Virus record (IMG/VR): IMGVR_UViG_3300044591_002232
Location: 124,001-188,000 of that record
Strand: one strand, 5' to 3'
Length of the DNA stretch: 64,000 bases
In this document: in pieces, positions 1 through 64,000 of the stretch
Layout: each line of letters starts with the position of its first letter
Position numbering within the stretch: the stretch's first letter is position 1
The notes under the pieces: model-generated
What the model saw: the letters and a program-made list of their open reading frames with translations, nothing else
Databases searched by the model: none
What the model was told of the DNA's origin: nothing
Position numbers and translations under genes: made by a program

Positions 1-1
1 T

Positions 2-1918
2 GATGACGACAATCTGGTTACTGCGAATGCAATTCGCAATGCTGCTGGTGTTTCTACTGCCGGAGAACCGACTCTAAAAATCAAAAACTTTGATGATTAT
101 GAACTAAATTATGATGATGATCTGGCCAACTACGTCTTTGCTGCCAAGACTCCTGGTACTTGGGCAAATGGCCTAAAAGTTTGTGTGATTGATGACAAAG
201 CTGACCAAATTCTGACTGTAAACTCTTCTACCAGATCTGCCGCATCAGTTGGTTTTGGTGTAACAGTTGCTCTTACTAATCAGGTCATTGCCGGAGCCGG
301 GTCAACTAGCCTCTTTAATGGCCACCTGAAGGGTATTATTACCGGAGTTGGGGCTTCCACTCTTGACGTAAAAATCACCTCGGTTGTTGCCTCTGGTACT
401 ACTGTAGATATCCCAGTAACTTATCAGCAAAGAAATCAGGCGGCTTCTATTCTGGCTGGCAATACCATTTCAGTTGTAAACAGCTCAGGTTCTGCTACCA
501 CTACTCATACTCTTGCTGCTAGTTCAGTAAAAGACTGGTATGATGAGCAATTCCTTGAGCTGGATAATAGCCGAATTCTATGGAGTTCTATTGCTCCTAA
601 ACCAACCACTACTCAGTTTGCCCTAGAGCGTAGTGCCAAAAATGATTCCATTCATGTTGCCATTGTTGACGATAGCGGTAGCGTAACCGGAATTCAAGGT
701 AATCTGATAGAGAAGCATCTGTTCCTCTCCAAGGCATCTGATGCAATTTCTGCAGTAAATCCTGCGCAGAAGAATTTCTGGAAGATTTACATCGCCCAGT
801 TCTCCAATTATGTTTATGCTGGCGATAACCCTTCAGACAATTCTAATCCAAATGAAGTAGTAGTACAAACTGGATTTGCCTCTGGTTTTACTGGTCTTTC
901 CACTTCACAGGGTCAATGGAATCTTCCTGCCCAAGACAAGACCTTCAGCGCCCTAGGAAACGTTACTTACAATCTCTCTGGTGGTAAGAACTACACACCA
1001 ACTGATGGCTACACCGCAACTCTGGGTGGTCTTGTTAGTGCATATCGCCTCTTCTCTAACCGAGATGAAATTGAGGTTGATTATCTAATTATGGGTCCTG
1101 GTCTTGGTAATAAATTTGAATCACAGGCAAAGGCCCAAGAACTGATTTCAATTGCGAATAATCGTAAGGATTGTATTGCAGTGATTTCTCCTCATCGGGG
1201 CGATGTAGTAGACATCAGTGACTCAAATCAGCAAACCGATGAGATTATTGAGTTCTTCTCCCCATTGAGTTCTTCTTCCTATGCTGTTTTTGATAGCGGT
1301 TATAAGTACACCTTTGATCGTTTCAATAACAAGTTCCGTTACATTCCTTGCAATGCTGACGTTGCAGGTCTAATGGTAAGAACCGCGATTGAACTTTATC
1401 CTTGGTTCTCTCCTGCTGGTCAGCAAAGAGGTATCCTAAACAATGCTATCAAACTGGCCTACAATCCAAACAAGGCCCAGAGAGATCGTTTGTATCCTCT
1501 ACGGATCAATTCCATTGTAAACCAGCCTGGTATCGGGGCTCTTCTGTTTGGTGACAGAACTGCTCTTGGATTTGCCTCAGCATTTGATCGTATCAATGTC
1601 AGAAAGCTATTCCTTACTGTTGAAAAGGCTCTTGAAAGAACTGCTCAGGCTCAACTCTTTGAGCTGAATGATGCCATTACCAGAGCAAACTTTATCAATA
1701 TTGTTGAGCCCTATCTAAGGGATGTTCAGGCAAAACGAGGTCTGATTGATTTCCGGGTGATCTGTGACGAAACTAATAACACTCCAGATGTTATTGATAA
1801 TAATGAATTTAGAGCAGACATTTTCCTAAAGCCCACCAAGTCTATCAACTATGTAACTCTTACATTCGTTGCTACTAGAACTGGGGTTAGCTTTGAAGAA
1901 GTGACTGGACGAGTTTAA
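2..1918 (+). CDS. gp18: Contractile tail sheath protein (5'-partial; frame is open from the window edge)
   Basis: C-terminal sheath motifs PWFSPAG..RG, DRINVRKLF, FRADIFLKPTKSINYVTLTF; frame 2 has no stop from nt 2 to the track start at 185. Confidence 0.95.
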   Translation, partial: DDDNLVTANAIRNAAGVSTAGEPTLKIKNFDDYELNYDDDLANYVFAAKTPGTWANGLKVCVIDDKADQILTVNSSTRSAASVGFGVTVALTNQVIAGAGSTSLFNGHLKGIITGVGASTLDVKITSVVASGTTVDIPVTYQQRNQAASILAGNTISVVNSSGSATTTHTLAASSVKDWYDEQFLELDNSRILWSSIAPKPTTTQFALERSAKNDSIHVAIVDDSGSVTGIQGNLIEKHLFLSKASDAISAVNPAQKNFWKIYIAQFSNYVYAGDNPSDNSNPNEVVVQTGFASGFTGLSTSQGQWNLPAQDKTFSALGNVTYNLSGGKNYTPTDGYTATLGGLVSAYRLFSNRDEIEVDYLIMGPGLGNKFESQAKAQELISIANNRKDCIAVISPHRGDVVDISDSNQQTDEIIEFFSPLSSSSYAVFDSGYKYTFDRFNNKFRYIPCNADVAGLMVRTAIELYPWFSPAGQQRGILNNAIKLAYNPNKAQRDRLYPLRINSIVNQPGIGALLFGDRTALGFASAFDRINVRKLFLTVEKALERTAQAQLFELNDAITRANFINIVEPYLRDVQAKRGLIDFRVICDETNNTPDVIDNNEFRADIFLKPTKSINYVTLTFVATRTGVSFEEVTGRV

Positions 1919-1953
1919 TTATAAACCCATTAACTTAAGGAGGATTTTCTAAA

Positions 1954-2574
1954 ATGTCTACTTTACGCACAATCAACGGTTTTAAATCAGCCCTAAAAGG
2001 TGGTGGTGCTCGCCCTAATCTGTTTGAGGTTGAAATTCCAAGTTTTCCAAATTCCCTTAGTGGTATTTGGGGAACAGAGGAAAAAACATCCTTTAAATTT
2101 CTTTGTGATGCAACCTCAATGCCAGCATCAAATATTGATCCAATCAATATTCCTTTCAGGGGTCGTATTATGAAAGTGGCCGGAGACCGTACTATTGATA
2201 TCTGGTCAGTAACCGTAATCAACGATGAGGACTTCAGGCTCCGTTCTGCATTTGAACTCTGGGCTAATCTAATCAACAAACTTGAAAATGCAACTGGTGC
2301 TACTTCACCAAATGCTTATATGGTTGATGCCTTGGTCCATCAACTTGGTCGGGGTTCTACTAGTTTTTCTGATACTGCTAGTACTGCCCAAAATAATAGT
2401 TCTCTTACTCCACTAAGAACCTATAAAATGTATGATATTTGGCCTTCCAATGTATCAGCAATTGATCTATCTTATGGAACCAACAATGAAATCGAGCGGT
2501 TTACTGTCGATTTCCAAGTAAACTGGTGGGAAGCCGGTAGTCCAGCAGATCAGGCAAACAGGCCAATTAAGTAA
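1954..2574 (+). CDS. gp19: Tail tube protein
   Basis: GGGARPNLFEVEI, FRGRIMKVAGDRT, WPSNVSAIDLSY motifs; follows gp18. Confidence 0.93.
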   Translation: MSTLRTINGFKSALKGGGARPNLFEVEIPSFPNSLSGIWGTEEKTSFKFLCDATSMPASNIDPINIPFRGRIMKVAGDRTIDIWSVTVINDEDFRLRSAFELWANLINKLENATGATSPNAYMVDALVHQLGRGSTSFSDTASTAQNNSSLTPLRTYKMYDIWPSNVSAIDLSYGTNNEIERFTVDFQVNWWEAGSPADQANRPIK

Positions 2575-2575
2575 C

Positions 2576-2582
2576 CTAAATA
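2576..2582 (+). promoter_or_regulatory. T4-type late promoter CTAAATA (representative; others at 4281, 10480, 11761, 16211, 25762, 29204, 36817, 38662, 47241, 50250, 59186)
   Basis: (C/A)TAAATA recurs about 20-50 nt upstream of late genes; resembles the T4 gp55-dependent TATAAATA. Confidence 0.75.
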
Positions 2583-2604
2583 GGGTGATCTTAAAATTTA
2601 AATT

Positions 2605-4284
2605 ATGGCAAAGTTATTTGGTTTCTCAATTAATGATCGCACCGAATTAACCCCAAGTACAATCTCCCCCGTTCCTCAAAATGCCGAGGACGGGGCAGAT
2701 TATTATCTAACGTCTGGGTTTTTTGGCTCTTATGTTGATATTGAGGGTGTTTATAGAAACGAATTTGAATTAATCAAACGTTATCGAGAAATGGCACTTC
2801 ACCCAGAGGTGGACGAGGCCATTGAAGATATTGTAAATGAGGCAATTGTTTCTGATACTTATGACAGTCCGGTTCAGATTGAATTGTCTAATCTAAATGC
2901 TAGTGATGGTATTAAGACAAAAATCAGAGAGGAATTTAAACACGTTCTAAAACTTCTTGATTTTGATAAAAAATGTCATGAGATTTATAGAAATTGGTAT
3001 GTTGATGGTAGACTTTATTACCATAAGGTTATTGATCTTAAAAAACCAGAACTAGGAATTCAAGAACTTCGGTATATTGACAGCCTGAAGATGAGGTATA
3101 TCCGAAAGGCCAAGCAAGATAAGAGTAATAATAGAATTCTTCAGCACGATCCTAGAAATAGTGATCCAATGACTTATAAGTTCCCCGAAATGGAGGAATA
3201 TTTTCTTTATAGTCCAAGACCATCTTATCCAAATTCTGGAACCAATATTTCTTCAGCAAGAAATGATAATGATGGTGAAATTAAACTAGCCAAAGATAGT
3301 GTAACTTTTTGTACTTCTGGTCTGATTGATCGCAATAAAAATATTACTCTTTCTTATCTCAATAAGGCAATTAAATCTCTTAATCAACTTAGAATGATTG
3401 AGGATAGTATTGTAATTTATCGAATGGTTAGAGGGACCGAGAGAAGAATTTTCTATATTGATGTGGGTAATATGCCCAAAGTCAAGGCCGAGCAGTATCT
3501 CAGAGAAACAATGATGAGATACCGAAATAAGATGAATTATAATATTGAAACCGGAGAAGTTTCAAACGACAGAAGATTCCAGAGTCTTATGGATGATTAT
3601 TGGCTTCCAAGACGAGAAGGTGGAAGAGGAACTGAGGTAACTACTCTCCCTGGATCACAGAATCTTGGAGAACTAACTGACCTTAATTATTTCCAGAGAA
3701 AACTTTATAAGTCATTGAATGTTCCGTCCTCAAGAATTGATGGTGAAAGTGGTTTTAACCTAGGTAGGTCTTCAGAAATTCTCAGAGACGAAGTTAAGTT
3801 TTCAAAGTTTGTGGGGAGACTTAGAAAACGATTCTCTAGGTTGTTTGTGGACCTCCTAAGAACTCAATTGATTCTTAAGAATATTATTACTCCAGAAGAT
3901 TGGGCCGAGATGAGTGAGCATATTCAATTTGATTTCCTTTATGATAATCATTTTGCAGAACTCAAAGAATCTGAGCTTCTCACCGAAAGACTGAATATGG
4001 TCTCAATGGCCGAGCCTTATATTGGAAGATTTTATTCCCAGGATTATGTTAGAAGGAAAGTTCTTAGACAGACTGATGAAGAAATTGTTGAACAAGATGC
4101 TCTGATTCAAAAGGAAATTGAGACCGGAGTTATCCCAGATCCTTCTATTCCTATTGATCCAGAAACCGGGCAGCCTCTCGCAGAACCACCACCAGAGGAA
4201 ATTGAAGGTGATATGGGTAAGGTTCCAACAGAACCAGAAGTCAAAACAAAGGCAGTAGAAATGCCAAAAGGTGGCGACATCTAA
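2605..4284 (+). CDS. gp20: Portal vertex protein
   Basis: YREMALHPEVDEAIEDIVNEA, NQLRMIEDSIVIYR, RRIFYIDVGNMPK, DDYWLPRREGGRGTEVTTLPG. Confidence 0.97.
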   Translation: MAKLFGFSINDRTELTPSTISPVPQNAEDGADYYLTSGFFGSYVDIEGVYRNEFELIKRYREMALHPEVDEAIEDIVNEAIVSDTYDSPVQIELSNLNASDGIKTKIREEFKHVLKLLDFDKKCHEIYRNWYVDGRLYYHKVIDLKKPELGIQELRYIDSLKMRYIRKAKQDKSNNRILQHDPRNSDPMTYKFPEMEEYFLYSPRPSYPNSGTNISSARNDNDGEIKLAKDSVTFCTSGLIDRNKNITLSYLNKAIKSLNQLRMIEDSIVIYRMVRGTERRIFYIDVGNMPKVKAEQYLRETMMRYRNKMNYNIETGEVSNDRRFQSLMDDYWLPRREGGRGTEVTTLPGSQNLGELTDLNYFQRKLYKSLNVPSSRIDGESGFNLGRSSEILRDEVKFSKFVGRLRKRFSRLFVDLLRTQLILKNIITPEDWAEMSEHIQFDFLYDNHFAELKESELLTERLNMVSMAEPYIGRFYSQDYVRRKVLRQTDEEIVEQDALIQKEIETGVIPDPSIPIDPETGQPLAEPPPEEIEGDMGKVPTEPEVKTKAVEMPKGGDI

Positions 4285-4310
4285 ATAGTAGCAGTTCATT
4301 ATAAACAACC

Positions 4311-4460
4311 ATGGAAGAACTAATTAATGCCATTATTGAGGATGAATCTCCTTCTGCTATCAGCGATGCAATCAAAAATATTCTTTCTGTCAAGGCAGTA
4401 GAAAAAATTGATGAATACCGGCCAGAAGTTGCTGCTAGTATGTTTAACGTAAATGAGTGA
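4311..4460 (+). CDS. Small conserved head-region protein (49 aa, MEELINAIIEDESPSAISDAIK...)
   Basis: Read by eye; follows late promoter at 4281; resembles the small ORF found after gp20 in cyanomyoviruses. Confidence 0.7.
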   Translation: MEELINAIIEDESPSAISDAIKNILSVKAVEKIDEYRPEVAASMFNVNE

Positions 4461-5112
4461 TCTTTCAGATTTCTTTAAACTAGTATCTGAAGAAAAAAGA
4501 AAGGCCAAGGAGGAATTGGATGAATTAATATCCAATTCCTTTGAAGAATCTTTTGTTAAACCCCTAATCGAACAGAAATCTAGACCAAAAAAGAAGAAAA
4601 AAGAAGAGACATCTTTTGGTCAACCAACTCTCATTCAAAAATCCCTGGGGCTTCTTGCGGAACCAATTAAAACAAATAATTCTGATCCGTTAACTCCTCT
4701 TAATCAAAACTTTCTTACTCTAGAAGAATTCCAAAAGCACTATAAGATCTTTATTGATCGGGTTCAACAACAGCTCTCTACCCTAGGTGGAGGTGGTGAA
4801 ACTAATCTGACTTTTATGGATGTTCCAATGACATCCGTAACTTCTTCTTTTTATCAAATAGTTCCACAAGACTATTATATTGGAGTAAATTTCTCAGGTG
4901 CAGTAACAATTGTACTTCCTAAAGCCGAAAGAGAGGGGAAGATTTTTGTTGTAAAGGACGAGTTAGGAGAAGCATCCAAAGGAACCAATCGATACATCAC
5001 TATTTTACCATCAAGTTCAGATTTAATTGATGGAAGAGATCAGGCAATTCTTGCTTATAATTTTGGATCTCTTACCTTCATTTGGAGAAATAATTCTTGG
5101 AGAGTCATCTAA
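4453..5112 (+). CDS. Hypothetical protein with C-terminal beta-rich domain (DYYIGVN...VTIVLP...FVVKDELG), possibly virion-associated
   Basis: ORF track; overlaps stop of upstream ORF. Confidence 0.6.
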   Translation: MSDLSDFFKLVSEEKRKAKEELDELISNSFEESFVKPLIEQKSRPKKKKKEETSFGQPTLIQKSLGLLAEPIKTNNSDPLTPLNQNFLTLEEFQKHYKIFIDRVQQQLSTLGGGGETNLTFMDVPMTSVTSSFYQIVPQDYYIGVNFSGAVTIVLPKAEREGKIFVVKDELGEASKGTNRYITILPSSSDLIDGRDQAILAYNFGSLTFIWRNNSWRVI

Positions 5113-6369
5113 ATGTCACACCTTTATGAACCATATAAACCTCAAGATGATGCTTTTGGTAGGGCAAGAGTTTCTGAGCCATTTACCCTAGGTGATTATA
5201 AACATCTTTATTCAATTGATCCAGATTTTATTGATGTTTATTCTGGAATCGGCGCCACATTGACTTTTAACGTCAACCAGGCAGCCGCGAATCTTCAATC
5301 TGGTATTTCTACTAATGGTTATACAATTCATCAGACAAAAAGATATCATCATTATATGCCAGGTAAATCTCAATTGATTTACTCCTCTTTTAACTTTGGA
5401 CAACCTCAACAAAATGTAATCAAGAGGACCGGTTATTTTGATGATAGGGACGGAATTTATTTTGAACAGGATCAAAATGGAAATCTTAATTTTGTAATTC
5501 GTTCTTTTGTTAATGCCGGTATTGGTAATTCGGAAAGAAGAATTCCACAATCTCAATGGAACAAAGATCAACTTGATGGAAGTGGCGTCTCTGGATTTGA
5601 TTTAGACATTACAAAAACTCAACTTTTCTTTACCGATTTTGAATGGCTTGGTGTTGGTAGAGTTCGTTGTGGATTTAGTCTTGATGGTAAGAATATTGTT
5701 GCACATGAATTTTATAATTCTAATAATGTTGATACCGTTTACATGTCAAATCCCAATCTCCCAGTAAGATGTGAAATTAGAAACACTGGAACTCAAGTTG
5801 GTGCTGGGGGGTCTTTTATCCAAATTTGCTCTACTGTGATGAGTGAGGGTGGTTATACAGAGGCTGGAAGAGAATTTTCTCATGCAACTTCTTTAAGATC
5901 TGTTGGTGTTGGATCAACAGTTCCTGTTCTGGCAATTAAACTTAAAAATTCTTTTAAAGGTTATCCAAATAGAGCTACGGTAAAATTAGAGGATATTTCA
6001 GTTTTTAGTGTTGGATCAAATATAAAGTATGAGGTAGTAAAAATTAATAGTGCCGTGGGTTTGAGTACAACCGGGACCTGGATTTCTGAACACCCCGAAT
6101 CTGTTGTTGAATACAACCAAACTGCAACCGGAGTTGGAACAACTCTATTTGAGGATTTTATGAGTGGATATGCTTCTGGTGACAGTCAAAATGTAAATAA
6201 ACCAGCCGCAACTTCTTCTAACATTCAATCTGGCCCCACATCAAAGAAAAATTTCTTGTCTCAGAATTATAATTCAACCAATTCTGAGATTTTTTCTGTA
6301 ATAGTTACCAATATTGGTTCTAATTCAACAAATGTTGGTGTTTCTTTGAGGTGGAAAGAGATTTATTGA
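5113..6369 (+). CDS. Hypothetical virion/structural protein, beta-sandwich rich
   Basis: 418 aa ORF, G/S/T rich, translationally coupled in late region. Confidence 0.6.
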   Translation: MSHLYEPYKPQDDAFGRARVSEPFTLGDYKHLYSIDPDFIDVYSGIGATLTFNVNQAAANLQSGISTNGYTIHQTKRYHHYMPGKSQLIYSSFNFGQPQQNVIKRTGYFDDRDGIYFEQDQNGNLNFVIRSFVNAGIGNSERRIPQSQWNKDQLDGSGVSGFDLDITKTQLFFTDFEWLGVGRVRCGFSLDGKNIVAHEFYNSNNVDTVYMSNPNLPVRCEIRNTGTQVGAGGSFIQICSTVMSEGGYTEAGREFSHATSLRSVGVGSTVPVLAIKLKNSFKGYPNRATVKLEDISVFSVGSNIKYEVVKINSAVGLSTTGTWISEHPESVVEYNQTATGVGTTLFEDFMSGYASGDSQNVNKPAATSSNIQSGPTSKKNFLSQNYNSTNSEIFSVIVTNIGSNSTNVGVSLRWKEIY

Positions 6370-6410
6370 CTAAATAGTTTTAATAAATAACTAAAGAAAC
6401 CCCGTTAAAA

Positions 6411-6746
6411 ATGTCGCTTCTTGATAAAAAATCCTCAGTAAAATTAAATTCTGGACAACTTGTTCAGGGAGTTGCTGTAGTTGATAGTGACGGAAATCAA
6501 GTTACTTCATTTGGGGGTAGTGGAGGTGGTTCTACAACTGTCGGGGTAGTAACAGTTTCTAATACCGTTTCTAATCCAGTTCCGGTTATTTCTGGATTAA
6601 ATATTCCAAACCACAATAGAGTATCCCTTGCATATTCGGGATCTAATTTAGTTGGTGTTGCATACAGTTTTAATAATGTCGGTGTTGCTACTTTAACTCT
6701 TTCTTATGATGGGAGTAATAACCTTATTTCGGTCGTTAGGAGCTGA
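6411..6746 (+). CDS. Hypothetical protein, G/S/V rich
   Basis: ORF track; preceded by CTAAATA near 6370. Confidence 0.55.
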   Translation: MSLLDKKSSVKLNSGQLVQGVAVVDSDGNQVTSFGGSGGGSTTVGVVTVSNTVSNPVPVISGLNIPNHNRVSLAYSGSNLVGVAYSFNNVGVATLTLSYDGSNNLISVVRS

Positions 6747-6751
6747 TTTTT

Positions 6752-7450
6752 ATGCAATATAAGTTCAACCCATTTACTGGAACCCTGGATGCGGCTGGCG
6801 GCGGCAACCCTGCTGGCAGTAGTGGCGACATTCAGCTAAACCTGGATGGCGCCTTCGGTGCTGTTTCCAGTTTTCGCTGGATTACTGGTGAATTGCAGGT
6901 TCCGGGTGACATCAAACTTGATGACGGCGGCGGCTTTACTACAACAATTCAGCAAGTAACGCCGACCAAGAACAACGTCATCTCATTCCCCGATCAGACG
7001 GGGACTGTGGCCTTGGTGGGCGGCTCTACTGGGCAGGTTCTCTACAACCTGAACGGTGCTCTTGCTGGCACTGACACTATCTTCAATGCCACGACTGGCA
7101 CCCGGTTCACGCTGCCATTCGGCTACGGGATCGGCGCTGGAGGCACGCAGACCCAGGCTACCAGCAAGAGCACTGGGGTGACGCTGGACACCCGCTGCGG
7201 GCAGGTAACGATGAATGCGGCTGAGCTGACAGCCAACACGGCGGTGTCGTTCACGCTCACCAACAGCCAGATCACGGCGACCGACCTGATCATCATCAAC
7301 CACGTTTCAGGCGGCACGACCGGGGCGTACATGTTCGGTGCCCGAGCGGCTGCTGGTTCGGCCACGATCACCGTGCGGAACGTGACTGCTGGGGCTCTGA
7401 GCGAAGCGGTTGTGATCGCTTTTGCAGTAGTAAAAGCCACTACTAACTGA
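6752..7450 (+). CDS. Tail fibre/adhesin-like protein; start of GC-rich island
   Basis: G/T/A-rich beta-structure sequence; base composition shifts to GC-rich shortly after the start codon. Confidence 0.55.
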   Translation: MQYKFNPFTGTLDAAGGGNPAGSSGDIQLNLDGAFGAVSSFRWITGELQVPGDIKLDDGGGFTTTIQQVTPTKNNVISFPDQTGTVALVGGSTGQVLYNLNGALAGTDTIFNATTGTRFTLPFGYGIGAGGTQTQATSKSTGVTLDTRCGQVTMNAAELTANTAVSFTLTNSQITATDLIIINHVSGGTTGAYMFGARAAAGSATITVRNVTAGALSEAVVIAFAVVKATTN

Positions 7451-7464
7451 GGAGATCACCACCC

Positions 7465-7869
7465 ATGGCTTCATTCACTGTCGAGATTCCCGATTATCTG
7501 CTTCCGGCCCTGGTGGCAGAGTTCAGTCTGGTGCAGGGCAAGGTGCCTGCGGCAACGCCTGAGGAGTATTTCAAGGCGAGCGTGGTGGAAATCATCCGCC
7601 AGCGTGCCGAGATCTACAAAGTTGGGCCGTACTTCGTCGGTGCGGTTGACCCGCAGTTCAATCAGGACGGGACACCGTATGGCTGGGCGCCGCCGCCTGA
7701 GCGGCCTGCGGCACTCACTGTCGGTCAGACATGGATTGATGGCAGCGGGCAGGAGTGGACGGTGGTGCAGGCCATTAACCCTGACGGCACGTTTGCTGCA
7801 GATGATCCTGAAACGCCCGAGCGCGAGTCTCTGGCCTGGGTGCAGACGGATGGAGGTGGCGACGGATGA
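7465..7869 (+). CDS. Hypothetical protein (GC-rich island)
   Basis: ORF with GAGGAG RBS upstream; overlaps next start. Confidence 0.6.
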   Translation: MASFTVEIPDYLLPALVAEFSLVQGKVPAATPEEYFKASVVEIIRQRAEIYKVGPYFVGAVDPQFNQDGTPYGWAPPPERPAALTVGQTWIDGSGQEWTVVQAINPDGTFAADDPETPERESLAWVQTDGGGDG

Positions 7870-8654
7870 CGTTGATATGGCGCCCAGGCTACATAACAAC
7901 ATTTGCTGATCCTGATGTTCAGTCGTATTTGACAAGGGTAGAGGAGGCCGATAATCAGGGATTGGAATACCCCGTGGCGGTGGCGATTGATGAGTTTATT
8001 AGGGGCTGCAAGGCTGATGGGATCTGGAGCGCTATCAAGGCGAGTTGCATCATGGCCGGCGCCCGCACGCTGGCCGGTGCGCTGGTGCCGCTGGTGGGGC
8101 CTGCGCCGACAAATATTGGTTTTGTGGCGGGGGATTACAACAGGAAGACGGGGTTGGTGGGGGGTGGCTCCGTTAAGGCGCTTAACAGCAATAGGGCTCG
8201 TAGTGCCGACCCGATCGACTCTTTCCACGCTTCCCTGTATTTAAGCACTACTGGCGGTAACGCTCTGTTTGGGTTGGCCAATGACGGCCAATTTGATCAA
8301 ATGCTTGCCGTTAATAGCAGCACGGGCACTTCTTTTAGGGGCAGAATTGTAGCTATTGACAACAGGGTAACTGGCTTTGTTGGGGCCAGCAATACTGCCG
8401 CTGCCTTAACGGCAAGAGCGAACGGCACCAATTCAACCAATACAGGCGCAATGTACGGGGCTTTTGCTAACTCAGGCAAATACTATGTATTTGCCCGAAA
8501 TACTGGAACAGGCGACGCTGATGGGGTCGTTAGTAGCGGCTCTCCTACTTTCAGCCGTCTCGCCTTCTACAGCATAGGCGAATCCCTAAACCTCGCCCTG
8601 CTGGATGCCCGCATCACCACCCTAATCAACAGATTCGCAGTCGTAATACCATGA
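7866..8654 (+). CDS. Hypothetical virion-like protein, paralog A
   Basis: Shares GCKADGIWSAIKASC..AGARTLAGALVPLVGPAPTN and RLAFYSIGESLNLALLDARITTLIN with 8651-9445. Confidence 0.7.
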   Translation: MTLIWRPGYITTFADPDVQSYLTRVEEADNQGLEYPVAVAIDEFIRGCKADGIWSAIKASCIMAGARTLAGALVPLVGPAPTNIGFVAGDYNRKTGLVGGGSVKALNSNRARSADPIDSFHASLYLSTTGGNALFGLANDGQFDQMLAVNSSTGTSFRGRIVAIDNRVTGFVGASNTAAALTARANGTNSTNTGAMYGAFANSGKYYVFARNTGTGDADGVVSSGSPTFSRLAFYSIGESLNLALLDARITTLINRFAVVIP

Positions 8655-9445
8655 GCCCAATTTACACTCCAGGAAAGTTAATACTTCGCCGGACGTATAT
8701 TGGCCTGGACGACCCTGACGCTGCGGCATACATCACAGCGGTCGAGATTGCAGATGGTCAGCCCTTGGAGATTGAGGTTCGGGTGGCAGTTCATTCGTTT
8801 GTAAAAGGCTGCAAGGCGGATGGCATCTGGAGCGCGATCAAAGCCTCCTGCATCCTTGCCGGCGCCCGCACACTGGCCGGTGCGTTGGTGCCGCTGGTGG
8901 GGCCTGCGCCGACGAATTTTAATTTCGTGGCTGGTGACTACAACCGCAAGACGGGGTTGGTGGGGAATGGGAGTACGAAGTATCTGGACAGCGGCAGGAA
9001 TAACAACGCTGATCCGCAAGATAGCAAGCATCTGGCAGTATTCAAATCAAGCAACGCAGGCAAGCTGGGGGGCCTCTTAGGCACTGCGTTGAACGCAAAT
9101 GGTACATCATGGATTTTTGAAGGTTTTAGTGGAGGCAGCGATACCTATCGAGTCAATACAAACCCTTCAATCATACTCTCCCTAGGATCTTATCCTGACA
9201 CGGGATTTATAGGCATTAACCGTTCGTCGTCGAGTAACTCAACGCGAAGGTATTCAGGGGCAACAATCTCTGATGCCAGCACCTCTCAAGCGCCATTAGC
9301 CGCAAATGCTCTGGTGTTTAGTGCCGCAGGCCAGCCAACCGACGCCCGCCTCGCCTTCTACTCCATCGGCGAATCCCTCAACCTCGCCCTGCTGGATGCC
9401 CGCATCACCACCCTAATCAACACGTTCGGAGCTGTTATCCCATGA
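8651..9445 (+). CDS. Hypothetical virion-like protein, paralog B
   Basis: Tandem paralog of 7866-8654; ATGA overlap. Confidence 0.7.
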   Translation: MSPIYTPGKLILRRTYIGLDDPDAAAYITAVEIADGQPLEIEVRVAVHSFVKGCKADGIWSAIKASCILAGARTLAGALVPLVGPAPTNFNFVAGDYNRKTGLVGNGSTKYLDSGRNNNADPQDSKHLAVFKSSNAGKLGGLLGTALNANGTSWIFEGFSGGSDTYRVNTNPSIILSLGSYPDTGFIGINRSSSSNSTRRYSGATISDASTSQAPLAANALVFSAAGQPTDARLAFYSIGESLNLALLDARITTLINTFGAVIP

Positions 9446-9515
9446 CCCATGTAATGAGCTATAGCAAACCAACCCCATTTTCCACTGCCTCTAACACTGC
9501 TGCGGAGGTAACACC

Positions 9516-10172
9516 ATGAGTTGGCTTATTACTGCCAAGCAGTACATTCCCGCCGTAATTGGCGAGCCATTCGGTGGCGGCTTCTTCGCTGGCTATATCA
9601 GCCACACTGCTGATGGCAACCCCACTCATGCGCTGATCGTGGCGCCTAGGGCTACTGGGGCGACGGGAACGGGTTATACGTTGACGACGCAGAGGCAGTG
9701 GAAGACAACAGACACAGCGACTGCAGGAGCGAACAGCGTATTTAATGGGGCAGCAAACACCGCTGCCATAGTGACGGCAGGCATCGCCGATCATCCTGCC
9801 GCGCAGTTCTGTGTTGGCTTAAGCATTGGTGGATTCACTGATTGGTACTTACCAGCAGTGGCTGAACTAAATATAGCTTATTTCAACCTCAAGCCAAACA
9901 CTAACTCAAACTTTACCGGTGCAGGATCTAACATATACGCCGTGCCAAGTCGCGGCAGTAATTTCACAGCAGGCAATCCGGCGCAAACGGCGCTAACAGC
10001 GTTTGTTAGCGGCGGGGAGCAATTCCAGTCGTCTGACCATTGGGCATCATCCGAAGCTAGTGCAACAAATGGCAATTACTATGGCTTCAACAGTGGGTTT
10101 CCAGGTAGCAGAGCAAAAACGACCTCAACCACGGCGGCGAACGTTCGCGCCTTCCGCCGCATCGCCCTCTAA
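9516..10172 (+). CDS. DUF1566/C-type-lectin-fold-like protein
   Basis: GGFTDWYLPAVAEL and C-terminal HWASSE...N...F..G....K....NVRAFRR pattern. Confidence 0.55.
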   Translation: MSWLITAKQYIPAVIGEPFGGGFFAGYISHTADGNPTHALIVAPRATGATGTGYTLTTQRQWKTTDTATAGANSVFNGAANTAAIVTAGIADHPAAQFCVGLSIGGFTDWYLPAVAELNIAYFNLKPNTNSNFTGAGSNIYAVPSRGSNFTAGNPAQTALTAFVSGGEQFQSSDHWASSEASATNGNYYGFNSGFPGSRAKTTSTTAANVRAFRRIAL

Positions 10173-10240
10173 CCCCCCCCGTAGTATCCCTCGGCCTTGA
10201 TGACCACCCTGCTTCAGATCCCCGAACGGATCAGGACCCC

Positions 10241-10372
10241 ATGCCCTACCTGATCCGCTTCACCGCCGCCGTTGCACTGGTGGCCGGCCTGCTGAGTGCC
10301 GTGCCCCTGCTGGTGGCGCTGAGCGGTGCGATCGTCTGCGGCTGGGTGGTGTTTGACCTGGTGCAGCCGTAG
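10241..10372 (+). CDS. Small hydrophobic membrane protein (43 aa)
   Basis: MPYLIRFTAAVALVAGLLSAVPLLVALSGAIVCGWVVFDLVQP read by eye. Confidence 0.4.
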   Translation: MPYLIRFTAAVALVAGLLSAVPLLVALSGAIVCGWVVFDLVQP

Positions 10373-10444
10373 GGGGCTGAGCTACAGCCCTGCGGCCATA
10401 CTCATGAATATGGCGCTGGTTGAAATGCCTGAATTATAAACGAC

Positions 10445-10465
10445 AGGCCCCTAAGGGGCCTTTTT
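10445..10465 (+). terminator. Intrinsic terminator at right edge of GC island
   Basis: AGGCCCC-TAA-GGGGCCT followed by T run. Confidence 0.75.
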
Positions 10466-10508
10466 AATGTCTATTTTTTCTAAATAGGTTTATACCCTAA
10501 ATGAAATC

Positions 10509-11075
10509 ATGGCTGCATTCAAAATAGTACAAGAAGTGAATTCACTTATTTTACCCCTGAGCGGTGTACAAACTAGTAATCCCATTTCTCTAAAAAGTGG
10601 ATATTTAAGAATCAGGGCCGAATCTGATTGTTATCTTGAAGTTGGATATACACCAGTCGGTATTAATACAATATCTAGTCTTTGGATTGATAGGGCCGAA
10701 ACCTTAGTCCTTAAAGAAAACATAGCATCACAAAGAGTGGTAGGTGTTATTACTGGAACTAATACACTAATCGACTTTCCACAAGGAACTGGTTCTCCAG
10801 TAGAGGTCAATGATTATGTGAGCCTTTCTGGGATTCAACCAGTTGGAATTAATACTAATTATGCAAGAGTATCAAATATTTATACATCATCCGGTGTTGG
10901 TGGATATTATTCTACTCGTATTGCATTGGACTGGAATACATCTTCTGTCACTGGAGTCATAACGGCTACTGATTCTGCAGAAATTAGGAAAGCCGTTAAG
11001 GTATCGGCTCTTGATGGTGGTTTTGGCCCCAACAAAGTTCATATTACAGAAATTCAAATCGCATCAGAGGCATAA
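10509..11075 (+). CDS. Conserved cyanomyovirus hypothetical upstream of gp21
   Basis: ORF after late promoter 10480; abuts gp21. Confidence 0.65.
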   Translation: MAAFKIVQEVNSLILPLSGVQTSNPISLKSGYLRIRAESDCYLEVGYTPVGINTISSLWIDRAETLVLKENIASQRVVGVITGTNTLIDFPQGTGSPVEVNDYVSLSGIQPVGINTNYARVSNIYTSSGVGGYYSTRIALDWNTSSVTGVITATDSAEIRKAVKVSALDGGFGPNKVHITEIQIASEA

Positions 11076-11077
11076 AA

Positions 11078-11728
11078 ATGAAACTAATCATCGAAGAAGC
11101 AGAATCAGTAAAATACATTACCGAAGAAATTAACGGTAAAAAGGCTCTTTGTATTGAAGGAAATTTTCTTATGGCCAATGAGCCAAATAGAAATAATCGA
11201 GTATATCCAATGAAAATTCTTAGAGATGCAGTGAATACCTATACTAAGAATTTTATTGAATCAAAAAGATCTCTAGGTGAACTTAATCATAATTCCATTC
11301 CAGGAGTAGATCTAACAAAAGTATCTCATATGATTACCTCTCTTAAAGAGAATGGTAATTATTTTTATGGTAAGGCCCGAATTCTAAACACCCCAATGGG
11401 TAAAATTGCTCAGGGTCTGATTGATGAGGGGGTAGTTCTTGGAGTTAGTTCACGGGCTCTGGGTAGTGTTAAACAAACTAACGAAGGATATTCCGTAGTT
11501 GGTCCGGATCTTGTTATTAATTGTGTGGACATTGTTCATGATCCTTCTGTTGGTGCCGCCGCATTTGTCAATGGCATTTATGAAGGAAAAGAATGGATTT
11601 ATGACTCCGCAAAGCAAGAATATGTCGCAATGAATATTAAAAACAAGATTGAACGTGACGTAGTAAGCAAAAGATTGAGTGAAGAGCGTATGATTATGCA
11701 TTTTGAGAACTACTTGAACATGCTCTGA
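11078..11728 (+). CDS. gp21: Prohead core protease
   Basis: NRNNRVYP, SLGELNH, VSHMITSL, GVSSRALGS, DIVHDPS. Confidence 0.93.
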   Translation: MKLIIEEAESVKYITEEINGKKALCIEGNFLMANEPNRNNRVYPMKILRDAVNTYTKNFIESKRSLGELNHNSIPGVDLTKVSHMITSLKENGNYFYGKARILNTPMGKIAQGLIDEGVVLGVSSRALGSVKQTNEGYSVVGPDLVINCVDIVHDPSVGAAAFVNGIYEGKEWIYDSAKQEYVAMNIKNKIERDVVSKRLSEERMIMHFENYLNML

Positions 11729-11805
11729 TGCTAAATAACTCTATTAAAGTGTCAACTTTTCTAAATAATAATAGATTAAATACAACTGTTAAGGAGACTT
11801 TTTAA

Positions 11806-12972
11806 ATGGCTCGCAAGCAACAACTAGATGAAATGGAAGCAAAGAATCCCCAGTCTAAGACTGCGGTGAATGCAAATGCCAAGCCAGGCGATCCAATGCC
11901 CAAACTCACCACTGGTATTCCTGATGGTCAAACAGGCAGCTGGGAAGATCTTGGTGGCCCAACTCCAGAAAATGCCAAGCCTGATGACGACAGCGCAAAA
12001 CTCAAGGATCCCGCTTCAAACATTAAGCGAGTTGCCGAGATTATTCGCGGTCGTAAAGGTTCACAAGAAGGTGATGTGGCAATGTCAAAAATGTCTCTTC
12101 CTGAAGAGGATGATCATGACGAAGAGGATCTCGTAACTGAGGAATCATGCGAAGATGATGAAGAAAAAGATGAAGATGAAGAAAAGCATGATAAGAAAAA
12201 GAAAAAAGAAGATGACGAAGATGAAGATGAAATGAAAGAAGACTTCGACATTGATAAAGATGTCGAGGCTCTTGTAGGTGGCGAAGATCTTTCCGAAGAA
12301 TTCAAAGAAAAGGCCAAGACCATCTTTGAGGCCGCACTTCGTTCTAAAGTCTCCGAGATCAAAGAATCTCTAGAAGAGAGCTATACCCAGGCTCTTCAAG
12401 AAGAAGTTCAGGCTATTGCCGAAGAACTACAGGAACGTGCTGATTCCTACCTAGAATATGTTGCAGACGAGTGGATGCATGAGAATCAGCTAGTAATCAC
12501 TCGCGGAATCAAGGAAGAACTCACCGAGTCATTCCTTGTCAATCTCAAGAATCTTTTTGAGCAACATTATGTGTCCATGCCTGATGAGAAATATGATGTT
12601 CTTGAGAACATGGTGACTAAACTAGATGAAATGGAAGATAAACTCAACGAGCAAATTGAGAAAAATATTCAACTTAGCAAGCGTCTCTGTGAGGCTGTTG
12701 CTGATGGAATCTTTGATGATGTTGCTGAGGGTCTAGCCGAAACTCAGAAAGAAAAGCTCGCTTCACTTGCCGAAAGTGTTGAGTTTGAAGGTGAAGATCT
12801 TTATCGTGAAAAACTAGAGACTCTACGGGAATCTTATTTCCCCGCGAATTATGTCTCTCCAATCGCTCACTCTGAAGTACTAACCGAAGATACCGAATTT
12901 GTTGCACCTGAGTCTTACTCAAATTCAATGGATCGTTATCTCAGAATGGCTTCAATGATAGCTAAAAATTGA
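11806..12972 (+). CDS. gp22: Prohead core scaffold protein
   Basis: Acidic coiled coil; EEFKEKAKTIFEAA, YLEYVADEWM; lies between gp21 and gp23. Confidence 0.92.
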   Translation: MARKQQLDEMEAKNPQSKTAVNANAKPGDPMPKLTTGIPDGQTGSWEDLGGPTPENAKPDDDSAKLKDPASNIKRVAEIIRGRKGSQEGDVAMSKMSLPEEDDHDEEDLVTEESCEDDEEKDEDEEKHDKKKKKEDDEDEDEMKEDFDIDKDVEALVGGEDLSEEFKEKAKTIFEAALRSKVSEIKESLEESYTQALQEEVQAIAEELQERADSYLEYVADEWMHENQLVITRGIKEELTESFLVNLKNLFEQHYVSMPDEKYDVLENMVTKLDEMEDKLNEQIEKNIQLSKRLCEAVADGIFDDVAEGLAETQKEKLASLAESVEFEGEDLYREKLETLRESYFPANYVSPIAHSEVLTEDTEFVAPESYSNSMDRYLRMASMIAKN

Positions 12973-13026
12973 TTTCAATATTTAAATCAAACCCAAACTT
13001 TTAAACTCTAAAGAGGTAAACGCAAA

Positions 13027-14436
13027 ATGCTTCAACTTAACGAAAGCCAATTGCAGGAAAAGTGGGCTCCGCTTCTGAACTTTGACGGCCTTGATCCCAT
13101 CAAGGATGCTCATCGCAGAAAGATCACCGCTATCCTGCTAGAAAACGCCGAACATGATCTTCGGGAAACCAATTCTTTCAACAATGGACTTCTTCTAGAA
13201 AGTCCTACTATTGCTAATGCCCCTGGTGCATCTGGTGGTTTTAGCGGCTCAGCCGATGCTGCTGGTCCAGTAGCCGGTTTTGACCCAATTCTAATCAGCA
13301 TGATTCGTCGTGCTATGCCTAATCTTGTGGCCTATGATCTGGCTGGTGTACAGCCCATGACTGGTCCTACTGGTCTAATCTTCGCCATGCGCTCTCGCTA
13401 TGAAGGCCAAAGTGGTGATGAGACCTTCTTCGATGAAGTAGACACCTCATTCTCTGCTCAAAACAGTGGTCGTAGCCTGACTGCCGGTATCACCTCTGCC
13501 ATCTCTGGTATGGGTACTACTGCTGGTCAACTTGGCACCAATCCTGGTCTACTTAACCCAACCGGTTCAGCCAATCAGGCTGCATATAACCTAGGTCAGG
13601 GTATGGTAACCGGTGATGCTGAGAATCTTGGCAATGGTGATAATAATCAGTTCAACGAAATGAGCTTCTCGATTGAGAAAGTTCTTGTTGAGGCTAAGAG
13701 CCGCGCTCTCCGGGCTCAGTACACTCTAGAAATGGCCCAGGATCTCAAGGCGATTCATGGTCTTTCTGCCGAAGCCGAGCTGGCTAACATTCTGTCTACC
13801 GAAATTCTTGCCGAAATTAACCGCGAGGTTATTCGTACCATTTATAAGGTAGCCGAACAAGGTGCAGCCGTAAACACTTCTACTCCTGGTATTTTTGACC
13901 TTGATATTGACTCCAACGGTCGTTGGTCAGTTGAGAAGTTTAAGGGTCTAATCTTCCAGATTGAGCGTGATGCAAACGCTATCGCCCAGCGTACTCGTAG
14001 AGGGAAGGGTAACGTAATCATGTGCTCTGCTGACGTAGCCTCCGCGCTAACCATGGCTGGTGTACTTGATTATACTCCTGCTCTAAATGCTAACCTAAAC
14101 GTAGACGATACTGGCAATACTTTTGCTGGCGTTCTTATGGGTAAGTACCGTGTATACATTGATCCTTATTCTGCCAACGTAAGTGCTAATCAGTATTATG
14201 TTGTTGGTTACAAGGGTTCTTCACCTTATGATGCGGGGATTTTCTATGCTCCATATTTGCCACTGCAAATGGTTCGTGCTGTAGATCCTAAGACTTTCCA
14301 GCCTGCTATCGGATTTAAGACTCGTTATGGCATGGTCGCAAACCCCTTCGCTGAGGGCTTGGATCAAGGCCTGGGCCGTCTGAAAATCAATAGCAACCGC
14401 TATTATCGTAGAGTTTCCATCCGAAACTTATCTTAA
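13027..14436 (+). CDS. gp23: Major capsid protein
   Basis: RRAMPNLVAYDLAGVQPMTGPTGLIFAMRSRY, AKSRALRAQYTLEMAQDLKAIHGL, FQPAIGFKTRYG. Confidence 0.98.
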   Translation: MLQLNESQLQEKWAPLLNFDGLDPIKDAHRRKITAILLENAEHDLRETNSFNNGLLLESPTIANAPGASGGFSGSADAAGPVAGFDPILISMIRRAMPNLVAYDLAGVQPMTGPTGLIFAMRSRYEGQSGDETFFDEVDTSFSAQNSGRSLTAGITSAISGMGTTAGQLGTNPGLLNPTGSANQAAYNLGQGMVTGDAENLGNGDNNQFNEMSFSIEKVLVEAKSRALRAQYTLEMAQDLKAIHGLSAEAELANILSTEILAEINREVIRTIYKVAEQGAAVNTSTPGIFDLDIDSNGRWSVEKFKGLIFQIERDANAIAQRTRRGKGNVIMCSADVASALTMAGVLDYTPALNANLNVDDTGNTFAGVLMGKYRVYIDPYSANVSANQYYVVGYKGSSPYDAGIFYAPYLPLQMVRAVDPKTFQPAIGFKTRYGMVANPFAEGLDQGLGRLKINSNRYYRRVSIRNLS

Positions 14437-14469
14437 TATCTAAAACCTTAGCTAAAACTAGCCAATATA

Positions 14470-14494
14470 AAGAGGTGGGAAACCACCTCTTTTT
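14470..14494 (+). terminator. Intrinsic terminator after gp23
   Basis: AAGAGGTGG-GAAA-CCACCTCTT plus T run. Confidence 0.85.
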
Positions 14495-14510
14495 CATTTG
14501 CAATAAAATT

Positions 14511-14715
14511 ATGACTAAAGTTTTTACAAAAGAAACGAGCAGAAGAAGCAAACAGTAAATGTTGGCTTATTATTGCTCCAGATGGAACTGAAGAAATTAT
14601 TGTAAATCTTTCAAAATATTGTAGAGAACGAGAATTAAATAATAGTTCTATGAGATTAGTTGCTTATGGTAAACAGGACGATTATAAAGGCTATAGAGTA
14701 AAAAAAACTAGACTA
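14511..14715 (+). pseudogene. Frameshifted remnant of a homing endonuclease C-terminal DNA-binding domain
   Basis: ATG 14511 frame stops after 15 codons; adjacent frame reads KCWLIIAPDGTEEIIVNLSKYCRERELNNSSMRLVAYGKQDDYKGYRVKK. Confidence 0.45.
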
Positions 14716-16212
14716 ATTTATAGGGCCGAAAGGTCCCAACCCATAAGTAAGACTCCCACAGTCCCAAATTTTCTCAAATCCCATTTCTCTGGCCTTCTCA
14801 TACTCTGAACAATCATACGCCCCTATCAATTTCTTTTGAAACTTCATTCGATTGTGCCGCTCTAAACAATTCTTATCGACATAAAAATAAGAAGGCCCAT
14901 TAACATGAATTAAATTGAAACCGTTTTTCTTATAAACATCACCATTAGAAATTCTTCGATCAGCATAACTTACAATAGAACCACCATAAGAATCAATAAA
15001 ATTCTTCAACATCTTAGAAAATCCACCAACAACAGTAATTCCACCGAGACAGGCAAACCTAGAAAGTTCCCACTGATAATTTCGATTAAATCTAGAATTA
15101 CAAAAAGTCATTACACAAACTAGTTTATTCTCATAAAAAAGACCCAGTTTAATTTTACTTTTGTCTTCTCTTTGAATATGATTTTGGTTTAAAAAAGAAT
15201 TCTTTAATGAAACGTCGATTTCTTTGACAATACATTTTCGTGCATAAAGTCTCTTATTTAGACCCAATTTACTTTTGATAATATTTTGAACGATTTCTTT
15301 TTTAAATTTCCACTCATCACTATAAAACTGTAATAGTTGTATTTCATTTTTACTACACTCTATTGTTTTCTGTAAATGATAAGAAGGACCTTTAATTAAA
15401 CATTCTTTTTCTTCCCAAGGACGATAAAGATGAGAGTATAACCCATTATACTCAATTGCCAGATTATCTTCTGGTAAATAAAGATCTAATTCTTTCCCAT
15501 TAAGAACAGAACGATTAGATTGTTGAATTTCTTTATTGTAGATTGTTTTCAACCAATTATAAATCTCATTTTCTTCTTTACTAATCTTTTTGATTTTTCT
15601 TTCATAAGAATTTGAACTTCTGGTTTCAATTCCATGAACCTGCATCCATCTAGAAACGGTTCCTTTTGTGGTATTTAATTGTTCGGCAACTTCTTCTACT
15701 TTAAGACCCGAACTATAAAGAGCAGATAGTTCTTCCTTGGACTGAAGAATTCGATTGGCATTTAGATTTCTTTGTCTTGCGTCAAAAAGATTATCTAGGC
15801 CATATTCTTTAAGTTTGTTTCGGATCGTGACCGGACTTGTTTTTAGATCACTTGCAATCTGGTCTACTGATTTTTGAGCAACAATTCTTTCATTATATAG
15901 AGTCTCTTTTGTAATGATTGGAGATTTTACTTTTAAAGAGTGGTCATTATTATAAAATCTTCTAAATCCTTGTTCTGGATAGGTATAGTTAAGGTTGGCT
16001 GCTAGGCCACAACCACATTCACATAAAGGAACTTTTTTGATGTCATTCAGAACAACATAGGCCCGGTGCTTGTTTTGAATCTTTTCATACTGTTTATCCA
16101 TAAAGAAAGTTTGATTTCTTAATTCAGAAACAAATTCTTTGTTCTTTACAAGCGACGCAAAGAGACTTTTATCACTCCATGAGGCTTTAACCAATTCTTT
16201 GAAATTGTCCAT
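14713..16212 (-). CDS. Hef-like putative homing endonuclease (CxCGCG, HTH, Vsr/DUF559-like nuclease) with GNAT/Mom-like C-terminus
   Basis: KELDLYLPEDNLAIEYNGLYSH nuclease motif; WELSRFA..VVGGFSK..IVSYADRRISNGDVY. Confidence 0.65.
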   Translation of the reverse strand: MDNFKELVKASWSDKSLFASLVKNKEFVSELRNQTFFMDKQYEKIQNKHRAYVVLNDIKKVPLCECGCGLAANLNYTYPEQGFRRFYNNDHSLKVKSPIITKETLYNERIVAQKSVDQIASDLKTSPVTIRNKLKEYGLDNLFDARQRNLNANRILQSKEELSALYSSGLKVEEVAEQLNTTKGTVSRWMQVHGIETRSSNSYERKIKKISKEENEIYNWLKTIYNKEIQQSNRSVLNGKELDLYLPEDNLAIEYNGLYSHLYRPWEEKECLIKGPSYHLQKTIECSKNEIQLLQFYSDEWKFKKEIVQNIIKSKLGLNKRLYARKCIVKEIDVSLKNSFLNQNHIQREDKSKIKLGLFYENKLVCVMTFCNSRFNRNYQWELSRFACLGGITVVGGFSKMLKNFIDSYGGSIVSYADRRISNGDVYKKNGFNLIHVNGPSYFYVDKNCLERHNRMKFQKKLIGAYDCSEYEKAREMGFEKIWDCGSLTYGLGPFGPIN

Positions 16213-16235
16213 AAATAGTTAAAAGAGTTTATGAA

Positions 16236-16808
16236 ATGCCTGAATTTCCTTATTTGAAGCCAGATAGACAAATAGAGAACCGAAATTTTCTTCAGCCCAC
16301 TCAGTTCTTATTTACTCTATCAAGAACTCCCAAAGTTTCTTTTTATTCTAACAGAGCAAACATCCCCTCAATGAATTTGGGAATTGCGGATTTCCCCACT
16401 CCCTTCAGAGACCTACAAGAACCTGGGGACAAGATTACCTTTGAGGACCTGAATCTTCAGTTCTTGGTGGATGAAAATCTAGAAAATTATTTAGAGATTC
16501 ATAAGTGGATTAAAGGTCTTGGATATCCAGAAGATCTTCATCAAATTTATGATTTACAAAGAGACAATGTAGAAAGTGGTTATGGAAGTATCAATCCAGG
16601 GCTAGGAATTTATTCGGACGGTACTCTTCAGGTACTAAATAGCAGTCAGAGACCTAATTTCTTGGTGAAGTATTTTAATCTCTTCCCCTATGGTCTCACC
16701 ACTTTGCTGTTTGATGCCACTCTGACTGATTCCGATCCATTTACAGCAGAAGTTAAATTCAAGTATTCACACTACATTATTACTGATAATAAAGGAAACC
16801 CCCTATGA
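16236..16808 (+). CDS. gp3: Tail tube terminator/completion protein
   Basis: NRNFLQPTQF, PGDKITFEDLNLQFLVDENLENYLEIHKWIKGLG. Confidence 0.88.
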   Translation: MPEFPYLKPDRQIENRNFLQPTQFLFTLSRTPKVSFYSNRANIPSMNLGIADFPTPFRDLQEPGDKITFEDLNLQFLVDENLENYLEIHKWIKGLGYPEDLHQIYDLQRDNVESGYGSINPGLGIYSDGTLQVLNSSQRPNFLVKYFNLFPYGLTTLLFDATLTDSDPFTAEVKFKYSHYIITDNKGNPL

Positions 16809-17230
16809 ACATAAATGAAATTGAAGAAATGTGGAAAATTGATTCTCAAATTGATCCGGATAATCTTCATGAAGAGGCCCTGAGAATTCCACAGTTACAT
16901 GGTAGGTATCATGAAATGCAGAATAAGACGTATATAAAAAAGAAACTCAAAGAGTCTGAATATAATAATCTATATGCAGAAAAGACTCATTATTACTTGG
17001 GGAAGTCCGATCCTCATGTCTACATAGAAAAACCTCTTGGTCATCGAATTATAAAGGCAGATCTTCCGATCTACTTAAACTCAGACGAAGAGCTAGTCAA
17101 ACTTAAGACTCAGGTTGAATACTTGGGTTTTGTGATGTCTTACCTAACAGACATTTTGAAAATGATTCATAATCGATCATTTCAAATTCGTGATTCAATT
17201 GAATGGAGTAAATTTATCGCAGGACAGTAA
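16805..17230 (+). CDS. uvsY: Recombination mediator UvsY
   Basis: W..DSQID...L.EEALRIPQLH, NRSFQIRDSIEW; position before uvsW. Confidence 0.85.
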   Translation: MNINEIEEMWKIDSQIDPDNLHEEALRIPQLHGRYHEMQNKTYIKKKLKESEYNNLYAEKTHYYLGKSDPHVYIEKPLGHRIIKADLPIYLNSDEELVKLKTQVEYLGFVMSYLTDILKMIHNRSFQIRDSIEWSKFIAGQ

Positions 17231-18697
17231 ATGTCAGACGTAATTATTGAAAAGAAAAATGAGGTCTATAATCGCCTCATTTGCGAACCGCATGTTCTAT
17301 ACGAATTGGCTCCCTATTTTACCTTTGAGGTTCCGGGGGCCAAGTTTTCCCCGGCATATAAAAGAGGTGGTTGGAATGGCCAGATTAGTCTTTTGTCCAA
17401 GACCAATGGAGAAATCTATTGTGGTTTAATTGATAAGATTATTGAAAAAATTAAGGCTTATGGCTATTCTTATGAATTTAAAAATAGTAAGTTCTTTGGC
17501 TGTCCTTTTGAGGTTAATGAACAAATCACCAAAGAAGGTGTGGCCGAGTTTGTTAAGGCCCTAGGAAAAAAATCAGGTCTGGATCCTTATGATTATCAGA
17601 TTGGAACTGTTTATGAATGTTTAAGATACAATAGAAAAACAATTGTTTCGGCTACTTCTTCTGGTAAATCTTTTATGATTTACTGTATCGCAAGATATTA
17701 CTTGATGAAGGGTTTGAGAATTCTTTGTGTATTTCCTACCACATCACTGATACATCAGATGTATAATGACTGGATTGAGTATGGATATGATTCCGAATCA
17801 AACATTCATATGATTTATGCTGGGCAAAATCATAAGACAGATAAATCAGTAACCTACAGTACTTGGCAGGGGATTTACGAGAATCCAAAGTCCTTTTATG
17901 ATAATTATGACGTTATCATGGTTGATGAATGTCACGGAGTAAAGTCCAAGAGTCTCATCAATATTATGAAAAACTGCCATGAGATCAAATACCGTTTTGG
18001 TTTTACTGGTACTCTCAGTAACAATGATGATGGAAAAGCCTGTAATGAATTGACAATTACTGGTCTATTTGGTCCCCCTTATCGGGCCATTAATACCAAA
18101 GAATTGATTGAAAAGGGTAGAGCCGCAAAATTAGATATTAAGTGTTTGGTATTAAAGCACAAAGAACAAAAGTTTGCGAATTATGAAGAAGAAGTTCAGT
18201 TTCTGATTACTAGTGAGAAGAGAAATAATTACTTAAAAAATCTTGCATTGAATTTAAAAGGAAACACTCTTTTGATTTTCTCAAGAGTAGAGACTCATGG
18301 GGAAGTTCTTTACAATTTAATTAAGAATGCCGCAGATGATAAAAGAAAGATATTCTTTGTTCATGGTGGAGTAGAGGCAAAAGAAAGAGAAGAAGTTCGC
18401 GGTATTGTAGAGAGAGAAAATAATGCGATTATTGTTGCATCTTATGGAGTTTTTAGCACCGGAATTTCAATTAAGAATCTTAACAACATCATCTTTGGAT
18501 TTCCAAGTAAAGGAAAGATTAGAGTATTGCAAACAATTGGTCGAGGATTAAGAAAGTCAAAAACCAAAGATAAATGTATTCTTTATGATATTGCGGATGA
18601 TTGTGGGAAGAATTATACTTTAAACCACTTTATAGAAAGAGTGAAATTATACAATGAAGAAGAGTTTGAGTATGATATTTATAATATTACTCTATGA
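17231..18697 (+). CDS. uvsW: SF2 helicase UvsW
   Basis: Walker A-like SATSSGKS, VDECH, FGFTGT, LQTIGRGLRK. Confidence 0.93.
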   Translation: MSDVIIEKKNEVYNRLICEPHVLYELAPYFTFEVPGAKFSPAYKRGGWNGQISLLSKTNGEIYCGLIDKIIEKIKAYGYSYEFKNSKFFGCPFEVNEQITKEGVAEFVKALGKKSGLDPYDYQIGTVYECLRYNRKTIVSATSSGKSFMIYCIARYYLMKGLRILCVFPTTSLIHQMYNDWIEYGYDSESNIHMIYAGQNHKTDKSVTYSTWQGIYENPKSFYDNYDVIMVDECHGVKSKSLINIMKNCHEIKYRFGFTGTLSNNDDGKACNELTITGLFGPPYRAINTKELIEKGRAAKLDIKCLVLKHKEQKFANYEEEVQFLITSEKRNNYLKNLALNLKGNTLLIFSRVETHGEVLYNLIKNAADDKRKIFFVHGGVEAKEREEVRGIVERENNAIIVASYGVFSTGISIKNLNNIIFGFPSKGKIRVLQTIGRGLRKSKTKDKCILYDIADDCGKNYTLNHFIERVKLYNEEEFEYDIYNITL

Positions 18698-19342
18698 ACC
18701 CCACTCCTCGGCTTCTTTTTTTGTCATAAAGAAATGAATTCCTGAAGTACAATCAACCCTAATGTCGTCATTAAAGGCATCGGCATAAACAACTTCTCCT
18801 TCTTTATATTCTAATTTCTTTTCAGTATGTGTCGGGGAAAATCCAGAGCCTTCAAGAACCCTAACATGAGAAGCCCGACACTTGCGAGAAACTAGCGATG
18901 AAGTCCTCTTAGCATCTTCTGGAATTAGAAGTTTGATGACTCCAGTGGTTACCTTTTTATAGGCAATAAAAGAACCTTCTTCTGGAGGGAGTTGGAAATC
19001 AGGAAGTTTTGCATTTTCAAGATCGGCGTCCTCAAGATTGGCGCCCTCAAGATCGGCGCCCCCAAGATTGGCGCCCCCAAGAATGGCACCCACAAGATAG
19101 GCACCCCGAAGATTGGCGCCCACAAGATCGGCGCCCACAAGATTGGCACCCCAAAGATTGGCGCCCCGAAGATTGGCGCACCGAAGATCGGCTCCCTCAA
19201 GATTGGCGCCCACAAGATTGGCGTACTGAAGATTGGCGTCCCGAAGATTGGCGCCCACAAGAATGGCGTCCCGAAGATTGGCGTCCCAAAGATTGGCGCC
19301 CGGTTCAATAGTGTACTCTTTTCCGTTAATGGTTTTTTTCAT
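18692..19342 (-). CDS. Pentapeptide-repeat protein with C-terminal DUF5758-like domain
   Basis: About 20 (G/D)A(N/D)Lx repeats, then IAYKK..IKLLIP..RKCRAS..CTSGIHFF. Confidence 0.85.
   Translation of the reverse strand: MKKTINGKEYTIEPGANLWDANLRDAILVGANLRDANLQYANLVGANLEGADLRCANLRGANLWGANLVGADLVGANLRGAYLVGAILGGANLGGADLEGANLEDADLENAKLPDFQLPPEEGSFIAYKKVTTGVIKLLIPEDAKRTSSLVSRKCRASHVRVLEGSGFSPTHTEKKLEYKEGEVVYADAFNDDIRVDCTSGIHFFMTKKEAEEWGS
18992..19311 (-). repeat. 15-nt tandem repeat encoding pentapeptides
   Basis: Repeated aagat(t/c)ggcgccc-like units on + strand. Confidence 0.85.
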
Positions 19343-19409
19343 AATGTTGTTTTTGAACTCACTAAGTATATCAGACTTTTGTTCTCTGGGTCTTATGAGT
19401 GGTCAGTTT

Positions 19410-19523
19410 TTAAAGTGTCTGAGACTCTAACCCGGTTACTTGAACCCCTCTATCAATCATGTTTCTCATGGCGGCCTGGGCAATTGCTAAAGAGAAATGG
19501 ACCGAAAACATTTGTTTTTCCAT
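19410..19523 (-). CDS. Small hypothetical (37 aa, MEKQMFSVHFSLAIAQAAMRNMIDRG...)
   Basis: Read by eye between co-oriented ORFs. Confidence 0.35.
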   Translation of the reverse strand: MEKQMFSVHFSLAIAQAAMRNMIDRGVQVTGLESQTL

Positions 19524-19548
19524 GTAAATATAACCAACTTTATAAAAC

Positions 19549-19848
19549 TCAAAATGTTCCATGTTCTTTTCTGTACTCAATCATTTTTAAAAAATAAAGG
19601 AGACTGTCAAGTGATTCTTGAACCGAGAAAATAGCATTGCCAATAAAATTTGTGTCTCCTGGGAAGTTTATGAGGTCCTGATGGGCATCAGCCCTGATTG
19701 CCTCGTATTTGGCTATCAGAGACGCTACAAGGGCCTCTGTGTCCTCACATTGGATCGAAATCTCATTGTAGGGCTCTTTATGAAATTCTGGAGGCCATTC
19801 GATTTCATAAGTAGATCCATCTGCTCGATTTACTGTAAATTTTGTCAC
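19549..19848 (-). CDS. Hypothetical protein
   Basis: ORF track; coupled to upstream ORF. Confidence 0.55.
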   Translation of the reverse strand: MTKFTVNRADGSTYEIEWPPEFHKEPYNEISIQCEDTEALVASLIAKYEAIRADAHQDLINFPGDTNFIGNAIFSVQESLDSLLYFLKMIEYRKEHGTF

Positions 19849-20321
19849 TTAGTTCTTCCTATAAATGCTAAATATAATCTTTTCCATAATGGAAAACGTT
19901 CAAACTTTTTAATCTCTTTTAGAAGATTAAGACTAGTATTCTTTAATTGTTTTTGTTTTTCTTTTAGTTTTTTGTTTTCTTGTTCTACTTCTGATATTGA
20001 ATAATTTAGAGAAATTATTTGTTCTCTGTAAGGTGTGTCCAACACTTTTTCAAGAAATGGATCTACTACAAAATAAAAACTATTTCCCTGAATATTGAAA
20101 TTATTTCTGTTGAAGAAATTTAAAAGAGTTTCACTATCGAAACTTAATTTCTTTATTTTTTGTGAGTAAATTTTTGATTTATTAATTTCAAGATTTGTAT
20201 CTTCGTCAAATTTTAAAAATTTTATTGGTTCTGGTCTATCAAAATAAAGAAATTGCATTTCATAATCACTATAACTATATGCAACTTCATGTGTTAGTCT
20301 GAAAATATTTACTGGTTTCAT
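19845..20321 (-). CDS. Hypothetical protein with C-terminal coiled coil
   Basis: ORF track. Confidence 0.55.
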   Translation of the reverse strand: MKPVNIFRLTHEVAYSYSDYEMQFLYFDRPEPIKFLKFDEDTNLEINKSKIYSQKIKKLSFDSETLLNFFNRNNFNIQGNSFYFVVDPFLEKVLDTPYREQIISLNYSISEVEQENKKLKEKQKQLKNTSLNLLKEIKKFERFPLWKRLYLAFIGRTK

Positions 20322-20510
20322 TTAGATTTCTACTGCATGAATTACTAAGTCTTCTTCATTAACTGAACTTATTTTCCAGGTTTCTTTATAGTCACTTGAT
20401 GGTAATTTAAACTCGTCACCAACTTTTGGAGTTTCATAAAAGTACACGATACCCTCGTCCTCTGGAAAATCATGTATGCAAATACAATAATAACCTATAA
20501 GCATCACCAA
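20322..20510 (-). CDS. Hypothetical protein
   Basis: ORF track; tight packing. Confidence 0.5.
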   Translation of the reverse strand: MVMLIGYYCICIHDFPEDEGIVYFYETPKVGDEFKLPSSDYKETWKISSVNEEDLVIHAVEI

Positions 20511-20797
20511 TCCTCCATGTAGACACCTTTTTTTTCTACCCGATCTTCTAGTTCTCCAAGATTATAAGAAGTACTTTCTAGCTGTTCTTCTAGTTCTTGT
20601 ATTCGGTTTTCCATTTTTTGGATTTTTGTTAAAAGTCTAGTGAAGAACATACAAGAATTATAAACATCCAATTCTGACAATTCTGATCTATGGTCAAAGT
20701 CGGTTAGCCTTACATCCAAGACATTAAAAGCACCTTTTTGGTCCTCATTAAGTTCAGGACCATCAAAAAACTGATCAATAAATTCTGAATCGAGCAT
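20504..20797 (-). CDS. Hypothetical coiled-coil protein (ATG 20797 preferred over TTG 20809)
   Basis: ORF track. Confidence 0.5.
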   Translation of the reverse strand: MLDSEFIDQFFDGPELNEDQKGAFNVLDVRLTDFDHRSELSELDVYNSCMFFTRLLTKIQKMENRIQELEEQLESTSYNLGELEDRVEKKGVYMEDW

Positions 20798-20799
20798 AA

Positions 20800-20902
20800 T
20801 TAAATCCAATCGGGTTTTCTAGAAGGAATTTTGAGGTAATTATTTTTTTACCCAGGGTTTTGTACTGATATACATTTTATAAGCATCGAATGTGTTGATG
20901 CG
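20800..20902 (-). pseudogene. 3' remnant of cyanophage pyrimidine-dimer-glycosylase-like gene
   Basis: Reads INTFDAYKMYISTKPWVK, then after a +1 slip in an A7 run NNYLKIPSRKPDWI*. Confidence 0.55.
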
Positions 20903-20977
20903 CTAATTTCTCCATTAAGTTTAATATGGAATCTTAGTTCTTCTAACGCGAGGGACATTCCATTAAAGTCTTCCATT

Positions 20978-21280
20978 CTACACTTCAGAGTCTTCCAGAT
21001 CCTCAGATTCTTCTACCTCCACTGGATCTTCCATTTCTTCAGGATCCTCGGAACCAACACTCATTGCGGAGGTATCAGATGCATTATTGTAGAAATTACA
21101 ATTAGAAACATTGGCCACTGGACCAGATACACTGGCCAAATCACAAATAGCCGAAATAGCCCTGGCGTTTTCTACTACTGCATTGGCTAGTGCAACTATG
21201 GCCTGGGATTCCTCATAAGAAATCCGAGTGGACTTATCGACATGGTTGCTTACATGAAAAAGGCTTTTAAGATTAGACAT
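20978..21280 (-). CDS. Hypothetical early protein with acidic tail
   Basis: ORF track; TTGACA-17-TATTAT promoter upstream on minus strand. Confidence 0.6.
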   Translation of the reverse strand: MSNLKSLFHVSNHVDKSTRISYEESQAIVALANAVVENARAISAICDLASVSGPVANVSNCNFYNNASDTSAMSVGSEDPEEMEDPVEVEESEDLEDSEV

Positions 21281-21371
21281 TATAAAAATTTATTGAACTT
21301 GCGTATAATACACCCTATATCCAAATCTGTCAACCACCCTTGTTACAATTCCTTGATTGTCACATACCCAC

Positions 21372-21400
21372 TTGACTTTCTCTCGAATCGGGCCTAGGAT
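21372..21400 (+). promoter_or_regulatory. Sigma70-type promoter TTGACT-N17-TAGGAT
   Basis: Motifs and 17-nt spacer counted directly. Confidence 0.6.
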
Positions 21401-21465
21401 CGGTTTGTCGGTTTGATAGGACTAGTATATTAATATTAAATAAACAATAAATATTTAAATAATAT

Positions 21466-21521
21466 AGAAGCAATTCCCCTTCGGGGAATAAAGTCCGAAG
21501 GACTTTCAATTGCTTCTTTTT
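21466..21521 (+). ncRNA. Candidate structured RNA/terminator (three-way junction)
   Basis: Outer stem agaagca/tgcttct enclosing attcccc-ttc-ggggaat and aaagtcc-gaa-ggacttt, then T run. Confidence 0.4.
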
Positions 21522-21564
21522 AATGCTTTGTATTATGACAGTCTAGAGATTGTCACATAGGCAC

Positions 21565-21593
21565 TTGACTTTTATTTGGACTTCTAGTAGAGT
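21565..21593 (+). promoter_or_regulatory. Sigma70-type promoter TTGACT-N17-TAGAGT
   Basis: Second copy of the unit at 21372. Confidence 0.55.
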
Positions 21594-21651
21594 TGGTTTG
21601 TTCCGAAGATGCGGGAGCTATATTCTATATTAATTAATAAATAATAAAGAT

Positions 21652-22041
21652 TTAAAGAAGTTTCTCTAGTTTCTCTCTCATCTCTTTTACTGTATCAACA
21701 TAACCCTGTTCTTTTCCTAATTTCTCTTCATAAGGATTAGAATAACTCAATTTGTTCTTTTGTCTAATGAATTTTTCATGATAAGAAATTAGATCTTGAT
21801 CTCTACATTCACTTATTGTAATAATACGATCTTTTTGGATAATAAACATATCATCATCAGCAGTTTTTAGCCAGGGTTCAATTTTGTATCCATAACCATT
21901 GACTGTATTAATTGTACTGATAATTACCGGCTCATAAAGAAGAAGAAGATCTTTGTTGTCCTCTTCACATGGAGTTACTTTAGCAAAAATCTCTTCTCCG
22001 GAAATTAGCTTAATAGTTGCTGAAAACTCCATCTGTCCCAT
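21652..22041 (-). CDS. Conserved cyanomyovirus Sm-like hypothetical
   Basis: F.ATIKLISGEEIFAKV, PWLKTADDDMFII; minus-strand CTAAATA at 22053-22059. Confidence 0.7.
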   Translation of the reverse strand: MGQMEFSATIKLISGEEIFAKVTPCEEDNKDLLLLYEPVIISTINTVNGYGYKIEPWLKTADDDMFIIQKDRIITISECRDQDLISYHEKFIRQKNKLSYSNPYEEKLGKEQGYVDTVKEMREKLEKLL

Positions 22042-22064
22042 GCATCTTGTCTTATTTAGGGGGC

Positions 22065-22093
22065 TTGACAGAAGTTGCTTTTCATGCTACAAT
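22065..22093 (+). promoter_or_regulatory. Sigma70-type promoter TTGACA-N17-TACAAT for gp55 (similar ones at 26882, 30395, 42010)
   Basis: Near-consensus hexamers with TGn extension upstream of replication genes. Confidence 0.7.
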
Positions 22094-22120
22094 TTGGATA
22101 AATATCAGTTAAGAGCTAAT

Positions 22121-22615
22121 ATGATTACAACATCAGTAATGACAAAAAAGAAAAGACCAGTTCATTATGTAAATAATAAAGAGTTTCTAGATGCTTTGGT
22201 TCAGTATAAATTAGACTGTGCAACTGCCAAAGAAAAAGGAGAACCAAGACCACAAATTCCCAGATATATCGGAGAATGTTTTTTACAAATAGCCACCCGA
22301 TTTGGTTTTCAAGGAAATTATGCAAATTATTCTTACAAAGAAGAACTAATTTCTGATGCTGTTGAAAATATGTCTAGATATATTCTCAACTTTGATCCAG
22401 AAAAATCAACCAACCCCTTTGCTTATTTTACTCAAATTACTTACTATGCTTTCTTAAGAAGAATTAAAATTGAAAAAAGAGAATCGGAGAAAAAGTCTCT
22501 CATCATTGAAAGACTGAACTTCAGCGAAGTGATGGTAGATGATGGAGACTACATGGATAATTATTCAGATTATTCTTCTATTCGTGATAATGTACACTTT
22601 AAGAATCGACTCTGA
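22121..22615 (+). CDS. gp55: Late sigma factor (start ATG 22121 or 22139)
   Basis: HYVNNKEFL, YIGECFLQIA, NFDPEKSTNPFAYFTQITYYAFLRRI. Confidence 0.93.
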   Translation: MITTSVMTKKKRPVHYVNNKEFLDALVQYKLDCATAKEKGEPRPQIPRYIGECFLQIATRFGFQGNYANYSYKEELISDAVENMSRYILNFDPEKSTNPFAYFTQITYYAFLRRIKIEKRESEKKSLIIERLNFSEVMVDDGDYMDNYSDYSSIRDNVHFKNRL

Positions 22616-22764
22616 TGGGATTTAGTGAATCTAAACAATTTAAGGTGAGAAAAGACAAAAGAAAAGTAATGATGGAAAAATTGTTTGAAAAGCTAGAAAA
22701 GTCTGAGGATCGGGCACTGCTATTACTATTGGTGCAGTCTTTTGAGGATGAGATCAATGGCTAA
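22615..22764 (+). CDS. Small hypothetical (49 aa)
   Basis: TGATG-coupled ORF MGFSESKQFKVRKDKRK..., read by eye. Confidence 0.4.
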   Translation: MGFSESKQFKVRKDKRKVMMEKLFEKLEKSEDRALLLLLVQSFEDEING

Positions 22765-23791
22765 GGTGGCTTGTATTACCGACACACATTACTGCGCGAG
22801 GAAGTCGTCTAAACTCTTCCAGGATTATTTTGAGCTGTTTTATAAAAATGTCTTTTTTCCCACTTTAGAGGAAGAAGGAATTAAAACGGTTCTTCATTTG
22901 GGTGATGCCTTTGACAATCGAAGAATTATTGAATATGATGGTCTTGATTGGACTCAAAGAGTTGTTCTAGATCCACTAAAAAATTATGAGACTCACATGA
23001 TCGTGGGAAATCATGATATTTTTCTAAGAAATTCTAATCGTATTAATTCTCCTTCTCTTCTTTTACAAGGATACCCGAATATTCATGTTTATTCAGAACC
23101 AGTAGAGGTTAATATTGAGGGCCTGGATGTTCTCTTTATTCCCTGGATCACAAGTGAAAATGAAGAGATTGTTTATCGGACGATTGAGAAGTCCAAATGT
23201 AGACTAACTGTAGGACATCTAGAACTCAATGGCTTTGTGGCCCATAGAGGACATGTCATGGAAGATTCTAGGGATGCTGATCCGTTCTTTAAATTTGAAA
23301 AGGTTTTTTCAGGACATTATCACACCCGGTCTGATAATGGAAAGATCTTTTACCTGGGAAATCCTTATGAAATATATTTCAATGATGTGGACGATGTTAG
23401 AGGCTTCACGATTCTTGACACGGAAACCCTAGAGCATTATCACGTTGATAATCCTTATAAACTTCATTACCAGATTGTTTATGATGAGGATCGAATTCGG
23501 GTCCCTAAAGACCTAGAAGGAAAGCTGGTTCGGGTTGTGGTCAGAAATAAAAAGTCAGTCAAGCTCTTTGAGCGATTTATTCAAAAGATCAATGATCAAG
23601 GACCATTTGAACTGAAGATTATTGAAAGTCTGGAGAATATTATTGATTCTTCGGCTATTGAGCAAATCGAATCAGAAGATACTATGAGTATTCTTCATTC
23701 TTATGTTGATGAATGCGATATCACTCTGGATAAATCTAAGATTAAAAATATTATTAATCAATTGTACGTTTCTTCAATGGATGCTGTCTGA
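22757..23791 (+). CDS. gp47: Mre11/SbcD-like recombination nuclease subunit
   Basis: ITDTH, HLGDAFD, VGNHD, GHLEL, FSGHYH. Confidence 0.93.
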   Translation: MAKVACITDTHYCARKSSKLFQDYFELFYKNVFFPTLEEEGIKTVLHLGDAFDNRRIIEYDGLDWTQRVVLDPLKNYETHMIVGNHDIFLRNSNRINSPSLLLQGYPNIHVYSEPVEVNIEGLDVLFIPWITSENEEIVYRTIEKSKCRLTVGHLELNGFVAHRGHVMEDSRDADPFFKFEKVFSGHYHTRSDNGKIFYLGNPYEIYFNDVDDVRGFTILDTETLEHYHVDNPYKLHYQIVYDEDRIRVPKDLEGKLVRVVVRNKKSVKLFERFIQKINDQGPFELKIIESLENIIDSSAIEQIESEDTMSILHSYVDECDITLDKSKIKNIINQLYVSSMDAV

Positions 23792-24063
23792 TGTACGTTA
23801 TCGTTTCTACTGAGGGTCGAGAAAAAGGAGCCTTTTCGGTTATTAATGAATTGGACGAAAAGGTTATTTTATTCTTTGAGGATTTTGATGATGCTCATCG
23901 TTACATGATGATGCTTGAAGAAATGGATGTGGATAATCTAGGAATCGCAGAATATGAAGAGGAACTTCTTATAAAAACCTGTAAACTAGTCGGATTTAAG
24001 TATACTAAAATTAGTCGAAATGATTTTGTAGTGCCACCAGGATATAGTAATGCTGATCTTTAA
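23791..24063 (+). CDS. Conserved cyanophage hypothetical (DUF3110-like)
   Basis: LFFEDFDDAHRYMMMLEE; usual position between gp47 and gp46. Confidence 0.65.
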   Translation: MYVIVSTEGREKGAFSVINELDEKVILFFEDFDDAHRYMMMLEEMDVDNLGIAEYEEELLIKTCKLVGFKYTKISRNDFVVPPGYSNADL

Positions 24064-25765
24064 AAAAGCCAGAGCCAAGAATTTTCTTTCTATTGGAAAT
24101 TCTTTTCTTGAATATGATTTAAATGCTGATCATTTAACTCTCATAAGGGGAGCTAATGGTGCATCAAAATCAACCATAGCAGACATATTAACTTTTTGCT
24201 TATTTAAAAAGGCCTATAGACAAGTAAATCTCCCGCAACTAATTAATAATATAAACAAAAAAGATTGTGTTGCAGAACTGGAATTTCAAATCAATAAAAC
24301 CGAATGGAAAGTTGTAAGAGGTCTGGCCCCGGCTGTGTTTGAGATTTATAAAAATGGCGAACTGCTTGATCAACATTCTTCTGTGATTGAGCAACAGAAG
24401 TGGTTTGAGCAAAATGTCCTAAGGATGAACTTTAAGACGTTTACCCAGATCATTGTTCTTGGTACTGCAAACTTTATTCCTTTCATGCAATTAAGCCCCT
24501 CTGATCGTCGGGAAATTATAGAAGAACTTCTTGACATTAAAGTATTTTCTTCAATGAGTACGTTGGTTAAAGACAACATAAAGGCCTCTAGAGATGCCAT
24601 CAAGCTACTTCGAGTTAAGGAAGTTGGGCTTGAAGAAAAGCTAGAGCTTCAACAAGAATTCATTGAACAAATTAAACAAAAAGACTCTGCAAACCTTCAA
24701 GATAAAAAGGACAAGATCAAGAAATATCAAGAGTTTATTACTGAACTTTATAATGAAAACAAGGCCCATACAGATGAGGTTAATTCTCTTAACGAGGAAT
24801 TGAAACAATACCTAAAGGCCTCTACCCAATTGAAGAAGATGGGATCTTTAAAAGGAAAACTATCTCAGAAGATAGAGTCCTTAAAGGAGAACCATTCTTT
24901 CTTTGAGCACAATGACGTTTGCCCTACTTGTTCACAGGATATTTCTCCTGAGGTCAAAGAGCAAAAGTTAAAGGAATCTGAAGAAAAGATTGAAGAGGTG
25001 TCTAAGGGTTATTCAGATCTTATTCAGACCATAAAGGCCGAACAAAAGAAAGAAAAGAAATTCCTGGAATTATCAAACAAGATTTCTGTACTAAATCAAA
25101 AGATTTCTGAAAACCAGGCGACCATGAATCAATACACTAAATTGGTTGTCGAGATCCAGGGTGAAATTAAGTCTATGAGTAAGGTTGATGATCTTCAAGA
25201 AGAAAATGCAAAGTTAGAATATTTTTATGAAGAACTCCATAAGATAAAGAACGAGATTATTGGTAATATAGACCAGTCTCAGTATTATGATTTTGTTAGT
25301 AACTTGTTAAAAGATGGTGGTGTCAAGACGGTTATTATTAATAAATATCTTCCTTTGATCAATCAGAAGGTTAATGAATACCTGAGGATGATGGACCTGT
25401 ACATTAATTTTACCTTGGACGGAGAGTTTAATGAGACAATCCTGACAAATACTTTTGAGAACTTTACTTATGGTAACTTCTCAGAAGGTCAAAAGCAGAG
25501 GATCAATCTGGCCCTTACTTTCGCCCTTATGTCGGTTGCCGCAATGAAGAATTCGGTTAATACGAATTTAATGATTCTTGATGAGATTCTTGATGGGTCG
25601 ATGGATTCTGAAGGAATTTCCTTGTTTTTGAATATCATCAGACAAGAGATGAAGGATAAGAATATCTTTATGATTTCACATAGGGATAACTTGGACAGTA
25701 AGTTCGATGTCGTGGTTAATTTTGAGAAGAAAGGACATTTTACGTTTAAAACTAGAATTAGCTAA
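24050..25765 (+). CDS. gp46: Rad50/SbcC-like recombination ATPase subunit
   Basis: KNFLSIGN, GANGASKST, CPTC zinc hook, FSEGQKQRINLAL, LILDEILDGSMD. Confidence 0.95.
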   Translation: MLIFKKARAKNFLSIGNSFLEYDLNADHLTLIRGANGASKSTIADILTFCLFKKAYRQVNLPQLINNINKKDCVAELEFQINKTEWKVVRGLAPAVFEIYKNGELLDQHSSVIEQQKWFEQNVLRMNFKTFTQIIVLGTANFIPFMQLSPSDRREIIEELLDIKVFSSMSTLVKDNIKASRDAIKLLRVKEVGLEEKLELQQEFIEQIKQKDSANLQDKKDKIKKYQEFITELYNENKAHTDEVNSLNEELKQYLKASTQLKKMGSLKGKLSQKIESLKENHSFFEHNDVCPTCSQDISPEVKEQKLKESEEKIEEVSKGYSDLIQTIKAEQKKEKKFLELSNKISVLNQKISENQATMNQYTKLVVEIQGEIKSMSKVDDLQEENAKLEYFYEELHKIKNEIIGNIDQSQYYDFVSNLLKDGGVKTVIINKYLPLINQKVNEYLRMMDLYINFTLDGEFNETILTNTFENFTYGNFSEGQKQRINLALTFALMSVAAMKNSVNTNLMILDEILDGSMDSEGISLFLNIIRQEMKDKNIFMISHRDNLDSKFDVVVNFEKKGHFTFKTRIS

Positions 25766-25793
25766 ATACTTAATAGTTTTAGTAATTTAAAAA

Positions 25794-26627
25794 ATGGATT
25801 TCACTATACTCGCGCAACTGAACGAATCATATCGCCACGGTGTTTATGCCGAAGAAACCCTTTCTCAAGAAGAACTAGTTAGTATTGAAGAGTGGGTCGA
25901 GGCTCTTATCGAAGAAGGCTATGACCTTGATCAATATAGTGACGAAGAACTTTATGGGGCTTATTTGGAAACTCTTTCTGAGGCAAAAGCTGATGAAGGT
26001 CTAACTCCTCTTCAGAAAATTAGAAAAAGAAATAAAGAAGGAAATTTAGTAATGCCTGTTGGCGATCAAACTAGTGAACGTAGATCGTATCATAAAGCCG
26101 GAAGGGGAGAGAAAAAAGAAAGAGGTGATAAATATGATGTTGGATCTACTGTAGGAAAAGATAAATGGGCCAGAGAAGCCGAAGTTAAAAAGCGTTATGG
26201 TTCTCATTATGATGAAACTGGAAGACGCGAAGGAAATGTAAGAGCAATTAAAAGTCAAAAAAAAGTTGGTGGCCCTAAAGGCCTTCCAGAAGAACTAGAC
26301 CTCTACGACATGGTTTCTGAATATCTTGTATCAGAAGGTTTCTGTGATTCTTATGAGGGCGCAGACGTTATTATGGCCAACATGTCAGAAGAGTGGCGGG
26401 AGAGCATCGTCAACACTCTTATTGAAGAGGGTTTTGTGAGTCCTTATAAGGCACCTCATGCTCACGGTAGATCCATGGATAATACTGGTAGACTATCTCC
26501 AGCAATGAAGGCCATGAAAAAGAGTGATGATCTTCAAAAGACTGAGCCTGGTTCAGAAAGACAAAAAATGCAAACCAGAAGGTCTGGTCAGCTCAACAGA
26601 ATGTTCTCGGCTGCAAGAAACGCCTGA
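25794..26627 (+). CDS. Late modular acidic/basic hypothetical protein
   Basis: EWVEALIEEGYDL and YLVSEGFCDSYE.A.VIMANMSEEWR modules; late promoter 25762. Confidence 0.7.
   Translation: MDFTILAQLNESYRHGVYAEETLSQEELVSIEEWVEALIEEGYDLDQYSDEELYGAYLETLSEAKADEGLTPLQKIRKRNKEGNLVMPVGDQTSERRSYHKAGRGEKKERGDKYDVGSTVGKDKWAREAEVKKRYGSHYDETGRREGNVRAIKSQKKVGGPKGLPEELDLYDMVSEYLVSEGFCDSYEGADVIMANMSEEWRESIVNTLIEEGFVSPYKAPHAHGRSMDNTGRLSPAMKAMKKSDDLQKTEPGSERQKMQTRRSGQLNRMFSAARNA
25967..26121 (+). repeat. 155-bp exact direct repeat, copy 1 (copy 2 at 29292-29446)
   Basis: Compared base by base; offset 3325 nt. Confidence 0.9.
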
Positions 26628-26631
26628 GTTA

Positions 26632-26877
26632 ATGGACTCGGTAAACTTCCTTATAGAGAATAACTACACAGATTCTGAAAAGGCGGCCTCTAAAATCCTA
26701 GAGGCCGCTTCTGATGAGTTTAAAGAATATATTCTTCAAGAAGTAAATAAACAATGGCTTAAAAAACAGGCAATTAATTTAACAAAAAAGGCCGCTAAAA
26801 CTGCTGCAAAATCAAAACCAGCGAAAGCAATAACAACTTTTGTAAAAAACACGGCCCTAGGTGCCCTGATCTCCTGA
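26632..26877 (+). CDS. Small modular acidic/basic protein (81 aa)
   Basis: MDSVNFLIENNYTDSEKAASKILEAASDEFKEYILQE plus K/A-rich tail. Confidence 0.6.
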   Translation: MDSVNFLIENNYTDSEKAASKILEAASDEFKEYILQEVNKQWLKKQAINLTKKAAKTAAKSKPAKAITTFVKNTALGALIS

Positions 26878-26953
26878 CTACTTGACAAATTCCCCATTAA
26901 CGTGCTAAAATCGGTTCTCTCCCACAAGAGAGCCGATTTTTTATTGTAATATT

Positions 26954-27241
26954 ATGAGTAACGAACACTTTTGGAAATATAATGAGGACAGGATTCTCAA
27001 ACAACTAGAAGAATATCTGAAAACTACATATAATCAACATTATGTTGATAGGTCTTCTGGGAGTAATGATCAAACAATAGATAAAATTAAGTATTCCCGA
27101 AGAGAAGGATTCTGCGCTGGAAATGTCACAAAATATATCGACAGATATGATTGCAAGGGAACTCCCCGAGCAGATCTCTTTAAGGTTCTACATTATACTA
27201 TGCTTCTTATTAATCATCTTGACCTAATTGAAAATAAATGA
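26954..27241 (+). CDS. Conserved cyanophage hypothetical (DUF3310-like)
   Basis: YNEDRIL...Y...HY, GFCAGNVTKYIDRY, DLFKVLHY. Confidence 0.7.
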   Translation: MSNEHFWKYNEDRILKQLEEYLKTTYNQHYVDRSSGSNDQTIDKIKYSRREGFCAGNVTKYIDRYDCKGTPRADLFKVLHYTMLLINHLDLIENK

Positions 27242-27903
27242 AACTTTCACCAGAAACTCTTGCTCTTCTAAAGAACTTCGCATCAATCAGTCAATCAATT
27301 CATATTAAACCCGGAAATTCTCTAAAAACAGTCAAAGGATCCAGGGCCGTTTATGGAGAAGCAACCATCCCAGAGAAATTTGAAAAGGAATTTGGAATTT
27401 ACAATCTCAATCAATTTCTCAATAGCTTTAATCTCTTAGATGATCCAGATCTAGATTTTTCTAGTGATAAGTACGTCGTTCTAAGTGAAGGAAAAAGAAA
27501 GATCAAGTATTTTTATGCAAGTCTTTCAACAATTCCAAATCTTCCAGACAAGCAAATCAAAATGCCTTCTCAGGACATTTGCTTCATTATGGAACAGGCC
27601 TTTCTTGATAAGATTGTAAAGGCCAGGCAGATTTATTCCTTGGATGACCTCTCGGTGGTTGGTGATGGAGAGACTATTCAATTGATCGTTCACGATAAAA
27701 AGAACGACACCTCAAATGAATATTCTATTGAAGTTGGATCAACCACCGAAAAGTTCTGTATGCACATCAAAAATGAGAATCTGCAGTTCTATCCAGGGTC
27801 TTATGATGTGGTGATTTCAAGGAAGGGTATTTCCAAGTTTACAAACAAAAAAATTCCATTGACATATTGGGTTGCAATGGAGCCTGATTCCACCTTTGAA
27901 TAA
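27238..27903 (+). CDS. gp45: Sliding clamp
   Basis: MKLSPETLALLKNFASISQSI, FGIYNLNQFL, YWVAMEPDS. Confidence 0.93.
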   Translation: MKLSPETLALLKNFASISQSIHIKPGNSLKTVKGSRAVYGEATIPEKFEKEFGIYNLNQFLNSFNLLDDPDLDFSSDKYVVLSEGKRKIKYFYASLSTIPNLPDKQIKMPSQDICFIMEQAFLDKIVKARQIYSLDDLSVVGDGETIQLIVHDKKNDTSNEYSIEVGSTTEKFCMHIKNENLQFYPGSYDVVISRKGISKFTNKKIPLTYWVAMEPDSTFE

Positions 27904-27909
27904 TTTATT

Positions 27910-28842
27910 ATGAGTAATTTCCTTTTTGTCGAAAAATACGCTTCTAAAAATGTGGAGGAATGTGTTCTTCCACAATCTATTAAAAAAGTCTTTCTTGAGA
28001 TCGAACAATCAGGAAATGTTCCGAACATGATTCTTTCTGGTCCGCCAGGAATTGGAAAAACAAATGTAATTAAGGCTCTTGCAAAAAGTCTTGACCGAGA
28101 CTTTTTGATTATTAATGGCTCTGATGAAAGATCCATTGATGTGATTCGTAATAAGGTCAAGAATTACGCCTCTACGGTTTCACTCTGTTCTTCTGGAAAG
28201 AAGATTCTTCTGATTGACGAGGGAGATAATCTGACCAATGATTCTCAACTGGCTCTCAGGGCCATTATTGAGGATCTACAGTCTAATTGTTCCTTTGTGT
28301 TTACCTGTAATTATAAAAACCGAATTGACCCGGCCCTGCAATCAAGATGCCCGGTAATTGATTTCACAATTCCTTCAAAAGAAAGGCCTGCTCTAGCCAA
28401 GCAGTTTAATGATCGAATTCTTTATATCCTAGATCAAGAAGGAATTAAATGTGAAGATGATAAGATTATTGTCAAACTTCTGATTAAACATTTTCCAGAT
28501 TTTAGACGAGTTCTGAATGTCCTTCAGAAATATTCTAATTCTGGTGTGATTGATTCTTCTGTTCTGGCCCAGTCTTCTGATGTCAAGATTTCTGATCTTT
28601 ATAAGTATCTTAAAGAGAAAAACTTTACAGAAACTCGAAAGTGGGTGATTAATAACCTAGACAGTGATCCAAATGTTATCCTAAGAAAGGTCTTTGATGG
28701 TCTAGAGAATGTTATGCCCAAGCCTTCAATTCCACAGGCCATTTTGATTATTCATGATCATATGAGTAAGAATGTTGTGGATAATGAAATTAATCTGATT
28801 GCCTGTTTTATTAAATTGATGGTCGAGTGTGAATGGAATTAA
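27910..28842 (+). CDS. gp44: Clamp loader large subunit
   Basis: GPPGIGKT, INGSDE, LIDEGD, ALQSRC, FPDFRRVLN. Confidence 0.93.
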   Translation: MSNFLFVEKYASKNVEECVLPQSIKKVFLEIEQSGNVPNMILSGPPGIGKTNVIKALAKSLDRDFLIINGSDERSIDVIRNKVKNYASTVSLCSSGKKILLIDEGDNLTNDSQLALRAIIEDLQSNCSFVFTCNYKNRIDPALQSRCPVIDFTIPSKERPALAKQFNDRILYILDQEGIKCEDDKIIVKLLIKHFPDFRRVLNVLQKYSNSGVIDSSVLAQSSDVKISDLYKYLKEKNFTETRKWVINNLDSDPNVILRKVFDGLENVMPKPSIPQAILIIHDHMSKNVVDNEINLIACFIKLMVECEWN

Positions 28843-29207
28843 AAGACTGGCTGAATTCAATTTATTTTAGCAAGAAAAACTTATTAGAAGAGGTTGATAA
28901 TCCCAATCAATATCCAGCCTTTATTGTCAATCGAATGTTATCAGGAAATATCGATACGGCTCTTTTTGCAAGTGAGCTGAATGAAAGGTTCACGATGGAC
29001 AAGGAAATGCAATACAAGTTTCTTCTTTATGCAGTTCCTAAAAGAAAAAGATTTTCTAATTATTTAAAAAAGAATTCATTAGAAGATCTAGAATTAGTTA
29101 AGTCTTATTATGGTTATAATAATGAAAAGGCAATCGAGGCATTGAAACTATTATCCAAAGAACAGATTGATTATATCAAAGAGAAGTTAAATGTTGGTGG
29201 GATCTAA
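28833..29207 (+). CDS. gp62: Clamp loader small subunit
   Basis: MELKDWLNSI, YPAFIVNR, LVKSYYGYNNEKAIEAL. Confidence 0.9.
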   Translation: MELKDWLNSIYFSKKNLLEEVDNPNQYPAFIVNRMLSGNIDTALFASELNERFTMDKEMQYKFLLYAVPKRKRFSNYLKKNSLEDLELVKSYYGYNNEKAIEALKLLSKEQIDYIKEKLNVGGI

Positions 29208-29232
29208 ATAGTTAATAATTTACTATTTAAAA

Positions 29233-29643
29233 ATGGACCCCAAAATTTTAATGCAGATAAACGAAATTTATCGCAACGAGGTTTATGCCGAGGAAACTCT
29301 TTCTGAGGCAAAAGCTGATGAAGGTCTAACTCCTCTTCAGAAAATTAGAAAAAGAAATAAAGAAGGAAATTTAGTAATGCCTGTTGGCGATCAAACTAGT
29401 GAACGTAGATCGTATCATAAAGCCGGAAGGGGAGAGAAAAAAGAAAAGGGTGCTAAAAGTGCTTTTGGTACTATGAGACATGTTGGTGGCCCCTATAATG
29501 AAGAATTAGACCTCTACGACATCGTTTCCGAGTATCTTGTCTCTGAAGGGTTCTGTGATTCTTATGAGGACGCTGGTGTAATTATGGCAAACATGTCGGA
29601 AGAATGGCGCGATGGTATTTTAGATGAGGTGACTGGTAGTTGA
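29233..29643 (+). CDS. Late modular acidic/basic protein, paralog of 25794-26627
   Basis: Shares 155 identical nt and the SEGFCDSYE..VIMANMSEEWR module. Confidence 0.7.
   Translation: MDPKILMQINEIYRNEVYAEETLSEAKADEGLTPLQKIRKRNKEGNLVMPVGDQTSERRSYHKAGRGEKKEKGAKSAFGTMRHVGGPYNEELDLYDIVSEYLVSEGFCDSYEDAGVIMANMSEEWRDGILDEVTGS
29292..29446 (+). repeat. 155-bp exact direct repeat, copy 2
   Basis: Identical to 25967-26121. Confidence 0.9.
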
Positions 29644-29844
29644 CAAATAAGATTTCGTAAAGGTCAATCCGGCAGATCTCCAAAAAATCTGGAATGGTGA
29701 TGACTCCACAAAAAAAAGCGGCCCTTAAGCCGGGAAGAATGGATGTAGATTCGACAACTGATCCGGAACGGAGAGCAAGACAGGCGAGAGTTGCATTACG
29801 TTAAAACTAAATAATTGATAATTACTTTATTTTGAGGAATTTTT

Positions 29845-30288
29845 ATGGCTAATTATGAAATGGATGGACAATATGTGCGTTGGAGTCCAGACCTTATGGT
29901 AGAAGTAGAACTGGAAACTCCAGATTCTTTTCTACTTGCAAAAGAAACACTAACCCGAATTGGGGTGGCTTCTAGGTATAAGAAAGAGCTTTTTCAGACG
30001 GCACATATTTTATATAAATCTGCGAAATATTATATTATTCATTATAAATTTGGGTTTGCACTGGATAATCGTCAGGCCACAATCACTGTAAACGATTTGG
30101 AAAGGCTTCACACGATTTCGGCGCTTTTGGAGCAGTGGGGTCTTGTAAAAATCAAAAACCCTGCACAGGTGGAGGATCGAGCGCCATTAAACCAGATAAA
30201 AATTATTTCTTTTGCGGATAAAACGAACTGGAATTTGGTTGAAAAATATTCTTTGGGTAAAAAAAAGGAGACTCCTCAAGTACGGTAA
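29845..30288 (+). CDS. regA: Translational repressor RegA
   Basis: PDSFLLAKETLTRIGVAS, HILYK..KYYIIH.K. Confidence 0.9.
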   Translation: MANYEMDGQYVRWSPDLMVEVELETPDSFLLAKETLTRIGVASRYKKELFQTAHILYKSAKYYIIHYKFGFALDNRQATITVNDLERLHTISALLEQWGLVKIKNPAQVEDRAPLNQIKIISFADKTNWNLVEKYSLGKKKETPQVR

Positions 30289-30450
30289 TCACCACTTATT
30301 ACATAATAAACTGGATCCCTCTTGTAGTAATTTAATACATTAGATATAAATACTTCTGGCTACCCACCCCATAACGTCGGCGCAACAAGACCTCTTGACA
30401 AAAGCCCAAGAGGTGCTATAATACGAGGGTCCACAGAGGCCCTCTTTTTC

Positions 30451-30702
30451 ATGAACATTAAACTAATTTTATTTCCAAATTCTCTGATTCTTATTTCTCA
30501 GATTATGGAAGTTGTCCCAGAAGATATTGGACAACCAGACTGTAAGATCATTGAACCTTTTGAGATTAAAGGTGACTTTTTAGAACCCTGGTTGATAAAT
30601 TACTCTACACAAAATACTTTTATGATGCATTCGGATAAATTCCTGACTATTGCTGATCCAAATTCTCCACTACTTGAAAAATATCAAGAACTTATTAAGT
30701 AA
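30451..30702 (+). CDS. Conserved hypothetical upstream of gp43
   Basis: LISQIMEV..DIGQPDCKIIEPF, FLEPWL; coupled to gp43. Confidence 0.65.
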   Translation: MNIKLILFPNSLILISQIMEVVPEDIGQPDCKIIEPFEIKGDFLEPWLINYSTQNTFMMHSDKFLTIADPNSPLLEKYQELIK

Positions 30703-33200
30703 TGTTTTATACAAGTGTTAAACAAATTGGAAGCTATGTTTATGAACGAGGTTATGATAATGAAGGAGTACCCTTTCAAGACAAGGTAGCCTTCAGACCC
30801 ACTTTTTATATTTCCTCTAACAAAGAATCCAATTGGAAAACATTGGATGGAAAAAACGTTGCCGCGATCAACCCCGGATCAATGTATGAATGTAGGGAAT
30901 GGCTTGAAAAGTACAAAGACGTTGACGGAATTTCTGTCTATGGTCATGAAACTGCGATTTATCAGTACCTTTCCGAAAAGTATCCAGAAGAGATTGAAGA
31001 TTTTAATATCAATAAAATCAGGCTTTATACACTTGATATTGAAACTGCCGCCGAACTTGGAGGATTTCCTGAACCAGATATCGCCCAGGAAGAAATTCTC
31101 CTGATTACTATTCAGGATTATTCAACCAAGAAAATTTATACCTGGGGAAGTCGGCCTTTTTCTGAGGTAATGGATAATTATGTTTATCAAGAATGTGCCA
31201 ATGAGGTCGATCTTCTTAATAAGTTCTTGACCTTCTGGGAGTCTAATTACCCGGATGTTGTGACTAGCTGGAACGGGAGTGGCTTCGATATTCCATACAT
31301 AATCAACCGAATCAAAAGAGTTCTTGGAACTGCCGATGCAAAAAGACTTTCTCCTTGGAAGTTTATCAGGGATCGTCAGGTCCAAAAAAACAACAGAACG
31401 GAAACACAATACGAAATTTATGGAGTAAGTCTTCTTGACTACATGGAGCTTTATAAAAAGTATTCATTCAAAAACCCAGAAAATTACAGACTGGATACTA
31501 TTGCCTATAATGAACTAGGCCAGAATAAACTGGATCACTCTCAGTATGAGACCTTTAAGGACTTTTATACTTACGGATGGGATACCTACGTCAAATATAA
31601 CAAGATTGACGTAGAACTGGTTGATCGGCTAGAAGAAAAACTTCAACTGATTAACATGGCGATTGATCTTGCTTATCAATCTAGGTCTAATTACGAAGAC
31701 GTTTTTTATCAGGTGCGAATGTGGGACAACATTATCTTCAATTACCTCAATAAAAAGAAGATTGCCATTCCACTTAAAAAGCAATCAAATAAGTCAGAAA
31801 AGTTTGCGGGTGCTTATGTAAAGGAGCCAATTCCAGGTCTTTATGGTTGGACAGTGACTCTTGACCTTACGTCACTCTACCCACATATTATGATGCAACA
31901 CAACGTGAGCCCTGAGACTCTTATAGACCAACCATTTCCTTCAATATCTGTTGATAAGATTGTTAAAAAACAAGTAGATACATCAATCTATCCAGAGTAT
32001 TCAATTTGCCCTAATGGTTCAATGTATTCAAAAGAACGTCAGGGTTTTATTCCGGCCATTCTTGAGGACATGTATGAAAAAAGAAAGCAATACAAGAATC
32101 TCCAGATCGCCGCCGAAAAGGAATACGAAAAATCTAAAGACAATTCCTTAAGATATAAAATCTCTAATTATAAGGTAAAGCAATTGAGTCTTAAGGTCTG
32201 TCTAAACAGTGGTTACGGGGCTCTTGGATCTCCATATTTTAGGTTTTATGAACTAAGAAATGCCGAGGCCATTACCTCATCAGGTCAACTTGCCCTCAAA
32301 TGGATCGAGAATAAACTAAACATTTATTTCAATAAACTCCTTAAGACTGAAAAAGTTGACTACTGCATTTATGGTGATACTGATTCAGTGATGCTCAATG
32401 TTGATCCACTAGTCAATAAAATATTTGAAGGAAAAGACGCCTCAAAAGAAAAGATTGTTAATTTTATTAACACCATATTTTCAACCAAGATTCAAGAATA
32501 CATCAATGAGTCTTATACTGAACTAGCCAATTATCTTCATGCTTATAAAAACAAGCTACACATGAAGAGAGAAAAAATTGCCGATAAGTTTCTTATTACA
32601 GGCAAAAAGCATTACATTATCAATGTATGGGATAATGAAGGAGTAAGGTATTCTGAGCCAAAGATTTCTGTTACTGGGATTGAGGCGGTCAAGTCTTCTA
32701 CTCCGGCCTTTTGCCGTGATAAACTTAATGCGGCCTTTAAGGTTTTAATGAATTATACCGAAGAGGACATGATTAAATTTGTTGAAGAATCTAAAAAAGA
32801 GTTCTTCAAACTTGATCCTGAAGAAGTGGCATTTCCAAAAGGTGTATCAGACGTGACCAAATTTTCGTCAACAACCTCCCTATATAAAAAGGGAACACCT
32901 ATCCATGTACGAGGTTCCATCCTATACAACAACAGCCTCAAAAAACATGGCCTGGAGAACAAATACAACTTTATATCCAACGGCGAAAAGATAAAATATT
33001 GCTACTTGAAGATGCCCAATCCGATCATGGAAAATGTGATTGGATTTATACAGACTCTACCAAAAGAATTCGGTCTACATGCTTACGTGGATTATGAGAC
33101 CCAGTTCGATAAAACTTTTGTGCAACCGTTAAAGGCAATATTGGATATTATTGGTTGGAAAACAGAAGAAACAATTACACTCGATCAATTTTTCATTTAA
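30702..33200 (+). CDS. gp43: Family B DNA polymerase, uninterrupted
   Basis: LDIET exonuclease motif, DLTSLYPH, KVCLNSGYG, YGDTDS. Confidence 0.97.
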   Translation: MFYTSVKQIGSYVYERGYDNEGVPFQDKVAFRPTFYISSNKESNWKTLDGKNVAAINPGSMYECREWLEKYKDVDGISVYGHETAIYQYLSEKYPEEIEDFNINKIRLYTLDIETAAELGGFPEPDIAQEEILLITIQDYSTKKIYTWGSRPFSEVMDNYVYQECANEVDLLNKFLTFWESNYPDVVTSWNGSGFDIPYIINRIKRVLGTADAKRLSPWKFIRDRQVQKNNRTETQYEIYGVSLLDYMELYKKYSFKNPENYRLDTIAYNELGQNKLDHSQYETFKDFYTYGWDTYVKYNKIDVELVDRLEEKLQLINMAIDLAYQSRSNYEDVFYQVRMWDNIIFNYLNKKKIAIPLKKQSNKSEKFAGAYVKEPIPGLYGWTVTLDLTSLYPHIMMQHNVSPETLIDQPFPSISVDKIVKKQVDTSIYPEYSICPNGSMYSKERQGFIPAILEDMYEKRKQYKNLQIAAEKEYEKSKDNSLRYKISNYKVKQLSLKVCLNSGYGALGSPYFRFYELRNAEAITSSGQLALKWIENKLNIYFNKLLKTEKVDYCIYGDTDSVMLNVDPLVNKIFEGKDASKEKIVNFINTIFSTKIQEYINESYTELANYLHAYKNKLHMKREKIADKFLITGKKHYIINVWDNEGVRYSEPKISVTGIEAVKSSTPAFCRDKLNAAFKVLMNYTEEDMIKFVEESKKEFFKLDPEEVAFPKGVSDVTKFSSTTSLYKKGTPIHVRGSILYNNSLKKHGLENKYNFISNGEKIKYCYLKMPNPIMENVIGFIQTLPKEFGLHAYVDYETQFDKTFVQPLKAILDIIGWKTEETITLDQFFI

Positions 33201-33205
33201 AACTT

Positions 33206-34261
33206 ATGGAATTTTTAGAAAATCTTATTAAGGAAGTCGGCTCAGAATATGCTCAACTAGCCGAAGATATTAGTGAAGACGAAATTTATGTAGATACTGG
33301 GTCATTTATGCTTAATGCCCTTGTCAGTGGTTCTCTTTTCGGGGGAGTTTCTGGTAATAAAATTACTACATTTTCTGGGGCGAACGCATCGGGAAAAACT
33401 TTCTTCTCTCTTGCTGTAGTCAAGAATTACTTAGAAATGAATCCAGAAGGATATTGTCTTTATTTTGACACTGAGGCTGCCGTTACTAGAAAAATGCTAT
33501 CGGAAAAGGGAATTGACCTTTCAAGGGTAGTAGTTTTAAACGTGGTTACTGTGGAAGAATTTAGAACTAAGGCTCTTAAGGCGGTTGACATTTATATGAA
33601 GAAGCCAGAGGAAGAAAGAAGACCATGTATGTTTGTTCTTGATTCTCTTGGGATGCTTTCGACTAATAAGGAGATTAATGATACCCTTGCTGGTGAAGAA
33701 AAACGTGATATGACAAGAGCCCAACTTACAAAGGCGGCGTTTAGAATGCTTACACTTAAACTTGGTAAGGCAAACATTCCAATGATTGTGACCAATCACA
33801 TTTATGCAAATGTGGGAGGTTATGGTCCGGCATTTGTTCAAAGTTCTGGTTCTGGAATGCAATATTCGGCTTCTACAATTGTTGAATTAACCAAATCTAA
33901 AGAAAAAGACGGAACCGAAATCGTTGGTAGTATTATTAAGGCCAAAACATTTAAGTCTCGTTTAAGTAGAGAGAATCAAGAAGTATCAGTACGTTTATAC
34001 TATGATCATCGCGGACTCGACCGTTACTACGGACTTTTGGACATCGGTGAGGAATCTGGTATAATTCCCAGGGTCGGCAACCGTTATGAGATCAACGGTA
34101 AAAAGATTGGCAAAAACGTCATTTATGCAAATCCAGAAGAATATTTTACTCCTGAACTTCTTGAGAAATTAGATGCTTATGCCCAGAAGAAATTCAAGTA
34201 TGGCTCTTCTTTAACCGAAGATCCGGTAGTTGAACAAGAACCGGAACCAATTGATGATTGA
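33206..34261 (+). CDS. uvsX: RecA-like recombinase
   Basis: GANASGKT, FDTEAA, VLDSLG, RGLDRYYGLL. Confidence 0.92.
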   Translation: MEFLENLIKEVGSEYAQLAEDISEDEIYVDTGSFMLNALVSGSLFGGVSGNKITTFSGANASGKTFFSLAVVKNYLEMNPEGYCLYFDTEAAVTRKMLSEKGIDLSRVVVLNVVTVEEFRTKALKAVDIYMKKPEEERRPCMFVLDSLGMLSTNKEINDTLAGEEKRDMTRAQLTKAAFRMLTLKLGKANIPMIVTNHIYANVGGYGPAFVQSSGSGMQYSASTIVELTKSKEKDGTEIVGSIIKAKTFKSRLSRENQEVSVRLYYDHRGLDRYYGLLDIGEESGIIPRVGNRYEINGKKIGKNVIYANPEEYFTPELLEKLDAYAQKKFKYGSSLTEDPVVEQEPEPIDD

Positions 34262-34811
34262 ACTAAATGATCTAATTCAGCTATATCCCAATGCAATTGA
34301 GGATAATGTTTGTGATTTCTTAATTAACTTTTTTGAGTCCCAGTACCATCTTCAAGAAAAAATTGAAAATGATGGGACTCCAAATTTCACTCAAGTTAAT
34401 CTTACAGAAAATTGCAAAATCACCGATGAAGTCAATACTGTTCATAATTACATAATCTCAAAAACTTTTGAGTATAAAAATAAGTATTATGAATATGTTG
34501 ATGATCGGTGCTTTCCTGAAAAACACAATTTTGAGCAGTTTAGAATTAAAAGATATAAAAATAATGGAGATGAATTCTTTAATACGCATGTAGACGTTCT
34601 CGATTATAATTCTGCTAGAAGATTTTTATCTTTTACTTATTATCTTAACACTGTGGAGCTTGGTGGAGAGACATCTTTTACCAATTTTAGAGTCAATCCC
34701 ACCAAGGGTTCTCTACTAATATTTCCTCCCATGTGGATGTTCCCCCATAAAGGAGAAGTCCCAGTGACCAATGACAAATACATCCTAACAGGATACTTAC
34801 ATTATAAATGA
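34254..34811 (+). CDS. 2OG-Fe(II) oxygenase
   Basis: HVD (HxD), YLNTVELGGETSF, FPPMWMFPHKG, KY. Confidence 0.85.
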   Translation: MIELNDLIQLYPNAIEDNVCDFLINFFESQYHLQEKIENDGTPNFTQVNLTENCKITDEVNTVHNYIISKTFEYKNKYYEYVDDRCFPEKHNFEQFRIKRYKNNGDEFFNTHVDVLDYNSARRFLSFTYYLNTVELGGETSFTNFRVNPTKGSLLIFPPMWMFPHKGEVPVTNDKYILTGYLHYK

Positions 34812-36178
34812 TGGATAAAGTCGAACTACTGATTTTAAAAAACTTAATATATAATGAAGAATTTGTACGAAAAATTCTACCTTACCTAAAATCTGAATAT
34901 TTTCAGAATTATTCAGAAAAAGTGATTTTTGAAGAAATTCAAGAATTCTTTTCTTCTTATAATCAACTACCAACCAAAGAAGCAATTGAGATTGAAATTG
35001 AGAACAGGACTGATTTAACTGAACAGTCCTTTAAGGATTGTATGGAGATTACTTCTGGGCTTGATTACAATCCAGTAGAAAGTGAATGGCTTTTTGCGAC
35101 CACCGAAAAGTGGTGTAAAGATCGGGCGATTTATCTGGCCCTTATGGAATCTATCCATATTGCGGATGGCGGTGACTCGAAAAGAAATCGAGATGCTATT
35201 CCTTCTATCTTACAAGAGGCACTTTCTGTTTCATTTGATATATCAATTGGGCATGACTATATCGAAGACGTTGAGGCTCGTTATGAGTTTTATCATAAAA
35301 AAGATCTTAAAATTCCTTTTGATGTTGATTATCTTAACAGAATTACAGATGGTGGTTTATCACCCAAAACTTTAAATCTTTTTGTGGCACCGCCTGGTGT
35401 TGGTAAAAGTCTTTTTCTTTGCCATTTTTCAGCGGCAACTCTTCTTCAAGGAAAGAATGTCTTATACATCACTCTTGAAATGGCCGAGGAGAGAATTGCA
35501 GAACGAATTGATGCCAATCTTCTTGATGTACCGGTTCAAGATATTTCAAAATTATCAAAAGAGCAGTTTTTAAGTAAGACAACTCAATTGAGTAAAAAGA
35601 CTCAAGGTAAACTTATCATTAAGGAGTATCCACCCGGAACTGCAAGTGCAAATCATTTTAAAGTATTATTGAAAGAACTTGAAATGAAAAAGAATTTTAT
35701 TCCTGATGCAATTGTAATTGATTATTTAAATCTCTGTTCTTCATCTAGATATAAAACAAGCACTTCCAATTCTTACACTTATGTAAAATCTATTGCAGAA
35801 GAATTGAGGGGATTGGGCGTGGAATATAATATACCAACAGTCTCGGCGGCACAATTTAATCGTGAAGGTAGCTCCACAAGCGATTCTTCCATGGAAAATG
35901 TATCAGATTCTTATGGTATTGCATTTACTGCTGATTTATTGTTGGCTCTTATTTCAACAGAAGAACTAGAACAGATGAATCAACTTCTTGTCAAACAATT
36001 AAAAAATCGTTATGCTCCTTTGGATCGGTATCGTAAATTTGTGGTGGGGGTTGACAGATCCAAGATGAGGGTGTATGATGTGGATCAGTCGGCCCAAGAG
36101 GAACTGATTGAAAATAGAATATCAAATAATGATTCACCAGATTTAAAATCCAAATTTAAAACTATTAACTTTGATTAA
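34808..36178 (+). CDS. gp41: Replicative DnaB-like helicase
   Basis: APPGVGKS, YITLEMAEERIAERID, IDYLN, KQLKNRY. Confidence 0.95.
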   Translation: MMDKVELLILKNLIYNEEFVRKILPYLKSEYFQNYSEKVIFEEIQEFFSSYNQLPTKEAIEIEIENRTDLTEQSFKDCMEITSGLDYNPVESEWLFATTEKWCKDRAIYLALMESIHIADGGDSKRNRDAIPSILQEALSVSFDISIGHDYIEDVEARYEFYHKKDLKIPFDVDYLNRITDGGLSPKTLNLFVAPPGVGKSLFLCHFSAATLLQGKNVLYITLEMAEERIAERIDANLLDVPVQDISKLSKEQFLSKTTQLSKKTQGKLIIKEYPPGTASANHFKVLLKELEMKKNFIPDAIVIDYLNLCSSSRYKTSTSNSYTYVKSIAEELRGLGVEYNIPTVSAAQFNREGSSTSDSSMENVSDSYGIAFTADLLLALISTEELEQMNQLLVKQLKNRYAPLDRYRKFVVGVDRSKMRVYDVDQSAQEELIENRISNNDSPDLKSKFKTINFD

Positions 36179-36183
36179 TTATT

Positions 36184-36597
36184 ATGACTAACCAAAAAAT
36201 TAACAGCACAGAATATATTGAGTTTGTAAAGAAAACAACGAGTCCTGCAAGTTCGGATGTTGATGTTCTTATTGATCGAATTCGTGAACTTGATGGTGAG
36301 GGTGTTAAGCTGACTCATCTACTTACATTTGCTTTAGGAGCATCTGCTGAACTAGGAGAAGCGGTTGAAATTATTAAAAAATGTCTCTTACAAGGTAAAA
36401 AATTCGATAAAGAGGCTCAAATCCATTGTTTAAAAGAAATTTCTGACTGCCACTGGTATTTTGCTCAGTTTTGCATTGCAATGGGTGTAGATTTTGAGGA
36501 TATTATGCAGATAAATTTCGATAAACTTTCCGCACGATATCCAGAAGGCCATTTTACTGTCGAACGCTCCGAAAACCGACGAGAAGGAGATATTTGA
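36184..36597 (+). CDS. mazG: MazG-like NTP pyrophosphohydrolase
   Basis: AELGEAVEIIKK, KEISD..WY, KLSARYPEG. Confidence 0.85.
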   Translation: MTNQKINSTEYIEFVKKTTSPASSDVDVLIDRIRELDGEGVKLTHLLTFALGASAELGEAVEIIKKCLLQGKKFDKEAQIHCLKEISDCHWYFAQFCIAMGVDFEDIMQINFDKLSARYPEGHFTVERSENRREGDI

Positions 36598-36598
36598 A

Positions 36599-36754
36599 AT
36601 GGTTGAATTAAAAAACACTCTTAAATCTCTTAGAAGTGAGTTAGAAAAAGTAAACGAAAGACAAAAAGAATTACACCATGAAATTTATAATATCCAAAAA
36701 AAACTTGGTTATTATGCTAAAAATGAAATTCTTTATGGTGTAGAGTATGATTAA
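36599..36754 (+). CDS. Small coiled-coil hypothetical (51 aa)
   Basis: Read by eye directly after mazG. Confidence 0.4.
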   Translation: MVELKNTLKSLRSELEKVNERQKELHHEIYNIQKKLGYYAKNEILYGVEYD

Positions 36755-36789
36755 TTATGACTCTAAAAGGTAAATAGTCTATCAATTTT

Positions 36790-36812
36790 AAGCGCCATCT
36801 AGGCGCTTTTTT
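36790..36812 (+). terminator. Intrinsic terminator
   Basis: AGCGCC-ATCTA-GGCGCT plus T run. Confidence 0.75.
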
Positions 36813-36843
36813 GTTACTAAATAACTAAAACAATTGTAGTAAA

Positions 36844-37458
36844 ATGCAAGAACTAGTAGACTTTCTTATCGAAGAAAGATATTGTAACAGTGAATTAGAG
36901 GCCGTAAAGATTCTAGAATCAGTAAGTGATAGTTTTTATGAGTATCTTATTGAGGCTCAAATATCTGCTATTAATGCAACTGCCAAGGCAAGAAAAGAGA
37001 TGGATGCTGAAATGCGAAGAGCAGCATCCCCCACCTTTAATCCAAAAAAAGTAAGTCATCTTAGAAAAAAAATAACCGGACTAAAGGGACCTGTTGCTAC
37101 AGAATTGGCTCAAAGAAGTGGAAGTAAAAGTTCCCAAAAAACTCCAACTGGTCCAAGAGGAGAAAGAGCCCAAACTAGTGATATTGCAACAACCAGAACC
37201 GCCGCATCTAGAACTGATCGTCCCATGACAGGATCAAGACTTAATGATCCTCGTTTTGCTGCAGCAGCAGAGAGAGAAGTATCTAGGCAAACAAATACTT
37301 CACCAGAAGTAGATAGAGCCGGATTTGCATCTAGACAATCTACCGGTGTGAGAAGAACAGGTAAATATACAAGCATGTCAGCAAGTGGAGCAACCTCCGC
37401 ACTACCGAATCTTGGTCAATCTAGAACTGGAGCCAGATTCCCTAGGCAACGTGGATAA
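36844..37458 (+). CDS. Late protein: acidic N-module plus R/S/A-rich basic region
   Basis: MQELVDFLIEERYCNSELEAVKILESVSDSFYEYLIE; late promoter 36817. Confidence 0.65.
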   Translation: MQELVDFLIEERYCNSELEAVKILESVSDSFYEYLIEAQISAINATAKARKEMDAEMRRAASPTFNPKKVSHLRKKITGLKGPVATELAQRSGSKSSQKTPTGPRGERAQTSDIATTRTAASRTDRPMTGSRLNDPRFAAAAEREVSRQTNTSPEVDRAGFASRQSTGVRRTGKYTSMSASGATSALPNLGQSRTGARFPRQRG

Positions 37459-37460
37459 TT

Positions 37461-38669
37461 ATGAAAAAGTACTTTGAATTTCTATATGAGGCCAGAGGTT
37501 CCCAAGCCTCAGAAAAGGCCCTAAATCTAGGTCTTGCATCTGACGGTCACGGATATTGGGTAGATAGATCCGGTCGTAAGGTTGCAAAAACCGAAGGTGG
37601 TCAATTGGTTTTTATAAAAGGAAAATCCCCAGCAGCCGAAAAGGCCGCCCCACCTTCTGCATCAATGAAACCTTCCGCAAGAACCGCCACACCTCTTGCA
37701 AAAAGGCAACCACCCGAAAGACAAGTCTCGCCACCAAAAGAACAAGAAAAGGCCCCAGAACCAGAAACTCAAGAAGTTCTCACAGTTGTTTTTGGGAGAT
37801 TTAATCCACCAACAATTGGTCATGAAAAGCTATTAAAGAAGGCTAAAGAAATAGCCCAATCGGGTGATCTAAAGATCTATCCTTCAAGGTCATATGGAGA
37901 TCCTTCCAACCCTTTAAGTCCTTCTGATAAGATTTATTATATGAGAAAGGCCTTTCCAAAATTTGCTGATAATATCATCAATGATGATGATATGAAAACA
38001 ATTTTTGATGTTCTTAAATTGGCCGATGAAGAAGGCTATGAAACTGTTAATCTTGTAACCGGTGCAAAGAGAAGATCGGAATTTGATCGTCTAGCAAATC
38101 AATACAATGGAGAAATTTATAATCTTGCAGATATTAATGTAATTGCCCTTCCTAGTGAGGATCCAGATCTAGAAAATAGCCCTAATCCATCTTCTTCTGC
38201 AAGACTCAGAAAGGCAGCCCTAGAAGATGATTTCTTTGCATTCCAAAGAGGTCTCCCAAAAACATTAAATGCAAAGCAACAGCAGGCCCTATTTTTTGCT
38301 GTTCAGAGGGCTCTTTCAGGTGAGAAAAAGGAATCCTGGAAAATAGATCCATCCTCAAATTATGAGATTCTTAAAGAAGAATATTATAAAGAAAATATTT
38401 ATAAAACCGGGGACCTTATTGAAAATCTCAATACTGGGCTAACTGGTAAAATTATAAGAAGAGGTCCTAACTACGTCATTTGTGTAAATGAGGATTTGAA
38501 TATTATGTTTAAGTCTTGGATCGAGGATATTAAAGAATGGACCGATGTTTCTGGTGTTCCTGCCGAACAGAGAGAGGTGGGTACTGACGCTTACAGGGAA
38601 TATGCTATGAAGATGACTGGAATGAAAGTAATTCAAAATTTCATTAAGAAGAGAAAAAGTTCTAAATAG
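37461..38669 (+). CDS. Cytidyltransferase-like (HIGH-family) protein of cyanomyoviruses
   Basis: FGRFNPPTIGHEKLL, NPLSPSDKI, SSSARLRKAA. Confidence 0.85.
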   Translation: MKKYFEFLYEARGSQASEKALNLGLASDGHGYWVDRSGRKVAKTEGGQLVFIKGKSPAAEKAAPPSASMKPSARTATPLAKRQPPERQVSPPKEQEKAPEPETQEVLTVVFGRFNPPTIGHEKLLKKAKEIAQSGDLKIYPSRSYGDPSNPLSPSDKIYYMRKAFPKFADNIINDDDMKTIFDVLKLADEEGYETVNLVTGAKRRSEFDRLANQYNGEIYNLADINVIALPSEDPDLENSPNPSSSARLRKAALEDDFFAFQRGLPKTLNAKQQQALFFAVQRALSGEKKESWKIDPSSNYEILKEEYYKENIYKTGDLIENLNTGLTGKIIRRGPNYVICVNEDLNIMFKSWIEDIKEWTDVSGVPAEQREVGTDAYREYAMKMTGMKVIQNFIKKRKSSK

Positions 38670-38692
38670 TAATAAATCGCAAATAATTTCTT

Positions 38693-40012
38693 ATGTCTGA
38701 AAGAATTGTAGGTGCTCTTGCCAAGATGAAAGAGCTTTATGTTGAGCAGGTTCGTGACAATGATCCTCAACAAAGAGTTCTAGAAGAAAAAATGCAACAG
38801 GTTACTGAATATAAAAAAAATAAACTAGATCCAGTTGGGCAAGAAGATAGTGACATTGATAATGATGGTGATACTGATAAAACTGATAGATATCTTCTAA
38901 AACGAAGAGCCGTAAGAACTAGGCAAATAAATAAGAATATTAAACCACCAGTAGCTGAAAATATTTTTTATAGCTGGAGAGACACTGTAGAAGAATCTCT
39001 TCTTCATGAAATCAATGACGTTTCGGACAATAAGATTGTAAAAGAAAAGAAAGTTGATAATTATTCAGGTAAAACCCCTGTGGTTACCATAAATCCTGAA
39101 ATGAAAACTGAATCAGTTCTGATTGATTCTGAAGAACTCAATGAAGATTTTATTGAAGAATCCATTGACATTGCAACCGAATATCTTTGTGAAGAAGGTC
39201 TTTCTGTTGAGGATGTTGAGGATCTTATTGATGAACTTGGGGCTGAAGAATTTAGTGAGTGGGTTATGCAACTTGGTTATGAGACACTTCTTGATGAAGA
39301 AAGAACAGCCAAAAGGGCAAAACCAAAAAAAACAGTAGAGCAAATTAAGGCCGAAATCGATTCTAGAGAAAAGGCAGCAGCCGCTAAAAAAGCCGTCTCT
39401 AAAAAACCAACAACTGTTTCTTCAAAAGCAGCAACACCAGCGCCCAAATCTTCTCGCCCCCCTGGTCAAGAACGAATTATTAAAGGTGCTAAAAGTATTG
39501 CACAATCGGCAGGTTCTCCTGAAAATATTAGGACTACAGTGAGAGGTGCTCTTGATACTGTTTCCAGAGGAGCCCTTTCTGCTGCCAAAGGTCATCAAAG
39601 AGCAATGGAAATTAAAAAGAAAGGTGGTTCTCTTGCCCAACAACTTGGTGGTGGAGCTGGGGCTGCTCTCGGGAGTTTCTTTAAAAAAGGAACTGCTCAA
39701 TTTAGAGAATGGGTAGACAGCCTTCTAGAAGAAGGTTATGATCTTTCCGAATACACCTGGGACGAACTGTATGAAGAGTATAAACTTCAAGAAAAAGCGG
39801 TTTCTGAACAACAACAAAAACTCTTTGGGTTGGCTCTTTCTGTAAAAAGGGGTGAAACCTCAAGAGATAAAGTGAGTCCAGAAGTTCTAAAAATTGTGAA
39901 TACCATGAGCGAGGCAGAAATTCGCAAATATGCCGCAACTCAACATGAGGATGTTCCCGAAAAGAAAGAGCTTGCAGAGAAAGTTATTCAATTTGTTAGA
40001 CAAAACAGCTAA
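38693..40012 (+). CDS. Late modular acidic/basic protein
   Basis: DSDIDNDGDTDKTD motif, EWVDSLLEEGYDL module, K/A-rich centre. Confidence 0.7.
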   Translation: MSERIVGALAKMKELYVEQVRDNDPQQRVLEEKMQQVTEYKKNKLDPVGQEDSDIDNDGDTDKTDRYLLKRRAVRTRQINKNIKPPVAENIFYSWRDTVEESLLHEINDVSDNKIVKEKKVDNYSGKTPVVTINPEMKTESVLIDSEELNEDFIEESIDIATEYLCEEGLSVEDVEDLIDELGAEEFSEWVMQLGYETLLDEERTAKRAKPKKTVEQIKAEIDSREKAAAAKKAVSKKPTTVSSKAATPAPKSSRPPGQERIIKGAKSIAQSAGSPENIRTTVRGALDTVSRGALSAAKGHQRAMEIKKKGGSLAQQLGGGAGAALGSFFKKGTAQFREWVDSLLEEGYDLSEYTWDELYEEYKLQEKAVSEQQQKLFGLALSVKRGETSRDKVSPEVLKIVNTMSEAEIRKYAATQHEDVPEKKELAEKVIQFVRQNS

Positions 40013-40050
40013 TTTCTAAATAGTTATGTCCCCCATTAAAGGATAAAACA

Positions 40051-40227
40051 ATGTCATTTAGCTGGAATCTAATTCTTGTTGCTGCAGAAAAAGTAGTTGA
40101 TTTTTTCTGGCAATCCCGTGAGGTCAAGGAATTTGTTGTACATCTTCTAGAGCGTTATGCAAAGTCTACTGATACCGATATTGACAATATGGTAGTGGAT
40201 CTTGTTCGTACAAAACTTCTAGGTTGA
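40051..40227 (+). CDS. Small conserved hypothetical (58 aa, STDTDID motif)
   Basis: Read by eye; AGGA RBS. Confidence 0.6.
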   Translation: MSFSWNLILVAAEKVVDFFWQSREVKEFVVHLLERYAKSTDTDIDNMVVDLVRTKLLG

Positions 40228-40367
40228 TGAGAACATTGTCGTTGCTGGTGGGACTTCCTCCTGGTCTTATTTGGCTATCAGGAATTGTCCCACTACCGAC
40301 AATTTTGTTTGCACTTTTAATTACACCATTTTTGTGGATTTTTATAGATTTTGTTGCTGATGAATAA
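40227..40367 (+). CDS. Small hydrophobic protein (46 aa)
   Basis: TGATG-coupled; MRTLSLLVGLPPGLIWLSGIVPLPTILFALL... Confidence 0.4.
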   Translation: MRTLSLLVGLPPGLIWLSGIVPLPTILFALLITPFLWIFIDFVADE

Positions 40368-40410
40368 AATTACTAAATAGTATCATAAAGTTAAATTAGG
40401 AAAGATAACC

Positions 40411-40935
40411 ATGTCTCTTTGGGGCGTAAAAGACAATGTTGGTTCTGGTGGTCTAGTATCACTTAATTATTCAACTCTAGTTGTCACAGGAACCGGAACT
40501 ACTTTTGGACGAACAGGAGCCGCGTCTACTGGAGATGTGATTCGCTTCGGTAGTCGCTCTGGAACCTATTTTGGTGATGCTGTAATTGTTGGTATTGCAA
40601 GCACTACTCAACTATCCATCGCAAGTACTTCTGGTCTAAGTGGGGTGGGTATTGCAAGTACGGCATTTGAAGTAAGCCAACTACCAAAATACACTATTCA
40701 CGATCCCCACTATACTAAGAGGACTGGTATTAATACTACTTATGATGCTCTTGTTTATGGTGTTGCTCAGCAAGGAGCAAATGCCGCTGAAAATACCCGA
40801 TATGATCTGACTCATGCTGGTTGGGTTGGTGTTACTACTTATATGTGTGATGGTCAACTCAGGGTAAAGACCGAAACTCTGGTTGCAATGTCTGGAATTG
40901 AAACGGGTAATGTACCTGTTTATCCTCCCGCCTGA
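40411..40935 (+). CDS. Putative structural protein
   Basis: MSLWG start, HAGWVGV, RVKTETLVAMS; late promoter upstream. Confidence 0.65.
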   Translation: MSLWGVKDNVGSGGLVSLNYSTLVVTGTGTTFGRTGAASTGDVIRFGSRSGTYFGDAVIVGIASTTQLSIASTSGLSGVGIASTAFEVSQLPKYTIHDPHYTKRTGINTTYDALVYGVAQQGANAAENTRYDLTHAGWVGVTTYMCDGQLRVKTETLVAMSGIETGNVPVYPPA

Positions 40936-40945
40936 ATAATTTAAT

Positions 40946-41332
40946 ATGTTTTTTGATGAACTGAACGAAGATAATTTTCTTCTCTTTGCAATAAAAAATT
41001 ATAATAACCCACAAGGGCTAACCGAAAAGGATTTTTATAAAGATCTGACTCATTTTAGATATGTCAAAAGACATCTAAACAAATATGCCACTTGTGGGGA
41101 ATTAAAAATTAATCTTTTATTAAAGCATTTGATTATTATCTATAATATTTTTGGTGATGCAGCAACCCCAATGCTCTTCTTTAAAATGCCCCAAGAGCTT
41201 TGGAGTTTAATTAAAACTTTTATTGTTTTTTTGAATCGTCTTCCCGAATATCCTATTTGTTATATTCATCAGATTGAGATGGATGAATATTGTATGCAGA
41301 AACTCAAGGATCTCTCAAATGAAAAAAATTGA
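40946..41332 (+). CDS. Conserved T4-like hypothetical
   Basis: ELNEDNFLLFAIKNYNNP, LLLKHLIIIYNIFG. Confidence 0.75.
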   Translation: MFFDELNEDNFLLFAIKNYNNPQGLTEKDFYKDLTHFRYVKRHLNKYATCGELKINLLLKHLIIIYNIFGDAATPMLFFKMPQELWSLIKTFIVFLNRLPEYPICYIHQIEMDEYCMQKLKDLSNEKN

Positions 41333-41546
41333 CGAAATCATTCAGATGGTAAGAGAGGAAATGACAGTGGCAAATGCCCCTGGTCAGTCTGGTGGTTTCG
41401 GGGAAAATTCACCTAAAGAAGGACCGACTGCGGGATATTCACAGCCAATGTTTGGTCTAAGAAGAAATAAAAGTGGCAAATTAGACAAGAGAAATCCGTT
41501 TATTAAGAAGTATAAGATGCTTCTCCAGTCATTAGGACTTGCATAA
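41319..41546 (+). CDS. Small conserved hypothetical
   Basis: MKKIDEIIQMVREEMTVANAPG. Confidence 0.6.
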   Translation: MKKIDEIIQMVREEMTVANAPGQSGGFGENSPKEGPTAGYSQPMFGLRRNKSGKLDKRNPFIKKYKMLLQSLGLA

Positions 41547-41601
41547 ATAGTTATAATCTTAATGTTTTAGGTGAAAATACAACCATTCTCACTTAAAGCC
41601 C

Positions 41602-42057
41602 ATGTCAGAAGATTTAATCAAAGTTGCTGTTCTAGAGCAACGAGTTCAAGACCTTAAAGAATTTGTTCTTAAGGTTGATGAAGCAATCGAAAAAATAAGC
41701 CAGGTAAATGTCAGCCTGACAAAAATGATTGCGGTTCATGAAGAAAAAATTGACACTAGAGAAAGAGCCGAAAAGAGTCTTAATGAAAAAATAGACACAA
41801 TCTATACACAAATGCAGGAAGATCATAAAAATGTTCTTACTGAAATAAAGACACTAAGTACTAATATTGATAAGCGTCTAACTGATGTAGAAAAAGGTCA
41901 AAATAAAATTAATCTAAAAATCGCTGTGGTTCTAGGCATCGGTGCATTTCTTGGATTTGTCATTCAGAACTCTGGGTTCTTTGTTAAGATCCTGGCACAT
42001 CCACAGCACTTGACAACTCCTGTTCCTCATGCTACAATGGCCCCAGTCCAGAAGTGA
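41602..42057 (+). CDS. Coiled-coil protein with C-terminal hydrophobic segment
   Basis: VAVLEQ..KIDEAIEKI..MIAVHEEKI; IAVVLGIGAFLGFVI. Confidence 0.65.
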   Translation: MSEDLIKVAVLEQRVQDLKEFVLKVDEAIEKISQVNVSLTKMIAVHEEKIDTRERAEKSLNEKIDTIYTQMQEDHKNVLTEIKTLSTNIDKRLTDVEKGQNKINLKIAVVLGIGAFLGFVIQNSGFFVKILAHPQHLTTPVPHATMAPVQK

Positions 42058-42063
42058 TGTGAA

Positions 42064-43065
42064 TTGGATTTTATTGATGAAACCTTTATTGAACGTGTTG
42101 CACCTAGACTACAAAACTTCAAGAAAGTAAAACCTAAACTTTATAATTTTCGATGTCCCTATTGTGGCGACTCTTCTAGATCTAAAAAAAAGGCCAGAGG
42201 ATATCTCTATCCGGTAGATAATAACACGAATTATAAGTGCCATAACTGCGGAATCAGTATTTCTCTTAATAACTTTTTAAAAGAAATAGACCCACCTCTT
42301 TATAAAGAGTTTACAATTGAAAAATATAAGGCTGGCTTTACTGGAAAGAATTTTGTTGTTGAGGCTCCTAAATTTGAAATATCAAAACCAAATTTTAGAG
42401 AAAGAGTTGGGCTTCCGGCTGCATCTAAAAATGATGTTGCAAGACAATATCTCTTAAAAAGAAAAATTGATCCGGATAAGTTTTATTATACCGAAAACTT
42501 CAAACAATGGATCAATGAAATTACTTATGAGCCAAATCTTTTAGAAGAGCCTAGAATAGTAATACCTTTGTACTATAATAAGAAATTAATAGGAGTACAA
42601 GGCCGAGCCCTTAATTCTTCTTCGGTAAAATACATCACAATCATGTTTGATGAACATTCTCCGAAGATTTATAATTATGATAATGTTAATAAAAAAGAAT
42701 TTGTTTATGTCCTAGAAGGACCTTTTGATTCTTACTTTATTAAAAATTCGGTCGCCATGTGCGGGGCCGATTTAGATCTAAAAAGTCTAAATATCTATTA
42801 CCCGGTATATGTTTATGACAACGAACCTCGCAACCAAGAAATACATTCTAGAATGTCAAAGGTAATCAAAGAGGGTTATTCAATAGTCATATGGCCAGAT
42901 ACAATAAAACAAAAAGACGTTAATGATGCAGTTCTTGCGGGAATTGATGTTGAGGACGTTTTGTCCAAAAATATTTACAAAGACCTAGAAGCACAACTTA
43001 AATTCAACTATTGGAAGAAAAATGAGCGAAGAAATCAAAGTCAAAAAACGCAATGGCACTATTGA
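42064..43065 (+). CDS. gp61: DNA primase
   Basis: FRCPYCGDS..KCHNCG zinc finger, VLEGPFDS, YDNEPRN, KDVND. Confidence 0.93.
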   Translation: MDFIDETFIERVAPRLQNFKKVKPKLYNFRCPYCGDSSRSKKKARGYLYPVDNNTNYKCHNCGISISLNNFLKEIDPPLYKEFTIEKYKAGFTGKNFVVEAPKFEISKPNFRERVGLPAASKNDVARQYLLKRKIDPDKFYYTENFKQWINEITYEPNLLEEPRIVIPLYYNKKLIGVQGRALNSSSVKYITIMFDEHSPKIYNYDNVNKKEFVYVLEGPFDSYFIKNSVAMCGADLDLKSLNIYYPVYVYDNEPRNQEIHSRMSKVIKEGYSIVIWPDTIKQKDVNDAVLAGIDVEDVLSKNIYKDLEAQLKFNYWKKNERRNQSQKTQWHY

Positions 43066-44074
43066 GCCATTGCAACTTTCTAAACTCCATGAAATGGTCG
43101 CCTGCGCCTGTGAGGGCCTTTCTGGAGTTTCAGTATCTCAGGTAGAAATGGCATCTGGGATTCAATTTTATGATGGTATTTCAACCAATGAAATTCAAGA
43201 AATCTTGATCAAGGCCGCATCTGATCTTATTTCTCTAGATAATCCTAATTATCAATACGTGGCCGCAAGACTTCTTCTGTTTTCAATTCGGAAGAAGATC
43301 TATGGTGGTCGAATTGATCTACCTCATCTGAGTGAGCACATTAAAAAGTGTGTAGACCTTGGTGTTTATGATGCCTCCATTTATGAGAACTATTCTGAAG
43401 AAGAACTAGATCTGGTCAATTCTTTTATTGACCATGACCGGGATCTTTTGTTTACTTATGCTGGCCTTCGGCAGGTAGTTGATAAGTATCTTGTGCAAGA
43501 CCGAGTGGATAATGTTCTTTATGAGACTCCTCAGTTTATGTACTTGGTGATTGCACTTACTGGTTTTGCAAAGTATCCTAAAGACAAAAGGATGTCTTAT
43601 GTAAAGCGTTATTATGATGCAATTAGCAAGCATAAAATTAATATTCCTACACCAATTCTTGCAGGAGTCAGAACCAAACTGAGGCAATATAGTAGTTGTG
43701 TTCTTGTTGATGTAGGAGATAGTCTTTCTAGTATCGAGGCTAGTGACGCTGCGGTTTTTAGATATGTTGCACAGCGAGCCGGTCTAGGTATTAATGCTGG
43801 GCGTATTAGGGGGATAAACAGTAAAATTCGTGGCGGTGAAGTTGTCCACACTGGAGTTATTCCTTATCTGAAAAAGTTTGAGGCCACTGTAAAAAGTTGT
43901 ACGCAAAATGGAATTCGCGGGGGTTGTTTTGATTCTGATTCTGAAGTTTTATTAATTGATAGTGTAGAAATTGATGGTAAAATTTATACACTCGATGATG
44001 AAATTGATGGGGTTAAAGTGTCTGAAATTATAAATAGTCATAACGGAAATAAAACCGTTATGTTATTGGAGTAA
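43022..44074 (+). CDS. nrdA: NrdA fragment 1 (301-aa extein with ATP cone plus 49-aa split-intein N-half)
   Basis: VKKRNG ATP cone, PTPILAG, SSCVL, TQNGIRGG then CFDSDSEV. Confidence 0.93.
   Translation: MSEEIKVKKRNGTIEPLQLSKLHEMVACACEGLSGVSVSQVEMASGIQFYDGISTNEIQEILIKAASDLISLDNPNYQYVAARLLLFSIRKKIYGGRIDLPHLSEHIKKCVDLGVYDASIYENYSEEELDLVNSFIDHDRDLLFTYAGLRQVVDKYLVQDRVDNVLYETPQFMYLVIALTGFAKYPKDKRMSYVKRYYDAISKHKINIPTPILAGVRTKLRQYSSCVLVDVGDSLSSIEASDAAVFRYVAQRAGLGINAGRIRGINSKIRGGEVVHTGVIPYLKKFEATVKSCTQNGIRGGCFDSDSEVLLIDSVEIDGKIYTLDDEIDGVKVSEIINSHNGNKTVMLLE
43925..44071 (+). mobile_element. Split intein 1, N-half (49 aa, atypically short)
   Basis: Begins with Cys (CFDSDSEVLL) exactly where NrdA homology stops. 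Confidence 0.75.
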
Positions 44075-44077
44075 AAA

Positions 44078-45073
44078 ATGGAAGACTTAATTTGGAACGA
44101 AGAAACGATTAGAAAAAGTAGATCTCCTTTTAGTATCTACTTTTATCTTAAAAAAACCAATGGAAATCAAGAGGAAGCTCAGAAACTTTACAGGGAATTT
44201 TTGGATAAAAATGTACCATTTAAAGAAAAACATAATAGACCCAATGCAAAAGAGTATTGGATGACCCGAGGATTTAGCGAAGAAGAAGCCATAATAAAGG
44301 TTAGGGAATTTCAATCTAAGCCTTTAGATTTGGAAATTTATATTGAGAAGTACGGAGAGGAGGAGGGTCTAGCTAAGTTTAATAAAAGAAAAGAAAATCT
44401 TCAAAATAGATTTGATGTTGAGATTAAAAATGTTCAACAAAAATTAAATTGCAGTTATGATGAGGCATATGAATATTGTTGCCAAAGAAGGAGAAGTTGT
44501 TCTCCTAGAACAGTAGATTATTGGTTAAATAGGGGCCATTCATTGGAGGATGCAAAAAAATTAGTATCAAAATTTTCAAAAGAAAGTAGTCCAAGAAGCA
44601 TATATTATTGGATCAGAATTGGTTATACCGAAGAAGAAGCAAAATTAAAAGTTTCTGAATATCAAGATAACAATTCTATAAGTGCCATAATGAAACGATA
44701 TGGGTGCGATAAATTTGAGGCTCTTGATATACAAGAATCTATACTTGAAAAAACCAAAAAAACTAATATTCAAAATAAAAAGAGTGTCGAAATTGGTGAT
44801 GAATATGCTTTTTTCGTTTATAAAAAGGAGGTTCAACGCGAAACAAAAAAAACTCTAAGATTGTATAAAGATACTTTTGTCAAAACTGATAAAAGTCAAA
44901 CTCTAGATCATATGTATAGCGTTTTTTGGGGTTTTTATAATGATGTTCCTCCAAAAATAATTGGATCTATTTATAATCTTAGATATGTTTCTCAATCAGA
45001 AAACTCAAAAAAACAATCTAATTGCTCAATAACACTCGAAACCTTATTAGAAAAGTACGAAAATGGAAATTAA
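44078..45073 (+). CDS. Free-standing HNH-like homing endonuclease inside fractured nrdA
   Basis: YW..RG.S.EEA repeats; LDHMYS..GF.N.VPP.IIGS..NL...N..K...CSIT. Confidence 0.7.
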   Translation: MEDLIWNEETIRKSRSPFSIYFYLKKTNGNQEEAQKLYREFLDKNVPFKEKHNRPNAKEYWMTRGFSEEEAIIKVREFQSKPLDLEIYIEKYGEEEGLAKFNKRKENLQNRFDVEIKNVQQKLNCSYDEAYEYCCQRRRSCSPRTVDYWLNRGHSLEDAKKLVSKFSKESSPRSIYYWIRIGYTEEEAKLKVSEYQDNNSISAIMKRYGCDKFEALDIQESILEKTKKTNIQNKKSVEIGDEYAFFVYKKEVQRETKKTLRLYKDTFVKTDKSQTLDHMYSVFWGFYNDVPPKIIGSIYNLRYVSQSENSKKQSNCSITLETLLEKYENGN

Positions 45074-45464
45074 AATTAATCTGGCAAAGAAAAGAATTTC
45101 AGATGTCTCCGTTGGAGATAGAGTCTATTGTTATAACGAATTTGATGATAAATTTTGTGTTGGAAATGTAACAAATTTATTTACTCCAACAATAAAAAAA
45201 GAATATCAGGAAGAAATTCTTATTGGTGGGGAGGCTGTTTATACTTCTAGTATTCATCCTTTTTATGATGGTCTTAATAAGAAATGGGTGGACTCACGGG
45301 AAATCGACAACATTTTTGGATTAGGGGTTTATGGTGATTATATTGACATTTTAAATGATCATAATTATAAATCTAATTGTGATAAAACTTTTTATGATTT
45401 TACTGTTGATAAATATCACAACTATTTTGTCGGCAAAAATGGAAAATTTACTTTAACTCATAAT
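45063..45464 (+). mobile_element. Split intein 1, C-half (134 aa)
   Basis: ISDVSVGDRV, block B TSSIHPF, block F YDFTVDKYHNYF, block G THN followed by Ser. Confidence 0.8.
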
Positions 45465-47219
45465 TCATCCACAGTATTTTTTCCTGTGTGGCACCAAGAA
45501 ATCGAGGATATTATTGTATTAAAAAATAATAAAGGCTCAGAAGATAATCGTGTTCGCAACCTTGATTATGCCATTCAGCTGAGTAAAATTTTTTATGAGC
45601 GATTTATTCAGGATGGAGAAATTACTCTGTTTTCACCTCATAATGTTCCAGGTCTTTATGAAAAATTTGGTTTAGATGGATTTGATGAACTTTATGTAAA
45701 GTATGAAAATGATCCTTCTATTCCAAAGAAAAAAGTAAAGGCCCAAGAGCTTATTATTGATATCTTGAAAGAGCGTGCAGAGACTGGTCGGATTTATCTT
45801 ATGAATATCGATCATTGTAATTCACATGGTCCTTTTAAGGATCAGATTACAATGAGTAACCTTTGTGTTGCTGGTGATACTAAAATTGAAATTGAAATTT
45901 TTGTTAAAGATATTAATGATTACAGGTGGGCAACAATTGACATAAAAAATTTAAATGATTTTATTAACAATCCAGAGTATGGGAATCTGAGAGTTCTTTC
46001 TTACGACCTTAATACTAGAACGAATGTAACCCAATCTATTACTGCATTTGCCGAAACTTTACCAAAAGCCCAGGTAATGAAACTTAGGCTCAGTAATAAT
46101 GTCGAAATCGTTGTTACCCCAGATCATAAGGTTTATACCAAAAATCGAAGCTATGTTATGGCCAAGGATCTGACTGCTTATGATGAATTAGTTTCACCAA
46201 AATTGAATGAATCTCTAAAAGTTGTTTCAACCGAATATCTTGAGGAAGAAATTCCTGTTTATGATATTACTGTAGAAGGAACTCATAATTTCTTTGCAAA
46301 TGGAGTTCTTGTTTCCAATTGTATGGAAATCCTTCTAAAAACTACCCCGATTGAACATATTGATGATGTAGATGGATCTATTGCTCTTTGTATTCTTTCT
46401 TGTGTTAATGTAGGTACAATTAAGTCTGATAAAGAGCTTGAAGAATGTTGTGATCTTTCTGTTAGATTCTTAGATGAGCTAATTGACCATCAGGAATATC
46501 CTGTTAAGGCCGCCGAATTAACAACCAAGGCTAGTCGTTCTCTAGGTATTGGTTATATTGGTCTGGCTCATTATCTTGCTAAATTGGGATTTAAATATTC
46601 TGATCCTGGTGCATGGGGAGCTGTCCATAAACTAACTGAAAGTTTTCAGTATTATCTTCTAAAATCATCCAATAATCTAGCAAAAGAAAAGGGTGCATGT
46701 GACAACTTTAAACACACTAAGTATTCTGATGGAATTCTTCCAATTGATACTTATAAGAAAGAAGTTGATGAAATTTGTGATGTAGAATATACTCATGACT
46801 GGGAACAACTTCGTCAGGATATTTTAGAACATGGTCTTCGCCATACTACACTCTCCTCTCAACCCCCAACGGAGAGTTGCCTTTTTTGGGAACATAAGAT
46901 TAAAACTTCTACCGGGGAAATGGACTTCCATCAAATTGCCGAATATGGTGGACTTGATTGGAGAGGGATTGAGGAAAATGATGCAATCGGCTGGTATGAC
47001 CTGAACAAGACTATTACAGTTGAAACTCAAGATGGATACAAAGAAGTTGATAAACTTTATTTCAATGGAAATAAAGAAGTTGCGACTATTACCTTTGAAA
47101 ATGGTAAAGTGATTAAGTGTACACCCAATCATAAGTTTTTGGTTCGACTAGAAAATGGTTCCACTATCTGGAAGCGAGTTTATGAATTGAATGAAGATGA
47201 CGAAGTAGTTGAGATTTAA
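45063..47219 (+). CDS. nrdA: NrdA fragment 2 (IntC1 - extein - cis intein - extein - IntN2)
   Basis: LTHN|SSTVFFPVWHQEIEDI; ERAETGRIY; SNL|C...SN|CMEIL; RSLGIGYIGLA; QPPTES|CLF. Confidence 0.93.
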   Translation: MEIKINLAKKRISDVSVGDRVYCYNEFDDKFCVGNVTNLFTPTIKKEYQEEILIGGEAVYTSSIHPFYDGLNKKWVDSREIDNIFGLGVYGDYIDILNDHNYKSNCDKTFYDFTVDKYHNYFVGKNGKFTLTHNSSTVFFPVWHQEIEDIIVLKNNKGSEDNRVRNLDYAIQLSKIFYERFIQDGEITLFSPHNVPGLYEKFGLDGFDELYVKYENDPSIPKKKVKAQELIIDILKERAETGRIYLMNIDHCNSHGPFKDQITMSNLCVAGDTKIEIEIFVKDINDYRWATIDIKNLNDFINNPEYGNLRVLSYDLNTRTNVTQSITAFAETLPKAQVMKLRLSNNVEIVVTPDHKVYTKNRSYVMAKDLTAYDELVSPKLNESLKVVSTEYLEEEIPVYDITVEGTHNFFANGVLVSNCMEILLKTTPIEHIDDVDGSIALCILSCVNVGTIKSDKELEECCDLSVRFLDELIDHQEYPVKAAELTTKASRSLGIGYIGLAHYLAKLGFKYSDPGAWGAVHKLTESFQYYLLKSSNNLAKEKGACDNFKHTKYSDGILPIDTYKKEVDEICDVEYTHDWEQLRQDILEHGLRHTTLSSQPPTESCLFWEHKIKTSTGEMDFHQIAEYGGLDWRGIEENDAIGWYDLNKTITVETQDGYKEVDKLYFNGNKEVATITFENGKVIKCTPNHKFLVRLENGSTIWKRVYELNEDDEVVEI
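45864..46319 (+). mobile_element. Cis mini-intein (152 aa) at the NrdA active-site SNL|CxE
   Basis: CVAGDT, VTPDHKVY, YDITVEGTHNFFANGVLVSN followed by Cys. Confidence 0.9.
46878..47216 (+). mobile_element. Split intein 2, N-half (113 aa)
   Basis: CLFWEHKI, CTPNHKF, ELNEDDEV then stop. Confidence 0.88.
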
Positions 47220-47270
47220 TGCGTTGATGCCTTCACTTTACTAAATAATAATAGTTTAGTAAAGGCATCA

Positions 47271-48347
47271 ATGAAGACAAAACTAGTTACTTTAATGAAA
47301 ACCAGATTTAACATTTTAACCCCGCACGAACTCTTAACAGAATTGAAACAAATCGGAAAAATTGACTATAGGTCATTAAGAAAGCCATTTGAAGAAACCC
47401 CGCCAGAGAGATTTGATCTTGAGGTTATTAAAAAATATGTTAGTTATGTTTTTCTATACCCAAATAAAAGAAAACTTCAATATGAACCAGAATATTGGAT
47501 GTACAGAAGGAACCTTTCTTATAATGAAGCTGTTGAGCTTATTAAACAAAATAAAATAGATAATGGTCAAACAAAAGAGGCTTTTATAAAAAGATATGGA
47601 GAAGAAAAAGGATTAGAAATGTATGAAAAATTTAGATTAACCAGCGCATATCCGTCTTCCGATGAATGGTTCAAAGAAAAATATGGGGAAACATGGGAAG
47701 AAGAAAAAGCATATGCTATGAAAAGAAAATCTAAACGAACTGTAGAATATTGGACCCATCGTGGATATAGTTTAGAAGAAGCTAAAATTGAAGTTAGTAA
47801 ATATCAAAGATCAACCTCTGGTGTTCATAGAGAATATTATAGACAAAGAGGATATAGTGAAGATGAAATTGCTGTTATTTTTAATGAAATAGATAAGAAA
47901 AAACCCAATCATAAAAGAAACACCAATTATCTCCGTGAAAAATACCCCGATACTTGGCAAGAGATTTATCTTGAAGTATCTGAAAAATATAGAAAAAGAA
48001 TGGAGGAGTTAGGAGTATGGATTGAAAATGACATTGCTGACGACTTTAAAAAATATAAAACGCTTGTAATTAGATATACTAATCAGAGTTTATTATTTTA
48101 TGGAGAATTGATTGAGAATTTAGAATTGAGATCTAAAGACTTTCAATTAGATCACAAATATTCAATTAAAATGGGATTTATAAATAATATTCCAGCTGAA
48201 ATAATTGGATCAATAGTAAATTTAGAGATACTTCCAGCGAGTATTAATGGCTCAAAACAACATAAATGTTCTATTACTAAAACCCACCTTTTAACCGAGT
48301 ACAAAAAATTTAAGGAGACACATGAAAGTAAAAACGATTCAATTTGA
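47271..48347 (+). CDS. Second free-standing HNH-like homing endonuclease inside nrdA
   Basis: YW..RGYSLEEA repeats; LDHKYS..GF.NNIPAEIIGS..NL...N.SK..KCSIT; late promoter 47241. Confidence 0.72.
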   Translation: MKTKLVTLMKTRFNILTPHELLTELKQIGKIDYRSLRKPFEETPPERFDLEVIKKYVSYVFLYPNKRKLQYEPEYWMYRRNLSYNEAVELIKQNKIDNGQTKEAFIKRYGEEKGLEMYEKFRLTSAYPSSDEWFKEKYGETWEEEKAYAMKRKSKRTVEYWTHRGYSLEEAKIEVSKYQRSTSGVHREYYRQRGYSEDEIAVIFNEIDKKKPNHKRNTNYLREKYPDTWQEIYLEVSEKYRKRMEELGVWIENDIADDFKKYKTLVIRYTNQSLLFYGELIENLELRSKDFQLDHKYSIKMGFINNIPAEIIGSIVNLEILPASINGSKQHKCSITKTHLLTEYKKFKETHESKNDSI

Positions 48348-48426
48348 AGGAGAAATTCTTCCAACTTACGACATTGAAGTTCCAGAAGTTCATCATTACA
48401 ACTGTGAAGGGCTAGTATCTCACAAC
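48322..48426 (+). mobile_element. Split intein 2, C-half (35 aa)
   Basis: Blocks F and G ending SHN with +1 Ser. Confidence 0.88.
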
Positions 48427-48861
48427 AGTTCGGTTTCGTGTAATGCAACAAACGGAGTAGAACCTCCTAGAGATTATCTTTCCATTAAACAATCTAAAAA
48501 GGGAACTCTCAAACAAATTGTACCCCAGTATAATAAACTAAAGAACAATTATACACTTCTTTGGGACATGCCTTCAAATGAAGGATATATTAATTGTGTT
48601 TCTGTTATGCAAAAGTTCTTTGACCAGGGAATTAGTGTAAATGGTAGCTATAATCCCCAGAATTATCCAAATAATGAAGTGCCAATCAGTGTTATAGTCA
48701 ATGACGTTCTTTCACTATACAAATATGGTGCAAAGACTGCATATTATCATAACACATATGATGGCAAAACTGATGATGTTTCTGCCGAAGAAATTAAAAA
48801 TAATGATTTAATTTCCGAAATCTTATCATCAGAAGAAGAATGTATCGCATGTAACGTTTAA
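48322..48861 (+). CDS. nrdA: NrdA fragment 3 (35-aa IntC2 plus 144-aa C-terminal extein)
   Basis: YDIEVPEVHHYNCEGLVSHN|SSVSCNATNGVEPPR, DQGIS, KTAYY, C-terminal CIAC redox pair. Confidence 0.92.
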   Translation: MKVKTIQFEGEILPTYDIEVPEVHHYNCEGLVSHNSSVSCNATNGVEPPRDYLSIKQSKKGTLKQIVPQYNKLKNNYTLLWDMPSNEGYINCVSVMQKFFDQGISVNGSYNPQNYPNNEVPISVIVNDVLSLYKYGAKTAYYHNTYDGKTDDVSAEEIKNNDLISEILSSEEECIACNV

Positions 48862-48873
48862 TCTAGGAAATTT

Positions 48874-50022
48874 ATGTCTAAAGTAAAAGGAATGACAGTT
48901 TTTAATACAGAAGAAATTAACACTAAAAAGCAAAAAATGTTTTTTAGTGCTCCATTGGGGATCCAACGATATGATGAGTATAAATACCCAATTTTTGAAA
49001 AACTCACACAACAGCAGCTCAGTTTCTTTTGGCGTCCAGAAGAAATAAATCTTCAAAAAGATAGGGCAGATTATCAGACTCTTCGCTCAGAGCAAAAACA
49101 CATTTATACTTCTAATTTAAAGTATCAGATTATGCTTGATTCTGTTCAGGGTCGAGGAACTTCAATTGCTTTTCTGCCATATTGTTCTTTACCAGAACTT
49201 GAATCATGTATAGAAGCCTGGGGATTCATGGAAATGATCCATAGTCGATCATATACTTATATTATAAAAAATATCTATGCTAACCCATCTGAAATATTTG
49301 ATACTATTATTGGTGATGAGAGAATTTTAGAAAGAGCCAAGAGTATTACTGATAATTACGATGAATATATTCAACATGCTCAACAATACTCTTCTTCAAA
49401 TCTTTGGCAATTTAATAATGAGGGTGTAGATTTAGGTAAAAATGAGCTTTATGAGGTAAAGAGAAAACTTTATCGAGCCATAATGGCAGTGAATATCCTA
49501 GAAGGAATTCGCTTTTATGTTTCCTTTGCTTGTTCTTTTGCCTTTGGTGAGCTGAAGTTAATGGAAGGAAGTGCGAAGATTATTTCGCTAATTAGCCGCG
49601 ATGAAGCGTGTCATTTAAATATAACCCAGAATATTCTTTCAAAATGGAAATCAGGCGACGATCCTGATATGATTAAAATTGCAAAAGAAGAAGAGCAATG
49701 GGTTTATAAGACATTTGAAGAAGCAGTTAATCAAGAAAAAAGATGGGCCGAATATATTTTTAAAGACGGCTCACTTATAGGGTTAAACTCCGCTCTTCTT
49801 TGTCAATATGTTGAGTGGGTTTGTAATAGACGTATGAAGGCTATTGGTTTTAAACCTCTTTATGATATTCCGGCCAATAATAATCCTCTTCCATGGACGG
49901 ATAACTGGCTCAGTTCAAAGGGGGTGCAGGTTGCACCTCAAGAGGTCCAGATTACTTCTTATCTAGTAGGGGGTCTTAATCAGGACATTAAACCAGATAG
50001 TTTCGCCAACTTCAAACTTTGA
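48874..50022 (+). CDS. nrdB: Ribonucleotide reductase class Ia beta subunit
   Basis: FFWRPEEI, DSVQGRG, EMIHSRSY, LEGIRFYVSF, RDEACH. Confidence 0.96.
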   Translation: MSKVKGMTVFNTEEINTKKQKMFFSAPLGIQRYDEYKYPIFEKLTQQQLSFFWRPEEINLQKDRADYQTLRSEQKHIYTSNLKYQIMLDSVQGRGTSIAFLPYCSLPELESCIEAWGFMEMIHSRSYTYIIKNIYANPSEIFDTIIGDERILERAKSITDNYDEYIQHAQQYSSSNLWQFNNEGVDLGKNELYEVKRKLYRAIMAVNILEGIRFYVSFACSFAFGELKLMEGSAKIISLISRDEACHLNITQNILSKWKSGDDPDMIKIAKEEEQWVYKTFEEAVNQEKRWAEYIFKDGSLIGLNSALLCQYVEWVCNRRMKAIGFKPLYDIPANNNPLPWTDNWLSSKGVQVAPQEVQITSYLVGGLNQDIKPDSFANFKL

Positions 50023-50036
50023 CTAAATATATTAGT

Positions 50037-50120
50037 CTGTTAGTACGACAATACTCCACAGACAGGATTAGGTGCTCATATGAGCACCTTTTTTTATAAA
50101 TATTAATGTCGTACTAACAG
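50037..50120 (+). promoter_or_regulatory. Nested inverted-repeat/terminator/late-promoter cassette
   Basis: ctgttagtacgaca (50037-50050) and tgtcgtactaacag (50107-50120) flank palindrome aggtgctcatatgagcacct and TATAAATA. Confidence 0.65.
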
Positions 50121-50127
50121 AATATAA

Positions 50128-50223
50128 ATGACTAAATTAAATCCGAGAATTTATACATATAAAATTACTTTATATCAGAGAAATAGAGGAATAGATAAAT
50201 CAAATCGAATAAGAATTAAATAA
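50128..50223 (+). pseudogene. Truncated GIY-YIG-type endonuclease N-terminus
   Basis: MTKLNPRIYTYKIT then unrelated sequence; same upstream cassette as the intact gene at 52963. Confidence 0.55.
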
Positions 50224-50283
50224 CCCCGGCCCCTTTAAGGGTCTTTTTACTAAATACTAAAAGAAAACCTATTTCTAAAAAAT

Positions 50284-51561
50284 ATGTCACTTTATAGTCT
50301 AACAGAAGCCTATTCGGAAATCTACGATCACCGAAAGGTCGAAGATCTGTTTGATAATCTTCGATTTGTTGATTACATGCAAGATGGAGATATTGAACAA
50401 GTAGTCGAAGAACTCGTTTGGGAATTCCGTGATTATGGTAATACCTTAGACGAATCATTTGAAATGCTCTCATTTGCCTCGACCGATGAGGTAATTTGTG
50501 AGTCTTACGATGAGCTTATTGAAGATATTCTCACCGAGGCAACTGTTACCAAAGGATCCCAGCGTTCTCAATATGCTGGCTCTGCTCAGGATAGAGTGAC
50601 TTCTGGTCGTGGTGATATTATGGCCCAACAATCTGCTGCTAAAAAACTAGCCAGAAAGTCTGGTAAGGCGGTTGCGGCTGGCCTGGATGCAGAATCAAAG
50701 CAAAGAATGTCAGCTCGCGCCGCACGAGTTGGTAATGCTATTTCTAAGGTTAAATCCAAACTCAGTGGTCCTATTTCTTCTGTAAAACAGTCTATCTCAG
50801 GTTCTGCTGGTGGTCTAGGCCGTGCCACTAAGGCTATGGGTGGTAAAGTAGTAGAAAAAGGTAAGGCCATGTTAAAATCGATTCTTCGTCGTGGTGGTAA
50901 GGCCATCTATGGTGCTGGAAAGGCAATTGAGGGTAGTGGTAGAGCGGCATCCGCTGCTCCAGCAACCACTAGAACCGCCAAGGTTGGTCGCACCACTGTT
51001 ACCACTACCACAGAGCCTGGTGGTAGTAAAAGGCAGGCTGTTGGTCGGGCTGTTCGTAAAGTAGGTGTTGCGCTTCAAAGAAAGGCGGGTAAGAAAGATG
51101 AGCCCAAAATGAGTCGGGCTGATTATGAGTCTCGTAAGTCCGAAAGAACTACATCTGCCAAGAAAGAAGTGGGTGATGCATTTGCAAAGCCAAAACCAAT
51201 GCTTGCTCTTCCAGCAAAAACCTCTGGCCAGCCTGCTGTCCAAAGAACAGTTTCGGCTCGTAAACAAGAGGCCGCCAAGAAAATTGCCAAGGCCGCAGAA
51301 GGTTCAACTGCTAGGGGAACTCGATTTTCTGGTCCAGGGGCTCGTCTTTCTAGCCAAAGAACCAAGACTGGTTATAAAGAGCGTCTTGCCAAGTTTGCAT
51401 CTCAACTATCCGAGCAAGATTATAACACTCTAGTTGATTATATTCTTGAGGACATGATTTCAGAAGGTTATGCTTCTGATGTACTAGAAGCTCTTGATCT
51501 ATTTGAATCATTGACCGAAGATAGTGTAATTGATATTGCACTTGATTATTTTAACGACTGA
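50284..51561 (+). CDS. Late protein: acidic termini with long K/A/R/G-rich basic core
   Basis: ORF track; C-terminal YILEDMISEGYA module; late promoter 50250. Confidence 0.7.
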   Translation: MSLYSLTEAYSEIYDHRKVEDLFDNLRFVDYMQDGDIEQVVEELVWEFRDYGNTLDESFEMLSFASTDEVICESYDELIEDILTEATVTKGSQRSQYAGSAQDRVTSGRGDIMAQQSAAKKLARKSGKAVAAGLDAESKQRMSARAARVGNAISKVKSKLSGPISSVKQSISGSAGGLGRATKAMGGKVVEKGKAMLKSILRRGGKAIYGAGKAIEGSGRAASAAPATTRTAKVGRTTVTTTTEPGGSKRQAVGRAVRKVGVALQRKAGKKDEPKMSRADYESRKSERTTSAKKEVGDAFAKPKPMLALPAKTSGQPAVQRTVSARKQEAAKKIAKAAEGSTARGTRFSGPGARLSSQRTKTGYKERLAKFASQLSEQDYNTLVDYILEDMISEGYASDVLEALDLFESLTEDSVIDIALDYFND

Positions 51562-51713
51562 TGATCCACTCTACTGATGTTTATGCTCTTAAGGCCAAAT
51601 TAAACGGCCTTAAAAATAAACTCCAAAGAGAACAAAATCCACAAAACGAAAAGAACCTCGCTGATGATTACCTCAATGAGGTTCTTTTCCTTGTGGATTC
51701 TCTCCTGAAATAA
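51561..51713 (+). CDS. Small conserved hypothetical (50 aa)
   Basis: MIHSTDVYALKAKLNGLKNKL...LADDYLNEVLFLV; TGATG-coupled. Confidence 0.5.
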   Translation: MIHSTDVYALKAKLNGLKNKLQREQNPQNEKNLADDYLNEVLFLVDSLLK

Positions 51714-52110
51714 CCAGCCCATAAATTCTTTCTACTTCGCTAGAATAAAATTTTCCTTCAATATTAGTATTATAATAGGCCTCATCTAATAAAACATTTC
51801 TTTTAAACTGCTCGTATGTCTCATAATAGGACATACTTTTTTTATGAGGGCATAAATACAAAATTTCTCTTTTGAACTTGTTTTCACCTAAAGATTTAAC
51901 GTCTTCTTTTAGTTGGTCACAACTACCGAAATATTTTCTCCAATCGCTTTCTTTGGTTTGCCGTCTTCCAGTCTTTGCGTTTTTTCTTCTTTCCCAGAAA
52001 TGTTTTTTACCAATGTACTTCATCCCGTTTTCTATGTTTGTTATTAAGTAAACAAATCCCTCATACTTTTTATCGACCTCATCAAATTCTTGACCGTTAA
52101 AATACCACAC
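51673..52110 (-). CDS. GIY-YIG family nuclease, conserved in T4-like phages
   Basis: GFVYLITN..NGMKYIGKK, WRKYFGS, FKREIL. Confidence 0.8.
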   Translation of the reverse strand: MWYFNGQEFDEVDKKYEGFVYLITNIENGMKYIGKKHFWERRKNAKTGRRQTKESDWRKYFGSCDQLKEDVKSLGENKFKREILYLCPHKKSMSYYETYEQFKRNVLLDEAYYNTNIEGKFYSSEVERIYGLVISGENPQGKEPH

Positions 52111-52139
52111 AAAAACTAAATAGTAATATAGCAGTATTT

Positions 52140-52853
52140 ATGGTCATGAAAATAGAACTTCAGAATTTCTTTAGGTATTATAATCATAATCTATCAAAGC
52201 ACCGTGCGGCGGTTGATGATTTAGCCAGAGTTTTAGAGCAGAAGGCCCCTGAACTTCTTGAGGACAATGCAAATTGGGTAAGAATTTATAGGGCACCAGA
52301 AGAAACCGCAAAACCATCTGGTATCTTATTAAATGTCCCCTGGTACCCGCAAACGGATAATTTCACTTTGCCTGATTCCACTTGTAATTCCTCTGCTTGT
52401 GCAATGTGTCTAGAGTTTCTAAAACCCGGATCACTTCCACCTGGACCAAGAGGAGACGACGCTTATTTGAGAAAAGTATTGGCCATTGGTAGCTCTACTG
52501 ATCATGGTGTTCAGACTAGAGTTTTGAGGAGTTATGGTCTTGAGTCGGTTTTTAGATATGACATGACATTTGCAGATCTTGATAGAGAACTAGAGGCCGG
52601 AAGACCAGTTGCGATTGGCATTCTTCATAGAGGACCTGAAAGTGCTCCTACAGGTTCAGGGCATATTATTGTGGTGATTGGAAAAACTGATAAGGGAGAC
52701 TACGTGGCGAATGATCCATACGGGGATCTTGCGGATGGCTACACTGGAGCCGTATCTAAAGGGAGAGGGGTTGTTTATTCAAGAATAACATTAGAAAAAA
52801 GGTGGACCATAAAACATCCTGCTGACGGGTGGGGTAGAGTATTTCTATCATAA
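52140..52853 (+). CDS. Peptidase C39-like putative cell-wall hydrolase
   Basis: Q..N....C.SSACAM, GHIIVVIG, NDPYG (Cys-His-Asp pattern). Confidence 0.75.
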   Translation: MVMKIELQNFFRYYNHNLSKHRAAVDDLARVLEQKAPELLEDNANWVRIYRAPEETAKPSGILLNVPWYPQTDNFTLPDSTCNSSACAMCLEFLKPGSLPPGPRGDDAYLRKVLAIGSSTDHGVQTRVLRSYGLESVFRYDMTFADLDRELEAGRPVAIGILHRGPESAPTGSGHIIVVIGKTDKGDYVANDPYGDLADGYTGAVSKGRGVVYSRITLEKRWTIKHPADGWGRVFLS

Positions 52854-52867
52854 ATAGAAGTGCCTGT

Positions 52868-52952
52868 AATTGACTTGCATCTTTCCAGGTTGGGAGGTAT
52901 TTTTACCTCCCTTTCAAGTATAAACTTTTATAAATAGTAGTGCAAGTCAATT
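52868..52952 (+). promoter_or_regulatory. Nested inverted-repeat/terminator/late-promoter cassette, second copy
   Basis: aattgacttgca and tgcaagtcaatt flank gggaggta-tttt-tacctccc and TATAAATA. Confidence 0.65.
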
Positions 52953-52962
52953 TATAAAGCAA

Positions 52963-53736
52963 ATGATTACTTATATTGCCAGAAATACTATGAATGGAAA
53001 ATTTTATATTGGAAGTACTATTAATTTCAATAGAAGAAAAAATGAACATCTAAAATCTAATTCTAATTATCCTTTTCATATAGCATTAAGAAAAACCCCA
53101 GATTGTTTTGAATGGGAAGTAATAGAAGACGATAGTGAAGAAAGAATTCTTGAACAATCTTTATTAGATATGTGGTATGGTAAAGAAATGTGTTATAATT
53201 TGAGTCCTACTGCCAACTGTCCTTCAACAAATTTTGAGGCAAATTATAAAATTGGAATGAGAGTTAAAGAATTAAAACTTGGATTTCATAATCCAGAATA
53301 TATAAATTCTTTTGACCATAAAAAAATGCTACATGAAACTGGAAAAAAATGTTTTGAAAATGAAATTGGAATTCATAGTAAAGAATATAAAAAATCAGAT
53401 AAACCGAAAATGGTCGGTAGAATGGTAGGTTTAGTAATTGGAAAACAAAATTATGAGAATAAAATTGGAATCTTTAGCCCAGAGTACAGAAATTCTCAAA
53501 AATTTATAGATGATAATAAAAAAAGAATAGAAAGATCAAAAGAAGTTTGTAGTAAATCAATAATTATTATTAGTCCTAATGGAGACAAATTTATTTTTTA
53601 TTCTATGCAGGAAGCCGAACGAAAACTAGGTATTAAAAATCAAACAGTTTCTAGACTTGCTAAAAGAGGAACTCCAGCCACAAGAGGAAAATGGAAAGGG
53701 TGGAGAGTAATGTATAATACGGAGAACGATAAATGA
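52963..53736 (+). CDS. GIY-YIG homing endonuclease with C-terminal HTH/NUMOD-like domain
   Basis: ITYIARN..NGKFYIGST.NF..RK..H; FYSMQEAERKLGI. Confidence 0.8.
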   Translation: MITYIARNTMNGKFYIGSTINFNRRKNEHLKSNSNYPFHIALRKTPDCFEWEVIEDDSEERILEQSLLDMWYGKEMCYNLSPTANCPSTNFEANYKIGMRVKELKLGFHNPEYINSFDHKKMLHETGKKCFENEIGIHSKEYKKSDKPKMVGRMVGLVIGKQNYENKIGIFSPEYRNSQKFIDDNKKRIERSKEVCSKSIIIISPNGDKFIFYSMQEAERKLGIKNQTVSRLAKRGTPATRGKWKGWRVMYNTENDK

Positions 53737-54353
53737 ATATTAAATTCACTGATGCTGCCAAGTTTTATAAAGAACTCCCACATCAAGTAGATGCATGGAA
53801 TTTTCTCCAGGCATCTATTCATAAAGAGATTTTAGACGAGTTTTCAAGACGTTTTAGAAATGAAAAAGTAGAACCGACACTTGAAGGACTACCAGAACCT
53901 GGAATTAAACTTATCAAGGAATTTGAGGGGTGTCATCTCAAAGCATATTATGATCCCCTCACAAATTCTCTCCCAATTACAATCGGATGGGGCAGCACTC
54001 GTAGAAAAGACGGAACTCGTTTTATGATCGGGAACACTATCACCCAAGATGAGGCAGATGATCTTCTATACTTCCAGCTTCGCCGTGAGTTTTTACCTTC
54101 TCTACAGAAAATTCCTTATTGGAATGAAATGAGTGAGAATCAGCAAGGAGCACTTTTATCTTTCGCTTATAATTTAGGTGCTAATTTTTATGGCTCTTCT
54201 GGTTTTAATACAATTTCTAAAAACCTGAGAGAAAAAGATTGGAAAGCAATTCCTAAAACTTTAGAACTTTATAGGAATCCAGGTAGTTCTGTTGAAGCAG
54301 GATTGTTGCGCAGAAGAATTGCCGAAGGAAAATTGTGGATGGAAGGTCTCTAA
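53733..54353 (+). CDS. Endolysin, GH24 lysozyme
   Basis: LIKEFEG..L.AY.D...TIGWGST, ALLSFAYNLG, GLLRRRIAE. Confidence 0.9.
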   Translation: MNIKFTDAAKFYKELPHQVDAWNFLQASIHKEILDEFSRRFRNEKVEPTLEGLPEPGIKLIKEFEGCHLKAYYDPLTNSLPITIGWGSTRRKDGTRFMIGNTITQDEADDLLYFQLRREFLPSLQKIPYWNEMSENQQGALLSFAYNLGANFYGSSGFNTISKNLREKDWKAIPKTLELYRNPGSSVEAGLLRRRIAEGKLWMEGL

Positions 54354-54700
54354 TGTCCGTTTCAGAAGTAGTCAGATTTAGGATTTTTAAGGGAACGGAT
54401 TTTGATGAACCCTTTCAATTATTTCAAAAATCTCAAATAAAAACTCCTATTAACCTCACGGGTTGTACTGTTATTGCAAGGATAAAGAAATTCCCGACTT
54501 CTCCTACTTTTGAAACGTTCAGTATCGTTTATGTTAATAGGGCACAAGGTCAAATAAAATTAACCATGGATAACCTAGTAACTTCTGACCTAATAGAGGG
54601 CCGGAATTATTTTGATATTTTTGTTGTTTATCCAGATGAGTCTGTAAAATTAGAAACAAAAGGAACTTGTCTAGTAGAAGAAACTTCTTATGTTAATTAG
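54353..54700 (+). CDS. BppU-like small virion protein
   Basis: GTDF...F, INLTGCTVIARIKK, GRNYFDI. Confidence 0.55.
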   Translation: MSVSEVVRFRIFKGTDFDEPFQLFQKSQIKTPINLTGCTVIARIKKFPTSPTFETFSIVYVNRAQGQIKLTMDNLVTSDLIEGRNYFDIFVVYPDESVKLETKGTCLVEETSYVN

Positions 54701-54884
54701 ACTCATTCTTCTTAATCCACTCCTTTAATTCACAAACATAAGACCTTAACTGATTCGCTTTTTCCAGGTGCCATAAATCGCCACTTTTAAAATACTCTCT
54801 ATTGTGGTTGTCGATGGCCTTCAGCAAATTATGAATCGGGGTGTTCCAGTCTTTTCTAGAATCAGTGTCAAATTCTCTTGGCAT
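54693..54884 (-). CDS. Small conserved cyanophage hypothetical
   Basis: WNTPIHNLLKAIDNH..WHLEKA. Confidence 0.6.
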   Translation of the reverse strand: MPREFDTDSRKDWNTPIHNLLKAIDNHNREYFKSGDLWHLEKANQLRSYVCELKEWIKKNESN

Positions 54885-54887
54885 TAT

Positions 54888-55139
54888 TTACCTTTCATCT
54901 ATTTTTGTTTTTAAGGCGATAATAGTGGTCAGAAGTGTGAGCAAGACCTCATAACCCCTTCTTTCTGATTCTTTGCAATCTAGAGGTGGTGGATTTTTAA
55001 GCCCGCCCATTACGTTGGCCCTATTAATGGAACCAGGCACCAGGAAATTACATGAAACAAAATTAATTCCAATAAATCCTATTAATGATAAACAAATTAC
55101 GAAAATTAAATTTGTTAATGTCTTTTTTTTGTTATCCAT
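54888..55139 (-). CDS. Small membrane protein
   Basis: N- and C-terminal hydrophobic segments. Confidence 0.55.
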   Translation of the reverse strand: MDNKKKTLTNLIFVICLSLIGFIGINFVSCNFLVPGSINRANVMGGLKNPPPLDCKESERRGYEVLLTLLTTIIALKTKIDER

Positions 55140-55202
55140 TATAGGAAACTTCTTTTAAGTATTTAGATTTTTCACTAAATAATCAAGGTCTGTTAATTTT
55201 AA

Positions 55203-55529
55203 ATGCGACTGTACCAAACGTCTCAAGATTTATTGTTTAACCTGGAAGCAACAACAAGTTCAGAAGCAAGGAAAAAATGGAGAGAGTCAATAAAAGAAGA
55301 ATGGAATTACGAATGCGCCTATTGTGGTTCCTCTGAAAACTTGACATTAGACCACATAACACCTAGAATTAAAGGTGGATCTGATCGAATTACCAATATT
55401 GTTTGTGCCTGCAACAAATGTAATCATTCTAAAGGCCATCAATTTTGGTCTGATTGGTATTTACAGCAAGACTTTTTCACAACAGACAGACTGTCTGAAA
55501 TTATTAACTGGCAAAATGGAAGACGATAG
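55203..55529 (+). CDS. HNH endonuclease
   Basis: CAYCG..LTLDHITPRIKGG..N...AC.KCN.SKG. Confidence 0.88.
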   Translation: MRLYQTSQDLLFNLEATTSSEARKKWRESIKEEWNYECAYCGSSENLTLDHITPRIKGGSDRITNIVCACNKCNHSKGHQFWSDWYLQQDFFTTDRLSEIINWQNGRR

Positions 55530-55694
55530 TACAATGCTCCAGGCACTAAATGAGGTGTCTGGAGCGATTATTGGTTATTTGGCAATCATTATACCGCTAC
55601 TCGCACTGCTCTAATGGACAAAAAGCAAACTGACCACTCATTGCACAATTGTTTGTTTTTTGTGTTATTATTTGGTTTCGTTGCATTATGTACC

Positions 55695-55820
55695 ATGTCC
55701 GAATTACGTTACCAGATTTCTCGTCTTTGGCTACCTTTCCAATATTGGGGTCAGCTCATGTATTCTTATGATATTAGTACCAGGGAATATTTTTATTCAT
55801 TGATTAATGGTAAATCGTGA
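55695..55820 (+). CDS. Small hypothetical (ATG 55695 preferred because a promoter lies in 55614-55690)
   Basis: ORF track plus promoter motif. Confidence 0.4.
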   Translation: MSELRYQISRLWLPFQYWGQLMYSYDISTREYFYSLINGKS

Positions 55821-56242
55821 TTCAAAAAAGTCATCTAAAAAAAAGTATTCTTGATCAGGCCATTGCCGTTGCCATGGCCTCGGATGCCCCTAAGAAAATG
55901 GGAGCCATTCTTCTTAAGAGAAATAAAATCATTTCGGCTGCGGTTAATGATTATGAAAAGACCCATCCGGTTCAGTATTGGGCCGCTCAAAATGCTGCCA
56001 AGATCTTCAATGATGATTCTCTTGCAAAAAAGGTATTTTGTCATTGTGAGATAAATTGTCTAATTAAGGCAAAAGAGACCGCTGATACTATTGTTGTTTG
56101 CCGTGTTGGTGGTCATGGCAAGAAATACATAAGAAATGCCAGACCCTGTAAATTGTGTTCGGTTTTTCTTATAAAGAATAAAATTTATAATATCCATTAT
56201 TCCACCGATAATGGATTCGTTTATGAAAACTGGGAGGATTAA
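55817..56242 (+). CDS. Cytidine/dCMP deaminase-fold zinc protein
   Basis: HCEINC (HxE) and ARPCKLC (PCxxC). Confidence 0.75.
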   Translation: MIQKSHLKKSILDQAIAVAMASDAPKKMGAILLKRNKIISAAVNDYEKTHPVQYWAAQNAAKIFNDDSLAKKVFCHCEINCLIKAKETADTIVVCRVGGHGKKYIRNARPCKLCSVFLIKNKIYNIHYSTDNGFVYENWED

Positions 56243-56243
56243 A

Positions 56244-56396
56244 ATGTCACTTATTTCACAAAAAGATCGAAAACTTGCTATTGAGGCCTTGGAGTCTTAT
56301 GCATATAAGTTCGATCTATCACAAGAAAAACGGATGGAGCTAAATGCCTTGATCAATTGGATTAAGTTAGAAATTTATAAGAACGAGCCGGTTTAA
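56244..56396 (+). CDS. Small conserved hypothetical
   Basis: MSLISQKDRKLAIEALE..LINWIKLE; GGAGG RBS. Confidence 0.55.
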   Translation: MSLISQKDRKLAIEALESYAYKFDLSQEKRMELNALINWIKLEIYKNEPV

Positions 56397-56495
56397 GAAC
56401 TGGCACATACGCCTTACTTTAGGATTTATCTGTGCTATATACTATGGATGTGGGATAGACCACGCCAAACTTAAAATTCTAAGGAGTTTAGAATC

Positions 56496-57542
56496 ATGAA
56501 AAAATACGACGCAATTGTTTTTATTGGAAGATTTCAGCCTTTTCATAATGCTCATCTAGAAATTGTAAAAAGAGCATATGAACTGACTGATAATCTCATT
56601 ATGATTATTGGTTCTCAGTATAAACCAGTAACCTACAAAAATCCATTTCAAATTTCTCTTGAGCACCTGAATACTCATAGTTACTGGTCTGCCTTGAGGC
56701 AATCCATTTTAGAAGTGACTTCAGAAGAAGCTCCACTAGAAATTGAAATTCAAGAAGATATTTATGGTGATACCAAGTGGTGTAATGAAGTTCAAGAAAA
56801 GGTAAAATATTGTCTTGAGACTATTTCACCATCTGCTAATGTTGGTATCATCGGTTGTGAAAAAGACGAGACTTCTTATTACCTGAAGATGTTTCCACAA
56901 TGGGAACTAATTGAGGTTCCTCTTGAGCAAAATCTAAGTGCAACTCAGATCAGGGAACTCTACTTTGTAGAAGAACCGAATATGGACTTTGTGAAAAGTG
57001 TTGTTCCAGAACAAATCTTCAACTATCTTGATAGTATGAAGAGTTCTGAATGGCATAATCATATCGTAAATGAGCGTAGATTTGTCGAGAAATATAAGTC
57101 TCAGTATGCTTCCTTGCCCTGGCCACCAATTTTTGTTACAGTAGATTCTGTAGTGTTTCAATCTGGTCATGTCTTGATGGTCCGTAGAAATGCCTATCCT
57201 GGAAAGGGCCTGATTGCCTTGCCAGGCGGTTTTCTAGACGCAAACACCGATTCCTCCCTAGAAGATGCTATGATTCGAGAACTCCGAGAGGAAACCGGAC
57301 TTAAGGTTCCTTCTCCGGTTCTTCGTGGATGTATTAAAAATACTCATGTATTTGATGATATTTATAGAAGCAGCCGAGGGCGAACAATTACTCATGCCTT
57401 TAATATTGTTCTTCCTGATGGAGAACTTCCAAGAGTAAAAGGTGGTTCTGATGCTGATAAGGCATTCTGGATTCCTTTCTCTGAACTTGACCCAAGAGAG
57501 TGCTTTGAAGACCATTATCAAATTATTCGATATTTTATATGA
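56496..57542 (+). CDS. nadM: Bifunctional NMN adenylyltransferase / ADP-ribose pyrophosphatase (NadM-Nudix)
   Basis: IGRFQPFHNAH, KNPF, LSATQIR, ALPGGF..DAMIRELREETGL Nudix box. Confidence 0.93.
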   Translation: MKKYDAIVFIGRFQPFHNAHLEIVKRAYELTDNLIMIIGSQYKPVTYKNPFQISLEHLNTHSYWSALRQSILEVTSEEAPLEIEIQEDIYGDTKWCNEVQEKVKYCLETISPSANVGIIGCEKDETSYYLKMFPQWELIEVPLEQNLSATQIRELYFVEEPNMDFVKSVVPEQIFNYLDSMKSSEWHNHIVNERRFVEKYKSQYASLPWPPIFVTVDSVVFQSGHVLMVRRNAYPGKGLIALPGGFLDANTDSSLEDAMIRELREETGLKVPSPVLRGCIKNTHVFDDIYRSSRGRTITHAFNIVLPDGELPRVKGGSDADKAFWIPFSELDPRECFEDHYQIIRYFI

Positions 57543-58030
57543 AAACTATCAAAGGAGATCTAATTAAACTTGCCGAAAAAGGTAATTTTGATATTATTAT
57601 TCAAGGTTGTAACTGCTATAATGTTATGGGTGGGGGGTTGGCAAAACAACTTGCAGACCGATATCCCAAAGTAAAACAAGCGGATATGTGTACAACTAGG
57701 GGGGATAAATTAAAGTTGGGTAGGTTTACTACGGCTCAAATAAACACAGGAAAAACAATTTTTACTGTGATAAATGCCTACACTCAGTATGAAATGAGTA
57801 ATACTAAAGATGTATTTGAATATGGTGCCTTTGAAAAATTCTTAGAGTTATTTTCTAAATGTGTCCCTGATTATACACGGGGACCACATAGAAAAGTAAG
57901 CATTGGATTCCCTCAAATTGGCGCTGGACTTGCTGGTGGTGATTGGAGTAGAATTTCCAAAATGATTGAAAAGTTTTCAGAAGACGTTTCTGATTATGCT
58001 GATGTCACAGTAGTAGAATATCAACCTTGA
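57539..58030 (+). CDS. Macrodomain (Appr-1-p processing) protein
   Basis: IKGDLI, GCNC..MGGGLA, NAYTQ, FPQIGAGLAGGDW. Confidence 0.85.
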   Translation: MKTIKGDLIKLAEKGNFDIIIQGCNCYNVMGGGLAKQLADRYPKVKQADMCTTRGDKLKLGRFTTAQINTGKTIFTVINAYTQYEMSNTKDVFEYGAFEKFLELFSKCVPDYTRGPHRKVSIGFPQIGAGLAGGDWSRISKMIEKFSEDVSDYADVTVVEYQP

Positions 58031-58041
58031 GGTAAAAAATT

Positions 58042-58350
58042 ATGCCATGCTTTACACCGGAACCTACGCAAGAAGAAATTAAACTCGAACAAAAAAGTAA
58101 TAACAATAAAAAATATGGAATTAATAAAACTAATTCTGAATTAATTACATATTTGTTGAATATGTGTTGTGAAATGGGGGAAGTAATTTTTGAGCTTCAT
58201 ATGCAACATAGACTATCTAATGATACTTTGGCATGGTATCAGCAACATAGAGATAGAGATGATAAGGTAAAGGAAATTCAAACTGAATTATCTAAATTAG
58301 CCTTAAAAAAAGAAAGTCTTGAGCGAGAACTTAAGGCATTGAATGCTTGA
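58042..58350 (+). CDS. Hypothetical protein
   Basis: ORF track. Confidence 0.55.
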   Translation: MPCFTPEPTQEEIKLEQKSNNNKKYGINKTNSELITYLLNMCCEMGEVIFELHMQHRLSNDTLAWYQQHRDRDDKVKEIQTELSKLALKKESLERELKALNA

Positions 58351-58421
58351 CAGGTGTTAAAGTCATAAAAACACAATCAGGCGATAGACGCCGAAATTAA
58401 ACCTATTTTAAGGAGTTTAAA

Positions 58422-58955
58422 ATGGACCTAAACAAAAATTTACTGCTCAATTCGGATTCTTACAAGTATTCGCAGTTTAATCAATATCCCCCACAGACGG
58501 AAGGTGTATTTTCTTACATTGAAAGTCGTGGTGGTCATCACGATGAAACTCTCTTCTTTGGTCTTCAGATGTTTCTAAAAGACTATCTGATGAAGCCAAT
58601 TAGAATGGAAGATATTGATATTGCCGAGGCAATTATTCAGGCTCACGGTGAACCATTCTACCGTGGTGGTTGGGAATACATCGTCAAAAAGCACGGTGGA
58701 CATCTCCCCGTAAGAATCAAGGCTGTCCCTGAAGGAATGGTAATTCCTGTCAAGAATGTTTTGCTTACAATTGAAAATACCGACCCAAATTGCTACTGGT
58801 TGACTAGTTTCTTAGAGACTGCTCTACTTCGCTCGATTTGGTATCCGACGACAGTTGCGAGTAATTCTTATAATTCTAAGAAACTTATTCTCAATTATCT
58901 TATCCGCAATGGAGACCCAAATCTTATTGATTTTAAACTTCATGATTTTGGTGCT
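58422..58955 (+). CDS. nadV: Nicotinamide phosphoribosyltransferase exon 1
   Basis: NSDSYKYSQ, YIESRGG, LETALLRSIWYPTTVAS, ends LHDFGA. Confidence 0.93.
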
Positions 58956-59873
58956 TAACTCGGGCACCTAACTTTGTGAATTGCTGGAACCCCTAAGTTG
59001 TTTATACAATATGGAAATCAGCAGCCAAGACTACTATTAGTAGTAAGGTTCAGAGGCCATCGAAAGGGTTATTATTAATAACACTAAGTAGAGTACACTC
59101 AAGCGAGTGGAAGCGCAAAGACAGTAAAAAATACTGTAAGATATGGTCCAATCTTTATCGAAAGATAAAGCAGTTCGTATTCAACATAAATACTTCTAGA
59201 CCAAAATCATAAAATATTTATGTTAAAATTATTAGAAACCGTACCTAGTTTAGAAACATTTAGAGGCTATTCAATTTCTGATGATGGAAGAATTTTTTCT
59301 CATAAGACTAATAAATTTTTAAAACCATCCATAAGAATGGGAAATGGGTGTGCTTATGAAAGAATTGGTTTGACAGATTCAAATAGAGTCCGTAAAACAT
59401 TTTCAATTCATAGACTCGTTTGCATAGCTTTTAAATACAATCCCAATCATTTAAATTTAACTGTAAATCATATAGATGAAAATACTTTTAATAATCGTAT
59501 TGAAAATCTAGAATGGTTAACAATTGGAGAAAATATTAGATACTCTAAAGCAAATAAAACTTATGTTGGGGATCCTGATAAACTTACAACAGAGTTTAAT
59601 GAGGGTGACTACACAGTAAAAGAATTTGCCGAAAAGTATAATACTCCTTTAAATACTATGTGGGATATTTTAAATAAACTAAGTTCAACACAAAACAACA
59701 GAAAAAGAAGAGTATTTAATAAAGAGCTACGACTAGAAATTGCTTTAATGAGAAAATCAGGAAAGTCATTGAAAGAAGTTGCCAAATACTTTAATTGTTC
59801 TGAATCTATGGTTTCTAAGGTGTTTGATGAATACGAACGGGGTGTGTTTAGCGACCACACTTGAATAACTCCG
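58956..59873 (+). mobile_element. Group I intron (IA2-like) carrying an HNH ORF
   Basis: P1 ggtgct/gggcacc with U-G at splice site; P aattgctggaa, Q aatcagcag, R gttcagaggcca, S aagatatggtcc; P3 ctttgtg/cgcaaag; terminal G at 59873; P10 ctcg/cgag. Confidence 0.9.
59220..59864 (+). CDS. Intron-encoded HNH (NUMOD4-HNH type) homing endonuclease
   Basis: YSISDDGRIFS, IHRLVCIAF, VNHIDENTFNNRIENLEWLT. Confidence 0.88.
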   Translation: MLKLLETVPSLETFRGYSISDDGRIFSHKTNKFLKPSIRMGNGCAYERIGLTDSNRVRKTFSIHRLVCIAFKYNPNHLNLTVNHIDENTFNNRIENLEWLTIGENIRYSKANKTYVGDPDKLTTEFNEGDYTVKEFAEKYNTPLNTMWDILNKLSSTQNNRKRRVFNKELRLEIALMRKSGKSLKEVAKYFNCSESMVSKVFDEYERGVFSDHT

Positions 59874-60770
59874 CGAGGAGTATCTTCTTTAGAATCCGCA
59901 GGAATTGGTGGACTAGCTCACCTAGTCAACTTTAAAGGAACTGATACTGTTGCGGCACTTCTTTATGGTAAAGAATTTTATCACGAAGATATTGCCGGAT
60001 TTAGTATCCCAGCATCCGAACATAGTGTTGCGTGCTCGTATAATGCAATTCCAACTGTAGAAATAATTGATGAAAAAAATGAATTATCTTACATTCGTAG
60101 AATGTTAGAATTTTTATACACCCATCAAATGGTATCTATTGTTGGTGATGCATACGACATTTATAATTTTATAAATTTAATGGGTAGTATAAAAGATGAA
60201 ATTATTGAAAAAACAAAAGATAACAAATTTGTAATTCTTCGCCCAGACAGTGGAAACCCAGTGGAGGTTGTTTTAAAGTGCGCCCAACTTTTGGATAATC
60301 ACTTTGGAAGTACTATGAACTCTAAGGGTTATAAGGTTCTAAATCACGTCAGACTCATTCAAGGGGACGGTGTGAATTATGAAACTATTGACCGGGTTCT
60401 TCACGTTCTAGAAGCAAATGGATACAGTTCGGATAACATTGCCTTCGGTCAAGGTGGCGGATTGCTTCAACACGTAAATCGTGATGATTTTAAATTCGCA
60501 ATGAAGTGCAGTTCGGTAAATGTAAACGGAACCTGGCGTGACGTTTATAAAGACCCTGTAACCGACCCAGGCAAAACATCTAAAAAAGGTAGACTTCAGC
60601 TCATCAAAAATGAACAAGGAGAATATCAGACTGTTCCAGAAAGACCCTGGAATAAAGACGAGTTAGTAACTATTTATGAGAATGGTCAACTTTTGGTTGA
60701 TTATACTCTTGAGCATGTAAGAATTAATGCAAGCCAATGCTTGCACAATTTCTTCGCTAAAGCAGAGTGA
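59874..60770 (+). CDS. nadV: Nicotinamide phosphoribosyltransferase exon 2
   Basis: Starts RGVSS; SIPASEHS, VGDAYD, RPDSG, IQGDG, AFGQGGGLLQ, KTSKKG; in frame with track ORF 60102. Confidence 0.92.
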   Translation, partial: RGVSSLESAGIGGLAHLVNFKGTDTVAALLYGKEFYHEDIAGFSIPASEHSVACSYNAIPTVEIIDEKNELSYIRRMLEFLYTHQMVSIVGDAYDIYNFINLMGSIKDEIIEKTKDNKFVILRPDSGNPVEVVLKCAQLLDNHFGSTMNSKGYKVLNHVRLIQGDGVNYETIDRVLHVLEANGYSSDNIAFGQGGGLLQHVNRDDFKFAMKCSSVNVNGTWRDVYKDPVTDPGKTSKKGRLQLIKNEQGEYQTVPERPWNKDELVTIYENGQLLVDYTLEHVRINASQCLHNFFAKAE

Positions 60771-60800
60771 TATAAATACCTCAGGTTTAAATAACTTGAG

Positions 60801-61046
60801 GTGTTTTTTATGCTTAAAATTAGATGTAGAATGTGTGGAAATGAGGTACATGGTTTTGGAACCTGCGGGTGTCCAAATATGGCATCTATCCGCAACGATA
60901 AAATCACGGCCCTGGATCTGTCTCAGGTGGTTATGCTTGAGACTTATGAAAAGGCCTCAAATAAGCATCTGACCAATTCGGATCTTATGTGGCAAGAGGA
61001 AAGGAAACAACGTGGAGTAAAAAGGCTGGACTTTGAAGTTCGATAA
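60801..61046 (+). CDS. Small Cys-rich conserved hypothetical
   Basis: CRMC..CGCPN..DLSQV. Confidence 0.6.
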   Translation: MFFMLKIRCRMCGNEVHGFGTCGCPNMASIRNDKITALDLSQVVMLETYEKASNKHLTNSDLMWQEERKQRGVKRLDFEVR

Positions 61047-61058
61047 ATAGAATTAAAA

Positions 61059-61430
61059 ATGTTATACAAACAATTTCTTGTAGAGTCTAGAGAAAAACAG
61101 ATTCAGTCCTTTACTAGTTTTGTAAAGGACTATCTTGGCCTAGATGATCTACCAGAGATTGTTATTATTAATGATCCAAAGTTTTCTATTGAAAACAAAA
61201 CCTTTGGATGTTTTGATCTTATGAATGATATTATTAAAATTCAAATAGCTAACAGACATCCGTTGGACGTGATGAGAACTTTGGCTCATGAGATGGTGCA
61301 TTACAAGCAGAAAATTTCAGGGGCAGAATTAGATCCAACATCTGGATCAGATTGTGAAAATGAGGCAAACTCTGTTGCTGGAGAAATTATGCGTCATTAT
61401 ACAAAAACCATCGAAAATCACGGGTACTAA
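61059..61430 (+). CDS. HExxH metallopeptidase-like protein
   Basis: MRTLAHEMVHYKQ, ENEAN. Confidence 0.7.
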   Translation: MLYKQFLVESREKQIQSFTSFVKDYLGLDDLPEIVIINDPKFSIENKTFGCFDLMNDIIKIQIANRHPLDVMRTLAHEMVHYKQKISGAELDPTSGSDCENEANSVAGEIMRHYTKTIENHGY

Positions 61431-61433
61431 ACA

Positions 61434-61580
61434 TTGGACGAAACAACTAGAGAAAATTGGAAAAAAGTCAAAGAAGCCATGGAGGCATCAGGAAATACAA
61501 ACAATATGTATTATAAAAGAGCCTGTCAAATCTTAAAAGGCGGTGGTGATCCATTAGAAAAATTATTGAACGATGATTAA
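61434..61580 (+). CDS. Small conserved hypothetical (TTG start)
   Basis: ENWKKVKEAMEASGNTNNMYYKRA read by eye. Confidence 0.5.
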   Translation: MDETTRENWKKVKEAMEASGNTNNMYYKRACQILKGGGDPLEKLLNDD

Positions 61581-61713
61581 AGAAGAAGATTATAGAGATT
61601 TGTTTGAGAGAGTCTGGCATTTAAAAGTCCAAGAACTCATGCATGAACCATATGATGATGACATGATTAACGACGATTTCTGGACTCATGAAAACCAAAC
61701 GAACTATCTTTGA
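61573..61713 (+). CDS. Small hypothetical (46 aa)
   Basis: MIKEEDYRDLFERVWHLKVQELMHEP read by eye. Confidence 0.45.
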   Translation: MIKEEDYRDLFERVWHLKVQELMHEPYDDDMINDDFWTHENQTNYL

Positions 61714-62134
61714 TTGGGCCAAGATTAGCCTGATTATTGAGGCGATTATTGAATTTATTTCTAGGGTGTTTAAGATTCCCAAGGATAAATTATGGCCCCT
61801 GGTTGATGAAATTCAAAGAGAATTTCATAAAAGAGGCTGGATCGATAATACCCTAAATGAGTACATTATAAAAACCCCAGAACTTCTTGATCAAAGGGTC
61901 GAGAGGGATGTTGATAAGGCAATAGAAAATTATGAGAAATTAGAAGAACCTGAACCGGTTAATATGGTCAATGAGACTATTTTAAAAGAAATAGAAACTG
62001 GTGATTATACCGAAGAGCAAAAAAAGATTATTAAAGATGCCGTTTTTTATGAAAAAGAGCCTGATGGAAGTACTGCTCAGAGTCTTTTAGGTGGGGAAAT
62101 TGGCATAAAGGCCCCGTGGGTTCACAAAGATTGA
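61688..62134 (+). CDS. Hypothetical protein
   Basis: ORF track. Confidence 0.55.
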   Translation: MKTKRTIFDWAKISLIIEAIIEFISRVFKIPKDKLWPLVDEIQREFHKRGWIDNTLNEYIIKTPELLDQRVERDVDKAIENYEKLEEPEPVNMVNETILKEIETGDYTEEQKKIIKDAVFYEKEPDGSTAQSLLGGEIGIKAPWVHKD

Positions 62135-62157
62135 AAGGTGTGCTATATAGATTATAA

Positions 62158-62232
62158 CCGGTTATCGCCTAACTTGGTATGGCACCTCCTTTGGGAGGAG
62201 GAAAAATTTAAGTTCAAATCTTAATAACCGGA
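62158..62232 (+). tRNA. trnP: tRNA-Pro(UGG), CCA not encoded
   Basis: Acceptor CCGGTTA/TAACCGG, anticodon stem CCTCC/GGAGG with TGG, T arm TTAAG-TTCAAAT-CTTAA, discriminator A. Confidence 0.88.
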
Positions 62233-62274
62233 TTGGCCCTAGTGCCAAACACACACAAACACAGGAGAAAACAA

Positions 62275-62448
62275 ATGACACCTTATGAATTACGCTTTCA
62301 AATTTTTCAGGAAGCCAGACTAATTGCTACCGAAGATTTTGCAAATAAAAGAGAAGCTGCCAGGGAAGGCACGTACACTCCATTCCCTACAGTAGAACAG
62401 ATCGAAGTCCTGGCTGATCAGATCAAGGATTTTGTCGAAGAGAAGTAG
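62275..62448 (+). CDS. Small conserved hypothetical
   Basis: MTPYELRFQIFQEA; AGGAG RBS. Confidence 0.65.
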   Translation: MTPYELRFQIFQEARLIATEDFANKREAAREGTYTPFPTVEQIEVLADQIKDFVEEK

Positions 62449-62509
62449 ACAATTTTTGAACTGTCCATGAAATTGGATTTCCAATCAAATCTGTCTTATA
62501 CTCATTCAA

Positions 62510-63283
62510 GTGAGACAAATTTTTATGGACAGTTTAGGAGATCTTCTAAAATCCCAAGAACAAATAGAGGCCGGAAGAAAAGCCGATCCCTTTTTGCCTC
62601 TTATGGCAAGAATTGATGGTAAATGTTTTAGCAAATTTACCAAAGGACTCAAAAGACCTTTTGATGCGAAATTTGTAGAGTTAATGGTTGAAACCACCAA
62701 CCATTTGGTAAATGAAAGTGAGTCTCTTTTGGGTTATTGTCAATCAGACGAGATTACTCTGTATTGGTATCTCGATAAGGGAAATTATTCTAATAGGGAA
62801 TTCTGGTTTTCAGGTAAGTTCCAAAAGTTAACTTCTGTTCTTGCATCAACCGCGACCTCATTTTTTGTTGCAAATCTTCAAAAATTTCTTCCTGAAAAAG
62901 TGGGTCAATATCCGACTTTCGATGCAAGGGTTTGGTCTGTTCCTGATTTAGAGCATGTTTATAAAAACTTTCTTTGGCGGTTTAAGGATGCCCAAAAGAA
63001 CTCCGTTTCAATGTATGCAAGACATTTCTTTTCTCATAAAAATTTACAGAATAAAACTGGAAACGAAATGAAAGAAATGTTAAAAGAAATTGGAAATCCT
63101 TGGGAAGATCTACCAGATTTCTTTAAATCTGGAACCTATATAAAAAGAAAACGGATCTTGCTTGATCCATCCCAATGCTTAGATGTTCCAGAAAAATACA
63201 GACCACTTGAGCCTATTATTAGAACTACTGTTTCTGTCTGGAACCCACCCGAAACAATTTCACCTGAATGGTTTAACTTATGA
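62510..63283 (+). CDS. Thg1-like 3'-5' nucleotidyltransferase (tRNA-His guanylyltransferase family)
   Basis: ARIDGKCFSKFT, YCQSDEITL, FDARVW, NFLWR..DAQKNS. Confidence 0.85.
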   Translation: MRQIFMDSLGDLLKSQEQIEAGRKADPFLPLMARIDGKCFSKFTKGLKRPFDAKFVELMVETTNHLVNESESLLGYCQSDEITLYWYLDKGNYSNREFWFSGKFQKLTSVLASTATSFFVANLQKFLPEKVGQYPTFDARVWSVPDLEHVYKNFLWRFKDAQKNSVSMYARHFFSHKNLQNKTGNEMKEMLKEIGNPWEDLPDFFKSGTYIKRKRILLDPSQCLDVPEKYRPLEPIIRTTVSVWNPPETISPEWFNL

Positions 63284-63495
63284 AATCAACTGAATTTTGC
63301 TATTGGCTACAAGGTTATTTTGAACTTCGTCGCGGCGAGGCTCAATCTGGTATGTCTCTTACTCATGAGCAGGTAGAGATTATTGAGAGGCATCTTGCCC
63401 TGGTTTTTAAACATGAAATTGACCCGTCTTATGGTCCTCCTTCTCACCAGAATCAGTTAAATCAGATTCATGGCGGCGAACTTATGAGGTGCTGA
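63280..63495 (+). CDS. Hypothetical protein
   Basis: FCYWLQGYFE..IERHLALVF. Confidence 0.6.
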   Translation: MKSTEFCYWLQGYFELRRGEAQSGMSLTHEQVEIIERHLALVFKHEIDPSYGPPSHQNQLNQIHGGELMRC

Positions 63496-63770
63496 TTATG
63501 AAAGACATTTCTTCAGATACTCAGGTGGTGCTGACCGCCCTAACACAAAGCGAATATGGACTTGATCCCGCCGACATCCCAAATGAGGCGGCTCGTATGG
63601 CTCACATTGCCGCCACCACCCTCCGCGCCACCGTGGATCAGCTGGTCCCAGATGAACCAGACCCAGGATTGAGTCAGTTCTGGGACGATGAAGCTGATCG
63701 TGAGTGGCAAAACAATCAACATTTTCGCCGCAAATTCCTCGCCCTTGTCAATGAACTAGAGAATATCTAA
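63489..63770 (+). CDS. Hypothetical protein
   Basis: ORF track; locally GC-richer. Confidence 0.5.
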   Translation: MLIMKDISSDTQVVLTALTQSEYGLDPADIPNEAARMAHIAATTLRATVDQLVPDEPDPGLSQFWDDEADREWQNNQHFRRKFLALVNELENI

Positions 63771-64000
63771 TGACCGACGAACAATTGTTTAATCGCTTTA
63801 AGACCCTGACTTCTGAAATTATGGACACTGCCGCCGTTGTTCAGAATGATTATGATTGGCTGATTCTTAATCGGGCAATTACCTTTGAAGAAGTAAGAGA
63901 AGAATATTGGCGGTTTTTAAAGCGGATCGAGGACCATAAATGCGAGTTAGAGTCTTTATCTACTGACGTTTGTGGGAGACTTTCGGAGGTTATGCAGAAT
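63770..64000 (+). CDS. Hypothetical protein (3'-partial)
   Basis: TAATG-coupled start MTDEQLFNRF, open to window end. Confidence 0.5.
   Translation, partial: MTDEQLFNRFKTLTSEIMDTAAVVQNDYDWLILNRAITFEEVREEYWRFLKRIEDHKCELESLSTDVCGRLSEVMQN

What the first reader, a model, noticed from the sequence alone, without database searches (positions are those of the whole stretch)
25794..51561. Dispersed family of late proteins made of acidic modules and basic payloads: candidate internal-head/ejected protein system
Seen: ORFs at 25794, 26632, 29233, 36844, 38693 and 50284 combine related ~35-aa acidic modules with K/R/A/S-rich low-complexity stretches. Modules include YLVSEGFCDSYE.A.VIMANMSEEWR, FLIEERYCNSELEAVKILESVSDSF, FLIENNYTDSEKAASKILEAASDEF, YILEDMISEGYASDVLEALDLF and EWVE/DALIEEGYDL. 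Five have a CTAAATA late promoter immediately upstream, yet they are inserted among replication genes. Established: T4 gp21 cleaves core and internal proteins after (I/L)xE. Inference: the acidic modules target the prohead core and are clipped, releasing variable basic peptides that condense DNA or enter the host.
Basis: inference. Interest (0 to 1): 0.66.

Follow-up and report, generated by a model that had tools for sequence, protein, structure and literature searches.

The report
Acidic-module late virion protein family
Six scattered late genes of this lake-water T4-like cyanophage belong to a very large, unnamed family that joins a small acidic three-helix module to basic disordered stretches; relatives are found in purified virions, so these are probably packaged head proteins, but nothing yet shows the module is the address label.

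Summary
All six ORFs exist and sit between replication genes. Five have CTAAATA 27-34 nt upstream of the ATG; the sixth follows in the same unit. They share a real ~40-aa acidic module. A profile of the six finds two more late-promoter copies in the genome. AlphaFold folds the module as three helices (pLDDT 90.8). A 60-sequence profile hits 3,609 cluster representatives. There is no Pfam family, PDB relative or functional name.

New points:
- Most relatives also carry an N-terminal L-x-E-A-Y-x-x-V-Y signature.
- 95% of modules end in (I/L/V)-x-E, the T4 gp21 cleavage motif, next to net-basic sequence.
- Family genes lie beside genes that start with a near-copy of the T4 capsid targeting sequence (MKTYKEFITE; MKKYFEFLYE on the NMNAT/cytidylyltransferase-like gene at 37461).
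- In Synechococcus phage S-SCSM1, a family member (ORF89), two relatives of ORF 38693 (ORF92, ORF93) and the NMNAT are labelled virion proteins from mass spectrometry.

Verdict: these are probably packaged, gp21-processed internal proteins. Packaging is supported by homology. Cleavage, and the module acting as the targeting signal, remain inference. The module proteins themselves lack the T4-type targeting sequence. I rate this a new variant of a known kind, interest about 0.6.

The parts
25762..25768 (+). CTAAATA late-promoter-type motif, 25 nt between its end and the ATG at 25794
25794..26627 (+). Family ORF, 277 aa, pI 5.3. It has a variant N-terminal signature, module 2, a basic linker, module 1 and a basic tail.
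   Evidence: (phrog_3708 E 2e-11)
25890..25964 (+). Module 2 (EWVEALIEEGYDL...), residues 33-57 of ORF 25794
   Evidence: 60% identity to residues 339-363 of ORF 38693
26298..26417 (+). Module 1 (acidic three-helix module), residues 169-208 of ORF 25794
   Evidence: AF2 pLDDT 90.8
26632..26877 (+). Family ORF, 81 aa, pI 9.4. Module 1 sits at the very N-terminus (26632-26745), followed by L-Q-E and a basic K/A tail. Same transcription unit as 25794.
29204..29210 (+). CTAAATA motif upstream of ORF 29233
29233..29643 (+). Family ORF, 136 aa. Paralogue of 25794 that lacks module 2; module 1 at 29509-29628.
36817..36823 (+). CTAAATA motif upstream of ORF 36844
36844..37458 (+). Family ORF, 204 aa, pI 10.3. 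Module 1 at the N-terminus (36844-36963), followed by L-I-E-A and a basic R/S/T/A tail. The next gene starts 3 nt downstream.
37461..38669 (+). Neighbour, not a family member. NMNAT/cytidylyltransferase-like enzyme whose first 10 residues (37461-37490, MKKYFEFLYE, then A) resemble the T4 capsid targeting sequence MKTYQEFIAE. A basic P/A linker follows.
   Evidence: Homologues were detected in virions of S-SCSM1, S-CREM2 and S-SM1.
38662..38668 (+). CTAAATA motif upstream of ORF 38693
38693..40012 (+). Family ORF, 439 aa, pI 5.2. Mosaic of a DxDxDG-type motif block (38780-38938), a divergent module 1 (39161-39280), a basic A/K/S block, module 2 (39707-39781) and DUF3008 (39797-39967).
   Evidence: (PF11450, 39.4 bits against cut-off 24). 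S-SCSM1 ORF92 (E 6e-13) and ORF93 (E 5e-10) are relatives.
50250..50256 (+). CTAAATA motif upstream of ORF 50284
50284..51561 (+). Family ORF, 425 aa, pI 9.3. Canonical N-terminal signature (MSLYSLTEAYSEIY) within a conserved acidic N-domain (50284-50544) that ends in L-T-E-A. Then a variable basic middle and module 1 at the C-terminus (51421-51558).
   Evidence: (97 full-length homologues)
11078..11728 (+). gp21-type prohead protease, the presumed processing enzyme
   Evidence: phrog_207, E 8e-63
11806..12972 (+). gp22 scaffolding protein, used as the positive control for (L/I)xE density (19 sites against 7.9 expected)
13027..14436 (+). gp23 major capsid protein. The likely maturation site is after L-L-E at residue 58.
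   Evidence: placed by analogy with T4 (inference)

Best explanation
The six ORFs belong to a very large, so far unnamed family of late proteins of T4-like (mainly cyano-) myoviruses. This phage has at least eight members.

Each protein is a mosaic of three kinds of part:
- one or more acidic three-helix modules of about 40 aa;
- in most members, a conserved N-terminal helix (M, a few residues, then L-x-E-A-Y-x-x-V/I-Y);
- basic, largely disordered low-complexity stretches.

The most likely reading is that they are made late, incorporated into the prohead interior with the scaffolding core, and cut by the gp21-type protease at the (I/L)-x-E sites at module ends and at acid-to-basic boundaries. 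This would happen alongside a separate set of cargo proteins tagged with a T4-type capsid targeting sequence, whose genes lie next to theirs. After cutting, basic fragments would stay with the DNA and acidic pieces would leave.

Shown: the family, the fold prediction, the promoter motif, the conserved cleavage-type motif, the gene linkage, and the virion-protein label on homologues in one isolate.

Inferred: the location inside the head, the cleavage itself, and the role of the basic fragments.
For: Family and module:
- The seed HMM finds two non-seed copies in the genome.
- The module is multi-copy in S-CRM01 (4), B3 (5), S-SRM01 (4), DSL-LC02 (2) and S-SCSM2R (3), and occurs in P-SSM2.
- IMG/VR holds at least 228 relatives.
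- A 60-sequence profile gives 3,609 representatives at E<=1e-3 and 2,675 at E<=1e-10.
- AF2 predicts three helices for the module, pLDDT 90.8.
- ORF 50284 has 97 full-length homologues with conserved ends and a variable basic middle.

T4-like context:
- 14 of the 22 longest contigs carry the gp21-type protease PF03420; all 22 are fragments of large genomes.

Late timing:
- CTAAATA precedes all 7 transcription units, as it does the structural genes.

Cleavage logic:
- 251 of 264 modules end in [ILV]xE. In the 60-sequence alignment, position 41 is I in 56 of 60 and position 43 is E in 38 of 60.
- All eight copies in this genome have (L/I)xE near the module end or an acid-to-basic boundary.
- L83 and E85 of ORF 50284, at the boundary to the basic region, are at least 90% conserved in 76 homologues.
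- (L/I)xE is enriched over shuffles in 50284 (10 against 3.3; 0 of 500 shuffles reach it), 38693 (13 against 6.7; 2 of 500) and 25794 (8 against 3.5; 4 of 500). gp22 behaves the same way (19 against 7.9; 0 of 500).
- T4 gp21 cuts after L/I-x-E (PMC9026906).

Linkage to packaged cargo:
- Only 4 of 1,777 ATG-ORF starts in the genome have a T4-type targeting sequence. Two of them directly abut family genes.
- Around module genes in IMG/VR such ORFs occur once per 14.9 kb, after dereplication to 31 locus groups. The two whole genomes give once per 62-71 kb.
- P-SSM2 has the same pair after nrdB: PSSM2_211 with the targeting sequence, PSSM2_212 a family-like protein.

Virion presence:
- S-SCSM1 ORF89 matches the N-terminal signature (E 7e-7) and the module profile (E 1.9e-7), and has 56% identity to the module of ORF 29233.
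- ORF89, ORF92, ORF93 and NMNAT ORF91 are all labelled virion proteins in the record. The paper reports 45 proteins detected by MS in CsCl-purified particles.
- Basic K-rich hypothetical proteins and the cytidylyltransferase are also in the S-CREM2 virion proteome.
Against: - There are no proteomic data for this phage or its nearest isolates (B3, B23).
- The S-SCSM1 authors warn that abundant non-structural proteins may survive CsCl purification. I could not see peptide counts for ORF89.
- The four S-CRM01 module genes are only 'hypothetical protein' in a record that names some others 'virion structural protein'. The paper was not available, so this is weak evidence.
- S-CREM2, S-PM2, Syn9 and P-SSM4 show no module, so the family is not a universal head component.
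- (L/I)xE is short and expected in acidic amphipathic helices. Whole-protein shuffles do not control for segmental composition.
- Being in a virion does not prove being inside the head.
- The shallow S-SCSM2R proteome (23 proteins, one of unknown function) gives no sign of its three module proteins.
Confidence: 0.55

Rival explanations
1. The proteins are packaged, but the module is not the address label. Targeting would be by the N-terminal L-x-E-A-Y-x-x-V-Y helix, or by co-assembly with the scaffold. The acidic modules would act as built-in charge-neutralising pro-domains or oligomerisation units for the basic stretches, and may or may not be removed.
For: - 102 of 150 top representatives carry the N-terminal signature. 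In the IMG/VR set its start sits at a nearly fixed distance from the start codon (alignment).
- Modules occur at the N-terminus (14), inside the protein, or at the C-terminus (27), and in 1-3 copies. That is unlike a positional signal.
- The genome's actual T4-type targeting sequence is on other proteins.
- Sequence on both sides of modules is net basic: +2.7 and +3.0 per 40 aa.
Against: - Several members have no N-terminal signature and start directly with the module followed by IxE and a long basic tail: 36844, 26632, genome 65223, and S-SCSM2R ORFs 141 and 205. That layout mimics targeting sequence, cut site and basic internal protein.
- No binding or assembly data exist for either view.
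Confidence: 0.25
2. The proteins are late but non-virion: for example chaperones or escorts for the basic targeting-sequence cargo encoded next door, or DNA-binding or condensing factors acting during late replication and packaging. Detection in virion preparations would then be carry-over.
For: - The genes sit among replication and nucleotide-metabolism genes.
- The S-SCSM1 authors raise carry-over as a possibility.
- The S-CRM01 module genes are not labelled as virion proteins.
- Acidic modules beside genes for very basic proteins would suit an escort role.
Against: - In S-SCSM1, a family member, the two 38693-like proteins and the NMNAT are all labelled virion proteins. They lie in a run of neighbouring genes (ORF89-93) that all carry the label.
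- The conserved IxE at module ends has no obvious use outside a protease-processing setting.
Confidence: 0.15
3. There is no real family: the resemblance is a by-product of low-complexity, charge-biased sequence in fast-evolving filler ORFs.
For: Much of each protein is low complexity. The Atlas's stored model of ORF 25794 has pLDDT 0.52, and AF2 gives ORF 50284 a mean of 59.
Against: - Position-specific conservation in the module: L14, E17, A26, I29, M33, S34, W37 and I41 are each at least 90% conserved in 60 non-redundant copies.
- The module fold is predicted with confidence.
- Thousands of hits at E<=1e-10.
- 97 full-length homologues of ORF 50284.
Confidence: 0.02

Closest known systems
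T4 internal proteins IPI, IPII, IPIII (and Alt) with the N-terminal capsid targeting sequence MKTYQEFIAE
   Same: - Late genes whose products have basic mature parts.
- An (I/L)xE motif of the gp21 type at the join between an N-terminal acidic element and the basic part.
- Genes dispersed, variable and dispensable-looking.
- In this genome and its relatives, true T4-type targeting sequences (MKTYKEFITE, MKKYFEFLYE, MKSFLQFLKE) sit on neighbouring genes.
   Different: - None of the six ORFs, and 0 of 150 family representatives, carry that targeting sequence.
- The acidic element is a folded 40-aa domain that can be internal, C-terminal or repeated.
- The proteins are much longer and more mosaic than the T4 internal proteins.
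- No sequence similarity to the T4 internal proteins was found.
T4 prohead core proteins gp22, gp67, gp68
   Same: - Acidic helical segments rich in (L/I)xE, as in this phage's gp22.
- Late expression.
- Expected fragmentation by gp21, with loss of the acidic peptides.
   Different: - No family match: the PHROG and Pfam scans give only unknown-function families.
- The weak BLAST match of 38693 to gp22 (19.6% identity, E 4e-4) looks compositional.
- The family has long basic stretches, which scaffolds lack.
- The genes lie outside the head gene block.
Paralogous, protease-processed inner-body and ejected head proteins of giant phages (phiKZ, 201phi2-1, SPN3US)
   Same: - Multi-member paralogous families of head-internal proteins.
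- Processing after Glu at a very short motif by a gp21-related protease, with redundant sites in the propeptides (PMC9026906).
   Different: - Different phage lineage, and no sequence relationship was tested or seen.
- An inner body is not known in cyanomyoviruses.
Virion-associated non-structural proteins of cyanomyoviruses (NMNAT/cytidylyltransferase; basic hypothetical proteins of S-CREM2, S-SCSM1, S-SM1)
   Same: - Direct homologues: S-SCSM1 ORF89 (family member), ORF92 and ORF93 (like 38693), ORF91 (like the gene at 37461).
- The S-CREM2 virion proteome contains basic K-rich late proteins.
   Different: Those papers list the proteins as unknowns or speculate on metabolism. They describe no module, no N-terminal signature, no targeting sequence and no processing logic.

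Membership tests
T4-type internal proteins (capsid-targeting-sequence cargo) | N-terminal ~10-aa capsid targeting sequence resembling MKTYQEFIAE | tested here: not met
   None of the six ORFs has it, nor do any of 150 family representatives. It is present on neighbours: window 37461 and genome 91815(-).
T4-type internal proteins (capsid-targeting-sequence cargo) | Single gp21 cleavage after (L/I)-x-E, releasing a basic mature protein | not testable with these tools
   Only the motif could be tested. (L/I)xE lies at acid-to-basic boundaries in all eight genome copies and at 251 of 264 module ends. No peptide termini are available.
T4-type internal proteins (capsid-targeting-sequence cargo) | Present inside the mature head | tested here: inconclusive
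   Homologues are labelled virion proteins in S-SCSM1 (MS in PMC9602691). Their location within the particle is unknown, and there are no data for this phage.
T4-type internal proteins (capsid-targeting-sequence cargo) | Late transcription | tested here: met
   Met at the motif level only. CTAAATA lies upstream of all 7 units, at the same spacing as before the structural genes. No RNA data exist.
Head scaffolding / prohead core proteins (gp22, gp67, gp68) | Sequence membership in the scaffold families | tested here: not met
   PHROG and Pfam scans of the six ORFs give no head family. The phage's own gp22 matches phrog_237 at E 6e-101.
PHROG 3708 (unknown function) | Profile match | tested here: met
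   ORF 25794 E 2e-11, 29233 E 4.7e-7, 38693 E 2.3e-5. The profile spans both module 2 and module 1.
Pfam DUF3008 (PF11450) | Profile match above the gathering score | tested here: met
   ORF 38693 residues 369-425, 39.4 bits against cut-off 24. Applies to this ORF only.
New family defined here (acidic three-helix module with basic linkers) | Match to the module profile (alignment A6), with (I/L/V)xE at the module end | tested here: met
   All six ORFs and two further genome ORFs match. The end motif is present in seven of the eight copies and displaced by a few residues in 25794.
New family defined here (acidic three-helix module with basic linkers) | N-terminal L-x-E-A-Y-x-x-V/I-Y signature | tested here: inconclusive
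   Canonical in 50284 and genome 92806(-). Variant in 25794, 29233 and 38693. Absent from 26632, 36844 and genome 65223, which start with the module.

The most novel reading that the evidence does not exclude
T4-like cyanomyoviruses have a second way of loading the prohead, independent of the capsid targeting sequence. A folded acidic three-helix pro-domain, found in at least 3,600 sequence clusters and with no Pfam family, would neutralise and deliver long basic disordered cargo. The prohead protease would cut it off at its conserved I-x-E end. The capsid would be left with a variable, lineage-specific charge of basic polypeptides beside the enzymes tagged with the targeting sequence (NMNAT, GNAT).
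Probability: 0.25. Interest if true: 0.78.

Novelty: new variant of a known kind. Interest (0 to 1): 0.62.

Why it matters
Internal and ejected head proteins are the least understood part of T4-type virions outside T4 itself. For cyanophages none has been defined. Papers only list "virion-associated" unknowns and a puzzling NMNAT/cytidylyltransferase.

This work gives those lists a structure:
- a near-T4 capsid targeting sequence on the NMNAT-like enzyme, on a GNAT acetyltransferase and on arrays of very basic proteins;
- a separate, very large module family linked to them, with a testable processing rule (a cut after the I-x-E that ends each module).

If confirmed, it would explain how these abundant aquatic phages pack non-structural enzymes and charge-balancing polypeptides. 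It would also name a large unannotated domain family and offer packaging tags for engineering cyanophages.

Tried and rejected
- **Fold and sequence searches of the module:** Foldseek against PDB gave nothing (best E 1.9). Profile and sequence searches of PDB gave nothing for the module or for the DUF3008 part.
- **Weak Pfam hits:** LisH and BRF1 hits were below cut-off and were dismissed.
- **ESM Atlas:** only unnamed viral clusters.
- **N-terminal signature profile:** it found no further carriers in this genome and none in S-PM2, Syn9, P-SSM2 or P-SSM4.
- **Module searches:** blank in S-CREM2, S-PM2, Syn9 and P-SSM4. The S-CREM2 proteome therefore bears on the family only by analogy.
- **Papers not held:** the S-CRM01 paper (Dreher 2011) and the S-PM2 proteome paper.
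- **Supplements:** no S-SCSM2R supplement is held. The S-SCSM1 supplement has no peptide table.
- **Gene context of two distant representatives:** uninformative.
- **gp22 match:** the BLAST match between gp22 and ORF 38693 (E 4e-4) was set aside as compositional.
- **Not run:** Complex prediction, because I do not claim a specific binding pair and a negative result would say nothing. Read laying, because no RNA run holds the stretch.
- **First IMG/VR scan:** The scan was repeated with the four closest copies, so the 80 loci over-represent one subfamily. The linkage statistic was therefore dereplicated.

Full report
**1. Where the window comes from**

The window is bases 124001-188000 of a 249,820-bp virus record. 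The window's G+C content is mostly 0.30-0.40. Near-identical sequence is held by 20 runs from 20 studies, 19 of them labelled lake-water metagenomes and one simply metagenome. None is an RNA run. The nearest isolates are Synechococcus phages B3 and B23, and they match over only about 4% of a 15-kb query at the DNA level.

The window carries T4-type genes:
- head genes: gp21 at 11078, gp22 at 11806, gp23 at 13027;
- replication genes: gp46, gp45, gp44, gp62, regA, gp43, uvsX, gp41, nrdA, nrdB.

**2. The observation**

All six ORFs are real and lie between those replication genes.

CTAAATA sits 27-34 nt before the ATG of five of them. The sixth, 26632, starts 5 nt after the stop of 25794. The same motif, at the same spacing, precedes the structural genes, so reading it as the late promoter is reasonable. 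That function is taken from T4 and cyanophage knowledge, not shown here.

The quoted modules fall into two classes:
- Module 1, an acidic unit of about 40 aa, is present in all six ORFs. The copy in 38693 is divergent.
- Module 2, EWVEALIEEGYDL, is shared only by 25794 and 38693.

A profile of the six module 1 copies finds two further ORFs in the same genome that were not used to build it: 92192-92806 on the minus strand and 65223-65552 (E 2e-7 and 6e-7). Both have CTAAATA upstream. The phage therefore has at least eight members in seven late units.

**3. The family**

Module 1 is predicted with high confidence (pLDDT 90.8) as a three-helix mini-domain. Eight of its positions are at least 90% conserved in 60 non-redundant copies. 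It has no structural or sequence relative in PDB and no Pfam family. The matching PHROGs have unknown function.

It is common:
- several copies per genome in S-CRM01, B3, S-SRM01, DSL-LC02 and S-SCSM2R, and it also occurs in P-SSM2;
- at least 228 relatives in IMG/VR;
- 3,609 representatives at E<=1e-3 in the 1.84-billion-protein library, 2,675 of them at E<=1e-10.

The 22 longest IMG/VR contigs that carry it are all fragments of large genomes, and 14 of them contain a gp21-type protease. Every case I could place is therefore a T4-like myovirus.

ORF 50284 has 97 full-length homologues. They share a strongly conserved acidic N-domain, a variable basic middle and a conserved C-terminal module. 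AF2 gives moderate confidence for the two ends and mostly low to moderate confidence for the middle.

**4.

(a) A second signature. Most relatives start with M, a few residues, then L-x-E-A-Y-x-x-V/I-Y. The start of the motif sits at a nearly fixed distance from the start codon. It is present in 102 of the top 150 representatives. In this genome it is canonical in 50284 and in the 92806 gene. It is a variant in 25794, 29233 and 38693, and absent from the three members that begin with the module itself.

(b) A cleavage-type motif at the module end. The module ends in (I/L/V)-x-E in 251 of 264 instances, and the 40 residues on either side are net basic. In the eight copies of this genome an (L/I)-x-E lies near the module end or at the acid-to-basic boundary. 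Examples are L-S-E-A in 25794 and 29233, L-I-E-A in 36844, L-T-E-A in 50284 and L-D-E-E in 38693. In 50284 the boundary L83 and E85 are at least 90% conserved in 76 homologues. T4 gp21 cuts after L/I-x-E (PMC9026906). The density of this motif exceeds whole-protein shuffles in 50284, 38693 and 25794, as it does in gp22. The caveat is that acidic helices favour the motif, and the shuffles do not preserve segmental composition.

(c) Linkage to genuine T4-type cargo. T4 internal proteins are highly basic and are loaded through the 10-aa sequence MKTYQEFIAE, which is then removed (PMC8442874). Of 1,777 ATG-ORF starts in this genome, four resemble it:
- MKTYKEFITE on a 126-aa, pI 10.2 GNAT acetyltransferase (Pfam Acetyltransf_7, 28.0 bits against cut-off 27). 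Its gene directly follows the family gene at 92806.
- MKKYFEFLYE on the NMNAT/cytidylyltransferase-like gene at window 37461. This gene is flanked by family ORFs 36844 and 38693.
- Two others, at genome 203322 and window 61059.

Around module genes in IMG/VR there are 42 such ORFs, almost all with pI 9-11.5 and often in tandem arrays. After dereplication to 31 locus groups the density is one per 14.9 kb. The two whole genomes give one per 62-71 kb. P-SSM2 shows the same pairing after nrdB: PSSM2_211 starts MKSLSQFIIE and continues as 573 aa of K-rich sequence, and PSSM2_212 is a family-like protein.

**5. Are they in virions?**

There are no data for this phage. The S-SCSM1 paper reports 45 phage proteins detected by mass spectrometry in CsCl-purified particles, 13 of them of unknown function, and names the NMNAT (ORF91) among those detected (PMC9602691). 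The GenBank record marks such genes as "virion protein". Among the genes so marked:
- ORF89 has the N-terminal signature (E 7e-7), a module (E 1.9e-7; 56% identity to the module of 29233), basic linkers and a late-type promoter.
- ORF92 resembles 38693 (E 6e-13).
- ORF93 matches the DUF3008 part of 38693 (E 5e-10).
- ORF91 is 45% identical to the gene at 37461 and starts MKSFLQFLKE.

Further support comes from other proteomes. The cytidylyltransferase family was also detected in S-SM1 virions (PMC3037559) and in S-CREM2 (PMC10665884). In S-CREM2 it starts MKNFSSFLTE, and a basic K-rich virion protein starts MQTFSMFFSE.

Evidence pointing the other way is weak. The S-CRM01 module genes are plain "hypothetical protein", and I could not read that paper. 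The S-SCSM2R proteome is shallow. The S-SCSM1 authors note possible carry-over of abundant proteins.

**6. Interpretation**

The family is best read as late, packaged and probably head-internal proteins that are processed by gp21. They are encoded beside a T4-type cargo system that uses the capsid targeting sequence.

- For it: members such as 36844, 26632 and S-SCSM2R ORFs 141 and 205 have the layout N-terminal module, I-x-E, long basic tail. This parallels the T4 layout of targeting sequence, cut site and basic internal protein.
- Against it: the module's position and copy number vary, and it occurs as stand-alone 51-52-aa proteins (PSSM2_140, S-SCSM2R ORF130). A separate conserved N-terminal helix exists. 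Module proteins never carry the T4-type sequence.

An equally good reading is that the module is a charge-neutralising pro-domain.

**7. Novelty**

The principle is known from T4 and the giant phages: prohead-loaded, protease-trimmed internal proteins. Three things appear undescribed in the papers I could read:
- the module family and its N-terminal signature;
- the conserved I-x-E end of the module;
- the near-T4 targeting sequence on cyanophage NMNAT, GNAT and basic proteins. This would explain the repeated and so far unexplained detection of NMNAT-like enzymes in cyanophage virions.

I rate this a new variant of a known kind.

Noticed in passing
window 37461-38669: The NMNAT/cytidylyltransferase-like late gene starts MKKYFEFLYE then A. 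This is 6 of 10 identical, plus one conservative change, to the T4 capsid targeting sequence. The same kind of N-terminus is conserved on homologues in S-SCSM1, S-SCSM2R, S-CREM2 and IMG/VR genomes. Several of those homologues were detected in virions. This offers a mechanism for a repeatedly reported but unexplained observation.
   Followed up: yes
genome 91815-92195 (-), = L003:316-696 (outside the window): A 126-aa, pI 10.2 protein starts MKTYKEFITE, 8 of 10 identical to the T4 targeting sequence, and has a GNAT acetyltransferase domain. It lies directly downstream of a family gene. It is a candidate packaged or ejected acetyltransferase.
   Followed up: partly
window 41283-41546: A small ORF whose middle (TVANAPGQSGGFG...GPTAGY) copies the N-terminal arm of mature gp23 (residues 55-94, 40% identity). 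It is preceded by an acidic stretch ending in E. Similar proteins, S-SCSM1 ORF97 and the N-terminal part of S-CREM2 ORF160, are virion-detected. It may be an inner-capsid anchor that mimics the gp23 N-arm.
   Followed up: partly
window 61059-61430: A 123-aa ORF starts MLYKQFLVES, which resembles the targeting sequence. It has GATAAATAG upstream and an HExxH (HEMVH) metallopeptidase-like motif. There was no Pfam hit.
   Followed up: no
L118 (P-SSM2 169737-172905): Directly after nrdB, as with ORF 50284 in the window, P-SSM2 has two relevant genes. PSSM2_211 starts MKSLSQFIIE and continues as 573 aa of K-rich basic sequence. PSSM2_212 has two weak module matches and basic stretches.
   Followed up: partly
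window 43022-48347: nrdA is split into pieces, with intein/HINT domains in the 45063-47219 ORF. ORFs 44078-45073 and 47271-48347 are paralogues (32% identity). They are probably mobile-element or homing-endonuclease-type insertions.
   Followed up: no
window 6001-10000: This stretch has much higher G+C (0.50-0.54) than the rest of the window (mostly about 0.30-0.40). It contains tandem paralogous ORFs 7866-8654 and 8651-9445 (50% identity).
   Followed up: no
window 4311-4460: A 49-aa acidic ORF (MEELINAIIED...) lies right after the likely portal gene and has a late promoter. By position and N-terminus it resembles T4 prohead core protein gp67. The comparison with gp67 is from memory.
   Followed up: no
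genome 65549-65917 (outside the window): The ORF downstream of the module gene at 65223 contains an internal KKTYKQFLEA, a targeting-sequence-like string that is not at the annotated N-terminus.
   Followed up: no
window 29807-29813: regA (29845-30288), a translational repressor, also has CTAAATA 31 nt upstream, as do several small ORFs (40051, 40411, 47271, 52140).
   Followed up: no

Follow-up and report, generated by a model that had tools for sequence, protein, structure and literature searches.

Fractured phage genes in which a split intein and an endonuclease gene occupy a single break are known, as the preliminary description of the present locus had stated: Dassa et al. reported NrdA-1 to NrdA-7, NrdJ-1, gp41-1 and others in 2009 (PMC2677866). 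In the nrdA-a / mobE / nrdA-b locus of Aeh1, nrdA is in pieces that carry no intein (Friedrich 2007; Crona 2011, PMC3045599). Atypically split inteins include AceL/GOS TerL, VidaL and PolB16 OarG (PMC10189870), and tandem trans-splicing with orthogonal split inteins has been engineered (e.g. PMC12707363, PMC7090010).

The DNA studied here, hereafter the window, was a 64,000-nt stretch of the IMG/VR record IMGVR_UViG_3300044591_002232. The split anatomy of its nrdA and the recurrence of this anatomy in many metagenome assemblies are real and represent a variant of the known fractured-gene kind, splicing itself being predicted from sequence. The whole is best explained, and in our judgement probably so, by three genes giving one NrdA through two predicted trans-splicings and one cis-splicing.

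Layout and recurrence of the split nrdA

The three nrdA ORFs, 43022-44074 (350 aa), 45063-47219 (718 aa) and 48322-48861 (179 aa), were found exactly where the preliminary description had placed them. They hold four exteins and are followed by nrdB:

43022..43924, plus strand: NrdA extein 1, aa 1-301, with ATP-cone, all-alpha domain and barrel start, ending in NGIRGG
45465..45863, plus strand: NrdA extein 2, 133 aa, starting with SSTVFF and ending in MSNL
46320..46877, plus strand: NrdA extein 3, 186 aa, starting with CMEI and ending in PPTES
48427..48861, plus strand: NrdA extein 4, 144 aa, starting with SSVSCNATNG, with the C-terminal Cys pair CIACNV at its end
48874..50022, plus strand: nrdB, 382 aa, partner small subunit, with a terminator-like hairpin downstream (50070-50089)

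Pfam matches placed the ATP-cone and all-alpha domains on ORF1, HINT/intein domains on ORF2, and positions 1-79, 79-392 and 392-523 of the RNR barrel domain on ORF1, ORF2 and ORF3 in turn. Local alignments used the 762-aa intact NrdA of Synechococcus phage Sf-CH5 as reference; in them, exteins 1 to 4 corresponded to residues 1-301, 302-434, 435-619 and 620-762, respectively, with 66-78% identity. The four exteins on three ORFs covered this protein without gap or overlap, and the junctions GG/S, NL/C and ES/S (the slash marks the splice point) matched the uninterrupted sequence exactly. The alignment to a cyanophage NrdA that had been proposed earlier was in this way an exact cover, and the extein lengths given then (301+133+186+144 = 764 aa) held as a normal NrdA size. 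E. coli R1 structures matched the NrdA of the window at an E-value of 5e-101 with C439 aligned: this thiyl-radical Cys corresponded to the first Cys of extein 3 (CMEI), the +1 residue of the cis intein, and site 3 fell between R1 residues 624 and 625. The ordered ATP-cone, all-alpha domain and ten-stranded barrel, the thiyl-radical Cys and the adjoining nrdB are those of a class Ia NrdA. A near-identity DNA search of cultured phages gave 0 matches, with only distant cyanomyovirus nrdA recovered, as four pieces. Apparent homology to the C part of intein 3 upstream of the ORF3 match in Bellamy, S-SCSM1, P-TIM40 and S-CAM3 (tblastn) was spurious, nrdA being intact in these phages.

Four other IMG/VR assemblies, 98.3-98.8% identical over the block, displayed the same two breaks with all ORFs intact and were devoid of precisely the 456-nt cis intein. 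The exact allele of the window, with this intein, was found in one assembly only, its own contig, among five near-identical ones. The exteins showed synonymous to non-synonymous differences of 28:2, 8:0, 12:1 and 19:10, and the gene of the first break (HEN1) showed 8:0. A metagenome search for the same triple arrangement, also proposed in the preliminary description, recovered the layout of two split inteins and one cis intein in the diverged contigs L016 (104 kb) and L017/L018 (174 kb), the cis intein of the latter carrying a LAGLIDADG domain. P0005, P0014, P0016, P0025 and P0027 shared the middle-piece architecture of ORF2.

It could be argued that nrdA has been overrun by selfish elements and survives as a decaying pseudogene without a functional product, since the nrdA of Campylobacter phage IBB_35, interrupted at the same three sites, has a broken frame and is annotated only as 'similar to', and since Dwivedi et al. 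suggested that the Campylobacter phage nrdA is degenerating. However, in each of the complete assemblies examined, about 20 contigs, all five ORFs were open, nrdB was intact, extein differences were overwhelmingly synonymous and the layout persisted over lineages whose inteins share only 54-69% identity, all of which makes decay very unlikely. The view that the breaks are assembly artefacts, or introns that are spliced out of the RNA, is effectively refuted and has next to no probability left. The same junctions occurred in independent JGI, ENA and Logan assemblies, the intervening DNA consists of long conserved ORFs, and Rfam gave no group I or II intron match at E<=1 over 42000-50500, hence no intron.

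In public data, more than one state was found for each of the three sites, the states being empty, occupied by a contiguous intein, split around a presumed endonuclease gene, and split with this gene lost. Double splits were found at sites 1+3, 1+2 and 2+3. The four-gene allele (1+2+3) was absent from IMG/VR scans, and all split-1+2 loci kept an undivided C-terminal piece. A life cycle may be proposed in which an empty site acquires a contiguous intein, an endonuclease gene enters the intein, and the loss of this gene then locks the split; every one of these stages is represented in the public sequences of this one gene. These states make the Dassa/Pietrokovski model of split-intein origin directly testable by comparison.

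Inteins and predicted splicing

Intein sequences occupied the remainder of the three nrdA ORFs as follows:

43925..44074, plus strand: IntN1, 49-aa N part of split intein 1, starting with CFDSDSEV, net charge -9, stop codon included
45063..45464, plus strand: IntC1, 134-aa C part of split intein 1, with block B (SSIH) and blocks F/G, ending in THN
45864..46319, plus strand: cis mini-intein, contiguous, 152 aa, starting with CVAGDTKI, with block B TPDH, ending in VSN
46878..47219, plus strand: IntN3, 113-aa N part of split intein 3, starting with CLFWEH, with block B TPNH, an acidic tail and a stop
48322..48426, plus strand: IntC3, 35-aa C part of split intein 3, ending in VSHN

The junction motifs quoted in the preliminary description were all present, with the refinement that the first split intein is very asymmetric (49/134 aa). 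Intein halves flanked the breaks as RGG/C…HN/S at site 1 and ES/C…HN/S at site 3, and the cis mini-intein sat immediately upstream of the thiyl-radical Cys. Cys1 was found in all three inteins (CFDSDS, CVAGDT, CLFWEH) and was invariant among relatives; block B, (T/S)xxH, was likewise present in all three, as SSIH in IntC1, TPDH in the cis intein and TPNH in IntN3. The C-termini THN/S and SHN/S (split) and VSN/C (cis) showed a terminal Asn followed by Ser, Ser and Cys, respectively; in the cis intein the Asn and +1 Cys were kept and the penultimate His was replaced by Ser. Catalytic blocks were invariant in 22 IntC1 and 31 IntN3 sequences, and the catalytic residues of the inteins were conserved among relatives at 54-69% identity. 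Pfam matches to PT-HINT and Intein_splicing indicated the HINT fold. The cis intein matched the NrdJ-1 intein structure 8ubs (E 9e-13) and was homologous to IntN2 (40% identity) and IntC2 (67% identity), the halves of the split intein in a sister allele.

Intein 1 is of the atypically split type, with a short IntN devoid of block B and an IntC comprising blocks B, F and G; residue 12 of IntC1 aligned with position 20 of the 138-aa HINT domain. IntN1 owes its unusual length for this type (49 aa) to a 28-aa lineage-specific insert, at the end of which the break is located. In a natural contiguous intein 1 (P0010), IntN1 residues 1-46 run directly into IntC1 residues 3-134. Its AF2 model (pLDDT 75.6, with the first ~14 residues and the IntN1 part at a low confidence of 29-71) matched only HINT/intein structures (BIL and inteins), with probability 1.0 and TM up to 0.73. 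All three inteins have natural contiguous versions at the same sites, that of intein 3 occurring in Campylobacter phages, and these counterparts show the halves at sites 1 and 3 to be complementary. The fractured-gene layout, i.e. adjacent complementary intein halves on one strand, was observed twice, at sites 1 and 3. The in silico evidence (catalytic residues, contiguous versions, recurrence, no Rfam intron) agreed with the earlier claim of two split inteins and one cis intein. The two split inteins should not cross-react, as they showed no detectable sequence similarity and their HINT domains are cut at different points (49/134 vs 113/35).

We propose that the nrdA of this T4-like, cyanophage-related myovirus was invaded by three unrelated inteins at active-site-proximal positions. 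Sites 1 and 3 would each have received, in a loop of the intein coding sequence, a free-standing gene from one and the same family of paralogues (probable HNH-type homing endonucleases), which converted a contiguous intein into a split one and nrdA into three cistrons on one strand. The chains translated would be E1-IntN1 (39 kDa), IntC1-E2-[mini-intein]-E3-IntN3 (82.5 kDa) and IntC3-E4 (20 kDa). The middle chain would cut out its mini-intein in cis, thereby creating the N-x-C-x-E thiyl-radical motif, after which IntN1 would pair with IntC1 and IntN3 with IntC3. Each pair would trans-splice through a Cys1 thioester, attack by Ser+1 and Asn cyclisation, and the product would be a single 764-aa, 86-kDa NrdA working with NrdB. 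That splicing takes place, and that the two pairs are orthogonal, we infer.

The fragments might instead assemble non-covalently like NrdA-a and NrdA-b of Aeh1, the intein halves being docking domains and no peptide bonds being formed. The fractured NrdA of Aeh1 works without splicing (PMC3045599; PMC2677866), and three relatives (L037, L048, P0026) carry an extra, intein-less break 13-16 residues after the thiyl Cys, so that this lineage appears to tolerate non-covalent pieces. However, Cys1, the His of block B, the Asn at the intein C-terminus and the Ser/Cys at +1 were kept in all relatives down to 54% identity, and docking alone would need none of them. Unspliced domains would, moreover, stay in place: one of 183 aa in the loop beside the C292-equivalent and one of 148 aa inside the P-x-E-S/S substrate loop. 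We consider such an assembly distinctly unlikely.

Another possible explanation is that the allele is a dead end, in which the split inteins work, the new Ser-Asn cis mini-intein splices poorly, little active NrdA results and the phage relies on the host RNR. The cis intein was present in only one of the five near-identical assemblies, that of the window, and its penultimate residue is Ser, as opposed to His in L016 and in the split allele; an allele of this kind could therefore splice poorly. Against this, ORF2 is intact, intact genes are also kept by relatives in which this position is Gly (L017) or His, and cis inteins at the thiyl site are common in the family. Inteins without a penultimate His are known to splice. 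A dead-end allele is thus unlikely, and splicing of all three inteins into one NrdA remains the preferred reading.

Intervening genes and putative expression signals

The two breaks hold the following genes and putative signals:

44029..44036, plus strand: TATAAATA, T4-late-promoter-like octamer of presumed function, 42 nt upstream of the HEN1 start
44078..45073, plus strand: HEN1, free-standing gene, 331 aa, with helical YW..RG.SEEEA repeats and a C-terminal D-H...N...N-K (HNH-like) module
47222..47273, plus strand: stable RNA hairpin (-24.1 kcal/mol, z -6.5) in which the start codon of HEN2 is base-paired, with CTAAATA in its loop
47271..48347, plus strand: HEN2, 358 aa, paralogue of HEN1 (33% identical)

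A free-standing endonuclease had been claimed for each break. Both ORFs are present; the enzymatic label is one that we infer, because no known nuclease family matched them, and HEN1 and HEN2 are regarded as probable homing endonucleases from the HNH-like D-H...N...N-K motif of their family. Searches against Pfam at E<=10 gave no family for the whole proteins, the C-terminal modules or ten long family members, and neither a PDB sequence search nor Foldseek against the PDB gave a match. PHROGs matches were to families of unknown function only. In BFVD, significant matches (E<=0.001) were to phage proteins that are uncharacterised or assigned to DUF7487; proteins annotated as HNHc, DUF559 or VSR came up only at E 0.05-0.5. 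Residues D277, H278, S281, G285, N300, L301, N309 and K312 were invariant in 25 sequences, and the AF2 model displayed a strand at 275-278, a strand at 301-304 and a helix at 306-310. The family comprises about 7,500 clusters at 50% identity, has no Pfam model and, if its members are homing endonucleases, would represent a large unexplored source of sequence-specific nucleases. The ORF in the break was polymorphic among relatives (L016, L031, L036-38), being present, absent or a remnant.

The start of IntC1 overlapped the HEN1 stop by 11 nt, and the Shine-Dalgarno sequence and start codon of ORF3 lay within the 3' end of HEN2; the ORF2 start had no clear Shine-Dalgarno sequence. A sigma-70 promoter scan gave no signal above chance. 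A candidate hairpin upstream of HEN1 was discarded, being weak (z -2.7) and absent as a conserved feature from L016 and L017. The HEN2 hairpin and the late-promoter-like elements may hold back expression of the HEN genes.

Comparison with known systems

The window resembles the loci of Dassa et al. in that a phage gene of DNA metabolism is interrupted by a split intein whose halves, on one strand, enclose a free-standing gene (for an endonuclease in those loci, for a putative one in the window), and in that the expression signals of the downstream piece lie within the inserted gene; cyanophage-type NrdA is among the hosts of both. A sister allele (L012) is of exactly this type, with a split at the NrdA thiyl site and a GIY-YIG gene. 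However, the Dassa loci have one break each, which in all NrdA cases is at the thiyl-radical site, whereas the window has two breaks at two other sites, intervening genes that are neither GIY-YIG nor Vsr-like, and a contiguous mini-intein at the thiyl site. In Aeh1, too, the nrdA of a T4-like phage is split within an operon by a free-standing gene, there one for an HNH-type endonuclease, thought to be restrained by a late promoter and a hairpin. No intein is present there and the pieces remain separate chains, whereas both breaks of the window carry complete intein halves, which sets it apart from intein-less genes in pieces.

In the Klebsiella jumbo phages phiKp_21 and KP13-7 (LC768485, OP617745), site 3 is interrupted by the same split intein (37-45% identity), and a gene of the HEN2 family (28% identity, E 2e-22) separates a 740-aa NrdA-N from a 186-aa NrdA-C. 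They have a single break, their putative endonuclease and C-terminal pieces are annotated as hypothetical and their host group is very distant. As these cultured phages carry the site-3 element unrecognised, part of the proposal is testable in existing isolates. Campylobacter phage IBB_35 has inteins at the same three points (RGG/C...HN/SS, NL/C...HN/C, P-P-x-x-x/C...SHN/SS), homologous to inteins 1 and 3 of the window at 30-35% identity. Unlike those of the window, all three are contiguous and lie in one gene, with cis-splicing only; the reading frame of the record is broken after the start of intein 2, and the corresponding paper mentions two inteins. Compared with known atypically split inteins, intein 1 shares the short IntN without block B and the long IntC with B, F and G, but its host is NrdA rather than terminase, helicase or PolB, its IntN measures 49 aa against 15-37, and its nucleophiles are Cys1 and Ser+1.

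In Trichodesmium erythraeum, Liu and Yang are said to have described in 2003 a dnaE with two contiguous inteins and one split intein, and a RIR1 with four inteins. This dnaE would resemble the window in requiring several splicing events, cis and trans, but its one split intein reportedly gives two genes, not three, and its break is without endonuclease genes.

As far as the literature could be searched, only engineered systems were found, and no report of a natural protein that depends on two trans-splicings. The earlier suggestion that the arrangement may be undescribed stands within this scope and is qualified by the three contiguous inteins already annotated in IBB_35. As judged from sequence, natural tandem protein trans-splicing at this locus would apparently be the first case. 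A broader claim, put forward tentatively and with a probability somewhat short of even, is that this is the first recognised natural tandem protein trans-splicing, in which two co-evolved orthogonal split inteins (49/134 atypical, 113/35 canonical) and a cis intein rebuild an essential enzyme from three genes, as one state of a combinatorial three-site polymorphism that circulates in phage populations and is driven by a large unannotated HNH-like HEN family that turns contiguous inteins into split ones. Three-piece assembly by orthogonal split inteins has so far been an engineering trick; a natural pair, if it works on one chain in one cell, would be a ready-made tool, one of its members being of the rare atypically split kind with its short IntN, and a test case for how cross-reaction is avoided. 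Engineered systems likewise use three polypeptides, two non-cross-reacting split inteins and a middle piece of the form IntC...IntN, but they are man-made, whereas the pair of the window would be natural and co-evolved.

Layout of the nrdA locus and its recurrence in other assemblies

A primase gene (42064-43065) and nrdB (48874-50022) enclosed five ORFs, all on the same strand:

43022-44074, + strand: ORF1, first nrdA piece, 350 aa; Pfam ATP-cone, all-alpha domain and barrel positions 1-79
44078-45073, + strand: HEN1, free-standing gene in the break at site 1, 331 aa
45063-47219, + strand: ORF2, second nrdA piece, 718 aa; Pfam barrel positions 79-392 and HINT/intein domains
47271-48347, + strand: HEN2, free-standing gene in the break at site 3, 358 aa
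48322-48861, + strand: ORF3, third nrdA piece, 179 aa; Pfam barrel positions 392-523

PHROGs assignments were consistent with Pfam for the nrdA pieces. Each piece was aligned on its own with the uninterrupted NrdA of Synechococcus phage Sf-CH5 (762 aa), and the four exteins tiled this reference over residues 1-301, 302-434, 435-619 and 620-762, with 66-78% identity and neither gap nor overlap. The residues at the three joins (GG/S, NL/C and ES/S) were identical to those of the uninterrupted protein. The ORF calls and piecewise alignments bore out the coordinates, junction motifs and 764-aa extein sum of the preliminary description, whose observation of three ORFs with intein junctions is confirmed.

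Two features of the surroundings are worth recording. The primase ORF, listed from a TTG start, shares 44 nt with the start of nrdA (43022-43065), compared with about 4 nt in cultured cyanophages. Just 3' of nrdB, a 425-aa ORF (50284-51561) has 46-49% G+C against about 33% around it, and Ala, Lys, Gly and Ser abound in its middle part.

Breaks of this kind could arise by misassembly, as the preliminary description had allowed. Scanning IMG/VR with the C-terminal half of the first intein (IntC1) retrieved, besides the contig that contains the window (249.8 kb), four contigs of other metagenomic origin, which share 98.3-98.8% identity with it over the block. These sister contigs had the same breaks, kept the order primase/ORF1/HEN1/ORF2/HEN2/ORF3/nrdB with every ORF open, and lacked exactly 456 nt, corresponding to the cis intein to the base. 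The two-break arrangement is not an artefact. Differences between the window and the sister contigs were mainly synonymous, with synonymous to non-synonymous ratios of 28:2, 8:0, 12:1 and 19:10 in the exteins and 8:0 in HEN1. No intron was found by Rfam in 42000-50500.

Differences from the sister contigs were concentrated in extein DNA beside intein and HEN borders, with 29, about 21 and 37 of them in 43500-43924, 45750-46750 and 48250-49000, respectively, while most other 250-nt bins held 0-3. The clustering has the appearance of tracts left by co-conversion or recombination in connection with the mobile elements.

Three inteins at three NrdA sites

The inteins, numbered by site, had the following characteristics:

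Intein 1: split, 49 + 134 aa; N part with Cys1, C part with block B SSIH and terminal THN, followed by Ser
Intein 2: contiguous mini-intein, 152 aa; Cys1, TPDH and terminal VSN
Intein 3: split, 113 + 35 aa; Cys1, TPNH and terminal SHN, followed by Ser

The residue right after intein 2 is the Cys aligned with the thiyl-radical C439 of E. coli R1, and the insertion point of intein 3 corresponds to R1 positions 624/625. Site 1 would lie near R1 residue 299/300, as estimated by offset within the R1 alignment rather than by direct alignment. Pairwise comparison indicated hardly any relationship among the three inteins: no significant similarity was found between inteins 1 and 3, and inteins 2 and 3 shared about 29-31% identity.

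Contiguous counterparts were found for the split forms. In the related protein P0010, residues 1-46 of the N-terminal half of intein 1 (IntN1) continue straight into residues 3-134 of IntC1 without any gene between them, and in P0026 a further 28 residues are missing at this meeting point; the HEN1 gene is therefore located where a lineage-specific insert ends, after the first strands of the fold. When IntC1 was aligned with a HINT domain of 138 aa, its residue 12 fell on domain position 20. Judged from these alignments, the split site of intein 1 is atypical; split inteins are usually divided between blocks B and F. The natural contiguous form was modelled with AlphaFold from a 26-row alignment, giving a mean pLDDT of 75.6, lower across the IntN1 part, and the model matched only BIL and intein folds (probability 1.0, TM up to 0.73). 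The same site is occupied by a contiguous homologue of intein 3 in Campylobacter phage PC14. Conversely, the cis intein of the window is homologous to the halves of a split sister allele, IntN2 (40%) and IntC2 (67%), and its nine-residue linker occupies the position of the GIY-YIG gene in that allele.

Cys1, block B, blocks F/G and the +1 Ser were invariant or nearly so among 22 IntC1 and 31 IntN3 sequences of 54-99% identity, and the short parts IntN1 and IntC3 were also conserved in two related contigs (L016 and L017). Such conservation of catalytic residues speaks against a mere docking role as well as against decay, and sequence comparison indicates that the halves at each split site really belong to one intein. 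Together, extein tiling, catalytic residues and contiguous counterparts support in silico the proposal of two split inteins and one cis intein, from which ligation of the three pieces into one NrdA is predicted.

The intervening genes and their expression signals

HEN1 and HEN2, at 33% identity (E 1e-28), are paralogous. No Pfam family was found at E<=10 for the whole proteins or their C-terminal modules, nor any PDB match by sequence or by fold. In a 25-member alignment, D277, H278, S281, G285, N300, L301, N309 and K312 were invariant, and in an AF2 model (pLDDT 87.6) they fell on a strand-strand-helix element with the appearance of an HNH/HNN nuclease. The 50-aa C-terminal module was also found fused to NUMOD3 motifs (64% identity), and the central YW..RG.SEEEA repeats to a DUF559/Vsr-like nuclease domain; such module shuffling is typical of homing endonucleases. 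Presence, absence or remnants of these genes at fixed points fit selfish mobile genes. On account of the HNH-like motif and strand-strand-helix element, module fusions and mobility pattern, HEN1 and HEN2 are regarded as probable homing endonucleases, HNH-like and from a family for which Pfam has no model. The preliminary description had placed an endonuclease in each break: both breaks do hold an ORF, whose nuclease identity we infer from the HNH-like motif. A family profile search yielded 7,458 clusters (E<=0.001) among 1.84 billion representatives, and the BFVD proteins with matching folds come from T4-like, Campylobacter and other phages; they are uncharacterised, some bearing the label DUF7487.

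Translation signals of the nrdA pieces overlap these genes: GGAG lies 7 nt upstream of the ORF3 ATG, both inside the HEN2 3' end, and the HEN1 stop and ORF2 start overlap by 11 nt. A hairpin (47222-47273; -24.1 kcal/mol, z -6.5) between the IntN3 stop and the HEN2 start pairs the HEN2 AUG, and contig L017 (8685-8739) keeps this hairpin, including the AUG pairing, with two compensatory pair changes. A related AAUGCCU...AGGCAUU hairpin with an (A/U)AAAUA loop was present in 7/7 lineages checked (including L032-L035 and L039), the AUG not always being covered. The octamer TATAAATA lies 42 nt upstream of HEN1. Speculatively, and in analogy to T4 I-TevI and Aeh1 mobE, the hairpins and octamer may confine production of the endonucleases to the late phase of infection, and the HEN2 hairpin may act as a late-promoter and translational-occlusion switch.

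Polymorphism among relatives and comparison with known systems

Relatives were collected by protein searches limited to IntC1 and to IntN3, mapped onto the parts, together with their source contigs. The following states were observed:

Site 1: empty; contiguous (P0010, 178 aa; P0026/L048, about 149 aa); split with HEN1
Site 2: empty; contiguous mini-intein; contiguous with a LAGLIDADG domain (L017); split with a GIY-YIG gene (L012, L023, L033); split without gene (L024)
Site 3: empty; split with HEN2; split with a HEN2 remnant only (L016, L036-38); split without it (L031)

Doubly fractured, three-gene nrdA occurred in three kinds:

Sites 1 and 3: L003-L006, L034
Sites 1 and 2: L012/L013 (99% identical to the window's phage), L023, L024
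Sites 2 and 3: L033

The preliminary description had suggested searching viral metagenomes for the triple arrangement. The exact split-cis-split layout is present in the diverged L016 (104-kb scaffold, HEN2 degraded) and L017/L018 (174-kb scaffold, cis intein with its own LAGLIDADG domain), as well as in five middle-piece proteins (P0005, P0014, P0016, P0025, P0027). No four-gene form was found among the relatives from these searches and their contigs.

The 146-nt gap between ORF2 and ORF3 of L016 (8233-8377) is what remains, in degenerate form, of the HEN2 3' end. The Shine-Dalgarno sequence and start codon of ORF3 still come from it, which locks in the split once the endonuclease is gone. 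An extra nrdA break without intein, 13-16 residues after the thiyl Cys, was seen in L037 (4428-6481), L048 (2278-3324) and P0026; its insert of 1-2 kb holds small ORFs, one resembling an IENR/NUMOD DNA-binding module. L037 combines this Aeh1-like fracture with split intein 3.

Trichodesmium DnaE contains two cis inteins and one split intein. Campylobacter phage IBB_35 has three annotated inteins at the same three NrdA sites, but contiguous; its paper mentions two. Klebsiella jumbo phages phiKp_21 and KP13-7 are split at site 3 like the window and have a gene of the HEN2 family there. In phiKp_21 (L019, LC768485; 1638-5350), NrdA-N+IntN (740 aa), the HEN2-family gene (324 aa) and IntC+NrdA-C (186 aa) follow one another, the latter two products being annotated as hypothetical in GenBank; by its sequence, this cultured phage carries a split-intein NrdA unrecognised in that database.

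Fractured genes were defined by Dassa et al. in 2009, who reported for NrdA single breaks at the thiyl site in 7/7 cases, with GIY-YIG or Vsr-like genes (PMC2677866), and atypically split inteins are known from other host proteins (PMC10189870). Tandem trans-splicing of three fragments appeared in the literature searched as an engineered method only, and no report of a natural protein needing two trans-splicing events was found, in a search that missed most subscription journals. Judged by its sequence, the nrdA of the window is a doubly fractured gene: one of its split inteins is atypical and the other canonical, a third is a cis intein, and genes of a probable endonuclease family lie in the breaks. 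It differs from the single-break cases of Dassa et al. in having two breaks in one gene and an intervening family without Pfam model.

Follow-up and report, generated by a model that had tools for sequence, protein, structure and literature searches.

Fractured genes, described by Dassa, London, Stoddard, Schueler-Furman, and Pietrokovski in 2009 (PMC2677866) and including NrdA-1 to NrdA-7, NrdJ-1, gp41-1, and IMPDH-1, are phage DNA-metabolism genes in which an N-extein-IntN reading frame is followed on one strand, after a short gap, by a free-standing endonuclease gene and then by an IntC-C-extein reading frame, the two intein halves bearing local charges of opposite sign. Natural atypical split inteins, such as AceL-TerL (25/104), GOS-TerL (37/115), VidaL (16-aa IntN), and PolB16 OarG (15/168), come from phage or metagenomic sources and combine a short IntN holding block A only with a long IntC carrying blocks B, F, and G (PMC11766414, PMC10189870). 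Split inteins have also been engineered at the S1 site in the beta2/beta3 hairpin of Ssp DnaX, DnaB, and GyrB (PMC3443213, PMC3620165), and a canonical and an S1-type split intein, CfaDnaE and SspDnaB-M86, have been used in tandem trans-splicing that joins three pieces (PMC7210297).

Features of all three systems, some observed and some predicted, come together in a phage nrdA gene located in the window, the whole stretch of 64,000 nucleotides that was analysed. Translation of three ORFs on its plus strand (43022-48861) yielded a class Ia NrdA of a T4-like freshwater phage, organised as follows.

43022..43924, plus strand: NrdA N-extein, residues 1-301, with ATP-cone, all-alpha domain, and barrel start (Pfam; comparison with L002)
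43925..44071, plus strand: IntN1, 49 aa, Cys1, block A, acidic (translation, family alignment)
44078..45073, plus strand: HE1, free-standing homing-endonuclease-like ORF, 331 aa (translation, homolog alignment)
45063..45464, plus strand: IntC1, 134 aa, blocks B, F, and G (Pfam, translation, family alignment)
45465..45863, plus strand: NrdA extein segment 2, 133 aa; its last residues, SNL, precede the radical cysteine (alignment)
45864..46319, plus strand: contiguous mini-intein, 152 aa, at the thiyl-radical Cys site (SNL/C...VSN/CMEI), inside the middle piece (alignment)
46320..46877, plus strand: NrdA extein segment 3, 186 aa, with PPTES at its end (alignment)
46878..47216, plus strand: IntN2, 113 aa, Cys1, blocks A and B, canonical split point (Pfam, translation)
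47222..47273, plus strand: RNA hairpin downstream of the IntN2 stop, its 3' arm including the HE2 start codon (folding)
47271..48347, plus strand: HE2, paralog of HE1 with 33% identity, 358 aa (translation, alignment)
48322..48426, plus strand: IntC2, 35 aa, blocks F and G, ending in HN before Ser+1 (translation, L002 alignment)
48427..48861, plus strand: NrdA C-extein, 144 aa (Pfam; L002 alignment)
48874..50022, plus strand: NrdB small subunit, functional partner of the reassembled NrdA (Pfam Ribonuc_red_sm, E=7.6e-58)

NrdA identity and insertion sites were set by Pfam and by comparison with E. coli R1. With the inteins removed, the joined exteins form an NrdA of 764 aa, whose alignment to the extein of an uninterrupted allele, L002, is free of gaps; in L002, both split-intein sites are empty (IRGG/SSTIFF and PPTES/SSVSC, slashes here and below marking splice junctions). 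Because of this match, the IntN/IntC boundaries are not guesses. The N-extein is identical to that of L002 at 300 of 301 residues, the sole difference being K/R, and mismatches to the empty allele are concentrated around the three insertion sites. Together with metagenome contigs that skip exactly the cassettes, the gap-free alignment establishes precise in-frame insertion. Pfam HINT domains scored far over threshold at the locus (PT-HINT, E=1.5e-12; Intein_splicing, E=1.3e-25). No GenBank phage matched the locus by megablast, Rfam detected neither a group I intron nor any other RNA family over 42500-49500, and promoter-like and terminator-like sites at the locus occurred at chance level.

Translation confirmed to the base the two split geometries claimed in an earlier note on this DNA, namely, an acidic 49-aa IntN1 with a 134-aa IntC1 carrying blocks B, F, and G, and a 113-aa IntN2 with a 35-aa IntC2; the layout of the middle polypeptide, IntC1-extein-IntN2, was likewise confirmed by ORF translation. 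The 152-aa mini-intein and the 331-aa and 358-aa ORFs in the breaks were not mentioned there. Both split inteins possess the class 1 features Cys1, block B TxxH, block F, and a block G terminal Asn followed by Ser+1, and in intein 1 the split precedes block B, the mark of an atypical split, leaving blocks B, F, and G in IntC1. Pfam matches and AlphaFold models (pLDDT 96 and 91), which align to solved inteins with Z 15-20, agree on a HINT fold.

IntN1 contains 12 D/E against 3 K/R residues (net -9) and, according to the family alignment, consists of a conserved core of ~41 aa and a variable tail. Its family motif is C....S.V.(I/V)(I/V)(D/E)SVEIDG..Y.L.D.I, with V8, S13, D17, and G18 invariant. 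IntC1 has a basic N-terminal arm (MEIKINLAKKRI, +3), TSSIH as the block B TxxH motif (H65), YDFTV..H in block F, and the terminus THN/S (Ser+1). The long-IntC family at the same NrdA site comprises 8 representative clusters at 50% identity, with members 32-67% identical and the catalytic residues S62, H65, D112, H133, and N134 invariant. The matching IntN family and the order of N piece, endonuclease ORF, and C piece were found in L081, L083, L084, and L086; this order on one strand, which defines fractured genes and holds for the locus itself, also occurs in L096. Charge complementarity between cognate halves is conserved in the family (IntN residues 6-30, -4 to -8; IntC residues 1-12, +3 to +5). 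IntC1 exceeds the gathering score of PF07591 (PT-HINT; 48.4 bits, cut-off 27.7), and most of the 333 relatives found are PT-HINT domains within long bacterial proteins. Judged by its NrdA context, Cys1, the HN/S terminus, and the empty-site allele, intein 1 is predicted to function as an intein. Searching a set of 5.8 billion proteins with the 49-aa IntN1 returned only its own cluster, and a degenerate DNA pattern of the IntN motif retrieved from IMG/VR the same phage lineage in five samples and one false positive.

Intein 2, with the motifs TPNH (block B), YDIEV..HH (block F), and SHN/S (block G), is a class-1 intein unrelated to intein 1 and canonically split between blocks B and F. Relatives of IntN2 form 25 protein clusters, every one terminating at the identical position, and AAGGAG lies 5 nt upstream of the IntC2 ATG. 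The mini-intein begins with Cys, like IntN1 and IntN2; it is missing from L001 and replaced by a 177-aa variant in L002.

Each cassette is present or absent independently of the other. Intein 1 occurs beside an unsplit downstream gene in L081, L083, L084, and the lake run X17, intein 2 occurs without intein 1 in 21 of the 25 protein clusters, and in L085 an atypical intein of the intein 1 type is accompanied by a second split intein that differs from intein 2 and occupies another site. Lake metagenome contigs skip precisely one cassette or the other, and related loci repeat this presence/absence pattern. Since each cassette occurs alone, each geometry is a trait of its own intein family.

HE1 begins 3 nt downstream of the N-piece stop codon, and its last 11 nt are shared with the beginning of IntC1; HE2 shares its last 26 nt with the beginning of IntC2. 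The hairpin in front of HE2 (dG -24.6 kcal/mol, z -5.5) was matched in stability by 0 of 200 shuffles. An LDH...NL...N..K motif is invariant at the C terminus of the HE1 family, with D277, H278, N300, and N309 conserved in all 7 homologs. In Atlas, the feature score to an HNH cluster was 0.92 and HNH accounted for 8 of the 10 best family-bearing matches; a Pfam HNH_4 match was obtained for one family member, at E=0.12 only. Pfam and PDB sequence searches with HE1 and HE2 returned no significant match, including none to GIY-YIG or Vsr-like (EDxHD) enzymes, and PHROGs assigned them to unknown-function families only. Based on the motif and language-model similarity, HE1 and HE2 are probably HNH endonucleases. 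The locus differs from the described fractured genes in several respects. Its predicted endonucleases appear to be neither GIY-YIG nor Vsr-like/EDxHD enzymes, but rather to form a family without annotation that is probably of HNH type. The gaps measure 3 nt and 51 nt, each endonuclease ORF runs into the IntC start that follows it, one split is of the atypical kind, and a single gene is fractured twice, at sites that both differ from the GOS NrdA radical-Cys site, which is occupied here by the mini-intein.

Comparison of two further inteins, a before/after pair, shows at the sequence level how the split of intein 1 arose. Campylobacter phage IBB_35 carries a homolog that shares the RGG/S site with intein 1 and combines the N-terminal motif C.S..SEVLVVDS..VDG with a basic KKKKIEDV arm, as in the IntN1 and IntC1 family, but is contiguous (169 aa) and lacks an endonuclease gene. 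In L096, a 95%-identical sister lineage of the IBB_35 intein, an endonuclease gene lies between residues 36 and 37, leaving the intein split. No relatives of the IBB_35 intein were found in IMG/VR. The AlphaFold model of the contiguous homolog (pLDDT 90.8) aligns with solved inteins over its whole length, starting at residue 1 (Z 17-20). In it, residues 7-16 of the intein form a long strand, which is followed by a short strand, a helix (23-29), a coil (30-38), and a further strand (39-45), strand pairing being deduced solely from secondary structure and chain connectivity. By IntN alignment, the intein 1 split maps onto the coil 30-38 preceding beta3, a placement extrapolated from a model of a homolog 26-32% identical to intein 1. 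IntN fragments were excluded from the second AlphaFold alignment because MAFFT misplaced them under the canonical IEDIxVGD motif. We infer that the split falls within an insertion peculiar to this family and located at the S1 site in the beta2/beta3 hairpin. The PT-HINT/BIL-like family of intein 1 would carry a ~25-30-residue insertion at the hairpin tip, and the endonuclease gene would have entered inside it, so that IntN1 would run from Cys1 through beta1 and an elongated, acidic beta2 arm into the insertion, while IntC1 would begin with an elongated basic beta3 arm followed by all remaining parts (blocks B, F, and G).

Intein 1 differs from the natural atypical split inteins in residing in NrdA, in belonging to another intein lineage, in its predicted Cys1/Ser+1 chemistry, and in its longer IntN, since the split lies at the end of the family-specific hairpin insertion. 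Solved structures nearest to the IntC1 model were BIL domains (Z 18.7), with BIL domains or DnaB inteins at Z 16-19 and VidaL at Z 13.0, and a sequence search of intein 1 against the TerL, VidaL, and PolB16 atypical inteins gave no match. Judged by the contiguous and invaded pair, the split is of independent origin and not due to common descent with these inteins. Engineered S1 IntNs have 11-13 aa and lack the insertion present in IntN1, and the middle piece of the engineered tandem design bears two short halves, whereas that of the phage NrdA bears two long ones (134 and 113 aa). The earlier note's expectation of biotechnological interest in a short-N intein holds to a moderate degree: the IntN1 core of ~41 aa exceeds the 15-37 aa of natural atypical IntNs, and the 12-aa IntN of Acinetobacter phage KARL-1 may serve practice better than the 49-aa IntN1.

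An overlap of the two halves, IntC1 being a complete HINT domain minus canonical residues 1-5 and IntN1 residues 6-47 a paralogous second copy of the N-terminal module, was taken seriously at first and downgraded after the contiguous homolog had been found and modelled. The AlphaFold model of IntC1 by itself (pLDDT 96) matches residues 6 to the end of essentially all solved inteins and seats its first residues in the beta2 slot, an HMM of contiguous PT-HINT homologs pairs IntC1 residue 3 with position 8, MAFFT repeatedly placed IDSVEIDGKIY under the canonical IEDIxVGDxVx, and hhalign set the IntN family on canonical positions 1-47, weakly (P=0.0014). However, the contiguous homolog holds both segments in one chain, modelled as a long beta2, an excursion, and a single continuous beta3 rather than two copies of beta2, and its beta3 strand leaves just 7 residues before the conserved IED helix, into which beta2, a turn, and beta3 would not fit. 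Moreover, the profile scores are weak (7.2 bits, with 4 of 5 IntN sequences unaligned), and hhalign detected no similarity between the IntN family and the N terminus of the IntC family (P=0.29). We therefore regard such a duplication as unlikely. It is tempting to speculate, although we consider it doubtful, that free IntC1 is self-caged: the strand at its basic N terminus (residues 2-5) would occupy the vacant beta2 groove, in line with the AlphaFold prediction for IntC1 alone, until displaced by the elongated acidic beta2 arm of IntN1. If true, this would be a natural strand-displacement assembly that keeps the large, near-complete IntC soluble, suppresses premature C-cleavage, and keeps out N-halves of other inteins, among them IntN2, which is part of the same chain.

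With a probability of roughly 80%, we favour the view that three mobile elements hit nrdA and that NrdA is rebuilt by protein splicing through non-cross-reacting pairs, without any anti-cyclisation design. Two of the three invaders are cassettes consisting of IntN, a free-standing endonuclease gene, and IntC, so that the gene would be translated as three polypeptides: N-extein-IntN1, IntC1-extein-(mini-intein)-extein-IntN2, and IntC2-C-extein. Two independent trans-splicing reactions and one cis-splicing reaction are predicted to rebuild functional NrdA, each restoring the exact uninterrupted sequence. Cross-reaction between the pairs would not be expected, given their divergence and a charge match confined to cognate halves. 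Inteins 1 and 2 are ~30% identical in alignable parts and unrelated in their first 16 residues; IntN1 and IntC1 arms have local charges of -7 and +3, and IntC2 is net -4, so that an IntN1/IntC2 cross-pair would be like-charged. Charge is little informative on IntN2/IntC1. The earlier note had attributed orthogonality to the opposite geometry, block B in both IntC1 and IntN2 preventing their co-folding, blocking self-cyclisation of the middle chain, and enforcing ordered three-piece ligation. That the two inteins are probably orthogonal stands, and IntN1 with IntC2 trivially lacks the entire middle of the HINT domain; as the cause, however, sequence divergence, to which local charges add, is a better explanation than geometry. 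The geometry is real, the IntC-extein-IntN layout of the middle chain is prone to cyclisation, and middle pieces of the same combination recur in at least 4 further protein clusters (P0167, P0174, P0179, and P0180). However, each geometry is fixed within its intein family and found without the other intein, the second split intein of L085 is a different one, and split inteins of one canonical geometry, gp41-1, NrdJ-1, and IMPDH-1, are mutually orthogonal (PMC11766414). In addition, the large S1-type Ssp DnaX IntC has been trans-spliced with IntN peptides of other inteins, and published work shows splicing of a large IntC of this type with an IntN that forms part of a near-complete intein; thus, a duplicated block B alone is no bar to assembly. 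Nothing demands ordered ligation, anti-cyclisation design would be unnecessary, and a functional design of this kind is improbable; the opposite geometry is not an adaptation. Even less credible is decay, by which nrdA would be a degenerating pseudogene overrun by selfish elements, its pieces not being spliced to an active enzyme. The interrupted nrdA genes of Campylobacter phages CPt10 and IBB_35 were read in this way (PMC3653736), and the middle piece of L086 terminates prematurely, but here the exteins are intact and near-identical to the uninterrupted allele, all three inteins retain every splicing residue, these residues are kept in the split family down to ~32% identity across many phage lineages, and an intact nrdB follows.

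In the phage NrdA, the known fractured-gene arrangement occurs in doubled form and with mixed geometry, and not as an anti-cyclisation device. This NrdA would be a natural case of tandem protein trans-splicing, in which two different split inteins, together with a cis-splicing intein, reassemble an essential-type enzyme from three gene products; we found no comparable natural case described in the literature searched, and similar Campylobacter phage genes were interpreted as decaying pseudogenes. The locus further defines an unannotated, putative endonuclease family tied to split-intein cassettes, and provides candidate orthogonal pairs and charged-hairpin-arm design rules for protein engineering. 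With it, the naturally atypical split inteins gain an independent, conserved family with Cys1/Ser+1, of which a contiguous ancestor-like form and an endonuclease-invaded form are both at hand, offering a direct view of the birth of a split intein and of the tolerance of the beta2/beta3 hairpin.

The nrdA gene of this phage lies in a run of five consecutive ORFs on the + strand (window 43022-48861), of which the first, third, and fifth encode pieces of the large subunit of class Ia ribonucleotide reductase. The Pfam domains ATP-cone, Ribonuc_red_lgN, and Ribonuc_red_lgC follow in the correct order across the pieces, which matched the E. coli and related R1 structures at E ~1e-101. The intein halves, their sizes, and the acidity of the first N-terminal half, as described in the earlier note, were all reproduced by translation.

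Intein features of the nrdA locus and the adjoining gene (window coordinates)
43925-44071, + strand: IntN1, 49 aa, with 7 Asp and 5 Glu versus 3 Lys (net charge -9)
45063-45464, + strand: IntC1, 134 aa
45864-46319, + strand: contiguous mini-intein, 152 aa, inside the middle piece, at SNL|C
46878-47216, + strand: IntN2, 113 aa, with blocks A and B
48322-48426, + strand: IntC2, 35 aa, with blocks F and G
from 48874: nrdB, 3' of the nrdA pieces

The genome is that of a T4-like phage from lake water, with gp23 capsid and scaffold genes at window 11806-14436, and IMG/VR contigs as long as 250 kb were also found to carry an identical nrdA N piece with IntN1. Elsewhere in the window, a G+C island (50 to 54% at 6000-10000, versus ~35% for the genome) contains ORFs (6752-10172) with no Pfam match beyond a weak one to Lcl_C. 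Adjacent ORFs of 151 and 333 aa at 41602-43065 correspond to the N- and C-terminal parts of one PHROG (phrog_451, primase-related), and may represent a split version, encoded by two genes, of what is elsewhere a single-chain protein. The same two ORFs are carried by L086, a 67%-identical relative, which also has cassette 1. In L086 (4001-5804), the middle nrdA piece stops early (...ETGQAIRC stop) and overlaps the following nrdA ORF, neither an intein nor an endonuclease being encoded between them; a frameshift may be responsible, or a break of some other type.

Exact boundaries were provided by L002, a near-identical phage allele with both split-intein sites empty, in which nrdA is a single ORF of 941 aa. 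The four extein segments of the window, when joined, make up 764 aa and align to the L002 protein with one gap, which is L002's own radical-cysteine intein. Since the junctions in this alignment read IRGG|SST and PPTES|SSVS, both split inteins use Cys1 and Ser+1. The mini-intein site, SNL|C, is the thiyl-radical cysteine site, the classical intein site of ribonucleotide reductases. The mini-intein is absent from the 99%-identical locus L001, although L001 has both split inteins, and L002 carries a 177-aa variant; thus, all three intein sites are polymorphic among near-identical phages.

The two cassettes, each consisting of IntN, an endonuclease-like gene, and IntC, are independent mobile units. 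Contigs of another lake metagenome run (X14) skip exactly 43925-45489, and in this run the empty allele was deeper than the cassette-bearing contigs. Contigs of runs X17 and X9 skip exactly 46873/46878-48433, with cassette 1 retained in X17. Cassette 1 is also present in three related loci (L081, L083, and L084) in which the gene is otherwise unsplit, and in L085 (483-3865) it is combined, in another three-piece NrdA with an IntC1-type start, with a different split intein at the radical-Cys site whose break holds a GIY-YIG gene. Relative to the empty allele, the 2,295-nt extein differs at 71 nt, nearly all no farther than ~350 nt from one of the three insertion sites (window 43600-44000, 45465-45863, 46580-46877, and 48427-48460) and almost none elsewhere; one run of differences adjoins site 3. 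This clustering looks like the pattern expected of co-conversion during homing.

HE1 (331 aa) and HE2 (358 aa), encoded in the two breaks, are paralogs (33% identity, E=1e-28), and members of their family also occupy the break in L081, L082, L083, L084, L086, and L096. They share repeated SPR..YW..RGYS.EEA modules and a C-terminal domain with an invariant LDH...NL...N..K motif. Searches of Pfam, PHROGs, and PDB sequences gave no family assignment. Because their language-model neighbors are in the majority HNH endonucleases (score 0.92), we consider it fairly probable that HE1 and HE2 are HNH-like homing endonucleases. The breaks have no space for an intron and show no sign of one: the stop of the N piece lies only 3 nt from the HE1 start, the endonuclease genes extend at their 3' ends past the starts of IntC1 (by 11 nt) and IntC2 (by 26 nt), and an Rfam search gave no match. 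A strong RNA hairpin was predicted at window 47222-47273 (dG -24.6 kcal/mol, z -5.5), with the HE2 start codon in its 3' arm. Translational control of phage endonuclease genes is known, and the hairpin, which resembles it, may hold back translation of HE2.

Intein 1 is a member of a family. A search of 1.84 billion representative proteins with IntC1 retrieved eight NrdA pieces beginning with a long IntC (131 to 141 aa, 32 to 67% identical), with the consensus start M.IKIN.K.KKI..V.VGD.V and invariant S62, H65, D112, H133, and N134. Their loci run from an N piece through an endonuclease ORF to a C piece, and a conserved IntN of 41 to 56 aa (C....S.V.(I/V)(I/V)(D/E)SVEIDG..Y.L.D.I.G..V) with variable final residues forms the end of the matching N pieces. 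The other relatives of IntC1 were contiguous PT-HINT/BIL-type domains, and its closest solved structure was a Clostridium BIL domain. In all six family members examined, IntN residues 6-30 carry a net charge of -4 to -8 and IntC residues 1-12 one of +3 to +5; the strong acidity of IntN1 is thus explained by the charge-complementary arms of the family. Electrostatic steering has been described for split inteins (PMC2677866), and these charges fit it.

The origin of the split is illustrated by a contiguous 169-aa homolog in Campylobacter phage IBB_35, which begins CHSP.SEVLVVDSIIVDG, followed ~20 residues later by LKKKKIEDVIPGDYV, and has metagenomic copies (P0152-P0154) that are 91 to 96% identical. 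A 95%-identical lineage (L096, P0155) is interrupted between intein residues 36 and 37 by a gene belonging to the HE1/HE2 endonuclease family; its N piece closes with ...NPNFDFTQ, six extra residues, and a stop, and the endonuclease ORF continues in frame into LITVVLKKKKIEDV. The two show the states before and after a split intein was born. Since no stop codon separates the endonuclease ORF from the IntC-NrdA piece on this Campylobacter-phage-like contig (867-3101), an endonuclease-IntC fusion protein is possible.

An AlphaFold model of IntC1 alone (pLDDT 96.2) superposed on residue 6 to the end of nearly every solved intein, and profile comparisons placed IntC1 residue 3 at canonical position 8 and IntN1, weakly, at canonical positions 1-47. 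The overlap between IntN1 and IntC1 suggested by these results became less likely once the contiguous homolog was found. The model of that homolog (pLDDT 90.8, first 40 residues in blocks of 83 to 96) aligned end to end, residue 1 included, with solved inteins (Z 17-20), leaving over ~35 to 40 residues. In intein numbering, it comprises a ten-residue strand (7-16), a turn at the invariant DG, a short strand (19-21), a helix (23-29), a coil (30-38), and one unbroken strand (39-45) leading into the conserved IED helix. As only seven residues precede this helix, the strand at 39-45 cannot be beta2, turn, and beta3 together. We favor, with a probability of about 0.7 for this strand pairing, a canonical HINT domain in which an insertion caps an elongated beta2/beta3 hairpin. 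According to the homolog model, intein 1 would be split in the coil ending this insertion, a position that would topologically match S1, the site used in engineered atypical split inteins. In the isolated IntC1 model, the folding back of the first strand may then be either an artifact or a real placeholder.

Another natural case is found at a neighboring site. In Acinetobacter phage KARL-1 (MH713599, 1731-5450), the nrdA intein at VHS|CSQGG has an N-terminal half of just 12 residues (CLTPDTKVEILV) and a 299-aa ORF in its break, and Shewanella phage Thanatos-2 has a contiguous form of this intein. If active, the KARL-1 IntN would be shorter than the natural IntN of 15 aa that is reported to be the shortest one characterized (PMC10189870).

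The best sequence matches of intein 2 were weak, to DnaB and gp41-1 inteins. IntN2-type ends (67 to 94% identity) were found in 25 protein clusters, every one stopping at the same position; most are NrdA N pieces without an intein at site 1, and four start with an IntC1-type half. The earlier note had proposed that the opposite split geometries make the inteins an orthogonal pair, preventing cyclization of the middle chain. IntC1-extein-IntN2 is indeed the layout that cyclizes when the halves are cognate, and the inteins are very probably orthogonal: identity is ~30% over their alignable parts, no relationship is seen in the first 16 residues, and IntN1 and IntC2 are like-charged, with charge uninformative for the IntN2/IntC1 cross-pair. 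That IntN1 and IntC2 cannot fold together is true but trivial. The evidence supports geometry neither as the cause of orthogonality nor as something designed into the pair: each geometry belongs to its own intein family and occurs without the partner, and split inteins that share the canonical geometry are already orthogonal to one another (PMC11766414). In engineered tandem trans-splicing, a canonical split intein is already used together with an S1 one (PMC7210297), but there the middle piece bears the short halves, unlike in the present locus.

Fractured genes have been known since 2009, and the present locus has the arrangement described under this name by Dassa et al.; however, their NrdA loci had a single fracture, located at the radical-Cys site, with GIY-YIG or Vsr-like endonucleases (PMC2677866). 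Natural atypical split inteins are likewise known, namely, AceL-TerL, GOS-TerL, VidaL, and PolB16 OarG (PMC11766414, PMC10189870). What appears new is a gene that is fractured twice, with splits of different geometry; an atypically split intein family of independent origin, both the contiguous and the invaded forms of which are known; the predicted location of its split, within a hairpin insertion that has charged arms; and the endonuclease family associated with such cassettes. Similar interrupted nrdA genes of Campylobacter phages were earlier read as decaying (PMC3653736). With two split inteins and a contiguous mini-intein interrupting NrdA, maturation of the enzyme in this phage would take two trans-splicing steps and one cis-splicing step.
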